Below, one piece after another: positions 1 through 32,000 of a stretch of 32,000 nucleotides of DNA. The notes beneath the pieces are model-generated. The model had not been told where the DNA came from and did no database searches. It saw only the letters and a list, made by a program, of their open reading frames with translations. Positions within the stretch are counted from its first letter, which is position 1, and each line of letters begins with the position of its first letter. This DNA is from Ruminococcus albus 7 = DSM 20455 (GTDB lineage: Bacteria; Bacillota; Clostridia; Oscillospirales; Ruminococcaceae). Both the position numbers and the translations under genes were made by a program. The stretch covers positions 210,001 to 242,000 of the forward strand of contig NC_014824.1 of the NCBI RefSeq assembly GCF_000179635.2, written 5' to 3'.

Positions 1-1118
1 TCAGCAGCTGACATATCATCAGAGATAAAATAACCTGCTGTGTCCCACATACCGTAACTGTCAAATTCATCAGTTCTTTTAAGATTTTCATCGATAAGCG
101 CCATAAGATCAACGACTGTCTTATTCTCTGTTGTGGACATAACCGAGTTTGATGTTGTGGTCGTTACCTGTTCATTCGGAGCAAGGGAGTTGATAAAACC
201 ATTAAGCTGACCTGAGATCTGTCCGCCAAACATTGCTCCTGTACTCAATCCTCCTGCCTTACCAATAGCTGCAGCTCCACCTATGGCACCACCTACAACA
301 CCGGCAATTGATAATACAGCACCCGTTATCATAGCAGCCTTCTGTTTTCCGTTCATTTCAGCAAAAGATCTGGAATGTGAAGATGAATCAGTTGTACTGT
401 CAGTATACTGAACTCTTGCCAACGGTGATAGCTTGGTATACAGATCCTGATAACTTTTTCTCAGCATCTGAACCGTCTGCGGAGACTGATTTTGTGCGAT
501 TATAATACCTGTGTATTGTCTGCCATACATTGCAAGAGCCAGTTTTTCCAAGCCCTGAACAAACTGTTCATTTGCCTGTTCCGTATTTTTACAATTTCCA
601 ACAACACTTACCGATGCAATATTGTTCTGATCTAATATTTTTCTTGACAGTTTTCCAATGCTCGTCCTGTCTTCGCTAACTATTTTAACTCCGGGGAAAT
701 TTCCGATAAGTGTATTTTTCAGTGTATCACCAAGCGTCACCATTGAACGCTTTTCAGGATCATCATCTGATGTATTGCTCCTTACCCCGAGATAAAAATT
801 TGTTTCATTACCATCAGAATCAATTATTATGAAAACCGATGCGTTATATGTAGATAATGTATTAAAGACCGTAGTAAATTTATTAGTAACAGACTCGCCC
901 TTACGATAAACCATCTCTGTGATCCTATAAATACGAATATTATTTATTAGTTCATTTTCAAGAGAAGGTAGATCTCCAGCCGGAGCGATCTCCATTTCAT
1001 TAAGTCGTGCCAGATATTTTTTTCTTATACCCTCATCTATTATCTCAAGACGATTATCTATCGTCATTTCTTCGGTCGATGTCATCACATCAGAGTTATA
1101 GGTAGCTATTTCGTCCAT
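1..1118 (-). CDS. hypothetical protein, C-terminus cut by the window edge (>=372 aa), with a glycine-rich hydrophobic segment
   Basis: This gene is not in the ORF track because it runs off the window. My hand translation from the ATG (complement of 1116-1118) gives MDEIATYNSDVMTSTEEMTIDNRLEII... and stays open to position 1. An AAGGGGG Shine-Dalgarno overlaps the end of the upstream gene, with a 6-nt gap. The protein contains AAMITGAVLSIAGVVGGAIGGAAAIGKAGGLSTGAMFGGQ. Confidence 0.7.
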   Translation of the reverse strand, partial: MDEIATYNSDVMTSTEEMTIDNRLEIIDEGIRKKYLARLNEMEIAPAGDLPSLENELINNIRIYRITEMVYRKGESVTNKFTTVFNTLSTYNASVFIIIDSDGNETNFYLGVRSNTSDDDPEKRSMVTLGDTLKNTLIGNFPGVKIVSEDRTSIGKLSRKILDQNNIASVSVVGNCKNTEQANEQFVQGLEKLALAMYGRQYTGIIIAQNQSPQTVQMLRKSYQDLYTKLSPLARVQYTDSTTDSSSHSRSFAEMNGKQKAAMITGAVLSIAGVVGGAIGGAAAIGKAGGLSTGAMFGGQISGQLNGFINSLAPNEQVTTTTSNSVMSTTENKTVVDLMALIDENLKRTDEFDSYGMWDTAGYFISDDMSAA

Positions 1119-1124
1119 CTTTGT

Positions 1125-2756
1125 TTACCCCCTTTCGATCAGATGAAGTTTATCATTTATCTGAGAAAGCCAATCCATATCATTCTGCAAAAGCTGTTCA
1201 TCTTGCGAAAGCTGTTTTGAGACGATCTGCTTTTCTTCAGTCTTTTGCTTTATTATCTGATGTATACGATTATGATAAACATTTGCAAGAACAGCATAAT
1301 ACTTTGTAAGAGTTTCTGTCCAGTTATCGACAACTCTCTGACAAATAGGACCATATTCTTCCACTGCCAGTGTTCTCCACGCTTCATATGTATATGTTAC
1401 TTCCATTACCTTATCATTATTAGCATCAGCATTGTTTTTCAACCTATCGAAAAGTGATGCCTTGCGAACTATATATTGTTCTGTTTTGATATCCATAAAC
1501 TTTTCTGTAAGTGATGGAGTAATATACTCCTTTGCTTCGTAATTGAAATCCACAGTTGGTTCAAAATCCGGGTCCATTTTTGTATCAGAAAACCATTTTC
1601 CGAATAGTTGATCGATCTCTGCGCTTTTTGCCACAGAAGCACTATCTATTTCCGCTACAAATTCAGAATAAAATTTATCAAGCATCGTATTAAATTCTGT
1701 AGCCATTGCAATTGCTTCATCCATATTAGTAGTCTTTGTCTTTTTCTTTCTCCACTCGGAAATTTTGAAGAAAAATGATTTCATTGAAGATACATATTCC
1801 GTAGGTATGATCAGATTATCACGCTGATTGAAAAGATCATCAGCGTTTTTTAGAGTATTTATATCGTTTTCAAGTGAATCGATCTTCCTATGTATACCTG
1901 AATTTACTATCTTACTCTTTTCATTCTCCTCATCTACATCCGCCTGTAACTTACTGATAGTACCTTTTAAAATCCCAAGAACTTTTGTAATGTATTCAGT
2001 AAGCGGATATACTTCAAAATAATCGCTTATGACCGCATCATTAACATCATTTATGATATTTGGGGTATGTATCCCAAGATCAGAGATTATCCTTTCGATC
2101 TGAGGTCTGTTTAATTCAGCACTAATGCAGAAAAAGAGTTGTCTGCTGCTTATATCATCACGGCATATTATTGATCTTAGGTCTCTTTTGTTGCGATTTA
2201 GATCGTGAGAATCTATAAACATTACTATTGGTGTATTCGTAAGATCTGTGGTTGTCAGTTCATTAACATTATCTATATTTTCAATATCTATTTTCTCGTC
2301 ACAAAGTGAAATAGAGGATATTTTGTTTCCATTTATCGTTATAAATGAATATGGACTATCGAGTACCTCTTTATTATCATCTTTAAAAGCCTTATAATCA
2401 AATCTACGATTGGGATGCGCATCCAACCATGAAAAAACATCATAAATACGTTTGTTTTTTATAACTGGTTCTTCTAGCTCGTTTTTATAAAAGAATGCGA
2501 CTTCGTTATCTGTTACCCCTGCTTTTCTAAATGAAGATTTTATTAGTTCGTAATCCGACTCTGTACCTGAAAAATAAAAATCAAATCCATAACCGTTCAT
2601 CTCATCACGAAATACCTGAGGGAGTAATTCGACCCATTCCTGAAGTTTTTTATCACGATATTTTTCTATAATACTATTTATTTTAGGTGGCTGATCATTG
2701 AATTTCACTACTGTTTCCATTAAGTATGGATTATAGCTTAATTCTGTTTTTACCAT
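1125..2756 (-). CDS. hypothetical 543-aa protein with a long helical, coiled-coil-like C-terminal half; no motif recognised
   Basis: ORF-track ORF. It has an AAAGGAG RBS 8 nt upstream of the ATG. It is the first gene after the riboswitch leader and is tightly coupled to the downstream gene. Confidence 0.85.
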   Translation of the reverse strand: MVKTELSYNPYLMETVVKFNDQPPKINSIIEKYRDKKLQEWVELLPQVFRDEMNGYGFDFYFSGTESDYELIKSSFRKAGVTDNEVAFFYKNELEEPVIKNKRIYDVFSWLDAHPNRRFDYKAFKDDNKEVLDSPYSFITINGNKISSISLCDEKIDIENIDNVNELTTTDLTNTPIVMFIDSHDLNRNKRDLRSIICRDDISSRQLFFCISAELNRPQIERIISDLGIHTPNIINDVNDAVISDYFEVYPLTEYITKVLGILKGTISKLQADVDEENEKSKIVNSGIHRKIDSLENDINTLKNADDLFNQRDNLIIPTEYVSSMKSFFFKISEWRKKKTKTTNMDEAIAMATEFNTMLDKFYSEFVAEIDSASVAKSAEIDQLFGKWFSDTKMDPDFEPTVDFNYEAKEYITPSLTEKFMDIKTEQYIVRKASLFDRLKNNADANNDKVMEVTYTYEAWRTLAVEEYGPICQRVVDNWTETLTKYYAVLANVYHNRIHQIIKQKTEEKQIVSKQLSQDEQLLQNDMDWLSQINDKLHLIERG

Positions 2757-2774
2757 AGTTGATCACTCCTTTAA

Positions 2775-2808
2775 TAAAAATAAAAGGCAACGCCAAAAGC
2801 ATTGCCTT
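2775..2808 (-). terminator. intrinsic terminator forming the riboswitch expression platform
   Basis: The minus-strand RNA reads AAGGCAAUGC-UUUUG-GCGUUGCCUU, a 10-bp stem with one G-U pair. It is followed by UUAUUUUUAUU and lies just before the RBS of the 543-aa gene. Confidence 0.75.
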
Positions 2809-2829
2809 AATCAGCTATAAACCAAAAAT

Positions 2830-2912
2830 CTATGCAACCGGCTGTCATACTCTTCGAGCTTAGACCCTTAGCTTTGCGTCACTGCCTTTCAGCAATTTTG
2901 CCTTTGTGATAT
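2830..2912 (-). promoter_or_regulatory. c-di-GMP-I (GEMM-I) riboswitch aptamer
   Basis: The minus-strand RNA reads CACAAAGGCAAAAUUGCUGAAAGGCAGUGACGCAAAGCUAAGGGUCUAAGCUCGAAGAGUAUGACAGCCGGUUGC. It shows the GGCAAA junction, a hairpin capped by a GAAA tetraloop, the GACGCAAAGC junction and a tetraloop-receptor-like UCUAAG...UAUGA. It sits between a consensus promoter and a terminator. Confidence 0.75.
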
Positions 2913-2923
2913 AATATATTTTT

Positions 2924-2952
2924 ATTATATACCATGTACTTGTAATTGTCAA
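2924..2952 (-). promoter_or_regulatory. sigma-A-type promoter of the riboswitch operon
   Basis: The minus strand reads TTGACA-17 nt-TATAAT, with -35 at 2947-2952 and -10 at 2924-2929. Confidence 0.75.
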
Positions 2953-3057
2953 TGAATCTGTACGTATCCTGCTTATTTAAAGATATATTTGGTATTACAC
3001 ACAAATTATCCATTTATAATATTGCACTTTGATGAAAGGCCATTTTACATTCTTGTT

Positions 3058-4035
3058 TTAGTAATTGGGCTTATATAGACGATTGTCTAGTCCAAACGGC
3101 TTCTTTTCTGTGATTTCTCCCGGATCTAACTTCTCATAATGCTCTTCACACATATACATCTTCGCATCGATGTTGTCGATGTAGTGCAAAACAAATGCTT
3201 CTGGAATAGCCGGACAGGATACTGTCCCCCACTCCTGCGTACCGTGGTGCGAAAGTATCATGTGGATCAAAAGCTGAACTTTTTCTTTGTTGTAGTTTCC
3301 GTCCGACGCAAAGCCTTTGATAAGCGAAGCTCCCATATATAAGTGACCTAACAGCACTCCGCTTGCCGTAAACTCAGCATCACCGCTGATCGAGGTCTTA
3401 TATTCCCATACTTTGCCTATATCGTGCAGGGCTGTACCACAGAGAAGCAGCTCACGGTCAAGGTTCGTATATACTCCACAGAGTGCATCGGCAGCCTTGA
3501 CCATACGATAAGAGTGGTACAGCAGACCACCCCTGAGATTGTGATGCATAGATACAGCGGCCGAGGAAGTCATAAAACTATCTTTATACTTTGTCAGTAT
3601 CTTCAACGTAAGATCGGACAACGGCGTATATTTGCCATCATAGTCGTTTGAAGAGCTTTCGATCAGACTGCATATTTCGGTATACATCAGGTCTAAGTCC
3701 ACGGGTGGGAGCTTAGTGAAGTCATTGACCGTAAGTGTGCTGTCTGCTGTCGGTCTGATCTGCACTATTTTGAAGCTCTTTGATCCCTGATACTCAGAAA
3801 CAGATATCTCTGCATCAGCTATCGTGTCCTGCCTGATACCGAGAGACGCAAGACTCTCTTCCGAGGTATCGAACATCATAGCCGTGACTTCCGAAAAGCC
3901 GTCTTTCAGCGATACTCTCACAAATTTATTGCCGTTTCGTGCGGTATTTTCCTCGATTGCAGACACCAATACAGGACGGTTGATCGTGCTGCCGATCTGA
4001 GCATCGGAGAATTTTATATACTGTTCCTTATCCAT
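3058..4035 (-). CDS. yhaM: YhaM-like 3'-5' exoribonuclease (N-terminal OB fold plus HD domain)
   Basis: The 325-aa ORF carries HD-domain motifs MHHNLRGGLLYHS, ALHDIGKV and ILSHHG after an OB-like N-terminal domain. Its size and layout match the YhaM/Cbf1 family. Confidence 0.85.
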   Translation of the reverse strand: MDKEQYIKFSDAQIGSTINRPVLVSAIEENTARNGNKFVRVSLKDGFSEVTAMMFDTSEESLASLGIRQDTIADAEISVSEYQGSKSFKIVQIRPTADSTLTVNDFTKLPPVDLDLMYTEICSLIESSSNDYDGKYTPLSDLTLKILTKYKDSFMTSSAAVSMHHNLRGGLLYHSYRMVKAADALCGVYTNLDRELLLCGTALHDIGKVWEYKTSISGDAEFTASGVLLGHLYMGASLIKGFASDGNYNKEKVQLLIHMILSHHGTQEWGTVSCPAIPEAFVLHYIDNIDAKMYMCEEHYEKLDPGEITEKKPFGLDNRLYKPNY

Positions 4036-4054
4036 AGAAGTTCCTTTCTTAGTA

Positions 4055-4489
4055 TTAGAATGTCACACCTGAAAAAGCGATCAGGTTATTGATGTACTTG
4101 ACAAAACTCCTCAAATTTGGAGGAAAATCGTTGCAGCCGTAATGTTCAAGTACGCTGCCGTTATCAAGAGTGACCTTTACTGACCATTGTGTTCCGTCAT
4201 CAATATCACCATTGATATATTCCTTATTCCAATCATCTATACGGTACTTTAAGAATACATCGCTGATGAATTCATTCCATTCGCCTATCCTTATCTCTTT
4301 TGTTATGTCATCAACCTTGCCCTCACGAAGTAGAGAAGGACTAACCGTCAGTACGGCATGATCGTTCTCTTTTTTGATAGTCACTTCAACGTAACCGCCA
4401 AGGAAACTGCCACATGAGCAGTGAAACGAAATAGCGGATAGAATGTGATTATTATCGGACATAAGTCCGGCATTATACTTTTCTTCCAT
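4055..4489 (-). CDS. hypothetical 144-aa protein, co-transcribed with the yhaM-like gene
   Basis: ORF-track ORF. A promoter lies directly upstream and there is a 19-nt gap to the downstream gene. The RBS (GGTGA) is weak. Confidence 0.65.
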   Translation of the reverse strand: MEEKYNAGLMSDNNHILSAISFHCSCGSFLGGYVEVTIKKENDHAVLTVSPSLLREGKVDDITKEIRIGEWNEFISDVFLKYRIDDWNKEYINGDIDDGTQWSVKVTLDNGSVLEHYGCNDFPPNLRSFVKYINNLIAFSGVTF

Positions 4490-4530
4490 TCGTTATCACC
4501 ACGCATAAATTCTATAAATACTCACTTTAT

Positions 4531-4559
4531 ATGATATCACAAATAGCCAATTTTGTCAA
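4531..4559 (-). promoter_or_regulatory. promoter of the 144-aa/yhaM-like operon
   Basis: The minus strand reads TTGACA-17 nt-TATCAT, with -35 at 4554-4559 and -10 at 4531-4536. Confidence 0.6.
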
Positions 4560-4712
4560 CAATTTTTGACACGATTTCTAGCATAATAAACAATCGATTT
4601 AATTCCATTTTTCACAAGAATTCACGATCAACTCAAAGCTAACCACTCTGATTTATTTTCAATCTGCAAAAGTAGATTGATAATTGAAAAAACATCTGAT
4701 AATGACATAGAG

Positions 4713-4730
4713 TGTGTCACGCGTGACACA
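4713..4730. repeat. 18-bp palindrome family, copy 1 (perfect)
   Basis: The sequence is TGTGTCACGCGTGACACA. Its end lies 92 bp upstream of the -10 of noncoding cassette 1. Confidence 0.95.
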
Positions 4731-4798
4731 ACAAAGATACAATCTAAAATAATGGATATGCTTAAAGCTTATCTTTCATACTGTTAGAAAAATAAAGC

Positions 4799-4827
4799 TT
4801 GAAATATACCTGAATATATGCTATAAT
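4799..4827 (+). promoter_or_regulatory. promoter of noncoding cassette 1
   Basis: TTGAAA-17 nt-TATAAT, with TGC immediately upstream (extended -10). Confidence 0.75.
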
Positions 4828-4833
4828 AAGTAC

Positions 4834-5145
4834 AGTAAAATAATTTCTTTAAGAATAGTATGGCGCGAATGATAGATTCACATGATAATGCTGGTTGATT
4901 CGCACTATATTTCGGGCGACTCGGCGTCCGTAAATCGATGAAGTATTCGTAAGACCATAGCAATGTGGCTGTAACAACGCTCGATAAGGTTTAAACAATA
5001 CATATTAAATCCGTGTATTCGATTTATTTGTATGTTTTTTGCAGATGAAATCTGCACAGTACAAGTAGATTGCGAGAGTTAAGTAACAGAATTATATTCC
5101 AGTTTATTACAATTGCGAACCTAAAAAAATTATAACAGCATGGAG
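4834..5145 (+). ncRNA. candidate structured ncRNA, cassette 1 (3' end uncertain; may read through into cassette 2)
   Basis: A strong promoter is present, but there is no ORF of 60 aa or more and no RBS. The cassette is a paralog of cassette 2, with conserved blocks and conserved hairpins. Confidence 0.5.
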
Positions 5146-5163
5146 TGTGTCACGCATGACACA
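5146..5163. repeat. palindrome family, copy 2 (one central mismatch)
   Basis: The sequence is TGTGTCACGCATGACACA. It lies 64 bp upstream of the -10 of cassette 2. Confidence 0.9.
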
Positions 5164-5203
5164 ACAAAGCATCTAAAATTTATCTTTTATACTATTAGTT
5201 TTT

Positions 5204-5232
5204 TTGAATTATAGCTGCATATATGTTATAAT
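5204..5232 (+). promoter_or_regulatory. promoter of noncoding cassette 2
   Basis: TTGAAT-17 nt-TATAAT, with TGT immediately upstream (extended -10). Confidence 0.75.
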
Positions 5233-5238
5233 AAGTAC

Positions 5239-5636
5239 ATAGAATCATTTTCTCTGAATAGTGCGAAAGATAAGCTCACATTAAAACGCTGGGAAATTCG
5301 CACTTTATTTCGGGCGGCTCGGCGTCCGTAAATCGATTGAAGTATTCGTCAGTCTACAAATCTGTAGCCGAAATAACTCTCGATAGGGTTTAAACAATAC
5401 ACATTCAATCCGTGTATTCAGTTATATTTGTATATTTTTGCGGATGCAATCTGCGCAGTACAAATAGGCTGCGAGCTTATGTGAACTTGAAAGAACTGCA
5501 ATTCGGCTTGGATGCAATCTGCACAGGCAAATGAATTGCTAGAAATGAATCCGATCAGATACAACCTCTAGAACTGAATAATTCTTCTAAACAACAAAGG
5601 TCCCACCGTTTAAACTTCGGTAGGACCTCTTTTTTC
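5239..5636 (+). ncRNA. candidate structured ncRNA, cassette 2
   Basis: It is a paralog of cassette 1 and ends at a strong intrinsic terminator. It contains no credible ORF. Confidence 0.55.
5598..5636. terminator. bidirectional intrinsic terminator
   Basis: AGGTCCCACCG-loop-CGGTAGGACCT is followed by CTTTTTTC on the plus strand. On the minus strand it is followed by a T-rich run, downstream of the 516-aa gene. Confidence 0.8.
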
Positions 5637-5679
5637 TTATATTTGTATTTGACGCATAACTTTGACCATTGCCATTGGA

Positions 5680-7230
5680 TCAGTTTGCATCACGCGGCCT
5701 ACTGTACCAGCAGACAACTACATCACTGCCGTATACCGCATCTAGGAGTGTGGGATCAAATCCGGATTCTTCGCAGTAAGTCGGATATTCCTCGATGTCT
5801 ATCATCTTTGAACGCAGTTGACCACCGTCCGGCGCATACAGTTTATAATGGGCAAAAAGGTTTTCACGATCAACCTCCAGATACACACAGCTCTGACCGA
5901 ATACGCCTGCATAGCTGTGATCGTCCGGCAGTGCAAGATTGCCGGTCAGCGCGATGCCGTTCTCATTCACAAAGATGCGCAAATACGCTTCACCGTGTGC
6001 TTTGTCGGTGCGACAGATGCCGCCGGGATACTGATACGAAACCGGTTCATATTCCTCCGTATCCAGATTCTGAGGAAGAAGCCAGACAGTCTTCGGACCG
6101 TAGACCTTCGCTAAAAAAACATCTAGTTTTTCAATGATCTGCTCCGTTGTCAGCCTGTCCGGATTCTGATACAAATATGCAAACTGTTCTGATTCAAACA
6201 ACGTCCGCAATGACAGACTGATCAGTGGGCCGGGGGGACAAATCCTCTTGGTGAAAAAGAGCGTAGTGCAGCCGGTGCCGGTCAGTGCGGCTTCGCGAAA
6301 TGTGTCTTCATTTGTTTCTGCGGATTCCAGAAGCCCCGACAGTGCGGTGCGCGGCAGTGTACCCCATTGCGCTTCGGCAAAGATATTTGGTTGGAGAATC
6401 GCTTTTTCTATATCCTGCTTCGCGACGGAGATGTGGATGAGGGGCTCACCGACACAGGCGGCAAGCTGCTTAGGATAGAGCATGTTGCTGAAGAGCAGGA
6501 GACTATTGTCGGTCTCCAAGATGCGGATATAATTCCCGGTTTCTTTTTCGGTATGCTCCCAAGCAGATGACATTTCTAGCACTATTCTTTTCGCAAGTGC
6601 TGTGGCATCCGGCTTTTCGGTCATGCTAAGGATATTCCCGGAATAGAGCTCGATGCGTTCGACCTCAGGCACCTGCGCTTTTTTAAAATACAGCACAGCG
6701 CATCCTGCTTCAATGTTCTCTGTCATCAAGGTGATATCCAGATTCAAACAGGTTCCGAGAGCAGCAAGTCCGTCCTCTGCAAAGACATCGTCACCTTCGC
6801 AGATCTCTTTGAGTTGCGCCGCGTTCACACAATCCGGGAACTGTGCGGCAAACTGCCGATAATCGCTGTGTGTTCTGCCGCCGTAGGGCTCGCCGATCGC
6901 TATGCGGCAGGACTTCTTCCGGTTCGCTACTTGAAGCGATAGTTCCGCAAAATCGCTGTCAACAAGCTCTGCTGTGATAACCGGTTCCTGAAAAGCACCG
7001 ACTGCAATTGCTGCGCAGCGTTTAAGCGCGGTATGATTCTCTTTCTCCGGAGAGACTGCAAACCACTGTCCGCTTGCTGAAAAACGAAGACGTAGAGCAG
7101 TATATGCGTCGGATGCCTCTGCTTCCACAAAACCCTGCGCGGTCATGTATCTGCGAAGAATATCAGCTAGCTTCTCCGAAGAAAGCTGCTGCGGATTTTG
7201 AACAAAGATGCAGGATGCAGAAAGTCCCAT
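5680..7230 (-). CDS. hypothetical 516-aa protein encoded by a compositionally foreign, GC-richer gene
   Basis: ORF-track ORF with an AAAAGGAG RBS and a TACTATAAT -10 upstream. The gene body is visibly GC-rich, and the spurious ORFs in other frames are typical of high GC. Confidence 0.85.
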   Translation of the reverse strand: MGLSASCIFVQNPQQLSSEKLADILRRYMTAQGFVEAEASDAYTALRLRFSASGQWFAVSPEKENHTALKRCAAIAVGAFQEPVITAELVDSDFAELSLQVANRKKSCRIAIGEPYGGRTHSDYRQFAAQFPDCVNAAQLKEICEGDDVFAEDGLAALGTCLNLDITLMTENIEAGCAVLYFKKAQVPEVERIELYSGNILSMTEKPDATALAKRIVLEMSSAWEHTEKETGNYIRILETDNSLLLFSNMLYPKQLAACVGEPLIHISVAKQDIEKAILQPNIFAEAQWGTLPRTALSGLLESAETNEDTFREAALTGTGCTTLFFTKRICPPGPLISLSLRTLFESEQFAYLYQNPDRLTTEQIIEKLDVFLAKVYGPKTVWLLPQNLDTEEYEPVSYQYPGGICRTDKAHGEAYLRIFVNENGIALTGNLALPDDHSYAGVFGQSCVYLEVDRENLFAHYKLYAPDGGQLRSKMIDIEEYPTYCEESGFDPTLLDAVYGSDVVVCWYSRPRDAN

Positions 7231-7410
7231 GAGTGAATACTCCTTTTAGTAGTTTATTTGTCGAATTATAGTATGCCTTAACAGAAAAAAACTCAGAGAG
7301 CTGTTTCAAATAGCAAATAACATATCTACATTAGTAGATATTAGGGCTCTCTAAGTTATCTTCATTTATTTTATCATAACAATGATCAAAAGTCAATAGA
7401 CCATTATCCC

Positions 7411-7461
7411 CTTTTCAATCAGTAAGACTTCCCTTTCAAACTGTAAGATTCCATTGATTTT
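7411..7461 (+). repeat. 51-bp direct repeat, left copy, containing two 21-bp-phased half-sites
   Basis: The sequence is CTTTTCAATCAGTAAGACTTCCCTTTCAAACTGTAAGATTCCATTGATTTT. It matches 9536-9586 at 49 of 51 positions. Confidence 0.9.
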
Positions 7462-7588
7462 GCATACGACTGAGTGATCGCAGTTATTATCGGAAGCTTA
7501 TATTATGAAACGAAAACATATAATAGAAAACTCACACAAAAACAATAACAGTGGCTGTATACAAATGCTATACTGATGCAGTTTTTAG

Positions 7589-9244
7589 CTATATATCCGG
7601 TTTTGCGATTTCTTCTTTTGCTTTATCAACTATATCATCCGGAAAACCTATAGCGCTTAAAAGTTTTATAGCATTGCTTGAATCGTTGATACCGTTGTGT
7701 AATGTGTAATCAAACATGATGTCATCCGAGTCAATGACTTCCGAGAAATAGTAATTGGCAAAGATCTTATCAAATGCTTTTGCAAGTTCCAGATCATGGG
7801 TCGCCACCAAGAGCATACATCGTTTATCTGTAAAATAATTCAGTATCGCTTTTGAAGCTGCTATTCGTTCCCTGGTGTTAGTACCTTTAAGTATCTCGTC
7901 TATTGCAAGAAACAGCAGTCTGTCTTCTTGACAGAGCTCAATCATTCTCTTCAGATACTTTATTTCACGGATATAATAGCTTTCGCCTGATAAAATATCA
8001 TCTCTCACAGCCATTGATGTGATCACACCGCATTTGGGTACAGAAGCGCTTTCGGAAGTGCAGGTATGTATGGTCTGACCAAGAATAAGGTTTATTGCTG
8101 TGGATTTGATAAATGTGGATTTACCGGAAGCATTAGAGCCTGTGATTATTATATTGCGATCATATTCAATATCATTCGGTATCGCATTTGATATAGCAGG
8201 ATGAACTAATCCGACGAACGAAAAACTGTCATTATCTGCTGTTTTAGGAATACAGTATGTCGCCGCACTTTTTCTGTACGAAGCTATTGATACACTACAG
8301 TCTATCTCACCGATAAACTTGTATATACGCATACATTCCGACTTTTTTTCAATAAGTTCAGATATGATCTTATCGTACATGATAAAGTCGATCATGAGTG
8401 GACCGAGTAAATATGACATCATCATACTGACCTCATCTTTATTATCGGTAGCATTCTTCTGTTCGAGAAAAGTCGATCTTTTTGCGGTGTTTTTCAATGT
8501 GTTCAGATCTTCTGATATCTCATTGCTGAATTCCGGAACAAGCTCAGCCAGCGAAAATGATGTATTCAGCATTTTCCCTAAATTGAATACAGACTTTACT
8601 TTTATGTCCATTTTTTCCTTTTTTATCGTGTGGATGATCATATTTATAAGATAAACAGCTATGCACATTCCGATAAAAACTGGTTTTCTTATTATAATGG
8701 CAGCTGCTATCGATATCATAAGCAGATATGACAGCGCATAATAAAACTTACTATTTTTCAGTTTGTGCTTGGATATGTTTTCTATCAGTATCGGCATATC
8801 GTAGTTCACATACGATTTGCCTAGAAAATATAGCTTTTCCCTGACTTCGAATCTTTTGTCTTCGTTAGTACCAAAGAAAGATATTTTTTCTTCAAGCTGC
8901 TTCAGGTTGCTTTCTGTTTTTGAAAGATCATGCAGCTTTGAGTACAGACATTGCTCCCCGATATAACTGTCCGTGTGGTTAACAAGGGCAAAAATATTAT
9001 CCATGCTAAGATCTTCCCAAGTGATATCATCAACAATCTCATGTTCAGCTATACTTTTCTTGTCCATCAGATAAAGAGTTTCAATGTTGCCAAGTCTGTA
9101 GAACTGCTCCTCAGTATCATCACGAGGCACGCCAAAGGAAGATCTTATGTAGTCAAGGATACGTTTTTGCCGTTTTTTATCTTGAACGATAGTTATCACA
9201 ATAACAGTAACTATCATCAGCGATATCAATATCAAATATTCCAT
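7589..9244 (-). CDS. MutS-related ATPase (MutS domain V only) with transmembrane segments
   Basis: The 551-aa ORF has Walker A GSNASGKST, Walker B LLFLAIDEILKGTN and ATHDLELA. It has an N-terminal TM helix (LILISLMIVTVIVITIV) and central TM helices. I saw no mismatch-binding or Smr domain. Confidence 0.8.
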   Translation of the reverse strand: MEYLILISLMIVTVIVITIVQDKKRQKRILDYIRSSFGVPRDDTEEQFYRLGNIETLYLMDKKSIAEHEIVDDITWEDLSMDNIFALVNHTDSYIGEQCLYSKLHDLSKTESNLKQLEEKISFFGTNEDKRFEVREKLYFLGKSYVNYDMPILIENISKHKLKNSKFYYALSYLLMISIAAAIIIRKPVFIGMCIAVYLINMIIHTIKKEKMDIKVKSVFNLGKMLNTSFSLAELVPEFSNEISEDLNTLKNTAKRSTFLEQKNATDNKDEVSMMMSYLLGPLMIDFIMYDKIISELIEKKSECMRIYKFIGEIDCSVSIASYRKSAATYCIPKTADNDSFSFVGLVHPAISNAIPNDIEYDRNIIITGSNASGKSTFIKSTAINLILGQTIHTCTSESASVPKCGVITSMAVRDDILSGESYYIREIKYLKRMIELCQEDRLLFLAIDEILKGTNTRERIAASKAILNYFTDKRCMLLVATHDLELAKAFDKIFANYYFSEVIDSDDIMFDYTLHNGINDSSNAIKLLSAIGFPDDIVDKAKEEIAKPDI

Positions 9245-9310
9245 TTTGTTATCTCCAAATTTTGTATTATTTCTATTTCATTATAATTATAGCATATATA
9301 TTCTATTACT

Positions 9311-9342
9311 TGGTTATCCCTTTAACACACCACAAATAAAAG
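9311..9342 (+). repeat. solo copy of a putative IS terminal sequence
   Basis: TGGTTATCCCTTTAACACACCACAA matches 18269-18293 at 24 of 25 positions. The 18269 copy abuts the 3' end of a transposase remnant. Confidence 0.6.
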
Positions 9343-9535
9343 AAATAATAACATGAATAGCAAGAGGCGTATCTTTAGTGGTGAGGCGTTGCCCCTACGA
9401 AAAGATTTAGTCTCTTTTTTTACCTAAGTATTATTATATCATGCAAATTATAAAAATGCAATACCAACGTCCTGAAAGCACTCGAAAATACAAGCAGTCT
9501 CTCTTCTATTAAAGCGATCAAAGACTGTCTTTTAT

Positions 9536-9586
9536 CTTTTCAATCAGTAAGACTTCCCTTTCAATCTGTAAGATTCTATTGATTTT
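9536..9586 (+). repeat. 51-bp direct repeat, right copy, abutting a promoter
   Basis: The half-sites CAATCAGTAAGAC and CAATCTGTAAGAT start 21 bp apart (9541 and 9562). The repeat ends inside the -35 TTGATT. Confidence 0.9.
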
Positions 9587-9607
9587 CGCTTCAGAATACT
9601 GTATTAT
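9579..9607 (+). promoter_or_regulatory. promoter immediately downstream of the phased direct repeats
   Basis: TTGATT-17 nt-TATTAT. Confidence 0.6.
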
Positions 9608-9613
9608 GTAAAT

Positions 9614-9734
9614 ACGGAAAGTACTTTTCCGACCTGCCGTGCAGGGTTATGGATAAACTCCATAATGGCTCGCCTACCAGGTGTAGAAAGAGATTCTGAT
9701 TACGTCTTGCTTCGTGCAAGGCGTTTTCTGTTTT
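9614..9734 (+). ncRNA. candidate small RNA or leader of about 120 nt
   Basis: Three consecutive hairpins (CGGAAAG/TTTTCCG, CCTGC/GCAGG, TTATGGA/TCCATAA) are followed by an intrinsic terminator. There is no ORF. Confidence 0.45.
9702..9734 (+). terminator. intrinsic terminator
   Basis: ACGTCTTGC-TTCGT-GCAAGGCGT is followed by TTTCTGTTTT. Confidence 0.75.
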
Positions 9735-9927
9735 ATACGGTTTTTACCATTCCTAATTTTCTAGTATAATTAAAATGCAGATTTGATTGATAATTGGGAG
9801 ATCAGATCAAGTTTAAATTACAGGAGGATAGAGCAATGACCAAAGCTTTTACGTATTTCTAAATAACTCTCCATGATTTCAAGTTCCAAACACAAAAATA
9901 ATCATGAAAAAACTCAAGGAGGATAAA

Positions 9928-10446
9928 ATGGACGCACAATACATTTTCGAATGCACATGGAAAATGGAAGAGTCAGCTGTTACAGATGGAAGACTTTATA
10001 GCGCAGTAATAAACACTACACTATCCGATATATCTCAGATAAAACCTTTTAAAAATTGGGATGATGCAGCAGAAGCAATCGATAAGTACATCAGACTTAA
10101 ATTATCCAATACCGGATCTCACCTTTCAGGATATATCGAAATAGAATTCGATAACACTGAAATCTATCCAGATGAGATCATAGATGATTTCTTTGAAAAA
10201 GTGGCTCCTTTTTGTAAAGGACATCTGTGTTTCGATAACGGTCTTATTTCCCTTCACCGTCGCTGCACTTTTGTGAACGGGAAAACAATTTACACAGACA
10301 TATACCCACAGGAAAACATTTACGTAGTATTCAGCAAGACTACAGAACAGTTTGTCGGAACTGTAAGTGAATCCTTTGTAGAAACGGTAGATAAAACCAA
10401 ATATAAAATTGAATCGTTAAAACTTGAATTTAACTCGGAGGACTAA
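9928..10446 (+). CDS. hypothetical 172-aa protein
   Basis: The track ORF starts at 9904, but the ATG at 9928 has an AAGGAGG RBS with good spacing. A TATAAT -10 lies at 9765-9770. Confidence 0.75.
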   Translation: MDAQYIFECTWKMEESAVTDGRLYSAVINTTLSDISQIKPFKNWDDAAEAIDKYIRLKLSNTGSHLSGYIEIEFDNTEIYPDEIIDDFFEKVAPFCKGHLCFDNGLISLHRRCTFVNGKTIYTDIYPQENIYVVFSKTTEQFVGTVSESFVETVDKTKYKIESLKLEFNSED

Positions 10447-10449
10447 TAA

Positions 10450-10740
10450 ATGAAGAAGATTATTATTACAAAAAGCGGAATGGCAATCAACACAGACTAC
10501 ATCGTAGAGATGCATATACGTGATCATCACCCAACTGATACAATTGAGCATAATGGTGATAAAAGCTGGAGAGCACATTACTCTATCGAGGCGACACTTA
10601 GCACGTGTTCAACTCAGCCTCTCTTTTCTAAGGTCACAACAGCTGAAGAAATACAGACAACATACGATGATATTATCAAATTTCTCGTAAACAACGAAGA
10701 AACAAGCACATCAGTGCTTGACCTTAGAGATAAAGAATAA
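10450..10740 (+). CDS. hypothetical 96-aa protein
   Basis: A GGAGGA RBS is present. There is a 3-nt gap after the upstream gene, and a terminator follows. Confidence 0.75.
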   Translation: MKKIIITKSGMAINTDYIVEMHIRDHHPTDTIEHNGDKSWRAHYSIEATLSTCSTQPLFSKVTTAEEIQTTYDDIIKFLVNNEETSTSVLDLRDKE

Positions 10741-10763
10741 CGTTAATTAGCTTTACTTGTTCA

Positions 10764-10796
10764 GCCACCGGTATTTTTTATGCCGGTGGCTTTTTT
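10764..10796 (+). terminator. intrinsic terminator
   Basis: GCCACCGG-loop-CCGGTGGC is followed by TTTTTT. Confidence 0.85.
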
Positions 10797-10813
10797 GTGT
10801 CACGCGTGACACA
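10796..10813. repeat. palindrome family, copy 3 (perfect)
   Basis: TGTGTCACGCGTGACACA lies directly after the terminator T-run, between convergent genes. Confidence 0.95.
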
Positions 10814-10844
10814 GCACTCATAGGGAACGACCCATTAGAGATTA

Positions 10845-10876
10845 CCCCTGAGTGTTACAATGTGAGCACTCAGGGG
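10845..10876 (-). terminator. hairpin downstream of the DUF3592-like gene
   Basis: The stem CCCCTGAGTG...CACTCAGGGG is 10 bp. The U-run is weak. Confidence 0.5.
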
Positions 10877-10884
10877 CATTGTGT

Positions 10885-11352
10885 TTATTCGTAAAAAAAT
10901 AATTCGGGAGTTTTTTCCTGAGACTTCTTCATCTGCTTACGGATAACTACTGCCAGAAATACTGTCAGCATAAACATAAATATGCTAATCACAAAAATAA
11001 AGACCGCTGCATCTTTATACTCATCAACTCTGTCGTTGATATAGTAACTATCAGGATCATCTTTATCATAGTGAATGATCACCTTGTCTCCTTTTTTATC
11101 TTCTCTATTGCTTGCGTAGATAGTTCCTTTGTTAAAATATTGGTCCGTCTTTACTTCAATATATTCCTGTATACTTTTTCCACCGGTATAATGTGCTTCA
11201 TTTACTATTACACCAGTTGTTGTACAGGTGCAATTATTCTTCAGCTTTTTATAGATCCCGAGCTGCCATAATCCTGCCAAAAAGATCAGAACTGAAAGTA
11301 TAAAAGTCATTATCACACATATTTTTTTCGCTTTGAAATTTGATTTTTTCAA
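10885..11352 (-). CDS. membrane protein, DUF3592-like (TM, beta-rich domain, TM)
   Basis: I place the start at the TTG at 11352 because an AAGGAGGGG RBS lies 8 nt upstream. The track start at 11415 falls inside the promoter. Two hydrophobic helices flank a ...GDKVIIHYDKDDP... domain. Confidence 0.7.
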   Translation of the reverse strand: MKKSNFKAKKICVIMTFILSVLIFLAGLWQLGIYKKLKNNCTCTTTGVIVNEAHYTGGKSIQEYIEVKTDQYFNKGTIYASNREDKKGDKVIIHYDKDDPDSYYINDRVDEYKDAAVFIFVISIFMFMLTVFLAVVIRKQMKKSQEKTPELFFYE

Positions 11353-11397
11353 TTTGATTACCCCTCCTTGATAAATTCCGGGTTTATGTAAGTAACT

Positions 11398-11426
11398 ATT
11401 ATAGCACCACATCACTTTATTGTCAA
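11398..11426 (-). promoter_or_regulatory. consensus promoter of the DUF3592-like gene
   Basis: The minus strand reads TTGACA-17 nt-TATAAT with a TGC extended -10. Confidence 0.8.
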
Positions 11427-11597
11427 TATAAACGCCATAGTACTTCTGACTTTGCTTCTCTTATTGGCAAAAGAATAATTATGGTAACGGTAATTATATT
11501 ATAACACAAATCAAAAAGCTTAGCTCCCATGTTTTCGAGGTTGCTAAGCTCTTTTTCTTTCTGATGTATAATTATTTTTCTTTCTGTCGATATGCGA

Positions 11598-11626
11598 TTG
11601 ACTTTTTTGGGGCGGTGATGTATAAT
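11598..11626 (+). promoter_or_regulatory. promoter of the ankyrin-repeat gene
   Basis: TTGACT-17 nt-TATAAT. Confidence 0.75.
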
Positions 11627-11689
11627 TACCAATAAGAGCAGGCACTTGGTATGTTTGAAAATATTAAAACTATATGGAGAGCAGAGACA

Positions 11690-12388
11690 ATGAATGTATT
11701 ATTCAAGGAAATTCGGCAAGGAAATATCGAAAATATAAGAGAACGAATTGAAAAAAATCCTGCCGTTGTAAATGAGGTATTCACTGGAAAAAAACCATTG
11801 AAAGATATAGGACAATCACCATTGCAGGTTGCTTTGAAATGCGCTGAATTTGATATTATAGACTTGTTGCTCAATAATGGTGCTGATCCGGATTTCATAG
11901 AAAACCCCTCACAAGTTCCACCGGGTAGTATGTGTTGTCCTGTAATATCAGATGCAATTAAATATGCAATGGATACCTTGCTGTATACTGGTACAAAACA
12001 CATTGAACAATCCTTACGATATGTAGGGATCATTGAACGATTGCTTGTGTTAGGAGCAGATCCGAACAAAAAAAGAATTGATAAGAATCCAATCAACAAC
12101 TGGCAGCCACTTGGAGTACTGGCTGCAGGAGGAAATTATATTTTGAAGCGGACAAGGAGCGATGATCCGGAGGCATATTGCATAGCAAATAAAAACATCA
12201 TTACTATCCTTGATTTGTTGATAAAGTATGGAGCAGATGTTGAGGATTGGCTTGATAACGGCGTATGGGGAGACGAATCCAATCGAAAAGCTTATCTCGA
12301 TGATTTTGAAATTAAAGACGAAGTTGATTTTAATCGAGAGATTCGCACCATTTTTCAAGAATATTTTAACAGACAAACTAATACTTGA
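11690..12388 (+). CDS. ankyrin-repeat protein
   Basis: Repeats such as SPLQVALKCAEFDIIDLLLNNGADPD, LLVLGADPNKK and LIKYGADVEDW are present. I prefer the ATG at 11690 (GGAGAG RBS) to the track start at 11651, which has no RBS. Confidence 0.8.
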   Translation: MNVLFKEIRQGNIENIRERIEKNPAVVNEVFTGKKPLKDIGQSPLQVALKCAEFDIIDLLLNNGADPDFIENPSQVPPGSMCCPVISDAIKYAMDTLLYTGTKHIEQSLRYVGIIERLLVLGADPNKKRIDKNPINNWQPLGVLAAGGNYILKRTRSDDPEAYCIANKNIITILDLLIKYGADVEDWLDNGVWGDESNRKAYLDDFEIKDEVDFNREIRTIFQEYFNRQTNT

Positions 12389-12392
12389 TATA

Positions 12393-12427
12393 CAGCAAGG
12401 AGAAATCGCTCTCCTTGCTGATTTTTT
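12393..12427 (+). terminator. intrinsic terminator
   Basis: CAGCAAGGAG-loop-CTCCTTGCTG is followed by ATTTTTT. Confidence 0.85.
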
Positions 12428-12702
12428 ATTCAAGCTGATTTTTTCCTTTTGGCAGACTGTTCGTTCTGTAAGTTTATACCAAAATAATGACCGTTTCGTT
12501 AAGCATAACCACTGAAATATTTCAGTATTGATAATGATATGCAGTGCTTCGCGGCAAAAAACCCTCCATATATCTACTGACGTCTTCGGGCTTTTGGCGG
12601 TACTTTCTGAAAAGTATACAGTTTGTTCAAGGCAGTTCTCCCTCCTGCATAATTTCAACTGCGAATTTTTATATAATATGCGAACAGAATGTATATCAGC
12701 GG

Positions 12703-12731
12703 TTGCTTTTTCAAGGAAGATGTGGTATAAT
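12703..12731 (+). promoter_or_regulatory. promoter of the SUKH gene
   Basis: TTGCTT-17 nt-TATAAT preceded by TGG. Confidence 0.65.
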
Positions 12732-12775
12732 TTGTGGGTAAGATTAACTTTGATAATGTAATTCGAGGTAGCTCT

Positions 12776-13375
12776 ATGAACGATAAAGAATTATTCACTC
12801 GCATATCCGAAGTGGAAAACAGATTGAACATAACAATTCCTAAAGTCTATAAGGATTTTTTACTTAAACACGATGGTATGGAGTTTGATGATGGAATACT
12901 ATACGGTATTGAAGAAATAGAGGACAGATATCTAACTTTTGAATTTAATAAATATGCTCCTGAATTGATTCCTATTGGCAATGACAATGGAGACTATGAG
13001 CTTGTAATGAAATCAGGAAACCAGATTAAAAGGTTTGGTATTGTCGAGCAAGGCTCGGTAGGTTCGCTTGAACCGGAACATTTTCATAATTTTACCCAGT
13101 GGTATAATAGCGGTCACTCTTTTGAGTTTGAAACTGGAACAAGCAATATCGACGGGTCAAAAAGAGTGAAGGTTGTATTAAAAAAGTGTCCGACCGATAA
13201 ATCAAGAACGATAATGAAGATCAGAAAAGCATTGCGTCTTGAATTGCCAATTACCGAATTACTTCGTGCTGCTAATAATGCTCCGGTTGTTCTTACCGAG
13301 TCACTTACCTTTGCAGTGGCAAAAAAGCTTATTGCAGAAAACTCACTTGATGAATGGCTGGATATAAAATCATGA
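12776..13375 (+). CDS. SMI1/KNR4 (SUKH) family protein with a C-terminal L7/L12-CTD-like domain
   Basis: A SUKH-like N-terminal region is present (IPKVYKDFLLKHDGMEF...IPIGNDNGDYELVM). The tail VKVVLKKCPTDKSRTIMKIRKALRLELPITELLRAANNAPVVL follows the L7/L12 C-terminal domain pattern. I use the ATG at 12776 (GAGGT RBS) because the track GTG at 12734 lies at the predicted TSS. Confidence 0.7.
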   Translation: MNDKELFTRISEVENRLNITIPKVYKDFLLKHDGMEFDDGILYGIEEIEDRYLTFEFNKYAPELIPIGNDNGDYELVMKSGNQIKRFGIVEQGSVGSLEPEHFHNFTQWYNSGHSFEFETGTSNIDGSKRVKVVLKKCPTDKSRTIMKIRKALRLELPITELLRAANNAPVVLTESLTFAVAKKLIAENSLDEWLDIKS

Positions 13376-13420
13376 AAGATGGCCATAAACTTCTAAACAA
13401 ATATTTCTGAATAATCTCAT

Positions 13421-13460
13421 AAGCTGTGGAGCATATAAGCTTCGCAGCTTTTTTGTTTTT
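13421..13460 (+). terminator. probable terminator
   Basis: Nested AAGCT(G)/(C)AGCTT stems are followed by TTTTGTTTTT. Confidence 0.55.
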
Positions 13461-13747
13461 CCCCATAAAATCTTGACGAATGAAAAAGTCTTATGGCGCA
13501 CTCAACTTCTTGCTCAATGCGAATAGACTTTTTATCCCTAAGTGCGCTATAATTTTAGTATGAGTTCGGGCATTCGGCTCCGCAATAAAATATAGAATGG
13601 TGGTGATAATATGGTAAGCATTTCTTTTTCGTACTGCTGTATGTGTGTGGCACTTTGGTTGATATTGATAATGGTGTTCTTCTTAATCTGCATGAAGACA
13701 ATAAGCTGACGACTATGCAAAAAGCGATTAAAAATAACCCCATTATA

Positions 13748-13765
13748 TGTGTCACGCGTGACACA
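13748..13765. repeat. palindrome family, copy 4 (perfect)
   Basis: TGTGTCACGCGTGACACA lies 27 bp upstream of a TATAAT at 13792-13797. Confidence 0.95.
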
Positions 13766-13902
13766 AACTTTAAAATCAGCTCCGCGTTCGATATAATGTT
13801 ATTACCCACGAGTCAGCTTTTATCTCGACAAAATGTTAAAATTATCAGCGTATTAATGGCAGTTGCTATCTTTTCTTTTTGTCGGTTCCCATAAAAAAAG
13901 AA

Positions 13903-13940
13903 AAGGCAAGCCCTCAAAATTTGCAGGGTCTTGCCTTTTG
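13903..13940. terminator. bidirectional terminator
   Basis: AAGGCAAGCCCT...AGGGTCTTGCCTT is flanked by an A-run and a T-run. It lies downstream of the zinc-ribbon membrane gene. Confidence 0.8.
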
Positions 13941-13965
13941 ATAATAATTTCTGCCGATTGCCGAC

Positions 13966-14775
13966 TCATCTTTGTTGATTTAAAGATCTTTCAGCCGTGA
14001 AGGTCTTCACGCTAGAGAAGAACGCGATTATTATTGTTATGAAGCATATAACAAAACCGAACTTTACGTTCACCTTCAGATATTCCTTTATTTCACTCAG
14101 GTCTGTTTTGCTATTTGTTATGTAGCGCTTGTAAAAATCGGTATTGAATATTATCAGACTTGCAAGCGCGATGACCGCACAGGTTGCTGATGCAAGCGGT
14201 AATATTTTTATTTTCTTTATAAACAGCAACATCATCCCCAAAATGCAGCAGAGCAGCGTTACTAACAACCACGGGTTCGCATCTTCTTTGTTGCCGTAGT
14301 CTTTGTAACTGGGAAGTATAAAATTCTTTCTAAGTTCTTCTACATTTTCGTTTTTCTTGACGTTTTTATCGCTTATAGTTGTCGGGCAAATGATATTGTA
14401 GCCTGAGTATATGACCTCGGTATTGTATTTATCGCCACTGCCGGTTATCGTTGAGGTATCGCATGAAACCGACATGAACGGAAAAAAGAAGCATACGATA
14501 GCAAGCAAAAAAGCGATTTTTGCTATAAACCTTGAGTGTATCCTGTTGCCTTTATACGCTGCGTCAGATATGTCTTCCGTAACTGGAACTGCTTGTACAG
14601 TCGAGTAAGATTCTGACTGATAGCTATCAGCCCCGTGTCTGCCAAAGAATTTTTCATCTAATAAAGCTTTATCTTCCGTGAAAAAGCTGTCATCATCGTC
14701 ATCTGTTACCGCACCGCACTGTATACAGAATGTCGAACCGTCAGGGTTTTTGCTTCCGCATATTGGACATATCAT
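13966..14775 (-). CDS. zinc-ribbon domain membrane protein
   Basis: The N-terminus reads MICPICGSKNPDGSTFCIQCGA, followed by several hydrophobic helices. A GAGGAGG RBS and a TGATATAAT -10 are present. Confidence 0.85.
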   Translation of the reverse strand: MICPICGSKNPDGSTFCIQCGAVTDDDDDSFFTEDKALLDEKFFGRHGADSYQSESYSTVQAVPVTEDISDAAYKGNRIHSRFIAKIAFLLAIVCFFFPFMSVSCDTSTITGSGDKYNTEVIYSGYNIICPTTISDKNVKKNENVEELRKNFILPSYKDYGNKEDANPWLLVTLLCCILGMMLLFIKKIKILPLASATCAVIALASLIIFNTDFYKRYITNSKTDLSEIKEYLKVNVKFGFVICFITIIIAFFSSVKTFTAERSLNQQR

Positions 14776-14865
14776 GATATTGCCTCCTCAATATATTTTT
14801 TCTGATTATATCATACTTTTTAATACAAATAAAAATACATCAATTAATCTTAAAGCTGTTCAGTA

Positions 14866-16152
14866 TTATTTAGCCGTTTTGATTCCTTTCTGTATCTCAT
14901 TGGCACGTTCTTCACTTATACCGCATTTTTCTGCATAGCTGAGCCATTTACCTACAACAACTTCAGTCTCGGATAATACCTTACGGCAGAACCCTTGTGA
15001 CAGCCCCATAGACTTTCCACTTGCTACAAGATCTTCTGCTGTTATTCCCGAGGTTTTTCCGTTTACTGACATCTGATGTTTTGATATCCATTTGTTATCG
15101 GGATTATAAGCGAATGTTAGATCGTATGCCGGAGAAAGCGCCCATTTGCCTTTACGATCCATCAAAAATGAGAAGTTCTTGACGTGGTCATCACAGTTTC
15201 CACCAAACACTGCAAACACTATACGTCTGAGGATCTGCTCTATCCCGCTTTTGCCAATACCAAGTCTCTTTGCAAGATCGGCATATAATTCATAACTGCA
15301 AATATTCGGTGTGTTATAATCAAAATGTCCCAACGCTGCAAGAGTCTGCATATGTATTTTGTCACCATTTGCACGATCAAAACGTTTTGTCATGAAATGA
15401 TGTAATCCGTCCTTTTTATATATACGACACTCGTTCATGTCGATCCCCAGATCTTTTGCCATAAGATAATAAGCGTATTCGATAAGTGAATATTGTTTTT
15501 TATCGGCTAAATTGTGGTCGCCGTTGCCAGATACTCCATCAAACTTGATAAGCCAGTAGTCAAAACCTTTCCCCGTTTCTATCTGTCCTGATCTGACTTC
15601 GCCGGTATCTTCATTCCACGCAATTATAGCTTTTGCTCTTGCACCGCCTGCCGAAGAACCTATCTCCATCAGCTGCATTATGCTTGCATCCTTGTCTGAC
15701 AAAACAGCACTCTCTTTACCTGACAGTATCTCAGATGCAAGTTGAGTCATCTCTGTTACATCGACGTTGCTGTTTAGAATTTCGGGACCTGCTGCAGGGA
15801 CATACTCAAGTGCGCCCATTCCGCGTTTTCCGGTGTAACACAGTCTCTCTATTGCTGTAAACGATTCGGGAGAACGACCCTGACCTGCAAGCCATTTGTT
15901 TATAACCGCATTACCAAATTTATCAGGCAAGGAGTCGGCAAATAATCCCGGGATTCCATGAAATGCCTCTATACGACTGAGTTCGGGGAAGGAGTATATT
16001 CGATCAGATAAAGGCATTCTGAACGGAGACAGTTCTATCCCACTGTTAAGGAACTTTCTATCGTATTCAAAACTCGCAGCAACATCATTTTCGCCTTGAT
16101 GAATGTATCCTATACGAGTTCCCCAGAGAAATACTTCTGCGGTAGTTATCAT
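14866..16152 (-). CDS. hipA: HipA-family serine/threonine kinase toxin (type II TA)
   Basis: The 428-aa ORF has an N-terminal coupling domain and a C-terminal DDHVKNFSFLM...LSPAYDL kinase core. It overlaps the upstream HTH gene by 4 nt. Confidence 0.9.
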   Translation of the reverse strand: MITTAEVFLWGTRIGYIHQGENDVAASFEYDRKFLNSGIELSPFRMPLSDRIYSFPELSRIEAFHGIPGLFADSLPDKFGNAVINKWLAGQGRSPESFTAIERLCYTGKRGMGALEYVPAAGPEILNSNVDVTEMTQLASEILSGKESAVLSDKDASIMQLMEIGSSAGGARAKAIIAWNEDTGEVRSGQIETGKGFDYWLIKFDGVSGNGDHNLADKKQYSLIEYAYYLMAKDLGIDMNECRIYKKDGLHHFMTKRFDRANGDKIHMQTLAALGHFDYNTPNICSYELYADLAKRLGIGKSGIEQILRRIVFAVFGGNCDDHVKNFSFLMDRKGKWALSPAYDLTFAYNPDNKWISKHQMSVNGKTSGITAEDLVASGKSMGLSQGFCRKVLSETEVVVGKWLSYAEKCGISEERANEIQKGIKTAK

Positions 16153-16487
16153 TCTTCATCGCCCCATTTCCAGTTATTATCGGTCTTTTTTCGTTTGCTT
16201 GCACGCTGTTTCGGAGCTTTGTTTTCTGCATAGTGTGAAGGTCGCTCCAGCGGATCCGGTATCAGTATATCTAGTTTTTCTTCAAGATCAAGTGCTTTAA
16301 AAAGTTTGATCAGTTTTAGAAGTCCTATATCATTACCGCTCTCAAAACGAGCTATTGTTCCAACTGAAACCATTGATTTTTCTGAAAGCTCTGATCTTGT
16401 CATTGGATAATCGATCCTGTACTGCTTGAATCTTTCTGATAATTCCTTAAATATAGCTTTGTCTTGTAATTCTCTGTTTATCTTCAT
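16149..16487 (-). CDS. hipB: XRE-family HTH antitoxin (HipB-like)
   Basis: An HTH is present (MTRSELSEKSMVSVGTIARFESG). It overlaps hipA at ATGA. Confidence 0.85.
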   Translation of the reverse strand: MKINRELQDKAIFKELSERFKQYRIDYPMTRSELSEKSMVSVGTIARFESGNDIGLLKLIKLFKALDLEEKLDILIPDPLERPSHYAENKAPKQRASKRKKTDNNWKWGDEE

Positions 16488-16523
16488 TAAGAACGCTCCT
16501 CGTAGTCTGTATTACTGGTATAT

Positions 16524-16552
16524 ATTATATCACATCTCAAATTAAAATGCAA
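16524..16552 (-). promoter_or_regulatory. hipBA promoter
   Basis: The minus strand reads TTGCAT-17 nt-TATAAT preceded by TGA. Confidence 0.65.
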
Positions 16553-16734
16553 TATATTGATTGTTAAAAATCACATTTACGCATAAAGTATAATATATTG
16601 TATTTTAAATAGTTTGAATAATCAAAATTAGTATTCTCAGTTATGATAAACGTTCTCTTCAGCAGAAAATAGATGAATGGAAATTGCTTTGATACTTTCA
16701 CGACTATTTTAGCTTGAAATCCATTTATCAGTGA

Positions 16735-16750
16735 GTGTCACGCGTGACAC
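16735..16750. repeat. palindrome family, copy 5 (perfect 16-bp core)
   Basis: GTGTCACGCGTGACAC lies between the AAA-ATPase terminator hairpin and the hipBA promoter. Confidence 0.9.
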
Positions 16751-16788
16751 AAGACAAATACCGAACCCGTAATCGTTAATATAGTGCA

Positions 16789-16828
16789 CTGACATCCTCC
16801 CTCGGTTTTAACCGTGGGAGGATGTCAG
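16789..16828 (-). terminator. strong hairpin downstream of the AAA ATPase gene
   Basis: The stem CTGACATCCTCCC...GGGAGGATGTCAG is 13 bp. There is no clear U-run. Confidence 0.55.
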
Positions 16829-16831
16829 AGT

Positions 16832-18025
16832 TCATTTATCAAGCAACCAATCAAGAACATACTTCTGTCTGATCCCATTATATGATACAGGCGGATCGTT
16901 ATCCATAGTCAGAAGTATCTTTGTATTATGGTCATTAATGTTTTGCAGCGGTGTGAGTTCTCTTTCAAGAGTCTTTTCATCACGAACAGTCCATGATACC
17001 TGATAATACTCGGTGTTTCCATCATAGTCAACAGCCACGAAATCAACTTCCGTATTGCCGTTTTTTCCTATATATACTTCATAACCTCTGCGAATAAGCT
17101 CCAGGTATACCACGTTTTCCAGAATATGCCCGTTATCTGCATTATTGGTACCGAGAAGATAATATCTTAGTCCAACATCAGCAGCATAGTATTTATCCAG
17201 CAGTTTCAGGTATTCCTTCCCCTTGATGTCATATCTTCCGACACGGTACATAAGGAGACTATCGGTAAGACCTTCAAGATAGTTTTCTACAGTATGATTG
17301 GATATTTTTCTTCCCGCACTTGTCATTGAATCGGCTATCTTCTTTGAAGAACATGGGCTTCCGATATTATCGAACAGGTATTTTATAACGCTTTTCAGCA
17401 TCAGCGGATCCTGTATTTTCTTTCTGGTGACAATATCGTTCAGAACAATGGTATTATATAAACCGTCAAGATATGTTCTTATGTTCCTCCTGTCATGGAG
17501 TTCGGTTGTATAAGGAAAGGAACTGTTGTACACGTAATTCCTGTAAAGTTCCTCTTTGCTTATTCCCTCAAACACACTTGCGTACTCCTTAAATGACAGA
17601 GGGAGCATTTTAAGTTCAACATACCTGCCTGATAACAGCGTTGCAAGCTCACCCGACATAAAATAGGCATTTGAACCTGTTATATAGACGTCTGTGTTCT
17701 TTTTTACGAACAGGCTGTCTACAGCTCTTTGATAATCAGCAACACACTGAATCTCATCCAGAAAGATATAATTCGTTTTATCAGGAAGCATACGGGATGT
17801 TATATAGCTGTACATTTTATGCCAGTCGTGGAGTTCTTCATTTTCGGCTTCTTCAAAATTGATAGATATTATCTGGTCATCACTAACGCCTTGTTTTCCG
17901 AGCTGTTCTCGGAAAAGCTCAAACAGCGTGGATTTTCCACATCTTCTGATGCCGGTAATAACTTTTATTATTTGTTTATCCTTCCAATCGTTCAGAAATC
18001 TGAGATATTCAGGACGATCTATCAT
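16832..18025 (-). CDS. AAA-family ATPase (AAA_14/DUF4143-type)
   Basis: Walker A reads GIRRCGKSTL and the architecture is typical. I prefer the ATG at 18025 (AAGGAG RBS) to the track start at 18142. Confidence 0.85.
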   Translation of the reverse strand: MIDRPEYLRFLNDWKDKQIIKVITGIRRCGKSTLFELFREQLGKQGVSDDQIISINFEEAENEELHDWHKMYSYITSRMLPDKTNYIFLDEIQCVADYQRAVDSLFVKKNTDVYITGSNAYFMSGELATLLSGRYVELKMLPLSFKEYASVFEGISKEELYRNYVYNSSFPYTTELHDRRNIRTYLDGLYNTIVLNDIVTRKKIQDPLMLKSVIKYLFDNIGSPCSSKKIADSMTSAGRKISNHTVENYLEGLTDSLLMYRVGRYDIKGKEYLKLLDKYYAADVGLRYYLLGTNNADNGHILENVVYLELIRRGYEVYIGKNGNTEVDFVAVDYDGNTEYYQVSWTVRDEKTLERELTPLQNINDHNTKILLTMDNDPPVSYNGIRQKYVLDWLLDK

Positions 18026-18215
18026 AGTAATCAACTCCTTCTGCCATGTATTATATGGATTTCTGGAATTATTATACCATGTCCGTTTTAAAAAGTCAAT
18101 AGTTGGAAATGTATTTCCAACTATACTAGAAAATGCGAACAATTGGAAATCTATTTATCCTCTTTAAGCAAGAAGAGGGGCTGCAACAGCCCCTTTGGTA
18201 TTTAGGGTAAGTTGA

Positions 18216-18244
18216 TTGACTATTAGTTCTCAGTGTGATATAAT
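18216..18244 (+). promoter_or_regulatory. near-consensus promoter reading through the IS remnant
   Basis: TTGACT-17 nt-TATAAT preceded by TGA. Confidence 0.65.
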
Positions 18245-18268
18245 AAATTAATCTTTCATTTAGAATTA

Positions 18269-18300
18269 TGGTTATCCCCTTAACACACCACAAGTAAGAT
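18269..18300 (+). repeat. putative IS terminal sequence adjacent to the transposase remnant
   Basis: TGGTTATCCCCTTAACACACCACAA lies immediately after the stop of the transposase fragment. It repeats 9311-9335. Confidence 0.6.
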
Positions 18301-18506
18301 CACTGCACCAAAGCAGCCAAGAGCCTTAAATACGCACTGTTTCCCAGCTTACGACGGTTGAATTTGTAACAGTATTCGGCAGCATATAACGCTGTGTGGA
18401 TCTTTTCGTTTCTAATGATTATGGAATGCCACATATAAAGTTTAAAGACTGGATTAAGCAAAAAGCTACATATAGTAAACCTGATTCTTCTGGCAGTAAT
18501 GGGCAT
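18300..18506 (-). pseudogene. C-terminal fragment of an IS1595-family-like transposase
   Basis: The 68-aa ORF ends ...HTALYAAEYCYKFNRRKLG.... This resembles the Y..EF.FR.NRR tail of ISXO2-like transposases. The catalytic domain is missing. Confidence 0.55.
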
Positions 18507-18526
18507 ATCTTTTAGGAGGAATAATA

Positions 18527-18673
18527 ATGGATATTAATGAGTTTGCTTATAGTTGGAGATTTACAGAAGATGATAGAGCTCTTTTTTCAGAATCTGCTGT
18601 CTCAAATAGCAATTTCTATGATGACTTTAAAAAATGGCAGCGTGAAAGCTGGAGAGAGATTTTTGGAAACTAA
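18527..18673 (+). CDS. hypothetical 48-aa protein
   Basis: This ORF is below the track length cutoff. An AGGAGGA RBS lies about 7 nt upstream of the ATG. Its stop is 2 nt before the ATG of the next gene. My hand translation gives MDINEFAYSWRFTEDDRALF... Confidence 0.55.
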   Translation: MDINEFAYSWRFTEDDRALFSESAVSNSNFYDDFKKWQRESWREIFGN

Positions 18674-18675
18674 AA

Positions 18676-19107
18676 ATGAAATATCATAAAAATAAACAGC
18701 AAATAATAAATTATGCCTTTTCGAGTGTAAATTATCAAGCCATCATTAATATGGCAAAAACACTTGACGTCAATGCAAATCTTAACATTTTTGCAAATAA
18801 GATCTTGTGCAACAACGATACCATTAAATGGTGCATGGAGTATTATTTGGAAATTAAACATGAGGGTGAATGGGCGAGCGTTTCTGTACAGAAAAAAGTT
18901 TCCGATGCTTCATTACTTAATACTTTAAAAGCCATTCATCAAATGGAACCTGAAGAAATGGATATAGAAATTATCTGTGAAAAAGGTCTATACTATTGCT
19001 GTTTTAAAATTGAGATTATTTATTATGAAAATGTTGCAATCGTATTATGCGACAACACTATACCCAAAAAGGAGATTAATCGTCTTTGCTCGGAATGCTT
19101 TGATTAG
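18676..19107 (+). CDS. hypothetical 143-aa protein
   Basis: ORF-track ORF, apparently translationally coupled to the 48-aa ORF. Confidence 0.65.
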   Translation: MKYHKNKQQIINYAFSSVNYQAIINMAKTLDVNANLNIFANKILCNNDTIKWCMEYYLEIKHEGEWASVSVQKKVSDASLLNTLKAIHQMEPEEMDIEIICEKGLYYCCFKIEIIYYENVAIVLCDNTIPKKEINRLCSECFD

Positions 19108-19486
19108 TGCATCTCACGAAAAAATGTGAGAGGATAATATATAATTTGACGGCACATACTTTGTTAAAGCGGATGATATTTTCATAGGTTTTGAGATTAT
19201 AGACAATAACAGCTATCCTCTTGTTGATGAACAGATATCCCGTGAGAATCTGCATAATGCTGGCTTTGAATACAAAACAAAAACAGTTATTAGATCAAAT
19301 TCAGAAAATAATAAATAGTTTAGTTCGGTACTCTGCTAATGAATAATTCTATTATAATAGGAAATCACTTCTCCGAGCCGTGGATAAGAACCGCTAAGGA
19401 CTTTATTTGGCATACAAACAAACTAACAAAGGAGAATGCCGAATGAACACTCAGATAAATAATAATCAAGTAGGAGGGATACGACT

Positions 19487-20896
19487 ATGCTTACATGCAA
19501 ATATAACGGCAAAGAGATGTATTACAGTGACTTTATTGAAGATGCTGTCAGTGAAAAAGAAATAGCCGACAAAAAACTGCTTTTGAGAAAGCTGAGCGAT
19601 AATCATGAACTTCATTGTAAAGGGTGCGGAGATGAAGTAAGACTTGTAGATACCGAAAAAAAAAGAAAACATTTCCGACATTTGAAAAATTCAGAATGTA
19701 CCTATAATAAGTTTGCAAAAGAACATAAATTCTCCGAAGATATCAAACAAAAATTCTATGATGAAATAAATAAAACTATCCCCGGACAGTCAGTTATTAT
19801 GGATAAGCGTCTTGAAGACGGAACATGGGTCGATATAGCATTTGTTTTTGATAACAAAACTATCATCGCTTTGAATTTTATAAAAAGATCTTTCAATGAG
19901 ACTAAAATGAATGATCAGCATGAGAAATTCAAAGAAATGGGTATTGTTGACCTATGGGTGATCGTCGGGGAGCCTTCTATACGTAATGATTATGATGAAA
20001 TGTTCACAAAAGATGCATTACTGCTGAGGGACGATTGGCAAAACATGGATCTATATGTTTCCGAAATCGATAGTGAACTGACAGTAAAATTCAAAACTAC
20101 CACCCAGCTTAGAACATATAAAAGATTTCATTCTGAATCCATGCCGATATCCGCTTTTTCAGTAAATGAGTCAGGAAAAATTCCTTATATAGAAAAAATA
20201 ATTGAGCAAAAAAATTCAGAGATTGAAAAAGATAACGGGCTCTATAATGAAGAAAAAAGAAGAAAACAGGAAGAACAAGAGCGTAAAATGCTTGCTGAAG
20301 CAGAACAGAAGAGAAAGCTATTGGAAAAACAAAAAGAACTTCAGCAAGAATTAGCTAAAAGAAAAGAAGTAGAGCAGCATAGAAAAGTTGATAAAAATAT
20401 CGAGATTCATCAGCGTACAGGATTGTTTTTAGGTTCTGAAAACGAGTGGATCCCCCTGGAAAAAATAACGATGCCCAAAACATCAATACAACTTATGCCT
20501 TTTTCAAAAGATAAGTTTGAAGAAAAACTAACTAAGGCATTCAACGGATACGCTGCACCGATCAAGGAGCTTATGCTCAAGCTTCACCAGGGTTCAAAAG
20601 AGGAAAAGGTTATCTTTCTGGAGTTGATGAGGACTTACAGAGAGCTCCCGAAAGATGATGAAAGACTCAGGATACTTGTCCACATATTCAATCAAAGCGG
20701 TCTGTCAGAATACATCAAAAAACAATTCACAGATACATACGGTCCTAAACTAAGAAATGTACTTCTTCGCAATAATGTAGATATCGACGAAGAACAATTT
20801 CAAAGGTTTATGATAAATAACAAAAACTGGATAAAGAAAGATTATATAGAAGGTAGAGATGATCACATCCTGGTCGCAAAATATAAAAAGAGCTAA
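19487..20896 (+). CDS. CoiA-like domain protein with a Lys/Glu-rich coiled coil
   Basis: The N-terminus has the CoiA-type pattern HCKGCGDEVRLVDTEKKRKHFRHLKNSEC. A DIAFVF...IIALNFIKRS block matches the position of the nuclease core but has N where the family usually has E. An AGGAGGG RBS is present. Confidence 0.7.
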   Translation: MLTCKYNGKEMYYSDFIEDAVSEKEIADKKLLLRKLSDNHELHCKGCGDEVRLVDTEKKRKHFRHLKNSECTYNKFAKEHKFSEDIKQKFYDEINKTIPGQSVIMDKRLEDGTWVDIAFVFDNKTIIALNFIKRSFNETKMNDQHEKFKEMGIVDLWVIVGEPSIRNDYDEMFTKDALLLRDDWQNMDLYVSEIDSELTVKFKTTTQLRTYKRFHSESMPISAFSVNESGKIPYIEKIIEQKNSEIEKDNGLYNEEKRRKQEEQERKMLAEAEQKRKLLEKQKELQQELAKRKEVEQHRKVDKNIEIHQRTGLFLGSENEWIPLEKITMPKTSIQLMPFSKDKFEEKLTKAFNGYAAPIKELMLKLHQGSKEEKVIFLELMRTYRELPKDDERLRILVHIFNQSGLSEYIKKQFTDTYGPKLRNVLLRNNVDIDEEQFQRFMINNKNWIKKDYIEGRDDHILVAKYKKS

Positions 20897-21000
20897 AAAG
20901 TTTTCATTTTGGGTTTTTTAAATCTCCGGATTTTATGATATAATATATATAGTAATAAAAGTCTGATTCGATATTATTTATAAAAACAGGGGGAATTTTT

Positions 21001-22326
21001 ATGGCAATAGATACTAAAGAAATTGTAACGACCATCGCATACTTGATTGGGGTAAAAAAATCAGCTCTTGAATTAAGCTTCCGGGAGGAATGTTCCGAAA
21101 AACTTGATTTCCTTTATAACAACAAAGAAGCGAATATAATAAGATACTTAAGCAAACTCAGATCAACTCTGTTTCAGAATTTTAAGAGAACAGACGACGC
21201 GATGGTGTATGGCTTAAAAAACCTGACGTCTCTTGAATGGTATGATAACAGCGAGATCGAGCAATTAAATAAATGGGGAATACAAATAGTAAAAGCAAAT
21301 TACCGCTCTGAAAAATACATTCTGGATTTCACTAAACTTATCAATGATAATATAGATAATTGTAAAGGTCTTTTCTATGATTGGATAAACTGGGACTATA
21401 TCAAAAAATTATTTGTAGTACCAAGATATAATAAGCCGAACGTAATGCGGGATGAATTTACGAAATATATGGCTAATATTGAATATTATCCTTTCCAGAA
21501 ATATATCTACTGGGAACCTCAGGATTGCGGCGGGATCCTTTACTCGGATAAAAAGTTTCTGAATTTCATATATGAAATGAATGGAGACGTATTTACCGAC
21601 CCGACAAAATACAGGGACGCTGATGATGATACCAGAAATAACATTTATAATTTCATTGATGATTCTGAAAAGACCACTATTGCAGTAGATTGTGAAAATT
21701 CCGATCCTTTTAAGCTATACAGCGTATTAAAAGGACTTGAACCTGATGAATTGGAAAAAATAGAAAAAATAACTCTTTATGACGATCCGCATACAACAAC
21801 GGGCTGGGACTGGCTTTCTAAATTTATCAAGATCCCTGTCGAGCATATAGAAATAGATAGAATAACAGACAGAAAGAGTCTTGTAGATATAAGAATGACT
21901 GCCTGTATAGTAAAGGATTTCTACAACAACAATATAACCTCTTTTATTTTAGTATCAAGCGATTCGGATTTCTACGGTCTTATTGAAAGTCTTCCCGAAG
22001 CGAATTTTCTTGTAATGTATGAGTATGACAAGTGTGGCTTTGCTATAAAAGATGCTCTTACTCAGCACGGGATCTATTATTGTGCGATAGACGATTTTTG
22101 TTCTGCAGCAACGGAAGATTTAAAGCGTTCTGTTTTGTTTTCTGAATTGGAAACCCACTTCCCTACCCTGCTGGACGAAGAACCAATGGAACTAACGAAG
22201 AAGATCTATGAAGAAACAAGAATTACTGCTACGAAAAAAGAAATGGAAAACTTCTGTACAAGATACGTGAAGACATTAAAGCTGAAGATCGTTGATGGAA
22301 AATTCGAAATTGAAATACAAAAATAA
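21001..22326 (+). CDS. NYN (LabA/PIN-like) domain protein
   Basis: TIAVDCENSD and FILVSSDSDFYGLI fit the D.EN and S.DSDF signatures of NYN domains. It has its own TGATATAAT -10 at 20936-20944 and a GGGGGA RBS. Confidence 0.7.
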   Translation: MAIDTKEIVTTIAYLIGVKKSALELSFREECSEKLDFLYNNKEANIIRYLSKLRSTLFQNFKRTDDAMVYGLKNLTSLEWYDNSEIEQLNKWGIQIVKANYRSEKYILDFTKLINDNIDNCKGLFYDWINWDYIKKLFVVPRYNKPNVMRDEFTKYMANIEYYPFQKYIYWEPQDCGGILYSDKKFLNFIYEMNGDVFTDPTKYRDADDDTRNNIYNFIDDSEKTTIAVDCENSDPFKLYSVLKGLEPDELEKIEKITLYDDPHTTTGWDWLSKFIKIPVEHIEIDRITDRKSLVDIRMTACIVKDFYNNNITSFILVSSDSDFYGLIESLPEANFLVMYEYDKCGFAIKDALTQHGIYYCAIDDFCSAATEDLKRSVLFSELETHFPTLLDEEPMELTKKIYEETRITATKKEMENFCTRYVKTLKLKIVDGKFEIEIQK

Positions 22327-22384
22327 TTATTAAGCAGATTTATTTTATTGTTGATAATAGTCAAATATATTCAAGAGAATATTT

Positions 22385-22426
22385 GGGAGTTGTCTTAGAA
22401 AAAGAGACGACTCCCCTTTTGTTTTT
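22385..22426 (+). terminator. intrinsic terminator
   Basis: GGGAGTTGTCT-loop-AGACGACTCCC is followed by CTTTTGTTTTT. Confidence 0.85.
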
Positions 22427-22439
22427 CCAAATAAAACGT

Positions 22440-22467
22440 TTGACAAAATTTTTCTGTATGGTATAAT
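22440..22467 (+). promoter_or_regulatory. promoter upstream of the lipoprotein gene (about 200-nt AT-rich leader)
   Basis: TTGACA-16 nt-TATAAT preceded by TGG. Confidence 0.7.
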
Positions 22468-22672
22468 ATAAAAAAGCAAAAAAAAAATTTTTTATATAGT
22501 TTATTTCATCGAAAAAACACTTTTTAACTATACAGAATTTTTTATATCCTTCAAAATATTATATAATATATATAGAAACAAAAATTTTCTGAATGATTTA
22601 AAAGAAAAAAAATCATCCATTCAGAAAATAATCCCAAATTACAACTATATAAAAAATACGGAGGTAACAACT

Positions 22673-23839
22673 ATGAAAACTAATAAGATAATATGCGCGA
22701 TAGCATGTGCGATGATTATAATGATGACCGCCTGCGGAAATACTGAAGTTAAGGATGCTGATAATATCAGCGATTCTTCGACAGAAATTACTGCTGTAGA
22801 AAAGGAAGATGAGAATGAAGTAGTAACAGATACTATGGATTCTTCTGCCTGTGAGGATGATTCTTCCCGTATAGATGATAATAGTTCTTCAAGGCCTGAT
22901 GACAGCTCCAAGACAGACAGTAGTTCCAAGAATGAAAGCAGTTCTAAGAAGGACAAGAGCTCCTCTAAGGCTGCAAACAAGAAGTCTGATTCCTCTTCCA
23001 AGTCAAGCTCTAAGAGCTCAAATAAGTCTTCCGGGAATTCTAATTCCTCCGGCGGAAACGGTAATGCTAATACTTCTCAGAAGAATAATTCAGGAGGAAA
23101 TAACAGTAATTCAGGAAGCACTAATAATAACGGAAATACAGGCAATTCCAATAATACTCAGCCTGTACAGAACGATACTCAGCCAGTTGTAAATTATAAT
23201 CCTGAACCTGCTACCACTCCCCCGCCCCAGACTGTTTCAGATCCTACACCTCAGCCTGAACCTGTTCAGCTTACTGAAGACGGATATGACCCCAGAGAAT
23301 ATGCAAGACTAAGAGGCGGAGCTCTGGTTCATACAAATAAGCCTTATGATGGCTTTGCAAATGATATCCATTATTATCTCAGTTGGGTAAATGATCTTAG
23401 TGATGTAGAACTTGCTTACTTCAACTTTGATATGGGATGCATGACAGATAGAGATTGGCAGATAATTTGTGATGACTGCTGGAACTATATACATGAACGA
23501 TATAAGGATTATCCAAATATCAAAATTGAAAACACAGATGAATTTTATGTGGTGTTTGATGAAAATGGAAACTGTTTAGATTGGAAGGGCGGATTTGGAT
23601 ATGGAGTAGGAGGACGTAGTTTCTATCATAATGATAAAGGCGAAGTTTGCGTAGATGAAAATAATATTCCTTGGTATTATGAGGATTTTTTAGATTTACG
23701 AAATCAATTTTACGAGGAAATAAAAGATGTAATAGACTCTTTTCACTTTACCAAAGACGATACTTTTACGCTTCGTATTCATTTAAATTATTATTATAAC
23801 GGACTCGGTGATTATAACGTATTTGTTTGTCAGGTTTAA
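22673..23839 (+). CDS. lipoprotein with a long Ser/Asn/Asp-rich low-complexity linker
   Basis: The signal peptide with lipobox reads MKTNKIICAIACAMIIMMTAC. A GGAGGT RBS is present. The C-terminal globular domain is unrecognised. Confidence 0.85.
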   Translation: MKTNKIICAIACAMIIMMTACGNTEVKDADNISDSSTEITAVEKEDENEVVTDTMDSSACEDDSSRIDDNSSSRPDDSSKTDSSSKNESSSKKDKSSSKAANKKSDSSSKSSSKSSNKSSGNSNSSGGNGNANTSQKNNSGGNNSNSGSTNNNGNTGNSNNTQPVQNDTQPVVNYNPEPATTPPPQTVSDPTPQPEPVQLTEDGYDPREYARLRGGALVHTNKPYDGFANDIHYYLSWVNDLSDVELAYFNFDMGCMTDRDWQIICDDCWNYIHERYKDYPNIKIENTDEFYVVFDENGNCLDWKGGFGYGVGGRSFYHNDKGEVCVDENNIPWYYEDFLDLRNQFYEEIKDVIDSFHFTKDDTFTLRIHLNYYYNGLGDYNVFVCQV

Positions 23840-23852
23840 TAAACATTTTAAA

Positions 23853-23880
23853 CAGAGGAAGATTTCTCCTCTGTTTTTTT
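23853..23880 (+). terminator. intrinsic terminator
   Basis: CAGAGGA...TCCTCTG is followed by TTTTTTT. Confidence 0.85.
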
Positions 23881-24002
23881 ATTATAAAAAATTATTTTTA
23901 AAAAAACCCCTTTTTTTATTTTTAGTAATTTTCGTATATAATAAAGTCAGATGTTTTCAAGAGGGAAAACATAATCTTTAAATTACATAAAAAAAAGAAA
24001 GG

Positions 24003-27000
24003 ATGTATTTTTTTATGCAGAAAAACAGAAAGAAGCTCATCGCAAGAATGTCCGCAGCTACAATGGCTACACTCATGGCGTTCAATTCAATGGTGCCGAT
24101 AATCAGCTCGGCAGCTGAAGGTACAGTGTGGTTTAAGAATGGCAATGTTACTCTTGAACAGGCTGATGGTATTTATTACAATTACACATCTAAGTTGCCT
24201 TTTACCGCATATGACTCCCCCAGCGAACATGCAACATACGGCGGGGCTGTTAAGTTCCGTAATTCAAACGGTACTACAACAGAAGCCATAGGACTTACCG
24301 AGGGCGGCGGAATGCATCAGATGGTAATGTATGAGATGAAGGGTAACGGAGCAAATTCCAATCTCGGTATCTGTCTCAGACCTACAGCACACTCCTTTGC
24401 TGCCGGATTTTTTGATTCAGACGGAAAGATCGTCGAATACACATCTACTAATGGCTATACAGGATATTGGGACAAGGTTAAAGGAACACAGACCGGAAGG
24501 GCGATAGCCACAGCAATGTACTATGGCTACGGAGGAAGAGTTCAGGGTAAGAGTAAGAGTGTTGCAGACTGCTATATTGCAACTCAGTTTATCGTTTGGG
24601 AACTTGTATGCGGATACAGAGATCCTAAAACCATGGAACTTGTTACCAAGGATGCTAACGGCAATAACATTTCGACAAGTTCAAGCCTCCTTGATTACTA
24701 CAAGCCTACAGCCGGCGGCGCTGTTATAAGCAAGAACAACAGCTGCTCGGGGATCGTTGATGAATATAATAAAATCGTCAAATCCATGAAAAATTGGGCA
24801 GATACACTTTATAATAGGCCAGCAAGTCTCTACAGCACATCAGATAAGGTTGTTCTTGCGTATGATTTTGCTGATAACAAGTATACCGGAAGCGTAGATA
24901 TAAAGGGAGCAAAGGGAAACTGGGCAAATGCAACCGGCACAGCTCTCAAGTCTCAGTGGGGAGCTGATAATATATCTACAAACGGAACAGTATATACCAT
25001 AAGTTCTGAAAAAAGACCGACAGCTACCAAAACTGTTATTTCGCCTATAAGGACTGATGAGTATGATGCTGCAGACACTTGGACAATCTATAATCACAGT
25101 TTTGATCCAAGAAAAGCAAGAAACAGCTCCGATGAAGACTGCCAGGATCTTGCATTCAATGCAATGAGAATTGACCCTGCCGAGGGAGAAATCAATTATC
25201 AGGTAGCAAGCTACGGCGATATCGAGCTGACTAAGCTGTGGGAAATTAACGGAAATGTTATCGATGATGAAAAGGCAGCCGAATATATGACTTCCATTTC
25301 CTTCAACCTGTCCACAGTAGGCGAAGATGGTAAGACATACTATGTTAAGGCAAGCTGGGATAGCCTTTCTTCAAGCGACTATACCTTTACAGGAACGACT
25401 ACAAATGCAAGTGAAGCAACAAACTTCAGATTCAACTCCGGTGCTGAAGCAGATACAGTAATGAAGATCAAAAACATTCCTGCCGATGAAGATGGTATGG
25501 ATTATGTTGTGACTGAAACTGTAAGAGAAAATTCAAAGGCATATAATGATGGTTATGCTGCAGAGGATCCTAAGAACGTTCATGTCAGCGGATACAGCCT
25601 GACAGATAAGCCCGATGTTGCAACAGTAACATTTGCAAATAATAAGGAAAGCATTTACGGTCAGGTTTCTCTTCTGAAACTCGATTCTGAAAACGGTGAA
25701 AGACTTTCCGGTGCAACTTTTGAACTGTGGAATGATACTAACGAAAATGGTCAGCTTGATGAAGCTGATGTTAAGGTTGGAACGCTCAATGATAACAACA
25801 ACGGCGAGTATGTTTCCGACAAGATCGAAGGCGGTAAATATCTCGTAAAAGAAACAAAGGCTCCTTACGGTTATGTTGTATACAGAGCACCTATCGCTTT
25901 TGAAATCACCGAGGACGGTCAGAACCTGACTATCGGTAATACTATAGACGAAAACGGCAACGTTGTATTCAAGGAAAGACCTGCCAAGGGCAACATCGAG
26001 CTCAACAAGGTCGATTCTGATACAAATGAACCTATCTCCGGTGCGGAATTCACTGTATGGAAAGATGAAAACAAGAACGGTACTCTTGATGACGGCGATA
26101 CAGAAGTGGGAACTCTTTATGAAACAACAGAAGAAGTGATCGAAGAGGATACTCCTGACGGAGAAGCCGGAGAGGTAGTTACACGTGGTACCGGAAATTA
26201 CCACATAGAAGACCTCAGACTTGGACAGTATATCGTAAAGGAAACAGCGGCACCTGAGAATTACATCATTGATCCTAATGAATATGTAGCTGTTGTTGAA
26301 GCTGATGGACAGACTGTTTATATCAATAACAGAGAGAATAAAGAAGGATTCTTTGAGGTAGAAAAGAAGGGTAAGATAACTCTTACAAAGTACGATTCCA
26401 GATATCCTGACCATGTTCTTTCAGGAGCAGTATTTGATGTATGGAAGGATACTAACTCTAACGGATTTGTAGATGAAGTCGATGAATATCTTGGCAATCT
26501 TGTCGAAACTGCAGACGGTATCTACGAAATGTCAAATCTGAGACTGGGCGATTATATCGTACATGAAGCAGCGGCTCCCGAGGGCTTCAATGTTGATGAT
26601 GGTTACTACCCTGCAGCTATTAGAGATGACGGCGATATCGCAGTTGTAACAAACAGAGATGCAGACGGTGATTTCGCTTCCGGCTTCTACAATGACATCA
26701 AGCGTGGTGATATAGAGATAACAAAGACAGATATCGTATCATCTGAAGCACTGCCCAACACAGGCTTCAGGATCTACGACAAGGACAAGAACGTTATCTT
26801 TGAAGATTACACCGATGAAAACGGAAAGATCACCTTCAAGGAACTTGAATACGGTGAGTACTACTACCAGGAGTATGATGCTCCCGAGGGCTACATCATC
26901 GATGAATCTCTCTACAGATTTGAGATACGTGAGGATGGTGTCGTAGTAAGAGCTGATATGACAAACAGACCTAAGCCTGCACTTGTTACCATAACTAAAA

Positions 27001-27374
27001 CTGATATTTCTGAATCCACTACCCTGCCTAACACAGGAATAAGGATCTGCAGAGCTGACGGCACTGTTGTATCCGAACAGCGTACAGGTTCAGATGGTTC
27101 TGTGACCTTCGAGATTAATATCGAAGAGCTCGGCTATGGCAAGTACTACTTCGAAGAGTTTGATGCTCCCGAGGGTTATCTTATCAATGACGAAAAGCAC
27201 TGGTTCGAGATCACTGCAGGCGGTCAGGTCATTCACGATAAGCTGAGGGATGAAAAGGTTCCTAAGACAAGCGTTGATGTAAACACTGCTCTTCCTTTGA
27301 CAGCCGGCGCAGGTGCTGTGGCAGGACTTATAGTTCTGACATACGTTGCAATAGGCAAGAAGAAAGATATCTAA
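24003..27374 (+). CDS. cell-wall-anchored adhesin with about six Cna-B/SpaA-type repeat domains
   Basis: Repeats of the form G.IEL.K.D..T...L.GA.F.VW......NG..D........ETKAP.GY are present. There is a signal peptide and a C-terminal LPLTAG-hydrophobic-KKKD sorting-like signal. The start may be the ATG at 24015 rather than 24003. Confidence 0.9.
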   Translation: MYFFMQKNRKKLIARMSAATMATLMAFNSMVPIISSAAEGTVWFKNGNVTLEQADGIYYNYTSKLPFTAYDSPSEHATYGGAVKFRNSNGTTTEAIGLTEGGGMHQMVMYEMKGNGANSNLGICLRPTAHSFAAGFFDSDGKIVEYTSTNGYTGYWDKVKGTQTGRAIATAMYYGYGGRVQGKSKSVADCYIATQFIVWELVCGYRDPKTMELVTKDANGNNISTSSSLLDYYKPTAGGAVISKNNSCSGIVDEYNKIVKSMKNWADTLYNRPASLYSTSDKVVLAYDFADNKYTGSVDIKGAKGNWANATGTALKSQWGADNISTNGTVYTISSEKRPTATKTVISPIRTDEYDAADTWTIYNHSFDPRKARNSSDEDCQDLAFNAMRIDPAEGEINYQVASYGDIELTKLWEINGNVIDDEKAAEYMTSISFNLSTVGEDGKTYYVKASWDSLSSSDYTFTGTTTNASEATNFRFNSGAEADTVMKIKNIPADEDGMDYVVTETVRENSKAYNDGYAAEDPKNVHVSGYSLTDKPDVATVTFANNKESIYGQVSLLKLDSENGERLSGATFELWNDTNENGQLDEADVKVGTLNDNNNGEYVSDKIEGGKYLVKETKAPYGYVVYRAPIAFEITEDGQNLTIGNTIDENGNVVFKERPAKGNIELNKVDSDTNEPISGAEFTVWKDENKNGTLDDGDTEVGTLYETTEEVIEEDTPDGEAGEVVTRGTGNYHIEDLRLGQYIVKETAAPENYIIDPNEYVAVVEADGQTVYINNRENKEGFFEVEKKGKITLTKYDSRYPDHVLSGAVFDVWKDTNSNGFVDEVDEYLGNLVETADGIYEMSNLRLGDYIVHEAAAPEGFNVDDGYYPAAIRDDGDIAVVTNRDADGDFASGFYNDIKRGDIEITKTDIVSSEALPNTGFRIYDKDKNVIFEDYTDENGKITFKELEYGEYYYQEYDAPEGYIIDESLYRFEIREDGVVVRADMTNRPKPALVTITKTDISESTTLPNTGIRICRADGTVVSEQRTGSDGSVTFEINIEELGYGKYYFEEFDAPEGYLINDEKHWFEITAGGQVIHDKLRDEKVPKTSVDVNTALPLTAGAGAVAGLIVLTYVAIGKKKDI

Positions 27375-27415
27375 TTTAACAGCGCCTTTATTATCATACA
27401 TCCTTTGAGGAAAGA

Positions 27416-27445
27416 CAGCTAAGTGTAAAAGCTTAGCTGCCTTTT
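27416..27445 (+). terminator. intrinsic terminator
   Basis: CAGCTAAG-loop-CTTAGCTG is followed by CCTTTTC. Confidence 0.75.
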
Positions 27446-27477
27446 CGTATCTTAAATAGTCTTCCGTCTTAGAGTTC

Positions 27478-27495
27478 TGTGTCACGCGTGACACA
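27478..27495. repeat. palindrome family, copy 6 (perfect)
   Basis: TGTGTCACGCGTGACACA lies 33 bp after the adhesin terminator and 49 bp before a TATAAT at 27544-27549. Confidence 0.95.
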
Positions 27496-27697
27496 AAATA
27501 AATTCTATTTTTATTTTTCATTTTACTTAACTGAATTTTCTACTATAATACAAAAGGCAAGTATTTTAATATCTATTAGCAAAACTTCCCTGCCGCTTCT
27601 ACACAGTGGAACATCCTTAAAGAAAAGTCAGCTAAGTGTAAATCTTATCCGTATATTTCCGCCTTTGTCCTTATAAGGATAAGAAGCCTTTTTAATT

Positions 27698-27715
27698 TGT
27701 GTCACGTGTGACACA
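27698..27715. repeat. palindrome family, copy 7 (one central mismatch)
   Basis: The sequence is TGTGTCACGTGTGACACA. Confidence 0.9.
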
Positions 27716-27899
27716 GCAAAAGCACCTGGATTTAATTGTAACCTATAATGGTATTGCAGGTAGATAAAGCATTTAAGACTCCCCTGCTTTGAATTTTAAT
27801 AGTGCCAATTGAAGGTCAAAGGCTTTAATTCACTGGATTTCACATAGAGTATGTCACGGGTGTCACACTTGATACACAGGGACTGAGAACATTTCTCGG

Positions 27900-27941
27900 G
27901 TGGATTTTATCCGTTAATTGAGTGGATTTCATCCGTTAATT
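27900..27941 (+). repeat. iteron-like pair, unit 1
   Basis: GTGGATTTTATCCGTTAATT and GTGGATTTCATCCGTTAATT start 22 bp apart. Each contains the mini-palindrome GGAT-NNN-ATCC. Confidence 0.85.
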
Positions 27942-27982
27942 CAAAATCGAAACTAACAGAGATTCTGCGTTTCAGATTAGTT

Positions 27983-28000
27983 TGTGTCACGCGTGACACA
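27983..28000. repeat. palindrome family, copy 8 (perfect)
   Basis: The sequence is TGTGTCACGCGTGACACA. Confidence 0.95.
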
Positions 28001-28184
28001 GTAAAAGTGCATAGATTTCATTTGCCCCAATAATGGTTATGCAGGTAAATAAAGAATTTAAGACTCCCCTGCTTTGGATTTTAATGGTACCAATTGAAGA
28101 TCAAAGGCTTTAATTCACTGGATTTCACATAGAGTATGTCACGGTTGTCACACTTGATACACAGGGACTGAGAACATTTCTCGG

Positions 28185-28226
28185 GTGGATTTTATCCGTT
28201 AATTGAGTGGATTTCATCCGTTAATT
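28185..28226 (+). repeat. iteron-like pair, unit 2
   Basis: It has the same two 20-mers as 27900-27941, shifted by 285 bp. Confidence 0.85.
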
Positions 28227-28267
28227 CAAAATCGAAACTAACAGAGATTCTGCGTTTCAGATTAGTT

Positions 28268-28285
28268 TGTGTCACGCGTGACACA
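28268..28285. repeat. palindrome family, copy 9 (perfect)
   Basis: The sequence is TGTGTCACGCGTGACACA. Confidence 0.95.
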
Positions 28286-28469
28286 GTAAAAGTGCATAGA
28301 TTTCATTTGCCCCAATAATGGTTATGCAGGTAAATAAAGAATTTAAGACTCCCCTGCTTTGGATTTTAATGGTACCAATTGAAGATCAAAGGCTTTAATT
28401 CACTGGATTTCACATAGAGTATGTCACGGGTGTCACACTTGATACACAGGGACTGAGAACATTTCTCGG

Positions 28470-28511
28470 GTGGATTTTATCCGTTAATTGAGTGGATTTC
28501 ATCCGTTAATT
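28470..28511 (+). repeat. iteron-like pair, unit 3
   Basis: It has the same two 20-mers, shifted by 570 bp. Confidence 0.85.
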
Positions 28512-28552
28512 CAAAATCGAAACTAACAGAGATTCTGCGTTTCAAATTAGTT

Positions 28553-28570
28553 TGTGTCACGCGTGACACA
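28553..28570. repeat. palindrome family, copy 10 (perfect)
   Basis: TGTGTCACGCGTGACACA lies 68 bp upstream of the -10 of the 390-aa operon. Confidence 0.95.
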
Positions 28571-28614
28571 GTAAGTTCAATTACATAATTGCAAATACTA
28601 TTTTCCCTTTTTCT

Positions 28615-28643
28615 TTTTATCAAATCGAATTTTCCTGTATAAT
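28615..28643 (+). promoter_or_regulatory. probable promoter of the 390-aa/84-aa/DHH operon
   Basis: TATAAT lies at 28638-28643, preceded by TG. The -35 is weak. The block GAATTTTCCTGTATAAT resembles those upstream of 27544 and 31380. Confidence 0.5.
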
Positions 28644-28707
28644 AAACGTAGATATTTATATTGATATCAGGAGTTTTAAAATTCAAAATCATAGGAGGAA
28701 AATATCA

Positions 28708-29880
28708 ATGGGACAAAGATCACAAATGTACATTAAATTTGAATCTGAAAAAGAAAAAATACTGATAGCAAATTATTATCAATGGAATTATGGAGAAAGA
28801 ATGATTTCCAGAGCAAAATATGTTATTGAGTATATTAAAAATGCTTACGATACATTTTACAAAGAGGGCAATTTTCACTTTTGGTATGAAAATAAAGATA
28901 CTATCAGAAAACTAAAAAGACTGCTCGATGTAAATTTTGATATGCAGGATATAGTGTTGAGTCAGGATATTATTGAAGAATTCAAGGAAGAAGCTGATGA
29001 TAACTGTAAGTTCAATGATTATGTATTCTACGGTCAGGATAACAATGACGGTCAGTTCTACCTGTACGTGATGAATAATGGTTCTCTTAAGTATACTTTC
29101 ACAGATTATAATTGCAATGATCGTCTGACTGCGCATCAGTATATGGAAGACTATAATGCTGAAGATAGGGAAATCTGCGAAGAAAATACAACTTATATAG
29201 AAGAAAATGCTCAGCTTTTGTCAAATTCCGAATGGGCTGAATTTCTCGACGATAATTATTCTTCACTATATAAAAGGAGATCCACTCCGGCGGAAGAAGC
29301 AGTGTTCAAACTTTCAATGCTATGGGGCGATTATCTGAGATCAAAAAAATCCTACAAAGGCATATTATACAGCGATTTTCTTTCTAAAATTCCTGACGAT
29401 AAAGCGGCAAATATAATAAGAAATAAATCTCGTTGGTGTAATGAAAGCTCGGATATAAACAAGCTCTTTCAGGAAATGGCAGAGGAACTTATCGACGAAT
29501 CCTTTGAAATCGATATTCTAAAGGAAGTTGAGTTGTGTGATGTCTGCAAGCCATCAATAGAGCCATTGAAGTTTGCATCTGGTCTCACATCTAAAACACC
29601 GGCCGAACAGCTTATACTGTATAATAAGCTTCTTAAAAAGACAAGCAGCTCTGCAAATAGAAAGATAATAACCGATACAAGCGAATGTGCTGTTCTGTTT
29701 TCTATCGACAGCAGAGGAAATCCTCTTATAACACTTAAATTGTACGGAGAAAAATTCGGAAAATTAAAGGGAAAACCTGAAATGGTCGAGTTAACACCTT
29801 TCGAACGTTATGAGTTATACGATCTGGCAAATGAGTATTGTAAGAATCACTATAGTATGTCATTGCCTTCAAGGTGTTAA
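28708..29880 (+). CDS. hypothetical 390-aa protein
   Basis: ORF-track ORF with an AGGAGGA RBS. It is the first gene after the tandem array. I recognised no motif. Confidence 0.8.
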   Translation: MGQRSQMYIKFESEKEKILIANYYQWNYGERMISRAKYVIEYIKNAYDTFYKEGNFHFWYENKDTIRKLKRLLDVNFDMQDIVLSQDIIEEFKEEADDNCKFNDYVFYGQDNNDGQFYLYVMNNGSLKYTFTDYNCNDRLTAHQYMEDYNAEDREICEENTTYIEENAQLLSNSEWAEFLDDNYSSLYKRRSTPAEEAVFKLSMLWGDYLRSKKSYKGILYSDFLSKIPDDKAANIIRNKSRWCNESSDINKLFQEMAEELIDESFEIDILKEVELCDVCKPSIEPLKFASGLTSKTPAEQLILYNKLLKKTSSSANRKIITDTSECAVLFSIDSRGNPLITLKLYGEKFGKLKGKPEMVELTPFERYELYDLANEYCKNHYSMSLPSRC

Positions 29881-29894
29881 AAAGGAGAATGGCT

Positions 29895-30149
29895 ATGGGA
29901 AATACACGTAATACAAGAGCCTACTATAGGCGTGTGAGAAGTAAAAATATCGAACGTAAAAAGAAATTATATAATATTGTATATCATTGTAACTATGAAA
30001 AGCCTGAAGGAAAACTGAGTAAAGGAAAAGTTCACTGCAGCTGCCCTTGGTGCGCTTTCAGCGGACTGACTTATAGAAGAATAAAACGCGGCACAGCCAT
30101 GGATTATTCTGAGAAACACTACGAAGAATATTTCGACGACGTAGTATAA
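29895..30149 (+). CDS. small basic protein with a Cys/His cluster (possible zinc-binding)
   Basis: I prefer the ATG at 29895 (AAGGAG RBS 7 nt upstream) to the track GTG at 29874. The protein is Arg/Lys-rich and contains HCSCPWC. Confidence 0.65.
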   Translation: MGNTRNTRAYYRRVRSKNIERKKKLYNIVYHCNYEKPEGKLSKGKVHCSCPWCAFSGLTYRRIKRGTAMDYSEKHYEEYFDDVV

Positions 30150-30163
30150 TTGGAGGACAAATC

Positions 30164-31249
30164 ATGTTTGAACTGAATTTCGATGAACTGGATATGCTTT
30201 CACCTTTCGAAAAATTCAAAGACAAAATAACAAGATCAGATCTTAAGCCGGAAAGCAAGATCTTGCTGATGACTCATAACGATCTTGACGGTTCCGGACC
30301 AGCAGTGCTGCTTAAAAGCATTTTTGTAAAAACAGACGTTATTCACTGTTCTAATAATAATATGGATCGTGAGATAATGAATTCTATGTATATGGCAAAT
30401 AAATATGATGCGGTTTTCATTACAGACATATCCTGTACGAAAGAAACTGCAGAAAAGATAAATGAACACTATAATAGGAAGAAGCTTTATCTGCTTGATC
30501 ACCACAGAACAGCTGAGTATCTTAATGAGTATGACTGGGCATTTGTTCTGTCAGAACACATCAAAGAATCTTTCATTGATGAATATTATAAGGAACCCAT
30601 TGGAAAGCCTTCCGCAACTTCAATAACCTTCGACTTTTTGAAGTACTATGGGCTTACGAAGTATATCAAGAACCTTTCTCTTGCTAAAGAACTTGCTTTC
30701 ATGATAAGTGCTTATGATTCTTGGGATTGGGTAAATGTTTTTGAAAAAGATCCAAAGTTTCTGGATCTGAACACTGTATTCTGGATCTACCAGCCGGAAA
30801 TATTCGACAACATCTTTTCAAAAAAGATATCTGAAGAAGGAGCAAGGATTCTCGATAAAAGAGAAAACTTTGTACTTATGCTGGAAAAAGGAAGAAACGA
30901 AAACTATATCAACTCCAAAAGAGAGTCATTCAAAAAGTGTGTACTTACAATAGATGATGTTTCTTACAAGGCAATTTATTGTTTTGCAGACTCTCACACC
31001 CCGGAACTTTTTGAAGTAATGAAAACTGATTTCCCGGAAGGAGACATTGCAATCATAAATACAGGTTCCAAATTATCCTTCCGTTCCATAGACAATGATA
31101 TCAATGTTGAAAAGCTTGCGAGAAAGCTTGGAGGCGGCGGACATATCAATGCAAGTGGTGTTCATGTTTCTTCTGAGCTTCAGAAAGAATATATGGAAAA
31201 GCTTCTTACAGGAACTATTGAAAAATATAATCAGTCCGCTAATTCATGA
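30164..31249 (+). CDS. DHH/DHHA1-family phosphoesterase (NrnA-like)
   Basis: The motifs THNDLDGSG, LLDHHRT and GGGGHINASG are present. A GGAGGA RBS is present. Confidence 0.85.
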   Translation: MFELNFDELDMLSPFEKFKDKITRSDLKPESKILLMTHNDLDGSGPAVLLKSIFVKTDVIHCSNNNMDREIMNSMYMANKYDAVFITDISCTKETAEKINEHYNRKKLYLLDHHRTAEYLNEYDWAFVLSEHIKESFIDEYYKEPIGKPSATSITFDFLKYYGLTKYIKNLSLAKELAFMISAYDSWDWVNVFEKDPKFLDLNTVFWIYQPEIFDNIFSKKISEEGARILDKRENFVLMLEKGRNENYINSKRESFKKCVLTIDDVSYKAIYCFADSHTPELFEVMKTDFPEGDIAIINTGSKLSFRSIDNDINVEKLARKLGGGGHINASGVHVSSELQKEYMEKLLTGTIEKYNQSANS

Positions 31250-31280
31250 ATGGAACGTCCTGATAAACTATATTTCAGAT

Positions 31281-31308
31281 TAGAGTGTGACACGCGTGAC
31301 ACACTCTA
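31281..31308. repeat. palindrome family, copy 11 (extended 28-bp variant with one mismatched pair)
   Basis: The sequence is TAGAGTGTGACACGCGTGACACACTCTA. It lies 32 bp after the DHH stop and 72 bp before the next -10. Its left flank TTTCAGATTAG matches the array units. Confidence 0.9.
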
Positions 31309-31379
31309 ATACCAAAAATGCGATCAAATTATTAAAGTAATTTACAGTGGAATCTTTTTTATCTATTCCAATTTCCTTG

Positions 31380-31385
31380 TATAAT
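31380..31385 (+). promoter_or_regulatory. -10 element of the last gene
   Basis: TATAAT is preceded by TG, within AATTTCCTTGTATAAT. Confidence 0.5.
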
Positions 31386-31466
31386 TATATTAGTAGTAAC
31401 TACTGATAATTGGAGTCTGTTTCCGAATGCAGATGTTCCAAAATAAATTATACGAGGTGTAATCGA

Positions 31467-31901
31467 ATGGATAAAGTAACGAAGCAAAAAATAAAACACA
31501 CGCTGAGGAAAAACGGGCTAACTATTTTTTTAGGAATCTCTGTAATATTACTAATAATCATCGCGTTAATGAATGTCAGCGTAAAAAAAGAGAAGATCAA
31601 AAAAGAAAAAGTAGCAAGCAATATTTATTATGGCTGCATCAAGACAGAACATGAAGAAAAAGTTCTGGTGATCACCCAGGCGAATTATTTCATCGAAAAT
31701 GAATGCCTTGATGATGGCAGCGGAGAAAAATATAAAGAACTAAATACAATACTATACAAAAGCGGACTCAAACAATATTCAGAAGGGAAATACTCTTTAA
31801 CAGAAGAAATGAATGAGTCTGACTTAGTTCAGATATTAACTGAGAACAATATGGTTTTGGATTTCAAAAACAAGGAATATAATGATTTCTGCAACAGATA
31901 A
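31467..31901 (+). CDS. hypothetical single-pass membrane protein (144 aa)
   Basis: I prefer the ATG at 31467 (GAGGTG RBS) to the track TTG at 31410. The TM helix reads LTIFLGISVILLIIIALMNV. Confidence 0.7.
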   Translation: MDKVTKQKIKHTLRKNGLTIFLGISVILLIIIALMNVSVKKEKIKKEKVASNIYYGCIKTEHEEKVLVITQANYFIENECLDDGSGEKYKELNTILYKSGLKQYSEGKYSLTEEMNESDLVQILTENNMVLDFKNKEYNDFCNR

Positions 31902-31911
31902 TTCAGAAGAA

Positions 31912-31939
31912 AAGCTCATCGATAGATGGGCTTTTTTTA
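31912..31939 (+). terminator. intrinsic terminator
   Basis: AGCTCATC-GATA-GATGGGCT is followed by TTTTTTT. Confidence 0.85.
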
Positions 31940-31940
31940 T

Positions 31941-31958
31941 TGTGTCACGCGTGACACA
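31941..31958. repeat. palindrome family, copy 12 (perfect)
   Basis: TGTGTCACGCGTGACACA lies directly after the terminator T-run. Confidence 0.95.
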
Positions 31959-31968
31959 CTTAGATCAG

Positions 31969-32000
31969 GTGGATTACGTCCGTTAATTAGAGTGGATTTT
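31969..32000 (+). repeat. iteron-like pair, cut by the window end
   Basis: GTGGATTACGTCCGTTAATT is followed by GTGGATTTT.... The spacing and sequence match the pairs in the 285-bp units. Confidence 0.75.

Follow-up and report, generated by a model that had tools for sequence, protein, structure and literature searches.

Cd1, the riboswitch in the leader of the flgB flagellar operon of C. difficile, is the described element that the one reported here is predicted, by analogy, to resemble most closely in the way it works. It is an OFF switch, in which the aptamer and the terminator coexist and compete with an antiterminator that is transient and less stable than the terminator itself (PMC9262584). 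In the pilM ON switch, the aptamer and the terminator overlap and are mutually exclusive (PMC9262584). In C. difficile, hypothetical genes and type I antitoxin RNAs also lie behind class I c-di-GMP riboswitches (PMC11477304), and a non-canonical target, such as that described below, is therefore not unprecedented.

Recognition of the ligand has been described for Vc2, from the tfoY leader of Vibrio cholerae, in which G20 recognizes one of the guanines of c-di-GMP and C92 forms a pair with the second, whereas the cGAMP-sensing relatives have an A at position 20 (PMC6140456). Unlike the element described here, Vc2 belongs to a Gram-negative host, has no simple intrinsic-terminator platform, and acts on a regulator rather than on a machine itself. 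Vc2 links low c-di-GMP to TfoY and hence to type VI secretion, which would be a precedent for the control of a conflict system by a c-di-GMP riboswitch.

On the protein side, three kinds of system invite comparison with the genes downstream of the present leader. The Sir2-HerA and DUF4297-HerA defence complexes, the source of the HerA chains in PDB entries 8wiv, 8xau, 9c1m and 8yho, pair a HerA ATPase with a Sir2 or DUF4297 effector. VirB4/TrwK proteins combine an N-terminal domain (NTD) with an ATPase of the HerA/FtsK superfamily and are membrane associated. The bacterial dynamin-like proteins LeoA, IniA and BDLP have alpha/beta head domains and a long helical stalk.

The locus analyzed here lies in a stretch of 32,000 nucleotides from Ruminococcus albus 7 = DSM 20455 (NC_014824.1:210001-242000), hereafter called the window, and consists of a riboswitch leader followed by a cassette of three genes, A, B and C.

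Layout of the leader

The leader comprises the following elements:

2924..2952, minus strand: sigma-70-type promoter, with -35 TTGACA at 2952..2947, a 17-nt spacer and -10 TATAAT at 2929..2924
2830..2912, minus strand: c-di-GMP-I (GEMM-I) aptamer, 83 nt, Rfam RF01051
2891..2906, minus strand: predicted antiterminator strand in the aptamer 5' half, CAAAGGCA at 2906..2899 plus UUGCU at 2895..2891
2809..2829, minus strand: linker between aptamer and terminator, 21 nt, predicted partner of the P3 5' strand
2774..2808, minus strand: intrinsic terminator (attenuator), with stem-loop AAGGCAAUGCU-UUU-GGCGUUGCCUU at 2808..2784 and U-tract at 2783..2774
2766..2771, minus strand: ribosome binding site (RBS) AAGGAG, 9 nt upstream of the gene A ATG

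Reading from 2952 down to 2754, the elements follow each other on the minus strand in the order promoter, aptamer, linker, terminator, RBS and ATG. The original prediction had described a perfect TTGACA-17-TATAAT promoter without assigning it to a strand. The promoter was indeed found, on the minus strand, with 12 out of 12 consensus matches, and it ranked first among the 22 promoter-like sites in positions 1..4600 of the window. A plus-strand reading of 2775-2952 was ruled out, as each element lies on the minus strand. Transcription would be expected to start near 2918-2916, about 6-8 nt past the TATAAT. The RBS that had been placed downstream of the terminator is present at 2771..2766, with the ATG at 2756, and the repeated AAGGCAA that had been pointed out in the aptamer 5' junction and the terminator 5' arm is real, occupying leader nucleotides 15-21 and 111-117. 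With the promoter on one side and the terminator and RBS on the other, the aptamer has the same orientation as the genes that follow.

More than 20 independent R. albus contigs contain the leader. All copies are identical, and they therefore allow no covariation test of the expression platform.

Identity of the aptamer and its predicted ligand

When the window was searched with Rfam cmscan, RF01051 was matched at 2912..2830 with a score of 70.7 bits (E = 3.9e-12), covering model positions 1-87 out of 87 without truncation; this was the single Rfam match across the whole 32 kb. The score is twice the gathering score of 35 bits, so that the covariance-model check named along with the original prediction came out in its favor, and the E-value excludes a chance match. 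A covariance model built in this analysis gave the same RNA 94.7 bits.

The sequence elements from which a GEMM-I RNA had been recognized were all located on the minus strand. The GGCAAA junction is at 2902..2897, and the hairpin said to be capped by GAAA is AUUGCU-GAAA-GGCAGU at 2896..2881 (P2), with the GAAA itself at 2890..2887. The GACGCAAAGC motif follows at 2880..2871. The second hairpin (P3) carries UCUAAG at 2864..2859 and UAUGA at 2849..2845, and the closing C-G pair of the 11-nt receptor is changed to U-A, as had been proposed. Both the GNRA tetraloop on P2 and the 11-nt tetraloop receptor in P3 are present in the window aptamer. The 11-nt receptor is missing from some members of the family, including two of the cassette-linked aptamers from other genomes listed below (L014 and L056).

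By alignment to the model, the ligand-contact bases in Vc2 numbering are G20 at 2902, A47 at 2875 and C92 at 2834, A47 being a contact position in the Vc2 structures. In the Rfam alignment, G2902 is the unpaired G directly 5' of the G21-C22/G45-C46 pairs (G21-C22 being 2901-2900), A2875 is the A that follows GACGC, and C2834 is the C that follows the P3 3' strand. The recognition bases G20, A47 and C92 and a GAAA tetraloop with its receptor are features shared with Vc2 (PMC6140456). Because it has a G at position 20 and a C at position 92, the window aptamer bears the signature for c-di-GMP and not that for cGAMP. GEMM-I and GEMM-Ib have the same fold and are poorly separated by Rfam, and one cassette-linked aptamer, L056, has an A at position 20, which would fit an aptamer that senses another cyclic dinucleotide, such as 3'3'-cGAMP, in the manner of GEMM-Ib; however, with G20 (2902) and C92 (2834) in the window aptamer, and A20 in the cGAMP-selective members (PMC6140456), we regard this as extremely improbable.

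Pairing was examined across four cassette-linked aptamers. The proportion of paired cells was 88.2%, compared to 15-47% in slid-partner controls, and six pairs change on both sides in a compensatory manner; with only four sequences, in an alignment fitted to the model, these figures are supportive rather than decisive. By every feature of RF01051 membership that can be tested computationally, the window RNA belongs to the family.

Terminator and predicted alternative pairings

The terminator stem consists of 11 pairs (5 G-C and 2 G-U) closed by a 3-nt loop and followed by UUAUUUUUAU, and the hairpin has an energy of -15.1 kcal/mol. A terminator of 10 bp, immediately following the aptamer, had been predicted; the terminator exists, but its stem is 11 pairs long and it is set apart from the aptamer by the 21-nt linker at 2829..2809. 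The aptamer (2912..2830) and the terminator (2808..2784) have zero nucleotides in common. With the aptamer pairs enforced, the MFE structure of the 162-nt leader retained the full terminator, at -37.0 kcal/mol. At equilibrium, the terminator had a pair probability of 0.98 whether the aptamer was folded or not, and any regulation must therefore be kinetic.

Two alternative helices appeared in the predicted folds of shorter transcripts. From a length of at least 102 nt, the MFE includes a 14-bp "anti-P3" helix, in which the P3 5' strand (2874..2861) pairs with 2832..2819, a strand made up of linker and the last three bases of the aptamer. This duplex has an energy of -16.4 kcal/mol, versus -10.9 +/- 2.4 for shuffled sequences (z = -2.3), and is predicted by the folding to dismantle the ligand-free aptamer. 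In transcripts of 125-132 nt, the predicted MFE (-32.7 kcal/mol) pairs the aptamer 5' half with GGCAAUGCUUUUG at 2806..2794, which corresponds to the 5' arm and loop of the terminator and is sequestered in this antiterminator fold. The antiterminator duplex, which stands modestly above chance at -12.8 kcal/mol versus -8.5 +/- 2.0 for shuffles (z = -2.2, p ~0.03), requires that the stable P2 hairpin be opened, and the terminated fold beats it by 5.6 kcal/mol once the terminator 3' arm is out. In the Oscillibacter leader (L014), the same antiterminator logic is seen with a different sequence, UUGGCAA with UUGCUGA (z = -2.1). The complementarity between aptamer and terminator arm was not above that of shuffles in L056 (z = 0.06) or L063 (z = -0.55).

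The AAGGCAA repeat had led to the suggestion of an alternative pairing with UUGCCUU in the terminator 3' arm. Such pairing is possible but weak, at -4.9 kcal/mol as an isolated long-range helix. Pairing of the aptamer AAAGGCAA with UUGCCUUU of the 3' arm was absent from every MFE, the pairing with the 5' arm and loop being preferred instead.

Predicted direction of the switch

Cd1 and the window element belong to the same Rfam family, both are found in 5' leaders of Clostridia, and in both the aptamer is followed by a separate, coexisting terminator (PMC9262584). Kinetic regulation through a transient antiterminator would also be common to the two, and the predicted outcome, repression by c-di-GMP, is the same. 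The antiterminator of Cd1 uses the 3' (P1) strand of the aptamer, whereas folding of the window leader favors the aptamer 5' half, made up of the junction and the 5' strand of P2, in combination with the anti-P3 helix. The targets differ as well, being a flagellar operon for Cd1 and an uncharacterized HerA cassette in the window.

Since the aptamer and the terminator coexist as in Cd1, and the candidate antiterminator uses the aptamer 5' half, we infer that the riboswitch is likely to be of the OFF type, c-di-GMP favoring termination and thereby repressing the operon. Taken together, it is probable that the window RNA, located in the 5' leader of A-B-C, functions as a class I riboswitch that would bind c-di-GMP and act in this direction at the level of transcription.

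According to the proposed mechanism, the 83-nt aptamer would be transcribed first. At the junction of the three helices, G20, A47 and C92 would hold the bound c-di-GMP, and insertion of the GAAA tetraloop into its receptor would bring P2 and P3 together; the aptamer 5' half would then be locked. The 11-bp hairpin and the U-tract would then form, and RNA polymerase would terminate ahead of gene A. At low c-di-GMP, the linker would invade P3 to form the anti-P3 helix, freeing the aptamer 5' half; the freed CAAAGGCA...UUGCU would pair with the terminator 5' arm and loop as a transient antiterminator, and the polymerase would read through into A, B and C.

An ON switch, in which c-di-GMP blocks termination and induces A-B-C, is unlikely. 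Termination could be the default state, as the MFE computed for the full leader without ligand already has both the terminator and the anti-P3 helix; the AAGGCAA repeat lets the aptamer 5' strand pair with the terminator 3' arm; and Clostridia do have switches that c-di-GMP turns on, although those known from C. difficile are of class II (PMC11477304). However, the aptamer-enforced fold sequesters neither arm of the terminator, which forms in full, and all of the alternative pairings that would block it use aptamer nucleotides that would be locked by the ligand. In addition, ON switches of this family need an overlap between terminator and aptamer, as in pilM (PMC9262584), and there is no such overlap here.

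The operon downstream of the leader

Under the favored OFF-switch model, the genes repressed by c-di-GMP would be the following:

1125..2756, minus strand: gene A, 543 aa, two alpha/beta domains and a long helical stalk, dynamin-like fold, no P-loop
1..1118, minus strand: gene B, 1000 aa, of which the first 372 codons lie in the window before it runs off the end; complete at L001 11639-14641
L001 14641-16188, outside the window: gene C, 515 aa, glycine zipper at aa 414-456

Genes A and B are separated by 6 nt, and the start of C overlaps the stop of B. After C, a gap of 382 nt is followed by a serine recombinase fragment and an Mrr-type nuclease. Elsewhere, the window encodes HipA/HipB, a SUKH protein, and NYN, CoiA-like, MutS_V and AAA_14 proteins. 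Exact copies of the window proteins were found in R. albus 7, on a replicon of 420,706 bp, and in assembly GCA_000621285.1; no plasmid in PLSDB matched window positions 1-4600.

The original prediction had set the regulated genes apart from the adhesins, pili and flagella that these riboswitches usually control in Clostridia, and this was borne out: A and C are without a family match, and B has the HerA/DUF87 ATPase domain only. No Pfam, NCBIfam or PADLOC family scored above threshold for A or C, and NCBIfam gave no match for A or for the part of B within the window.

Protein A yielded a confident AlphaFold (AF2) model (pLDDT 86.8), for which the top Foldseek matches were LeoA (E = 8.6e-5) and IniA (E = 7.9e-4). 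The head-and-stalk architecture is like that of LeoA, IniA and BDLP. Assignment of A as a dynamin-like GTPase was nevertheless rejected: the global TM was only ~0.2, there is no sequence similarity, and the GTPase P-loop is lacking, no Walker A motif ([AG]xxxxGK[ST]) being found in the protein.

Protein B matched DUF87 (PF01935) with 45 bits, against a Pfam cutoff of 23.2, and PADLOC HerA at 1.4e-20, and has a Walker A sequence, GSTGSGKS, at aa 518. Its relatives by sequence in the PDB are HerA/DUF87 proteins only, among them the four HerA chains from defence complexes named above. By sequence, B thus classifies as a HerA-clade ATPase of the FtsK-HerA superfamily. It differs from canonical HerA in having a 490-aa N-terminal extension, which includes a hydrophobic glycine-zipper segment (aa 260-310). 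The model of B has an overall pLDDT of 61.9, and its N-terminal alpha/beta domain weakly resembles the VirB4/TrwK NTD. TrwK/VirB4 structures made up the top 12 PDB matches of this domain (E = 3e-3 to 3e-2, probability 0.93-1.0, ~255 aligned columns), and B is like these proteins in joining an NTD to a HerA/FtsK-superfamily ATPase and in its putative membrane association. Identification of B as a VirB4 was rejected, as the NTD provides a weak fold hint only and the sequence profiles (CagE_TrbE_VirB/VirB4) gave no match; nor do the flanks of the cassette have a conserved VirB6, VirB8, coupling protein or relaxase. Protein C, apart from its glycine zipper, is without annotation.

The HerA ATPase and the defence-island-like neighborhoods of the cassette, which it occupies in many gut bacteria, recall Sir2-HerA and DUF4297-HerA. 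Neither system accounts for the cassette, which has no adjacent Sir2 or DUF4297 effector and no other nuclease or NADase partner. In place of Sir2 or DUF4297, B is accompanied by a dynamin-like protein with coiled coils and by a protein with a glycine zipper, both without a match among the PADLOC models.

The cassette in other genomes

In a survey scanning one genome per species, we identified 56 loci carrying the cassette. The A-B-C order was intact in ~45 of these, while the flanking genes varied from locus to locus. The hosts include Ruminococcus, Oscillospiraceae, Lachnospiraceae, Bacillus/Neobacillus, Periweissella, Erysipelotrichaceae, Synergistaceae, Coriobacteriales and one Oxalobacter MAG. 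Identity within the family was 63-73% for B and ~45-55% for C. Protein A is the fastest-evolving member, with 34-71% identity to the window protein across the family and 34-45% outside its own clade. Such unequal rates fit a conserved motor with a fast-evolving partner.

Strong matches to DpdF, DruE, SngC, BrxH and PsyrT came from genes no more than two positions away from the cassettes. Directly 3' of C, on the same strand, a SUKH immunity gene was found in 8 loci and a YezG-like gene in one, with gaps of -56 to +19 nt. No immunity gene follows C at the R. albus locus. Protein C is conserved through its C-terminus, which speaks against a classical polymorphic toxin, in which that domain is variable. 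An origin of the cassette in phages was ruled out, since it occurs in one viral contig out of 2.9 million. PADLOC contained no known defence-system model for A or C, and the cassette fits no known system model.

Based on these associations, we infer that the operon product is a membrane-associated, cellular and mobile conflict module, related to defence or to toxins, that is built around a HerA-clade ATPase. It could be a membrane-perforating defence system, or a toxin-related machine that is restrained by an immunity protein. The literature searched held no paper on the A-B-C cassette or on c-di-GMP riboswitches in R. albus, and as far as the searched libraries and literature show, the cassette is undescribed.

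Recurrence of the aptamer upstream of the cassette

Using both our own covariance model and Rfam, we found c-di-GMP-I aptamers with terminators heading the cassette, on the same strand, in three further genomes:

L014, Oscillibacter valericigenes: Rfam score 60.6 bits, A 36% identical to window A
L056, Lachnospiraceae LC2019: Rfam score 45.7 bits, A 31% identical to window A
L063, Eubacterium MAG: Rfam score 63.2 bits, A 24% identical to window A

A separate promoter and terminator accompany each of these aptamers, and the terminators of L014 and L056 are followed by a small HTH_17 gene ahead of A. Within ~745 kb of related loci, all c-di-GMP-I matches were just upstream of the cassette and on the same strand, and among the 31 loci scanned with Rfam, no other riboswitch class (e.g., c-di-GMP-II) was found ahead of the cassette.

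In a tree of the A proteins, the riboswitch-bearing loci fall into three clades and have sister loci without an aptamer. The nearest relatives of the window cassette, with A proteins that are 70, 63 and 58% identical, have a plain promoter and a ~50-nt leader without a riboswitch, so that control by c-di-GMP appears optional for the cassette. Some leader features are shared: P3 is truncated in both L014 and L056, and L056 and L063 resemble each other in P2 and in the terminator. On account of these shared features, we put the number of times that the aptamer was independently recruited to the cassette at two or more, probably three.

The recurrence also bears on whether the window attenuator is regulated at all. 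The aptamer might bind c-di-GMP while the hairpin at 2808..2784 is constitutive or leaky, with control exerted elsewhere (mRNA stability, Rho or translation), or the whole leader might be a recent insertion that is not yet tuned. The terminator is overwhelmingly favored thermodynamically in both states, and the leader is confined to R. albus, the close relatives having a plain promoter and a ~50-nt UTR, as would be expected in these cases. We nevertheless consider them quite improbable. The succession of promoter, aptamer, terminator and RBS is a canonical design that recurs with different sequences in three other lineages, and the leader is perfectly conserved in the more than 20 R. albus contigs. 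Moreover, the antiterminator on which Cd1 depends is likewise transient and of lower stability than the terminator (PMC9262584).

Significance of the riboswitch and the cassette

As an RNA, the riboswitch brings no novelty, and with its high score it would be picked up by standard annotation pipelines. What it provides is a pointer to a conserved and entirely unannotated three-gene cassette that cells would tie to their c-di-GMP levels, which would widen the known c-di-GMP regulon of Clostridia beyond motility, pili, adhesins and proteases. Raising or lowering c-di-GMP offers an experimental handle on a system whose neighbors and partners point to phage defence or toxin immunity.

More tentatively, Bacillota may have in A-B-C a new and widespread conflict system that acts on membranes and that several Clostridia independently wired to c-di-GMP by class I riboswitches; we put this forward as a possibility rather than as an expectation. 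In such a system, A would be a fast-evolving, dynamin-like sensor or scaffold, B a highly conserved HerA/VirB4-like ATPase that carries a glycine-zipper segment, and C a glycine-zipper effector, with a SUKH/YezG immunity partner in one branch. If this is true, the system would be armed in planktonic or dispersing cells, in which c-di-GMP is low, and silenced in attached cells, in which it is high, and c-di-GMP would for the first time be connected, at the level of a riboswitch, to a machine of immunity or antagonism.

Genes flanking the R. albus riboswitch and cassette

Two genes lie directly upstream of the promoter of the c-di-GMP-I riboswitch, on the same strand, and accompany the cassette of genes A, B and C in all R. 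albus contigs:

Window 3058-4035, minus strand: divergent YhaM-like 3'-5' exoribonuclease paralogue with OB and HD domains (scoring 218 bits, where the equivalog cutoff is 460)
Window 4055-4489, minus strand: 144-aa protein belonging to no family

In some metagenome annotations, a 44-aa gene is called at window 3013-2879 on the minus strand (1424-1558 in the cassette locus L003). This call, which takes in the promoter plus the initial third of the aptamer, almost certainly misannotates the riboswitch as a gene. At the other end, the region after C was followed beyond the left edge of the window in L001, the R. albus copy that extends further (16571-17834). There, a 382-nt gap 3' of C is followed by a short serine recombinase (253 aa, with a Resolvase and part of a Recombinase domain) and then by an Mrr_cat nuclease of 165 aa with a hydrophobic N-terminus. 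This region may represent the edge of a mobile element.

Other genes in the window

Two further genes lie elsewhere in the window:

Window 30164-31249, plus strand: DHH/DHHA1 phosphoesterase
Window 24003-27374, plus strand: surface protein of 1123 aa that carries a thioester domain (TED) and five repeats of the SpaA/prealbumin fold

The DHH/DHHA1 family takes in nanoRNases and cyclic-dinucleotide or pGpG phosphodiesterases. In C. difficile, the thioester-domain protein CD3246 is controlled by a c-di-GMP-II riboswitch (PMC11477304). No riboswitch was found by Rfam upstream of the TED surface-protein gene in the window.

Putative toxin–antitoxin and immunity-type genes are also present, together with an ATPase gene:

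Window 14866-16487, minus strand: HipA-like kinase toxin (428 aa), overlapped at its upstream end by an HTH_3 gene (112 aa); together they resemble a HipBA toxin–antitoxin pair
Window 16832-18142: AAA_14/DUF4143 ATPase, after this pair
Window 12734-13375, plus strand: stand-alone SUKH-1 (SMI1/KNR4) immunity-type protein

The SUKH-1 gene, adjoined by an ankyrin-repeat protein gene (11651-12388), is located ≈10 kb from the cassette and is not adjacent to C in the R. albus genome.

Cassette-linked aptamers in other genomes

The cassette-linked aptamer of Lachnospiraceae bacterium LC2019 (L056, 6542-6618) has AGCAAA in place of GGCAAA, which puts an A at position 20 (Vc2 numbering), and its P3 lacks the tetraloop-receptor tip. 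This natural G20A variation is characteristic of GEMM-Ib riboswitches that sense cGAMP or are bispecific (PMC6140456). In the Eubacterium MAG locus L063, the operon led by the riboswitch is longer, and A is preceded by two additional genes without annotation (273 and 187 aa). Gene A itself is in two ORFs (7001-7417 and 7546-8640), reflecting either a frameshift or an assembly error.

Immunity genes downstream of C

At nine loci, a polymorphic-toxin immunity protein gene lies directly 3' of C, nearly abutting it:

L015, L019, L021, L024, L025, L027, L030, L045 and L054, same strand as C: SUKH gene
L032 12767-13246, same strand as C: YezG-like gene

One Lachnospiraceae MAG carries two divergent A-B-C cassettes (L024 and L035, both on contig CACYTU010000001.1) on the same strand, ≈11 kb apart. 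The C ORFs called in the loci with an adjoining immunity gene are shorter, at 285–386 aa, which suggests that these loci form a distinct four-gene sub-family.

Follow-up and report, generated by a model that had tools for sequence, protein, structure and literature searches.

The 420,706 bp replicon of Ruminococcus albus 7 carries an 18 bp palindrome, TGTGTCACGCGTGACACA (24 bp with its flanks), which is probably a parS-type site of the plasmid's own partition protein, the ParB ADU23900 encoded in one operon with the ParA ADU23899. The assignment draws on how the palindrome co-occurs with ParB, where it is placed and how its half-site resembles parS. Over the sampled stretch of the replicon, spanning parAB to repB, members of the palindrome family number at least 40: three at the promoters of parAB and an adjoining repressor gene, 12 good and three degenerate copies in the analysed window, and 24 in a 5 kb array. 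With dozens of copies lying between the partition genes and the replication gene, the arrangement would be an undescribed variant of a well-known plasmid-inheritance system.

Copies of the palindrome in the window

The window, that is the whole 32 kb stretch of DNA that was analysed, encodes proteins ADU23913-ADU23938. On the same replicon, parA and parB are found about 17 kb to the left of the window; repB (ADU23941), which encodes the Rep_3 initiator, is about 6 kb to the right. Sequencing runs containing the window also hold ParB and RepB, and the window's assembly also holds RepB.

Within the window there are eight exact, four one-mismatch and three degenerate copies of the palindrome. A scan for TGTGTCACGCGTGACACA allowing up to three mismatches returned 14 matches, with a mean of 0.02 in 100 shuffles. 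All 15 copies are intergenic, as an earlier note on this DNA had stated of the copies known to it, in a window with a coding fraction of 0.75-0.77. The 12 copies listed in that note are real and comprise the exact and one-mismatch classes, yet the degenerate copies at 27850, 28135 and 28420 had been missed. The perfect 16-mer core that it placed at 16735 is right, as the copy at 16734 deviates at its first base only. A further copy, given there as starting at 31281, is present, but the 18-mer itself starts at 31286 and 31281 is approximately the start of a 30 bp extended palindrome. The copies, which carry no strand assignment, are as follows.

4713-4730, exact; divergent promoter-like sites on both sides, with the -35 of the 4799-4827 promoter 69 bp downstream
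5146-5163, one mismatch (G11A); opens the second copy of a tandem duplication of about 400 bp
10796-10813, exact; directly 3' of the T-run of the terminator at 10763-10791, with convergent genes on either side
13748-13765, exact; convergent gene ends on either side, kept in relative L057
16734-16751, one mismatch (first base); 80 bp beyond the 3' end of an AAA_14 gene, with hipB 246 bp downstream
27478-27495, exact; 39 bp past the terminator of a SpaA/TED surface-protein gene, kept in the 80%-identical relative L039
27698-27715, one mismatch (C10T); within a tandem array
27850-27867, degenerate (TATGTCACGGGTGTCACA), three mismatches, direct-repeat type
27983-28000, exact; within the tandem array
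28135-28152, degenerate (TATGTCACGGTTGTCACA)
28268-28285, exact; within the tandem array
28420-28437, degenerate, three mismatches
28553-28570, exact; end of the array, with the gene at 28708 beginning 137 bp downstream
31286-31303, one mismatch; centre of the 30 bp extended palindrome TTAGAG...CTCTAA, with a left flank that is a decayed array unit (repeat family D3)
31941-31958, exact; directly 3' of a terminator T-run, opening a large array that runs to repB

The parAB operon and its ParB protein

In R. albus 7 the parA promoter is bracketed by two exact palindromes, 121 bp apart at about -60 and +55. The proximal site falls between the -10 and the RBS, and the other is upstream of the promoter. 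A third site is found upstream of an S24-repressor gene adjoining parAB. R. albus AD2013 and one MAG contain the same two parA sites and the third before the S24-repressor gene, with further copies nearby; the P0121 clade is the only one in which parAB has an HTH-Peptidase_S24 repressor gene as neighbour. No palindrome site was present in approximately 21 kb next to parB, a point against the parS reading. ParB bound at the two flanking sites would repress its own operon, and autoregulation of parAB is probable from this arrangement.

ParA (domains AAA_31, CbiA, ParA and MipZ) is a Walker-type ATPase whose gene is directly upstream of parB in L082, L083, L089-L092, L043, L033 and L059. In Pfam searches ParB has a ParB_N domain (E = 1.4e-15) and an HTH_ParB domain, and its best solved relatives are the chromosomal Spo0J/ParB/Noc proteins (PDB 1vz0 Spo0J, E = 8e-15). 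A domain of ParB_N type (CTPase fold) with GxxR, an HTH domain and a companion ParA ATPase are the protein components of a ParABS system. The GxxR P-motif is kept as GHHR, with G101, H103 and R104 invariant. Box II reads GHHR instead of GERR and ENLQR has become SNIQR, so clamp or CTPase behaviour may differ. A Pfam KorB domain match was obtained in one relative at E = 3.5e-4, below the cut-off.

The half-site TGTGTCAC equals the canonical parS half-site TGTTNCAC at seven of eight positions, and the palindrome has two extra central bases compared with the canonical chromosomal parS of 16 bp; the earlier note had made this comparison correctly. We propose that ParB dimers load on the palindromes with one HTH per TGTGTCAC half-site, and that loaded ParB would build an origin-proximal partition complex which ParA segregates. 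The two extra central bases may render the plasmid system orthogonal to a chromosomal one.

Distribution of the palindrome among relatives

Among 185,579 representative genomes, no more than 18 stretches contain the exact 18-mer, which is clustered in Ruminococcus. Ruminococcus sp. Marseille-P6503 contains five copies in two 8 kb stretches, one of which carries parB. When loci were collected by motif, four of the 39 low-GC loci, which together cover 270 kb, had parAB, each time with a palindrome no further than about 30 bp from the stop of parB or the start of parA. The ParB proteins of these loci are 30–38% identical to that of R. albus 7, excepting L033 (83%), and 35–38% identical to that of L043; three further ParB lineages (30–38% identical) have the same 18-mer within about 30 bp of their parAB operon. 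In its core the earlier proposal is upheld, namely a network of binding sites for a dimeric DNA-binding protein whose gene is not in the window and for which a ParB/KorB-like protein came first among the candidates. The earlier note had suggested looking on the same replicon for a ParB-family gene that co-occurs with the motif, and ADU23900 fits this description: its operon promoter is bracketed by exact copies, and the palindrome tracks ParB into distant relatives. Because all of the loci are related Ruminococcus-type mobile elements, part of this co-occurrence could be shared ancestry.

Searches starting from ParB gave palindromes of the TGTGTCAC half-site in six of the seven clades sampled. 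The parAB-operon clade has a 2 bp spacer (the 18-mer), while five conjugative-element clades have a 1 bp spacer, giving the 17 bp TGTGTCAC-S-GTGACACA. None of the sampled loci mixed 17-mer and 18-mer, and the 16 bp canonical parS was not found in these loci. P0091 is the sole sampled ParB clade without sites, and it has K177T in an otherwise conserved recognition helix. In the sister 17-mer elements, whole operons are dotted with such sites, 13–15 per 21 kb, each lying after a stop codon and before the RBS that follows.

Conservation of the palindrome points to selection on its sequence. Across 11 array units it is 100% conserved and the remaining sequence averages 72% pairwise identity, and it is kept at orthologous positions in the 80%-identical relative.

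Placement relative to genes, promoters and terminators

Palindromes occupy 7 of the 18 intergenic regions of at least 40 bp in the window. No copy is present across 18.1-27.4 kb (six genes) or in the divergent promoter regions 9245-9903, 11416-11650 and 18143-18675, and two copies (10796 and 13748) are located between convergent genes. The palindrome is therefore not a marker of every transcription unit; the boundary role claimed for it earlier is not general, and the stereotyped architecture described with it was overstated. Of the placements reported then, the abutment of 10796 and 31941 on terminator T-runs is correct. Promoter-like -10/-35 pairs are found downstream of the copies at 4713, 5146, 13748 and 27478, at variable spacing. 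Three window copies are just past intrinsic terminators, where little transcription is expected, which argues for action of the palindrome at the DNA level. Its restriction to intergenic DNA may arise because coding sequence would not tolerate a perfect 18-mer, rather than from a function in defining transcription units.

An alternative that overlaps with the parS reading is that global silencing in the manner of KorB is the main job, with ParB sliding or acting as a roadblock from dispersed sites to repress accessory and defence genes and rep, and partition being secondary. The bracketed parA promoter and the site preceding the S24-repressor gene would suit such a role, as would the several window copies located 27–70 bp upstream of good promoters, and the stop-to-RBS placement of the 17-mers is unexplained by partition. 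KorB sets a precedent, as this clamp of the ParB family represses from sites at a distance (PMC11790492). We nevertheless consider silencing as the main job rather unlikely, given that 11 of the 18 intergenic regions, divergent promoter regions among them, have no site, that convergent gene pairs do have sites, that the distance from site to promoter is not fixed, and that no KorA-like partner was identified. Under the preferred parS reading, effects of the palindrome on neighbouring promoters and on Rep-iteron interactions are possible.

Iteron arrays leading to repB

The arrays and iterons in the right part of the window are as follows.

27692-28574, plus strand, tandem array of 3.1 units of 285 bp, homologous to the arrays that precede the Rep_3 genes of L054 and L101-L104
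27900-27943, plus strand, pair of 22 bp iterons, GTGGATTT(T/C)ATCCGTTAATT(G/C)A, with the same pairs at 28185-28228 and 28470-28513
31969-32000, plus strand, iteron-like repeats GTGGATTACGTCCGTTAATTAG and then GTGGATTTT..., the start of the oriV-proximal array, cut by the window end

Each 285 bp unit is a pair of 152 and 133 bp containing one good and one degenerate palindrome, two 22 bp iterons and further iteron-like motifs. The iterons immediately before the Rep_3 gene of L101 have exactly this 22 bp consensus; iterons of this consensus are upstream of rep in both L101 and L104, and RepB ADU23941 of R. albus 7 belongs to the same 90% cluster. L054 has Rep3_N/Rep3_C domains and nine 22 bp iterons in tandem. 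A Rep_3 initiator gene with tandem 22 bp direct repeats upstream is the arrangement of an iteron origin, the R. albus 7 rep gene itself being outside the window. The units at 27.7-28.6 kb are origin-type arrays in which palindromes alternate with 22 bp Rep_3 iterons. The "noncoding units" that the earlier note had described here and at the right end are not transcription units but iteron and palindrome arrays leading to repB.

Beyond the window the array continues for at least 5 kb to repB, with 24 more palindrome-family copies and about 70 iteron-like matches. The left half is invariant in 24 of these 24 copies, whereas the right half, diverged in many of them, is GTGACACA, GTGTCACA or GTGACACG, a combination unexpected for a symmetric dimer site. 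Site density and iteron alternation exceed the needs of partition alone, which we counted against the partition reading.

A wider role can be put forward tentatively, and we regard it as rather unlikely: this ParB lineage of Firmicutes might be a joint hub of partition, replication control and gene silencing. ParB loaded at array sites that alternate one by one with Rep_3 iterons over several kb would gate initiator handcuffing and copy number, intergenic sites (at nearly every cistron pair in the sister conjugative elements) would act as roadblock or silencer, and the half-site spacing (16, 17 or 18 bp around one shared half-site) would serve as an orthogonality code for co-resident replicons.

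It is quite improbable that the palindrome is instead a part of the replication origin or its control, as a target of Rep_3, of an accessory Rep protein or of a host factor, ParB being a mere neighbour. Such a role would fit the densest palindrome clusters, which alternate with Rep_3 iterons immediately before the rep genes of L054 and L101-L104; in those arrays invariance is confined to the left half-site and its flank. However, perfect copies adjoin parAB in L009, L033, L043 and L059, and 17-mers are abundant in the conjugative-element loci L095-L100, with no Rep_3 gene found in either group; dispersed copies tens of kb from rep still have both halves perfect, and the half-site resembles parS and not the iteron.

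Mosaic boundaries and repeat-type explanations

At the 16734 copy, synteny with L057 and L052 breaks off precisely at the palindrome edge, and between L095 and L097 many homology blocks end 0–16 bp from palindrome edges with differing gene content. Such breaks, and a small serine recombinase (ADU23913) on the same contig, could indicate that palindromes are crossover sites at which a site-specific recombinase exchanges gene cassettes. This option, also raised earlier, draws indirect support from the homology breaks, yet we judge it highly unlikely: no recombinase is a constant neighbour (some loci have tyrosine integrases, others have resolvases, and several have neither), a perfectly symmetric site confers no directionality, and mosaic boundaries at short conserved sequences are also an expected by-product of any conserved protein-binding site.

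Least probable by our estimate is an RNA-level or selfish element, either an intercistronic hairpin or a REP/MITE-like repeat: perfect self-complementarity, strictly intergenic location, the stop-to-RBS position in sister elements and the existence of a symmetric double variant (TCTGTCACGCGTGACAGA) would agree with one, but copies lie past terminators and one parA site is upstream of its promoter, the sequence itself, beyond its pairing, is invariant among relatives whose proteins are 30% identical, neither RAYT nor IS200-type genes were seen, and the motif is rare and clustered, not genome-wide. REP/RAYT repeats consist of hundreds of imperfect palindromes genome-wide with a RAYT (IS200-like) gene; the 18 stretches recovered, with no Y1 transposase in any locus, led us to reject this class. 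Integron attC sites are imperfect palindromes of 57–141 bp with R/L boxes and an adjoining intI integrase, and were rejected on account of the perfect 18 bp palindrome, the lack of intI and the mixed gene orientations.

Comparison with known systems

Chromosomal-type ParABS systems with origin-proximal parS clusters include Spo0J/Soj of Bacillus subtilis and the multi-parS systems of Corynebacterium, Myxococcus and Vibrio cholerae chromosome 2. The R. albus system is like these in that a small Walker ParA immediately precedes a ParB whose domains are ParB_N and HTH, in its palindromic site with the half-site likeness described above, and in the many sites near the replication origin and par operon. 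It differs in its longer site, in the number of copies, all intergenic and 24 of them alternating with Rep_3 iterons over more than 5 kb, in the GHHR of Box II, and in residing on a 420 kb plasmid.

Iterons and centromeres are combined in P1 incA/parS, F incC/sopC and the ParB2-RctB crosstalk of V. cholerae chromosome 2, and in V. cholerae ParB influences iteron-based replication control. Those regions likewise have iteron arrays outside the minimal origin side by side with centromere repeats. In R. albus, unlike these, a single tandem array interleaves both kinds of site, unit after unit, and we know of no described example of this.

In cluster A mycobacteriophages the immunity repressor binds stoperators, asymmetric sites whose orientation follows that of transcription. 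Both systems place dozens of identical short sites in the small gaps between genes of a mobile element, a likeness that is greatest for the 17-mer sister system; stoperators were rejected as the R. albus sites are symmetric and have a ParB-family protein as constant partner rather than a CI-type repressor.

With RK2 KorB and its OB sites the R. albus system shares a ParB-family protein and many dispersed plasmid palindromes, some at promoters including that of its own operon (PMC11790492; PMC13584720). The phosphate motif of KorB, GARRYR, departs from GERR (PMC11790492; PMC13584720), as does that of the R. albus ParB. Differences are that no KorA- or TrbA-like clamp-locking partner was identified, that site-promoter spacing is not stereotyped, that R. 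albus sites are also found between convergent genes and within iteron arrays, and that the host is a Firmicute, sequence kinship to KorB being at family level only. The Streptomyces plasmid SCP2 has an 18 bp inverted-repeat parS, bound by ParT, in which half-site spacing matters for clamp behaviour (PMC12260392). An 18 bp inverted-repeat site on a plasmid is common to both; however, ParT is without a CTPase domain and has a single parS within its own gene (PMC12260392), whereas the R. albus ParB has a ParB_N domain with GxxR and dozens of sites.

Biological significance

In the R. albus megaplasmid family, the palindromes indicate where the centromere probably lies, along with the maintenance region near the origin. 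Plasmids of this family carry hydrogenase, dockerin and defence genes in a host that is a key rumen fibre degrader. Together with canonical parS, the sites form a natural series with one shared half-site and a varying spacer (16 bp canonical, 17 bp and 18 bp), in which every length goes with a ParB clade of its own, and the control of ParB clamp loading by half-site geometry and the orthogonality of co-resident replicons thereby become directly testable. To our knowledge, the coupling of segregation to copy control and gene silencing by ParB-family proteins has so far been worked out mainly for RK2 KorB; the way in which ParB sites and iterons alternate, and the 17-mers placed between cistrons, suggest that such coupling also operates in Gram-positive mobile elements.

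Palindrome copies within the window

The palindrome TGTGTCACGCGTGACACA is found in the window as eight exact copies and four copies with one mismatch, and three additional degenerate copies are located at 27850, 28135 and 28420. Dinucleotide-preserving shuffles of the window gave an expectation of 0.02 matches. All copies are intergenic, though approximately 76% of the window is coding. Pooling all loci gives an approximate extended consensus of (A/G)AG-TGTGTCACGCGTGACACA-CT(C/T). The copy coordinates in the earlier note were correct save for small offsets at 16734 (given as 16735) and 31286 (given as 31281), and copies 10796 and 31941 do abut the T-runs of terminators as was stated there. The proposal that the palindromes mark the boundaries of transcription units did not hold in general: sites are present in only 7 of 18 intergenic regions, three divergent promoter regions have no site, and copies 10796 and 13748 fall between convergent genes. 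A regular order of palindrome and promoter had also been suggested; this was dropped because promoter-like sites show no overall enrichment in the window (61 found, 49 expected). Strong intrinsic terminators directly precede three palindrome copies, which argues for action at the level of DNA and not RNA.

The terminator region of the SpaA gene (27398-27429) is partly duplicated 213 bp downstream at 27611-27642 with 88% identity, framing a short promoter-plus-terminator unit between palindromes 27478 and 27698.

Association with parAB

Open reading frames of loci containing the 18-mer were clustered to find shared proteins. Operons of parA and parB were found in four of these loci (L009, L033, L043 and L059), each with a palindrome no more than about 30 bp from the parB stop or the parA start. 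The ParBs of the 18-mer loci are 35-38% identical to that of L043 and 30-38% identical to the R. albus 7 ParB, except for the L033 ParB at 83%. By profile search the ParB family is large in Ruminococcus, and one cluster includes ADU23900.1, which is the R. albus 7 ParB. The binding protein had been predicted to lie outside the window, possibly as a ParB/KorB-like protein, and ADU23900.1 is indeed a ParB-family gene on the same 420,706-bp replicon; it shares sequencing runs with the window genes. Accession order and contig overlaps place parAB approximately 16-18 kb to the left of window position 1, and no palindrome is present in the approximately 21 kb from parB to the first window copy.

In strain 7 the parA promoter is bracketed by two exact palindromes 121 bp apart, and the proximal one separates an extended -10 (TGcTATAAT) from the ribosome-binding site of parA. 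An HTH-Peptidase_S24 gene adjoins parAB, and its promoter has a third palindrome about 100 bp upstream. The same layout is found in R. albus AD2013 and in a MAG, with five and six copies, respectively.

ParB_N and HTH_ParB domains are present in these ParBs; among solved structures, the chromosomal Spo0J/ParB/Noc proteins are the closest relatives. Box II reads GHHR, which is compatible with the general P-motif GxxR (PMC12704722); KorB also departs from GERR, having GARRYR (PMC11790492). The half-site of the palindrome differs from that of canonical parS, the chromosomal docking site of ParB, at one of eight positions. Allowing up to two mismatches, the canonical 16-bp parS was found neither in the window nor in any par locus.

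The S24 protein was considered as the palindrome-binding protein and rejected, since of the four ParB lineages with the 18-mer three lack it. This LexA/CI-like gene with its own upstream palindrome immediately precedes parAB in L090 (8335-8961), L082, L083 and L033, an arrangement confined to the ParB clade of R. albus plasmids.

Origin-proximal arrays and iterons

The stretch at 27692-28574 is a 285-bp tandem repeat, made up of a 152 + 133 bp pair, which is homologous to arrays with 153-bp units on the metagenome contigs L039 and L054. Conservation of the palindrome across 11 L039/L054 units is 100%, against an average pairwise identity of 72% for the remaining sequence. Every unit contains a second motif of about 22 bp, and in L054 nine copies of this motif stand in perfect 22-bp tandem beside a Rep_3 gene (Rep3_N/Rep3_C) and an AT-rich stretch, an iteron origin of the classical type. 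Three further contigs (L101-L103) are headed by P0184, a 56%-identical Rep, and the 22-bp repeat of the window matches their iteron consensus GTGGATTTCATCCGTTAATTGA exactly. Upstream of rep they hold 3-17 palindrome-family copies, contigs L102 and L103 ending early.

The 90% cluster of P0184 includes ADU23941.1, an R. albus 7 protein annotated as "initiator RepB"; it is encoded on the 420,706-bp replicon, three accession numbers past the DHH gene of the window. Scaffold KK211255.1 (L104) belongs to GCA_000621285.1, the assembly that carries the window proteins on contig JHYT01000044.1. Here the array upstream of rep is at least 5.2 kb long (an assembly gap lies inside it) and contains 24 palindrome-family copies, five of them exact, along with approximately 70 iteron-like 22-mers that almost all point the same way. 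Each of the 24 palindrome copies keeps the left half TGTGTCAC unchanged. The window arrays align many times to the L104 array. The rep gene is thus located just outside the window, the window spans the DNA between parAB and oriV/repB, and the array at its right end is where the origin-proximal array starts. What had been described as noncoding units at 27.7-28.6 kb are accordingly Rep_3 iteron/palindrome arrays and not transcription units.

Four genes at 28708-31901 lie inside the array region, and this arrangement is kept in L039. The 390-aa gene at 28708 was rejected as an initiator, having no Pfam, NCBIfam or PHROG match and no similarity to the L054 Rep.

Many array copies (L104 87-5157, L101 133-3040) either follow a direct-repeat pattern (TGTGTCAC-GC-GTGTCACA) or carry a right half that has diverged, as do the degenerate window copies at 27850, 28135 and 28420. 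Neither their left half nor its TTAGTT flank varies, which is unexpected for a symmetric dimer site. Genes for type II topoisomerase subunits follow rep directly (L104 7515-9497; L101 5462-7444 and 8893-11082; L054 1947-3929); they are GyrB-like and, in L101-L103, also GyrA/topoisomerase-IV-like, with a sigma-70-family gene after them in L101-L103.

Spacer length and ParB clade

Loci were also sampled starting from five other ParB clades (P0062, P0041, P0022, P0061 and P0080), and these have a sibling 17-mer with a 1-bp spacer. Identity to ADU23900 is about 50% for the ParBs of P0062, P0041 and P0022. NikA and/or a relaxase, ParA and, in three of them, SSB are encoded in the P0062, P0041, P0061 and P0080 loci, identifying these as conjugative elements. 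The 18-mer is absent from the loci of all five sampled clades, which have 3-15 copies of TGTGTCAC-(C/G)-GTGACACA in fetched stretches no longer than about 21 kb. Nearly every 17-mer occupies the few bases from a stop codon to the next ribosome-binding site. Across all fetched loci the spacer is uniform within a locus, either 2 bp or 1 bp and never mixed, and spacers of 0, 3 or 4 bp were not found. Clade P0091 lacks any related palindrome, and no other clade is substituted at a conserved position of the HTH recognition helix as it is (K177T).

Conjugative elements with the 17-mer and a ParB about 50% identical to that of the plasmid (L095 4003-15640; L097 4627-17310; L100; L099; L088) have 13-15 copies per 21 kb, nearly all of the sites lying within co-directional operons. 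Blocks of homology between elements end at these sites.

Distribution of the 18-mer

The exact 18-mer is scarce, occurring in 18 stretches of representative genomes and 51 metagenome stretches. Low-GC loci are Ruminococcus-type contigs, often with multiple copies. The exact 18-mer was not found in IMG/VR; the 17-mer was found there in 15 viral-predicted stretches, only one with ParB inside the fetched DNA. PLSDB contained no close relative of the array, the parA promoter region or ParB (best ParB identity below 35%).

High-GC matches (Bacteroidaceae MAG, L037/L051 satellites, Acidobacteria and others) were set aside as unrelated repeat families sharing the 18-mer by chance. These families, including 350-bp satellites and clusters of differing palindromes, are found in L037 and L051 (GC 53%), L008, L012 and L018 (Bacteroidaceae MAG), and L020 and L044 (GC 65-70%). 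Because they hold an identical or near-identical 18-mer, the bare sequence evidently arises in other contexts too. Separately, an array on contig ERZ780218 NODE-378 (L064 1038-2692) mixes TGTGTCACGCGTGACACA with TCTGTCACGCGTGACAGA, a symmetric double variant in which positions 2 and 17 have both changed, possibly reflecting a second binding specificity within a single element.

Gene content and mosaic boundaries

The window proteins are ADU23913-ADU23938 of Ruminococcus albus 7 (ATCC 27210 / DSM 20455), on the 420,706-bp replicon, which we take to be the megaplasmid pRumal01. The genes of the window are accessory or defence-like: HD, MutS_V ATPase, ankyrin, SUKH, HipAB, AAA_14/DUF4143, NYN, a surface protein of TED-SpaA type and a DHH phosphoesterase. 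Strain 7 is documented as carrying a plasmid of the name pRumal01 (PMC4081043, PMC10838669). Other features of the window are:

2830-2912, minus strand: c-di-GMP-I riboswitch (70.7 bits)
1125-2756, continuing in L025 at 11639-16188: leftward operon led by the riboswitch
4790-5145 and 5195-5560: tandem promoter plus conserved noncoding element of about 240 nt, two copies
7589-9244: MutS_V-ATPase gene
7411-7461 and 9536-9586: 51-bp direct repeats flanking that gene, 96% identical

The riboswitch was the only Rfam match over the window, with none to the palindromes or noncoding units. Its operon encodes three proteins, one of 543 aa (dynamin-family in UniRef), a HerA/FtsK-like ATPase of 1000 aa and one of 515 aa, and resembles a defence-type module controlled by c-di-GMP. 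The 240-nt element has homologues in L062, L063, L071 and L073 (a single copy in L073), GATGCAATCTGCACAG... repeats in its 3' part, and a predicted multi-stem fold with five compensatory pairs among four sequences (RNAalifold); with no Rfam match, it may be an undescribed small RNA. Since L073 lacks exactly the segment between the 51-bp repeats, repeat-mediated insertion or deletion is indicated, independent of the palindromes.

Homology between relatives often stops at palindrome edges, so the sites coincide with mosaic boundaries. Because no recombinase is a constant neighbour, we read this coincidence as a by-product of short conserved sequences that DNA with no other relationship has in common.

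Interpretation

ParABS, KorB-type regulation and iteron origins are each already known. A literature search for the 18-mer and 17-mer sequences found no paper containing either. We believe that three features have not been described before: an 18-bp site and 17-bp sibling built on a common parS-like half-site, a very large number of copies (at least 40 over the roughly 70 kb sampled), and the unit-by-unit alternation of palindromes with Rep_3 iterons.

Location, copy number, conservation, co-occurrence, covariation of spacer with ParB clade, and iteron identity are matters of observation. The best-supported reading of these sequences is that the palindromes would form a cluster of parS-type sites for the plasmid's own ParB near the origin, with autoregulation of parAB; concentration near the origin is shared with the parS sites of chromosomes and secondary replicons. 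ParB would bind the palindromes, leading to clamp loading and then partition, and would also act as a repressor, while spacer length would give orthogonality to chromosomal parS.

Follow-up and report, generated by a model that had tools for sequence, protein, structure and literature searches.

Tandem structured-RNA cassettes on a large replicon of Ruminococcus albus 7 most likely encode guide RNAs for a Cas12f nuclease supplied in trans

Introduction

A 32-kb stretch of DNA (hereafter the window) from the 420.7-kb replicon of Ruminococcus albus 7, which we take to be a plasmid (pRUMAL01), contains two tandem units of approximately 400 nt. A reading made from the sequence alone had proposed that these units specify a novel class of structured RNA, which raises the question of what kind of RNA they encode and what such an RNA might serve. 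The analysis described below indicates that the RNA is of a known kind, and that what is unusual is its arrangement, with no nuclease gene nearby. Both cassettes almost certainly encode guide RNAs of the nuclease Cas12f, composed of a tracrRNA-like scaffold, a CRISPR repeat, and a guide. Cas12f1 (type V-F1, formerly V-U3) is valued as the smallest of the genome editors, and its natural biology is poorly described. Arrays of the V-U3 systems are often tiny. The systems have no adaptation genes, and the tracrRNA is encoded between cas12f and the array (PMC7229846).

Results

Two promoter-driven, non-coding cassettes

The two units share direct-repeat blocks of 47–82 nt (80–83% identity) at a spacing of 398–433 nt, which bears out the original description of a tandem pair. 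Each is preceded by a near-consensus extended −10 promoter, TTGAAA-17-TGcTATAAT at 4799–4827 for cassette 1 (11 of 12 hexamer matches) and TTGAAT-17-TGtTATAAT at 5204–5232 for cassette 2 (10 of 12), with the TG present in both, as had been claimed; these and all other cassette features are on the plus strand. Judging from the promoters, transcription would start at approximately 4834–4836 and 5239–5241, respectively. A module, TTTCATACTGTTAGAAAAA, lies upstream of the cassette 1 promoter and is common to the other orphan units (see below).

In cassette 1, a tracrRNA-like scaffold (4862–5043), delimited by an nhmmer match, helices, and covariation, is followed by a CRISPR repeat, GATGAAATCTGCACAGTACAAGTAGATTGCGAG (5044–5076), that can be aligned to the 32-nt repeats of arrays linked to cas12f. 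The guide, or spacer equivalent, AGTTAAGTAACAGAATTATATTCCAGTTTATTAC (5077–5110), was assigned from its position directly 3' of this canonical repeat, and its 3' limit is arbitrary. Cassette 1 has one repeat, without a second repeat or a terminator, and its transcription presumably reads on into cassette 2. The scaffold of cassette 2 (5260–5442; nhmmer match and covariation) is followed by a first repeat, GATGCAATCTGCGCAGTACAAATAGGCTGCGAG (5443–5475), cis-paired with the anti-repeat across a GCA loop, then by a 35-nt spacer, CTTATGTGAACTTGAAAGAACTGCAATTCGGCTTG (5476–5510), and by a degenerate terminal repeat, GATGCAATCTGCACAGGCAAATGAATTGCTAG (5511–5542; weak nhmmer match at 5499–5542), which ends in a mutated TGCTAG instead of the TGCGAG conserved in the family. 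Cassette 2 thus holds what marks a CRISPR array, direct repeats of about 32 nt around a unique spacer of about 33–35 nt. The sub-module of approximately 36 nt that had been seen once in cassette 1 (from 5041 or 5044 to 5076) and twice in cassette 2 (from 5440 or 5443 to 5475, and 5511–5542) is indeed located at these positions, and is the CRISPR repeat.

Downstream of the terminal repeat, an array trailer conserved between strains, AAATGAATC[C/A]GATCAGATACA... (5543–5598), leads to an intrinsic terminator (5599–5636), the stem of which, GGUCCCACCG-UUUAAACUU-CGGUAGGACC (5599–5627), is followed by UCUUUUUUC, a U-run extending to 5636. The strong terminator first placed at 5598–5636 was upheld by its folding energy (ΔG −15.4 kcal/mol, z = −4.2), which none of 200 shuffled sequences equaled; a simple terminator scan overlooked it because its loop is 9 nt. 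The terminator may be shared with a convergent 516-aa gene that ends at 5680. The cassettes have no conserved ORF, and only frame-inconsistent ORFs of at most 59 aa were detected on the two strands, in agreement with the initial claim; a small-protein reading was ruled out on this ground. These features support the view that the cassettes are putative promoter-driven, terminated, non-coding, structured RNA genes, which would be transcribed from the promoters described above.

The RNA structure is conserved across a family of homologues

Folding of each whole cassette as a single sequence was uninformative (z −1.5 and −3.2), and the structure was derived from an alignment of 16 family members. 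The scaffold of cassette 1 contains stem 1 (GCGAAT...ATTCGC), the hairpin CGGGCG-ACUCGG-CGUCCG, a long-range helix (AUCGA/UCGAU) that encloses the CCAUA/UGUGG hairpin, the hairpin AAUACA/UGUAUU, and a 3' anti-repeat. Six helices comprising 36 pairs were aligned, with 91.8% of the cells paired, and 21 of the 36 pairs showed compensatory changes on both sides. The covariation score was 0.334, compared with 0.137 for shuffled alignments, none of which (0 of 500) reached the observed value, and at most 0.093 for slid controls; the conserved helices were also supported by RNAalifold run on the family alignment. The replacement of the hairpin CCATA-GCAA-TGTGG (4955–4968) by CTACA-AATC-TGTAG (5354–5367), which had been cited as evidence that pairing is kept despite divergence, is genuine, and the helix covaries family-wide (columns 97–101/107–111).

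The anti-repeat at the 3' end of the scaffold continues directly into the CRISPR repeat, and the two are predicted to form a hairpin. In cassette 1 this hairpin (5020–5072, −19.5 kcal/mol) has a GAA loop (5047–5049) and an unpaired CGAG tail; in cassette 2 (−16.3 kcal/mol) the 3' CGAG is likewise unpaired. The same hairpin is predicted in 14 of the 16 members from differing sequences. If the anti-repeat and repeat fold back through the 3-nt loop in this manner, each cassette would produce a natural single-guide RNA in which the guide is the sequence 3' of the repeat.

The cassette scaffolds are homologous to cas12f-linked tracrRNA regions

The covariation, together with the outcome of an Rfam search, is compatible with a new RNA class unrelated to CRISPR, as the sequence-only reading had it. 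At the gathering score, Rfam 15 gave no match to the cassettes, and the only match in the window was a c-di-GMP-I riboswitch at 2830–2912; at E values up to 10, only spurious miRNA, snoRNA, and sRNA matches were obtained in the region 4450–5700. That reading is refuted, and we give it practically no weight, by homology to loci of a different kind. A conserved block of the cassettes matches loci in which it is immediately preceded by a 444-aa gene and followed by a CRISPR array of 7 repeats. The 444-aa product contains the Pfam Cas12f1-like_TNB domain (1.7e-21) and is closely related to the AsCas12f structures 8J12 and 7WJU (E 1e-114), whereas its similarity to LaTranC is weak (E 1.5e-6).

The scaffold homologues are approximately 190 nt long and lie between cas12f (type V-F1, AsCas12f clade) and the array in genomes of Ruminococcus and Oscillospiraceae. 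The order nuclease, scaffold, array was found in every homologue locus examined, and across all loci gathered 49 scaffold matches are nuclease-linked. The repeats of these arrays are 32 nt long and all end in TGCGAG, and in the nuclease-linked loci, too, the anti-repeat is fused in cis to the first repeat. An nhmmer profile built only from 26 nuclease-linked scaffolds detected cassette 1 at 4860–5077 (E 1.4e-43, model positions 9–223) and cassette 2 at 5257–5476 (E 3.9e-43, model positions 8–223), with 83 and 79 of the 87 near-invariant columns kept, respectively. Because the homology to scaffolds directly downstream of cas12f genes is full-length, extending over dozens of loci flanked by cas12f and an array, and because the linked nuclease is closely related to AsCas12f, the RNA does not constitute a novel class; moreover, the 3' element of each cassette is the array's own repeat. 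The family is missing from Rfam because it was never curated there, not because it was unknown.

No cas12f gene accompanies the cassettes

A search for the nuclease gave a negative result in the window. No Cas12f- or TnpB-like ORF was found in the 32 kb, the best tblastn match with the L008 Cas12f having an E value of 0.95, and Pfam scans of 23 of the larger ORFs of the window detected no TnpB or Cas12 domain. No R. albus 7 accession was found among the NCBI-tagged Cas12f clusters, and two other R. albus assemblies have no cas12f at the chromosomal site where it usually lies. Since no cas12f is adjacent, the RNA is a member of the family by homology, and the locus is an incomplete V-F1 system. 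In contrast, assembly GCA_000526775.1 contains both a chromosomal cas12f locus (L010) and, on a 387.5-kb contig, an orphan unit (L061) syntenic with that of the window. The orphan scaffolds are only about 78% identical to the cas12f-linked scaffold of this co-resident strain, and compatibility of guide and nuclease is for that reason an assumption. The idea that the orphan units arose when a cas12f ORF was lost from downstream of its promoter was ruled out, as the promoter region of cas12f is unlike the promoter module of the orphan units.

One could envisage that the cassettes are inactive relics, in which case a cas12f locus once existed here, or modules were copied from one, the nuclease of R. 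albus 7 was lost, and the remaining cassettes, transcribed or silent, are functionless. The lack of a nuclease in the window or traced to R. albus 7 fits this explanation, as does the variable presence of cas12f among R. albus strains; genomes often contain orphan CRISPR arrays (PMC7145637), and in R. albus AR67 short repeat regions were reported with no Cas genes found (PMC5723332). Decay would not be expected, however, to leave 79–83 of the 87 near-invariant positions intact, nor to let the two copies diverge by some 20% while sparing the pairing. The promoters are still near-consensus, at least four units are retained on the replicon lineage, and the spacers, one of them phage-derived, vary among strains (see below). 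We therefore regard the relic explanation as unlikely.

Spacers of the orphan units vary among strains

The same orphan loci were found in related strains with different spacers. At the locus of the window, L051 has a different spacer at the cassette 2 position, and L061 has none, its unit consisting only of the scaffold, a degenerate repeat, and the conserved trailer. The replicon has a second orphan locus, for which three spacer states were observed, L049 having one extra spacer at the scaffold-proximal end. At least four orphan units are kept on this replicon lineage, strain variants carry 0–2 spacers per unit, and degenerate terminal repeats were also detected in L051, L061, L040, and L058.

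The extra spacer of L049 matches a phage DNA helicase gene at 33 of 34 positions, and the protospacer has a T-rich 5' flank, TTTC. This match lends indirect support to a putative role of these RNAs in guiding PAM-dependent dsDNA cleavage by Cas12f. No protospacer was found for the cassette 1 guide in the window, cultured phages, or plasmids, nor for the cassette 2 spacer in the window, phages, plasmids, or IMG/VR, and the L051 and L058 spacers had no match in IMG/VR. A 20-nt match between the cassette 1 guide and a viral contig (L057) was rejected as a target and treated as chance, in that it ends after 20 nt, has a flank that is not T-rich, and is within chance for an AT-rich 20-mer. The L051 spacer matches the interior of the L010 cas12f gene at 17/20 positions, which is likewise within chance.

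These results, and the finding that one strain harbors both an orphan unit and cas12f, led us to consider the cassettes as most likely satellite guide-RNA genes, or mini-arrays, for Cas12f encoded in trans. A sigma-70-type promoter would drive a tracrRNA-like scaffold of about 180 nt joined to its repeat, so that cassette 1 would yield a single guide, and cassette 2 a mini-array of one spacer between two repeats, the second of them degenerate, closed by the terminator. The RNAs would be bound by, and loaded onto, a Cas12f dimer produced from a gene elsewhere in the cell, and the loaded nuclease would cut matching phage or plasmid DNA in a PAM-dependent manner, the cassettes acting in trans as extra guides to supplement the nuclease's own very short array. 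This further implies that a cognate nuclease is present in, or met by, R. albus 7. It is probable that the cassettes are self-contained V-F1 (V-U3) guide-RNA genes that serve, from a distance, an in-trans Cas12f for defence; as regards the defence activity in trans as such, we lean towards it with somewhat more caution.

The location of the units suggests a different use. All R. albus orphan units are on replicons of extrachromosomal size (420.7 kb and 387.5 kb), while cas12f is chromosomal, and the units have strong promoters and occur in multiple copies. Guides of the megaplasmid could accordingly redirect the host Cas12f against competitors of the plasmid, or soak up the nuclease with harmless guides in the manner of an RNA-based anti-CRISPR; repeat-mimicking RNA anti-CRISPRs and mini-arrays on mobile elements provide precedents (PMC10651486, PMC11656645, PMC9071438). 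In an unrelated CRISPR array (L054), one spacer is identical to a Cas12f scaffold, which suggests that such loci sometimes enter cells as invaders. A decoy would have no need of spacer turnover, yet the spacers vary and one targets a phage. Furthermore, a search of 2.9 million viral contigs (IMG/VR) did not reveal the Cas12f scaffold, and the identity of the replicon as a plasmid is taken from its size and from a paper naming pRUMAL01. Hijacking of, or interference with, the host nuclease is thus quite unlikely. A bolder proposal, which we consider rather unlikely, is that R. albus 7 lacks cas12f altogether and that its tracrRNA::crRNA genes, at least four in number and promoter-driven, are a portable, nuclease-free guide library that commandeers the Cas12f of any host which the plasmid, as a mobile element, enters, either turning it against phages and competing plasmids or blocking it, with the tracrRNA gene doubling as a leader for spacer uptake in a system devoid of its own adaptation genes.

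Regulation of chromosomal genes was also considered. Fixed guides, such as the cassette 1 guide or the conserved trailer that follows the terminal repeat, could steer Cas12f or a nuclease-dead relative to a partly complementary chromosomal promoter, the models being Cas9 tracr-L, cr-like RNAs, TldR, and the guide RNAs of dCas12f. The L061 layout of scaffold, degenerate repeat, and conserved trailer resembles cr-like mini-arrays (PMC10120712), orphan guide RNAs are used in trans by dCas12f systems (PMC12259090), and a hare-gut contig carries two promoter-driven single-repeat units with fixed guides. However, apart from the guides themselves, no sequence compared, the L010 cas12f promoter region included, matched them at 16/20 positions or better, and the clade of the related nucleases, that of AsCas12f, is nuclease-active. 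These results make a regulatory role improbable.

Relationship to known guide RNAs and orphan arrays

The satellite guide-RNA genes proposed here share several features with the V-F1 Cas12f1 guide RNA (AsCas12f/Ruminococcus sp. Cas12f1 clade). They are homologous in sequence to the tracrRNA-encoding stretch that separates cas12f from its array, the scaffold is about 180 nt long compared with 169 nt for the AsCas12f tracrRNA (PMC8548392), several stems and a two-part repeat:anti-repeat duplex are shared (PMC7229846, PMC8548392, bioRxiv 10.1101/2023.07.03.547593), and the repeats (32–33 nt) and spacers (33–35 nt) are similar, with the guide 3' of the repeat. They differ in that cas12f is not adjacent, each cassette has a dedicated promoter, and the cassettes are tandem-duplicated and dispersed over one replicon with arrays of 0–2 spacers. 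The single guides made by engineers link the tracrRNA to the crRNA by a tetraloop (PMC8548392). Such a fusion already exists in nature if the 3-nt loop joins anti-repeat to repeat as predicted, and no description of this cis fusion as a natural single guide was found in the Cas12f literature cited here.

Orphan arrays and mini-arrays on mobile elements are likewise repeat-spacer units without cas genes, located on large replicons of extrachromosomal size and carrying spacers against other mobile elements (PMC9071438, PMC11656645, PMC7145637). Unlike these, each unit described here has its own tracrRNA copy and promoter, and all needs of the effector other than the protein would therefore be supplied. 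Racrs and solitary repeat units share with the cassettes a promoter-driven repeat RNA, a mobile-type replicon, and the absence of cas genes (PMC10651486), but the Racr of a virus or plasmid is a short mimic of the repeat, whereas the cassettes include the entire scaffold together with spacers that vary, and no copy of them turned up in the IMG/VR contigs.

The TnpB omega-RNA (reRNA) and TranC RNAs also combine a long structured scaffold with a 3' guide in one transcript and work with a RuvC nuclease of about 400 aa. The omega-RNA of IS200/IS605 elements overlaps the 3' end of tnpB and stops at the right end of the transposon, the flanking DNA serving as guide; the cassettes have neither a tnpB overlap nor a transposon end, there is no tnpB in the window, and they contain true CRISPR repeats and variable spacers. 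Cas9 tracr-L, scaRNA, crlRNA, and dCas12f guides are, like the cassettes, genome-encoded single molecules of scaffold and guide, with orphan copies capable of acting in trans (PMC10120712, PMC12259090). Their guides are conserved and partially match promoters; here, in contrast, at least some guides differ between strains and derive from phage, and the sequences compared contained no self-target.

The whole guide module, consisting of promoter, tracrRNA, repeat, and spacer, thus appears to be separable from the nuclease gene and to have been multiplied on a megaplasmid. That the satellite modules still swap spacers between strains, one of them derived from a phage, raises the question of the route by which spacers are acquired. 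The diverged, structure-preserving natural scaffolds constitute a data set for guide-RNA engineering. For annotation, the case is a caution that a supposedly novel ncRNA which is long, covaries strongly, and lies near defence genes may be a guide RNA that has escaped annotation.

Flanking gene and palindrome

The sequence-only reading had placed the cassettes beside a divergently transcribed OB/HD exoribonuclease operon. The divergent neighbor (3058–4035, minus strand) is an HD protein, named by NCBI as a 3'-5' exoribonuclease of the YhaM family, so the neighbor itself was correctly recognized; however, it is not a consistent partner, as it flanks only this locus among the orphan loci. PADLOC defence-protein models applied to the neighbors gave weak Cas3-HD-like matches to the HD protein and no system.

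A perfect 16-nt palindrome, GTGTCACGCGTGACAC (4714–4729, no strand assigned), lies upstream of cassette 1, and a second copy, GTGTCACGCATGACAC (5147–5162, likewise unassigned), upstream of cassette 2. The positions originally given for it were right, but the palindrome is not specific to the cassettes. With 0–1 mismatch it occurs at 12 intergenic sites in the window compared with 0.16 expected by chance. A role as a sigma-54 enhancer or fixed-distance activator site was set aside, given that the distance to the −10 element varies from approximately 72 to 100 nt and that two orphan units have no palindrome. It is found at the same place in L051 and L061, but not upstream of the L040 and L049 orphan units or at the 3' end of L058. 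As two other orphan loci lack it, the palindrome does not belong to the cassette but is a plasmid-wide motif that lies outside the RNA.

The tandem cassettes encode Cas12f1 guide RNAs

Positions 4690-5640 of the window consist of two tandem units, whose direct-repeat blocks (47-82 nt, 80-83% identity) recur at a spacing of 398-433 nt. The sequence-only reading had proposed two promoter-driven, noncoding cassettes closed by a strong terminator, and all of its features were located at the positions it had assigned. Each unit opens with the palindrome GTGTCACGC(G/A)TGACAC (4714 and 5147), followed by a sigma-70-type promoter with an extended -10 element (TTGAAA-17-TGCTATAAT at 4799-4827 in cassette 1; TTGAAT-17-TGTTATAAT at 5204-5232 in cassette 2), and the two copies share no conserved ORF. 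Cassette 1 continues with a tracrRNA-like scaffold (4862-5043), a repeat (5044-5076) and a guide that starts at 5077; it lacks a second repeat and a terminator, so that read-through into cassette 2 should occur. Cassette 2 comprises a scaffold (5260-5442), a repeat (5443-5475), a 35-nt spacer (5476-5510), a degenerate terminal repeat in which TGCGAG has become TGCTAG (5511-5542), a trailer conserved between strains (5543-5598) and the terminator (5599-5636), the hairpin of which (5599-5627) precedes a U-run (dG -15.4 kcal/mol, z = -4.2).

The most conserved block of the cassettes, CGGGCGNCTCGGCGTCCGTAAA, was used as the query in a scan of one genome per species and gave two matches. In Ruminococcus sp. 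UBA4383 (L008), the block lies immediately 3' of a 444-aa gene with Pfam Cas12f1-like_TNB (1.7e-21) and OrfB_IS605 domains, and seven 32-nt repeats, 65-68 nt apart, are found directly downstream; in the other match (L009), the block is preceded by the 3' end of the same gene. The L008 nuclease matched the AsCas12f structures 8J12, 8J3R, 7WJU and 8DZJ at E about 1e-114, but LaTranC only weakly (1.5e-6), which places it in the type V-F1 clade (formerly V-U3). Members of the V-U3 clade occur in Clostridia and Bacilli, lack adaptation genes, and encode the tracrRNA between cas12f and the array (PMC7229846); the AsCas12f tracrRNA is 169 nt long and its crRNAs consist of part of a repeat and a spacer (PMC8548392). 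More than 2,400 homologues of the nuclease were retrieved at E ≤ 1e-10, and all homologue loci examined had the order nuclease, scaffold of ~190 nt, array, with neither cas1 nor cas2 nearby.

A profile trained solely on 26 distinct nuclease-linked scaffolds, that is, those between cas12f and its array, matched the window at 4860-5077 (E 1.4e-43) and 5257-5476 (E 3.9e-43). Both matches cover model positions 8/9-223, and the columns that are near-invariant in linked scaffolds are kept at 83 of 87 in cassette 1 and 79 of 87 in cassette 2. The 36-nt sub-module noticed earlier is indeed a repeated unit; its identity is that of a CRISPR repeat, as it aligns with the repeats of linked arrays, all of which end in TGCGAG. 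A check against Rfam gave nothing credible, yet the sequence-only reading's proposal of a novel RNA class did not hold: by homology and structure, the cassette RNA is a member of the Cas12f1 (V-F1/V-U3) tracrRNA-crRNA family, which is known and structurally characterised but absent from Rfam.

Conserved structure of the guide RNA

The structural comparison was based on an alignment of 16 sequences, 12 of them nuclease-linked, in which RNAalifold predicted 31 pairs, 15 with compensatory changes. The structure tested consisted of stem 1 and five RNAalifold helices; a further RNAalifold helix (columns 206-243) was left out, as it clashes with the anti-repeat:repeat hairpin. Standard pairs occupied 91.8% of the cells, compared with 80.9% in shuffled and at most 45.8% in slid controls, and 21 of the 36 pairs were changed on both sides (shuffled, 11.3; slid, at most 10). 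The covariation score of 0.334 was reached in none of 500 shuffles (0.137 shuffled; at most 0.093 slid). The pairing-preserving hairpin exchange between the two cassettes (CCATA/TGTGG to CTACA/TGTAG), correctly noted from the sequence, falls in the family's most variable helix, where other members have TCTGA/TTCAG, CCCTC/GAGGG or ACCGG/CCGGC.

The 3' part could not be column-aligned and was folded sequence by sequence. A long anti-repeat:repeat hairpin was predicted in 14 of the 16 members, from differing sequences, and the predicted folds always left CGAG beside the guide unpaired. This architecture matches that of the AsCas12f single guide, which has stems 1-4, two repeat:anti-repeat segments, a 171-nt scaffold and a 20-nt guide (bioRxiv 10.1101/2023.07.03.547593). 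Whereas the anti-repeat and first repeat are joined by an added tetraloop in laboratory AsCas12f guides (PMC8548392), a natural 3-nt loop (GAA, GCA or UAU) joins them here.

Guide units uncoupled from cas12f

Homology searches and Pfam scans detected no Cas12f or TnpB homologue encoded in the 32-kb window. The window proteins (ADU23916-ADU23938) are encoded on a 420,706-bp replicon, which, from its size, we take to be the megaplasmid pRUMAL01. A plasmid of that name is reported for strain 7 (PMC4081043). With a degenerate core pattern of the scaffold as the query, a metagenome scan returned 36 loci: 27 had the nuclease immediately upstream, five were scaffolds without a nuclease (orphan loci) and one was a spacer in another CRISPR array; the remaining three were rejected as GC-rich chance matches. 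L051 is syntenic with the window, but has only one unit and another spacer. L040, L042 and L049 represent a second orphan locus, which has a promoter of its own (TTGCAT-17-TGTTATAAT); at its scaffold-proximal end, the L049 array carries one additional spacer. This second locus is flanked by homologues of ADU23996 and ADU23998, placing it on the same replicon as the window. The L058 contig, which encodes a protein identical to ADU23998, opens within the array of the second locus, where it has a third spacer, and its other end falls in the promoter and scaffold of a fourth unit. Orphan units of R. albus have a common upstream promoter module (TTTTATACTATTAGAAAA ... TTGAAT) unlike the cas12f promoter, which argues that promoter and scaffold spread as one unit.

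An independent instance of nuclease-less single-guide genes is L030, from a European hare gut metagenome, in which two tandem promoter-driven units of scaffold and single repeat (3060-3270 and 4190-4350) lack stem 1; the first is preceded by TTGACA-17-TAGAAT, the second abuts a tRNA-Arg gene, and no nuclease gene was found within the 10-kb contig.

For the window's locus, short-read Logan assemblies (L001-L007) are interrupted within the cassettes, which fits a repeated element, and contigs with orphan-flanking genes (L001-L007, L058-L060) start or end in scaffold or repeat sequence, indicating that the multi-copy scaffold fragments assemblies. Such breaks help to explain why the window's orphan locus is easily missed, and draft genomes and MAGs will under-report orphan units.

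Spacers, targets and co-occurrence with the nuclease

In the assembly GCA_000526775.1, a chromosome contig (L010) carries cas12f, a scaffold and four repeats, and a 387.5-kb contig (L061) carries a syntenic orphan unit with the palindrome, the same promoter, a scaffold, one degenerate repeat and the trailer. In rumen metagenome contigs, 329 nt separate the R. albus-type cas12f from the downstream guaA, which is enough for a scaffold and roughly one repeat. In two further R. albus assemblies, cas12f is missing from its position between guaA and the metallophosphoesterase gene, so that presence of the nuclease is strain-variable, and no R. albus 7 accession was found in any NCBI-tagged Cas12f cluster. 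A rival explanation is that the cassettes are a relic left after nuclease loss. At both R. albus orphan loci, however, the spacers vary by strain, from 0 to 2, with the gain in L049 on the scaffold side, which looks like a working CRISPR array. Three linked loci (L014, L015 and L016) encode an identical 427-aa Cas12f with the same scaffold, but their arrays have about 8, 11 and 1 spacers and agree only in the last spacer and the degenerate terminal repeat; spacers thus turn over actively without adaptation genes nearby.

The extra L049 spacer agrees with an IMG/VR contig in 33 of 34 positions, and the 5' flank of the match is TTTC. The protospacer lies within a phage DNA helicase gene (phrog_62, 2e-161), and a terminase large subunit is encoded on the same contig. 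Searches for targets of the window's own spacers gave none, and no self-target was found for any guide in the sequences compared. Over its first 20 nt (5077-5096), the cassette 1 guide is identical to positions 3579-3598 of the viral contig L057 (IMGVR_UViG_3300029741_000300), inside a TTGACA-17-TATAAT promoter beside a divergent gene. The match ends after 20 nt and has a 5' flank, GACAA, that is not T-rich; it is probably a chance match for an AT-rich 20-mer. By eye, the divergent gene has the look of a cI/Xre-type repressor.

The best-supported reading is that the cassettes are satellite guide-RNA genes, i.e., natural single guides and mini-arrays. Their RNAs would load Cas12f supplied in trans, and the loaded Cas12f would target phage or plasmid DNA; we infer that the cassettes are transcribed, that their RNAs bind Cas12f and that the nuclease is present in R. 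albus 7. Two further rivals are a regulatory single guide and a plasmid-borne hijack or decoy. Plasmid-borne orphan arrays (PMC9071438) and orphan guide RNAs that serve dCas12f (PMC12259090) are both precedents. The units are unusual in their arrangement: as complete guide modules, each under its own promoter, they are uncoupled from cas12f, tandemly duplicated and dispersed on a megaplasmid-size replicon, with spacers still turning over.

A separate CRISPR array in L054 (ULUK01021152.1, about 4013-4049; 36-nt repeat GTTTTACTACCCTATGAATTTACACTACTCCAAAAC) carries a 29-nt spacer, GGGCGACTCGGCGTCCTAAAATCGAGAAA, that matches exactly the conserved hairpin region of the L020-group Cas12f scaffold. 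Thus one CRISPR system took a spacer from the tracrRNA gene of another, which suggests either conflict between CRISPR systems or that scaffold loci are sometimes carried in on invading DNA.

Genomic surroundings of the cassettes

The genes around the cassettes resemble a variable, defence-type island and encode HipA, an HD/YhaM-like protein, a DUF87 ATPase, NYN, a MutS-domain-V ATPase, and SUKH and ankyrin proteins. The YhaM-like gene adjoins the orphan locus in the window, L051 and L061, and no other orphan locus; that its product might trim guide RNA is speculation. A 516-aa ORF (5680-7230, minus strand), convergent with cassette 2 and kept beside the orphan unit in L051 and L061, had no match in Pfam or PADLOC; the G+C content of its region (6001-7000) is 51%, compared with about 35% around it, suggesting recent foreign origin. 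A c-di-GMP-I riboswitch (2830-2912, minus strand, 70.7 bits, E 3.9e-12) lies upstream of a 543-aa gene with the UniRef name dynamin family, which in longer contigs of the same locus is followed by a gene for a DUF87/HerA-like ATPase of ~1000 aa; this is a c-di-GMP-controlled operon within the defence-type island.

With 0-1 mismatch, 12 sites of the perfect palindrome GTGTCACGCGTGACAC (16 nt) are present in the 32 kb (4714, 5147, 10797, 13749, 16735, 27479, 27699, 27984, 28269, 28554, 31287 and 31942), compared with 0.16 expected. All sites are intergenic, often right after terminators, and several are 60-100 nt upstream of TGnTATAAT boxes. In L051 and L061, the palindrome precedes the orphan unit, but the second and fourth orphan units lack it upstream; it is therefore a feature of the replicon rather than of the RNA. 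Possible roles are those of a REP-like element or of a site bound by a partition or regulatory protein. A second noncoding tandem array (27692-28574; 285-nt unit x 3.1, 95% identity) had no match in Rfam. In each unit, the palindrome is accompanied by a degenerate half-palindrome pair (ATGTCACGGGTGTCACACTTGATAC) and by two direct repeats of 21 nt, GTGGATTT(C/T)ATCCGTTAATT, and a similar motif follows the palindrome at 31942. The array has the appearance of plasmid iterons or a centromere.

Follow-up and report, generated by a model that had tools for sequence, protein, structure and literature searches.

A tandem array of parS-like palindromes and phased GGATT boxes as a candidate centromere of a probable Ruminococcus albus megaplasmid

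Introduction

What purpose is served by a noncoding array of three tandem 285-bp units directly upstream of an operon? The array in question lies in a 32-kb window (the whole stretch of DNA analysed here) of a large replicon of Ruminococcus albus that is probably a megaplasmid. A first-pass annotation made from the sequence had delimited three units at 27698-28570, each with a palindrome, a degenerate palindrome, a pair of iterons and a hairpin, and had likened them to iteron origins and to plasmid or phage centromeres. In this study, we resolve the anatomy of the array, follow its palindrome through the window and related elements, and relate both to known partition and replication systems. 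The reading that we favor, with a probability of roughly 0.45, is that the array may be a copy-variable, centromere-like loading cluster for a ParB/KorB-family protein, combined with sites for a second binder.

Array anatomy

The three tandem units were recovered by Tandem Repeats Finder (27692-28574, period 285, 3.1 copies, 95% matches) and by a repeat search, in which start-to-start spacing was exactly 285 and 285. Alignment agreed with the first-pass annotation on the history of the units: just two columns (163 and 278) distinguish unit 2 from unit 3, in keeping with a recent duplication, and unit 1, described as diverged over its first ~120 bp, shows 20 columns of difference from unit 2 between columns 1 and 118. 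Past column 118, these two units differ solely at column 163, at which units 1 and 3 agree against unit 2.

The layout, which had not been recognised, resolves into two alternating older subunits, each a palindrome with GGATT boxes (Table 1). Subunit A (152 bp) comprises the palindrome, an 11-bp gap and three GGATTTYA-type boxes, while subunit B (133 bp) comprises a decayed palindrome followed by two 20-bp iterons at 22-bp spacing. The perfect palindrome said to be present in every unit is found at three of the four array positions, but the copy at 27698 is a variant with a CGTG center and one mismatch. The degenerate palindrome, in which the right arm is direct (TATGTCACGG(G/T)TGTCACA), does exist in all three units, and can be identified as the decayed site at the A/B junction. 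Likewise, all three iteron pairs of the form GTGGATTT(T/C)ATCCGTTAATT were found, 22 bp apart from start to start, and this pattern has seven matches in the window, whereas chance would give 0.04. The AAACTAA/TTAGTTT hairpin is present, directly adjoining the following palindrome and with arms of 7 nt separated by 20 nt, but it is no better than chance (-4.9 kcal/mol, z = -1.5, 17/200 shuffles folding equally well).

Taken as a whole, the array has the order P-U-P-U-P-U-P with a palindrome at both ends, holds four intact and three decayed palindromes in 870 bp, and has a GC content of 33-43%. Every GGATT box lies on one strand, five of them per 285-bp unit, and several spacings come close to an integral number of helical turns (22 bp, 63 bp, and 285 bp = 27.1 turns).

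Table 1 Coordinates of the array, its flanks and related features in the 32-kb window
Feature	Position	Strand	Remarks
Dispersed palindrome copies	4713-4730, 5146-5163, 10796-10813, 13748-13765	.	at transcription-unit boundaries
Palindrome (16734-16751) with TGGATTTCA box 10 bp away	16715..16751	-	layout as at 31941
Single perfect palindrome TGTGTCACGCGTGACACA	27478..27495	.	39 bp past adhesin-gene terminator
202-bp module between palindromes	27496..27697	+	promoter-like TTTACT-16-TATAAT at 27522-27549
A subunit, unit 1	27698..27849	+	opens with palindrome variant TGTGTCACGTGTGACACA (27698-27715)
GGATT-type boxes, unit 1 A	27725-27749, 27788-27812, 27832-27856	+	last extends into B subunit
B subunit, unit 1	27850..27982	+	decayed palindrome TATGTCACGGGTGTCACA (27850-27867), small stem 27883-27899
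Iteron pair, unit 1 B	27900-27919, 27922-27941	+	
Weak hairpin, unit 1 B	AAACTAA 27950-27956, TTAGTTT 27977-27983		second arm 1 base into next palindrome
A subunit, unit 2	27983..28134	+	opens with perfect palindrome 27983-28000
Boxes, unit 2 A	a1 28010-28034; a2 28073-28097; a3 28117-28141	+	a2 is TTTGGATTTTAATGGTACCAATTGA
B subunit, unit 2	28135..28267	+	decayed palindrome 28135-28152; iterons 28185-28204, 28207-28226
Weak hairpin, unit 2 B	AAACTAA 28235-28241, TTAGTTT 28262-28268		second arm 1 base into next palindrome
A subunit, unit 3	28268..28419	+	perfect palindrome 28268-28285; boxes 28295-28319, 28358-28382, 28402-28426
B subunit, unit 3	28420..28552	+	decayed palindrome 28420-28437; iterons 28470-28489, 28492-28511
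Closing perfect palindrome	28553..28570	.	67 bp upstream of probable operon -10; 65 bp in L109
TATAAT, probable -10 of 390-aa/91-aa/DHH operon	28638..28643	+	assignment is a prediction
Operon	28708..31249	+	390-aa protein, 91-aa basic protein with Cys motif, 361-aa DHH/DHHA1 phosphoesterase
Palindrome, 1 mismatch	31286..31303	.	37 bp after DHH stop codon
B-type module	31941..32000	+	perfect palindrome, 10 bp, GTGGATTACGTCCGTTAATT (31969-31988), second iteron from 31992

The array proved as poor in genes as first described: all of its ORFs are of 30 aa or fewer, an ORF of 26 aa in units 2 and 3 being shortened to 14 codons in unit 1, and the best internal promoter-like matches reach only 9/12. 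These properties are consistent with the proposed noncoding array of phased repeats of the protein-binding type. Small-RNA genes, or a processed RNA array such as a repeat RNA acting like an antitoxin to the operon downstream, appear very improbable. Each unit has weak minus-strand promoter-like matches and a small stem is followed by T-rich sequence at 27883-27899, yet no Rfam match was obtained even at E <= 1, and the diverged 5′ 120 nt of unit 1 do not keep the predicted stems. Folding energy is below that of shuffles, though the fold consists mainly of the two flanking palindromes paired with each other, and RNAalifold applied to eight diverged A units gave a covariation term of +0.34 with 1/31 pairs compensatory. 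The operon, moreover, occurs without the array in relatives. Type III antitoxin repeats are ~36 nt long, far from the length of the array unit; this candidate was rejected for its wrong unit size and for lack of a toxin family.

Iterons, replication and the neighbouring operon

Direct repeats of 20 bp, spaced at 22 bp on a single strand, recall iteron-type replication origins or copy-control (handcuffing) loci, in which the GGATT-core repeats would bind an initiator; in a variant of this reading, the array would titrate or pair Rep, as does incA in P1 or as do extra iteron clusters elsewhere. An origin had been one of the two comparisons of the first-pass annotation, and it is here judged unlikely. 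It draws on an array of >19 such boxes in one relative (L042) and on a small element of the same mobile-element group (L113), which has the Rep_3 gene and at least nine iterons of 21-22 bp typical of Rep_3 theta-plasmid origins. However, the boxes of our array show no sequence similarity to the L113 iterons, they occur in pairs only, with two contiguous iterons per cluster, and B-type iterons are entirely missing from the array of another relative (L109). The 32 kb also lack a rep gene adjacent to the array or elsewhere, as no Rep family was found among the large ORFs of the window in Pfam, PHROG and NCBIfam scans; no DnaA box with <=1 mismatch lies at 23.5-32 kb, and no AT-rich unwinding stretch accompanies the array at its GC content. 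A check of GC skew gave no switch at the array, the skew being positive over 19-32 kb with a switch at ~18 kb and being confounded with gene orientation.

The position of the array upstream of the operon had suggested a functional tie between the two, which our comparisons do not support. Relatives with operon proteins of 79-81% identity (L042, L096, L097) are without the array. The TATAAT at 28638 and the leader downstream of it are conserved in L109, L042 and L096. Since no array accompanies the distant operon homologues either (L096, L098-L102, L111), we rejected the link. The operon products had been proposed for footprinting on the repeats, but the 390-aa product has no recognisable DNA-binding fold: its sequence gave no match in Pfam, PHROG, NCBIfam or the PDB, and its confident AlphaFold model (pLDDT 92.6) gave no Foldseek match to the PDB with E < 1e-3. 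It was dropped as a candidate Rep or DNA binder, evidence being wanting in both sequence and structure searches.

Dispersal of the palindrome

The palindrome had been described as an element of the array. It is that, but it is not array-specific, being spread over the whole window: TGTGTCACGCGTGACACA has 12 copies with <=1 mismatch and 14 matches with <=3 mismatches, each against 0.02 expected. All 12 copies (12/12) are intergenic and lie at transcription-unit boundaries. The palindrome has a perfect 8-2-8 architecture of 18 bp, with constant arms and a variable central dinucleotide (GC, GT, AC). In addition, a module of palindrome, ~10-13 bp and GGATT box recurs in the A subunits, at 31941, at 16734 on the minus strand, and in L042. 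The second iteron of the module at 31941 runs past the end of the window, and in contig L019 it reads GTGGATTTCATACGTTAATT. Two further similarities were noted outside the array. The 51 bp before the palindrome at 31286 resemble the tail of a B subunit, 72% of positions being identical over 69 nt when the palindrome is counted in. In the 202-bp module, 27611-27642 is a copy of 27398-27429, the sequence after the adhesin stop codon.

Outside the window, the genome of Ruminococcus sp. Marseille-P6503 contains five exact palindromes, all within two 8-kb loci. Because the palindrome is confined to such mobile-element loci, we rejected a reading as REP/BIME-like genome-wide repeats; DNA uptake sequences were also considered and rejected. 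A literature search returned no match to the palindrome sequence, the viral contigs searched held no copy of it, and the iteron pattern gave single chance matches only in viral contigs and metagenomes, L042 excepted. The array with its 12-kb surroundings had no DNA-similarity match among PLSDB plasmids or phage records.

In L008 the palindrome occurs between nearly every gene. To our knowledge, this density exceeds that of any described parS or OB network; it counts against a centromere and could point to another role, e.g. recombination or insulation.

Association with ParB-family proteins

The resemblance to parS noted in the first-pass annotation is borne out at two levels. In sequence, the half-site TGTGTCAC shares 7/8 bases with that of parS (TGTTTCAC), and the variant at 27698 is two mismatches from the full parS. 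In position, the identical perfect palindrome follows a ParB-family gene, 1-3 bp past its stop codon, in Marseille-P6503 (L003, L107, L108) and, with a 70%-identical ParB-family homologue, in four metagenome contigs (L103-L106). In every case the gene is part of a ParA-ParB-DUF3846 operon of a conjugative element. Its product aligns with Spo0J, Noc and ParB over the N-terminal domain and helix-turn-helix (1vz0, E = 4e-9) and keeps the GxxR box as AGRHRREAA. This CTP-binding motif was recognised in conjugative-element homologues P0121 to P0131. Further, in a ParB-like lineage of 46% identity the dispersed palindrome is a different one, AGTCGCATSATGCGACT, of which a copy lies 32 bp upstream of parA; this suggests that protein and site change together.

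Chromosomal parS of Firmicutes (TGTTNCACGTGAAACA), the site of Spo0J/ParB, shares with our palindrome 7/8 bases of the half-site, its location at the 3′ end of parB and the family of the associated protein. The differences are that our palindrome is 18 bp long, with a center 2 bp wider, and that it is mobile-element-specific, strictly intergenic and of far higher local density. The wider center alters half-site geometry and counts against a centromere.

Dispersed palindromes with constant arms and a varying center might also be sites of a site-specific recombinase, the array units then being mobile noncoding 'cassettes' reinserted in a run, like pdif modules or integron cassettes. Indeed, palindromes bracket gene modules of both orientations across the window and, in L008, nearly all genes, among them that of a tyrosine recombinase. 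The window itself, on the other hand, contains no recombinase gene, and its modules are multigene, of both orientations and with their own promoters. The 8-2-8 architecture also contrasts with the 6-8-bp spacers of Xer/tyrosine-recombinase cores, and an 18-bp perfect palindrome fits neither attC sites, which are imperfect and 60-140 bp long, nor pdif, which is an 11-6-11 XerC/D site. Finally, the position of the palindrome after parB is fixed across 30% protein divergence, which is typical of a ParB site and not of a cassette junction. We thus consider cassettes distinctly improbable.

Centromeres that are known usually adjoin parAB. A tblastn search found no ParB-family gene in the 32-kb window, and within the available sequence the array is not beside parAB; both count against a centromere. 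On a 420,706-bp contig, no ParB homologue was among the best 120 profile-search matches, which likewise counts against a centromere.

Relatives and array evolution

At the same site as our array, L109 has at least six A-only units of ~153 bp each. These units are only 66-85% identical to one another, yet mean column identity is 0.98 in the palindrome, 0.91 in box a2 and 0.86 in box a1, compared to 0.70-0.77 in the rest, a pattern that conserved binding sites would be expected to show. As the units have diverged while palindrome and boxes were kept, we conclude that the array is old and its motifs are under selection. L042, L096 and L097 have no array at this site, an absence that counts against a centromere, and in L042 a 133/158-bp iteron array lies downstream in its stead. 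It follows that the array is either dispensable there or, in L042, replaced by the downstream array. Arrays and GGATT boxes are restricted to plasmid-type relatives (the window, L109, L042), while integrated conjugative elements have single palindromes with neither. Such a distribution would fit the idea that a strong centromere matters more to a free low-copy replicon.

The same comparisons bear on whether the array has any function of its own. Identical 18-24-bp copies flanking a stretch of DNA could duplicate it through unequal crossing-over or replication slippage, in which case single palindromes would be functional and the array a neutral, unstable amplification. An array that starts and ends on a palindrome, near-identical units 2 and 3, three relatives that do without it and other palindrome-associated duplications in the window (4713/5146 and 27398-27429/27611-27642) are all in line with such an origin. 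The L109 array, with palindrome and boxes kept in diverged units at the same site, is not, and the alternation of A and B together with the homologous array of L042 argues for unit types that are maintained long-term. A neutral by-product therefore seems to us unlikely.

Comparison with known systems and proposed mechanism

The centromere sopC of plasmid F consists of 12 tandem 43-bp repeats, each with a SopB-binding inverted repeat. Our array is similar in its noncoding tandem units, in its single ParB-family-type palindrome per unit and in having more copies than strictly needed. It differs in unit size (285 bp, i.e. 152 + 133, with five GGATT boxes, versus 43 bp), in the decay of alternate palindromes, and in location, sopC directly following sopAB and our array lying in a 32-kb window without parAB.

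A second precedent is KorB of RK2 (IncP), a ParB-family CTPase of partition and silencing that acts at dispersed OB sites through CTP-dependent sliding and a KorA lock (PMC11790492). As in RK2, many intergenic or promoter-proximal palindromes are dispersed over a mobile replicon, and a second short motif, putatively the operator of a partner protein as OA is in RK2, lies near some of them (PMC11790492). In contrast to RK2, the palindrome is unrelated to the OB sequence (TTTAGCGGCTAAA core), OB sites being single and free of tandem composite arrays; the second motif is a direct repeat whereas OA is palindromic, and the host is a Firmicute (PMC11790492). BisD of ICEclc, which loads at bisS sites, provides a third: a ParB-like CTP-binding clamp of a conjugative element with parS-like loading sites and promoter action over tens of kilobases (PMC12409273). 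BisD is an activator that works with BisC from two bisS sites (PMC12409273), whereas the Ruminococcus system has dozens of sites and arrays.

By analogy with these systems, we infer that the 18-bp palindrome is where a ParB/KorB-family protein binds or is loaded, and that the four intact and three decayed sites of the array would nucleate a large ParB complex, as at sopC. This complex would serve plasmid partition, and might in addition silence the transcription units on either side or insulate them. For the same-strand GGATT boxes, the probable binder is a second protein, or else another domain of the ParB-family protein itself; it could hold the ParB complex in position or lock it, in the way that KorA acts on KorB. 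Recombination between flanking palindromes would make the array grow and shrink.

More speculatively, and with no great expectation that it will hold, palindromes and boxes may form a hitherto undescribed two-part DNA 'address' system of Ruminococcus megaplasmids and conjugative elements. A palindrome for loading of a ParB CTPase would lie at almost every boundary of cargo modules, and phased GGATT iterons would serve a partner that stops or locks the clamp; the whole would be a Gram-positive counterpart of KorB-KorA for long-range silencing and insulation, would act as a centromere where amplified into arrays, and would drive duplication and shuffling of cargo modules through its palindromes. 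If the reading as a ParB-family site is right, a single such site would organise the 420-kb plasmid of a major rumen cellulose degrader, marking module boundaries and, where amplified, forming the centromere. The recently established view of ParB-type CTP clamps as long-range regulators would then extend from IncP plasmids and ICEclc to mobile elements of Firmicutes, and TGTGTCACGCGTGACACA would be a sequence tag for such elements in rumen and gut metagenomes. The same reading would also explain why short-read assemblies break at the array locus: exact-protein look-ups returned solely contigs of 3.3-3.5 kb, most of which end within unit 3 and within the iteron at 31969.

Organisation and conservation of the array

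We take the three tandem units upstream of the operon to be, with a probability of about 0.7, a protein-binding array and not a replication origin or an RNA. Their repeat structure agrees with the first-pass annotation: Tandem Repeats Finder returned 3.1 copies of period 285 (95% matches), a gap-free repeat search gave spacings of 285 and 285, and in an alignment of the three, two columns separate units 2 and 3; unit 1 departs from unit 2 in 20 columns, none of them beyond column 118. The proposed recent amplification is likewise upheld, units 2 and 3 being a recent duplication. The palindrome, its degenerate derivative and the paired iterons were all recovered (Table), the iteron pattern matching seven times in the window against 0.04 expected. 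In line with the description of the array as noncoding and free of convincing internal promoters, its ORFs are all ≤30 codons and unconserved between units, and promoter-like matches are only weak. For the suggested AAACTAA/TTAGTTT hairpin, the inverted repeat is present, but its stability is no greater than that of shuffled sequence.

The layout, previously called unrecognised, can now be resolved. Palindrome-like sites in the array are spaced 152, 133, 152, 133 bp and so on, making the 285-bp unit a composite of an A (152 bp) and a B (133 bp) subunit. On the metagenome scaffold L109, which encodes an operon protein 81% identical to ours, at least six tandem units of 153-155 bp, each bounded by perfect palindromes, occupy the position of the array between adhesin stop codon and operon. 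As these align to the first 152 bp of our unit, with the next L109 palindrome exactly at the position of our degenerate one, the latter is read as a decayed A/B junction site. The array holds seven palindrome sites (four intact, three decayed) and fifteen GGATT boxes, all on one strand, and several spacings (22, 63 and 285 bp, the last equal to 27.1 turns) come close to an integral number of helical turns. Internal SpaA-domain repeats of the adhesin gene also lie 285 bp apart; we rejected them as relatives of the array, the sequences being unrelated and the shared period a coincidence.

The L109 units share 66-85% identity among themselves and 58-71% with our A subunits. Mean column identity is 0.98 for the palindrome, 0.91 for box a2 (CTTGGATTTTAATGGTACCTATTGA), 0.86 for box a1 and 0.70-0.77 for the remaining segments, an unevenness that, judged from the alignment, is the kind of footprint that protein-binding sites leave. 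If the units were instead RNA, this would have to be squared with eight diverged A units lacking covariation (RNAalifold, +0.34) and with an empty Rfam search at E ≤ 1. Nor is the earlier likeness to an iteron-type replication origin borne out: no rep family is present among the window's ORFs, the iterons occur in pairs only, no DnaA box at ≤1 mismatch lies within 23.5-32 kb, the array (33-43% GC) has no AT-rich stretch, and the turning point of the cumulative GC skew is not in the array but at ~18 kb, at the point of divergent gene orientation. It is also unlike the true Rep_3 iteron origin exemplified in this element group by contig L113, whose Rep_3 gene adjoins at least nine iterons of 21-22 bp (TATTCGGAATAACTGGTTTTA). 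The skew minimum itself, with minus-strand genes to its left and plus-strand genes to its right, could be a replication-related switch or just transcription strand bias.

Three further relatives (L042, L096 and L097; 76-80% identical) have no array at the site upstream of the operon. Downstream in L042, past the homologue of a 144-aa gene, a palindrome (centre variant) and an iteron pair precede at least five units of 133/158 bp with 19 same-strand GTGRAYTTTA boxes, reaching the contig end; the right end of our window opens the same type of structure, with a palindrome, 10 bp and two iterons. On this comparison of L109, L042, L096 and L097, the arrays are old, lineage-variable and assembled from few module types.

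Coordinates of features in the window and in contigs of other genomes
Feature	Position	Detail
Palindrome, outside array	4713, 5146, 10796, 13748, 16734, 27478, 31286, 31941	≤1 mismatch
Palindrome TGTGTCACGCGTGACACA, array	27698, 27983, 28268, 28553	27698, centre variant
Degenerate palindrome	27850, 28135, 28420	TATGTCACGG(G/T)TGTCACA
Iteron pairs	27900/27922, 28185/28207, 28470/28492	20 bp, 22 bp apart
Array, Tandem Repeats Finder	27692-28574	
390-aa protein gene	28708-29880	
L042-type structure	31941-32000	
Tandem pair of ~400-433-bp units	4713-5560	palindrome at start of each
Promoters in that pair	4799-4830, 5204-5235	TTGAAA/TTGAAT-17-TATAAT
HipBA-type pair	14866-16487 (-)	between palindromes 13748 and 16734
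Cumulative GC skew minimum	~18143-18675	
Adhesin SpaA-domain repeats	26827-26905, 27112-27190	
Match to L010	27410-27518	87-90% identity
c-di-GMP-I riboswitch	2830-2912 (-)	70.7 bits
543-aa ORF	1125-2756	downstream of riboswitch
Palindrome AGTCGCATSATGCGACT	L112 348, 3886, 4636; L113 2658, 6197	
Palindrome-rich region	L008 1-8000	seven palindromes in 8 kb
Segment beside palindrome	L010 196-260; L013 3133-3196	~46 bp in common, inverted

Dispersed palindromes and their candidate binder

At ≤1 mismatch, the palindrome occurs 12 times in 32 kb against 0.02 expected, each copy lying between transcription units in one of several settings (after terminators, between convergent gene ends, or 40-70 bp upstream of promoters). 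A module of palindrome, 10-13 bp and GGATT box recurs in the A subunits, at 31941, at 16734 (minus strand) and in L042. Because the array and other local duplications begin and end on palindromes, these duplications were probably mediated by them. The same boundaries would suit recombination sites with the units as cassettes, a reading against which the perfect 8-2-8 palindrome speaks, being unlike Xer, tyrosine-recombinase or attC sites. Among the modules so marked, a HipA-like kinase and its HTH_3 partner form a HipBA-type toxin-antitoxin pair bounded by two palindromes. The tandem pair at 4713-5560 carries, after each palindrome, a near-consensus promoter followed by ~300 nt whose hairpins show paired substitutions between copies; these are candidate structured RNAs, matching no Rfam family.

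When one genome per species was scanned for exact matches, the 18-mer turned up in Ruminococcus genomes and MAGs. In Ruminococcus sp. Marseille-P6503 the stop codon of a gene of the ParB family (ParB_N and HTH_ParB domains) precedes it by 3 bp, and in four of four independent metagenome contigs encoding a 70%-identical homologue a perfect copy lies 1-2 bp past the stop codon, directly 5' of where a DUF3846 gene has its ribosome-binding site. An integrase, a TraG/VirD4 coupling protein, a ParA-ParB-DUF3846 operon and a SpaA adhesin identify the element around it as conjugative. Alignment of the ParB-family protein to Spo0J, Noc and ParB spans the helix-turn-helix as well as the N-terminal CTPase domain (1vz0, E = 4e-9), and the GxxR box is retained. 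The half-site TGTGTCAC is one base away from that of parS, TGTTTCAC, with a centre 2 bp wider. Further, a distant ParB-like lineage (protein P0130; 46% identity; contigs L112 and L113) has its own dispersed palindrome, one copy 32 bp upstream of parA. Together, these observations point to a member of the ParB/KorB family as the likeliest binder. The 32-kb window has no gene for such a protein, and none of the best 120 profile matches was assigned to the 420,706-bp contig carrying the 390-aa gene.

In the Marseille-P6503 contig L008, palindromes separate nearly all genes, including a tyrosine recombinase gene, a MuF_C-domain gene and a small cassette, type I toxin-like, encoding a 25-aa hydrophobic peptide between long 5'/3' inverted repeats. 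The identical 18-mer on five contigs (L002, L005, L006, L011, L012) of an unrelated 'Bacteroidaceae' MAG, Red_deer_4_mag_4 (48-57% GC), looks like a separate dispersed-repeat family sharing the core, since it has its own flanks there (AGCT...AGC, in at least three of the five). In two Ruminococcaceae contigs, L010 and L013, transposase-like genes adjoin the common segment beside the palindrome; the palindrome may be a target or a passenger of an insertion sequence.

Possible role and relation to known systems

We propose that the palindromes would serve as loading or binding sites for the replicon's ParB/KorB-type protein, single copies marking module boundaries. The array would concentrate such sites and add boxes for a second binder, giving a large nucleoprotein complex, a centromere-like hub of a low-copy megaplasmid that may also silence or insulate the adjacent operon; unit copy number would shift through palindrome-palindrome recombination. 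Arrays and boxes are found in plasmid-type relatives but not in integrated conjugative elements, which have single sites only, and this fits a partition role. That the array acts as a centromere or loading hub is nonetheless tentative, at somewhat less than even odds.

The array may be likened to sopC of F, with its tandem units of one ParB-family palindrome each, and the dispersed sites to the KorB-OB/KorA-OA network of RK2, in which scattered sites are joined by a second operator and a CTP clamp (PMC11790492). Another precedent is BisD-bisS of ICEclc (PMC12409273). On present sequence grounds our sites are candidate, not demonstrated, members of these types. What is new is the sequence of the site, the very high density it reaches between genes of Firmicute elements, the composite A/B unit coupling it to phased direct repeats, and the large size of the unit.

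Neighbouring operon and gene content

The window, from what we take to be megaplasmid pRUMAL01 of R. albus 7, has a mosaic gene content of accessory and defence type (HipA with HTH antitoxin, AAA_14/DUF4143, a MutS-like ATPase, SUKH, ankyrin, NYN and CoiA-like proteins, a SpaA/thioester adhesin and a DHH phosphoesterase), with no replication or partition genes. Most short-read contigs with these genes end inside unit 3, and again in the iteron at 31969, as repeats make assemblies do. Strain 7 carries pRUMAL01 and pRUMAL02 (PMC4081043).

A functional link between array and operon is not supported: L096 and more distant relatives have the operon but no arrays, and the confident AlphaFold model of the 390-aa protein (pLDDT 92.6) has no Foldseek match to the PDB at E < 1e-3. 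This product is 100% identical to 'hypothetical protein [Ruminococcus albus]' and has 269 homologues (E ≤ 0.001), chiefly metagenome sequences, the majority of which match no more than its first ~185 residues. The genomic context, retrieved for a few of them, is plasmid- or conjugative-element-like, with ParM-like ALP_N, sortase and adhesins. The distance from the probable operon promoter to the last palindrome, 65-67 bp, is conserved in the window and L109. In L096, EAL and GGDEF genes adjoin the operon homologue, and a c-di-GMP-I riboswitch lies upstream of a 543-aa ORF in the window.
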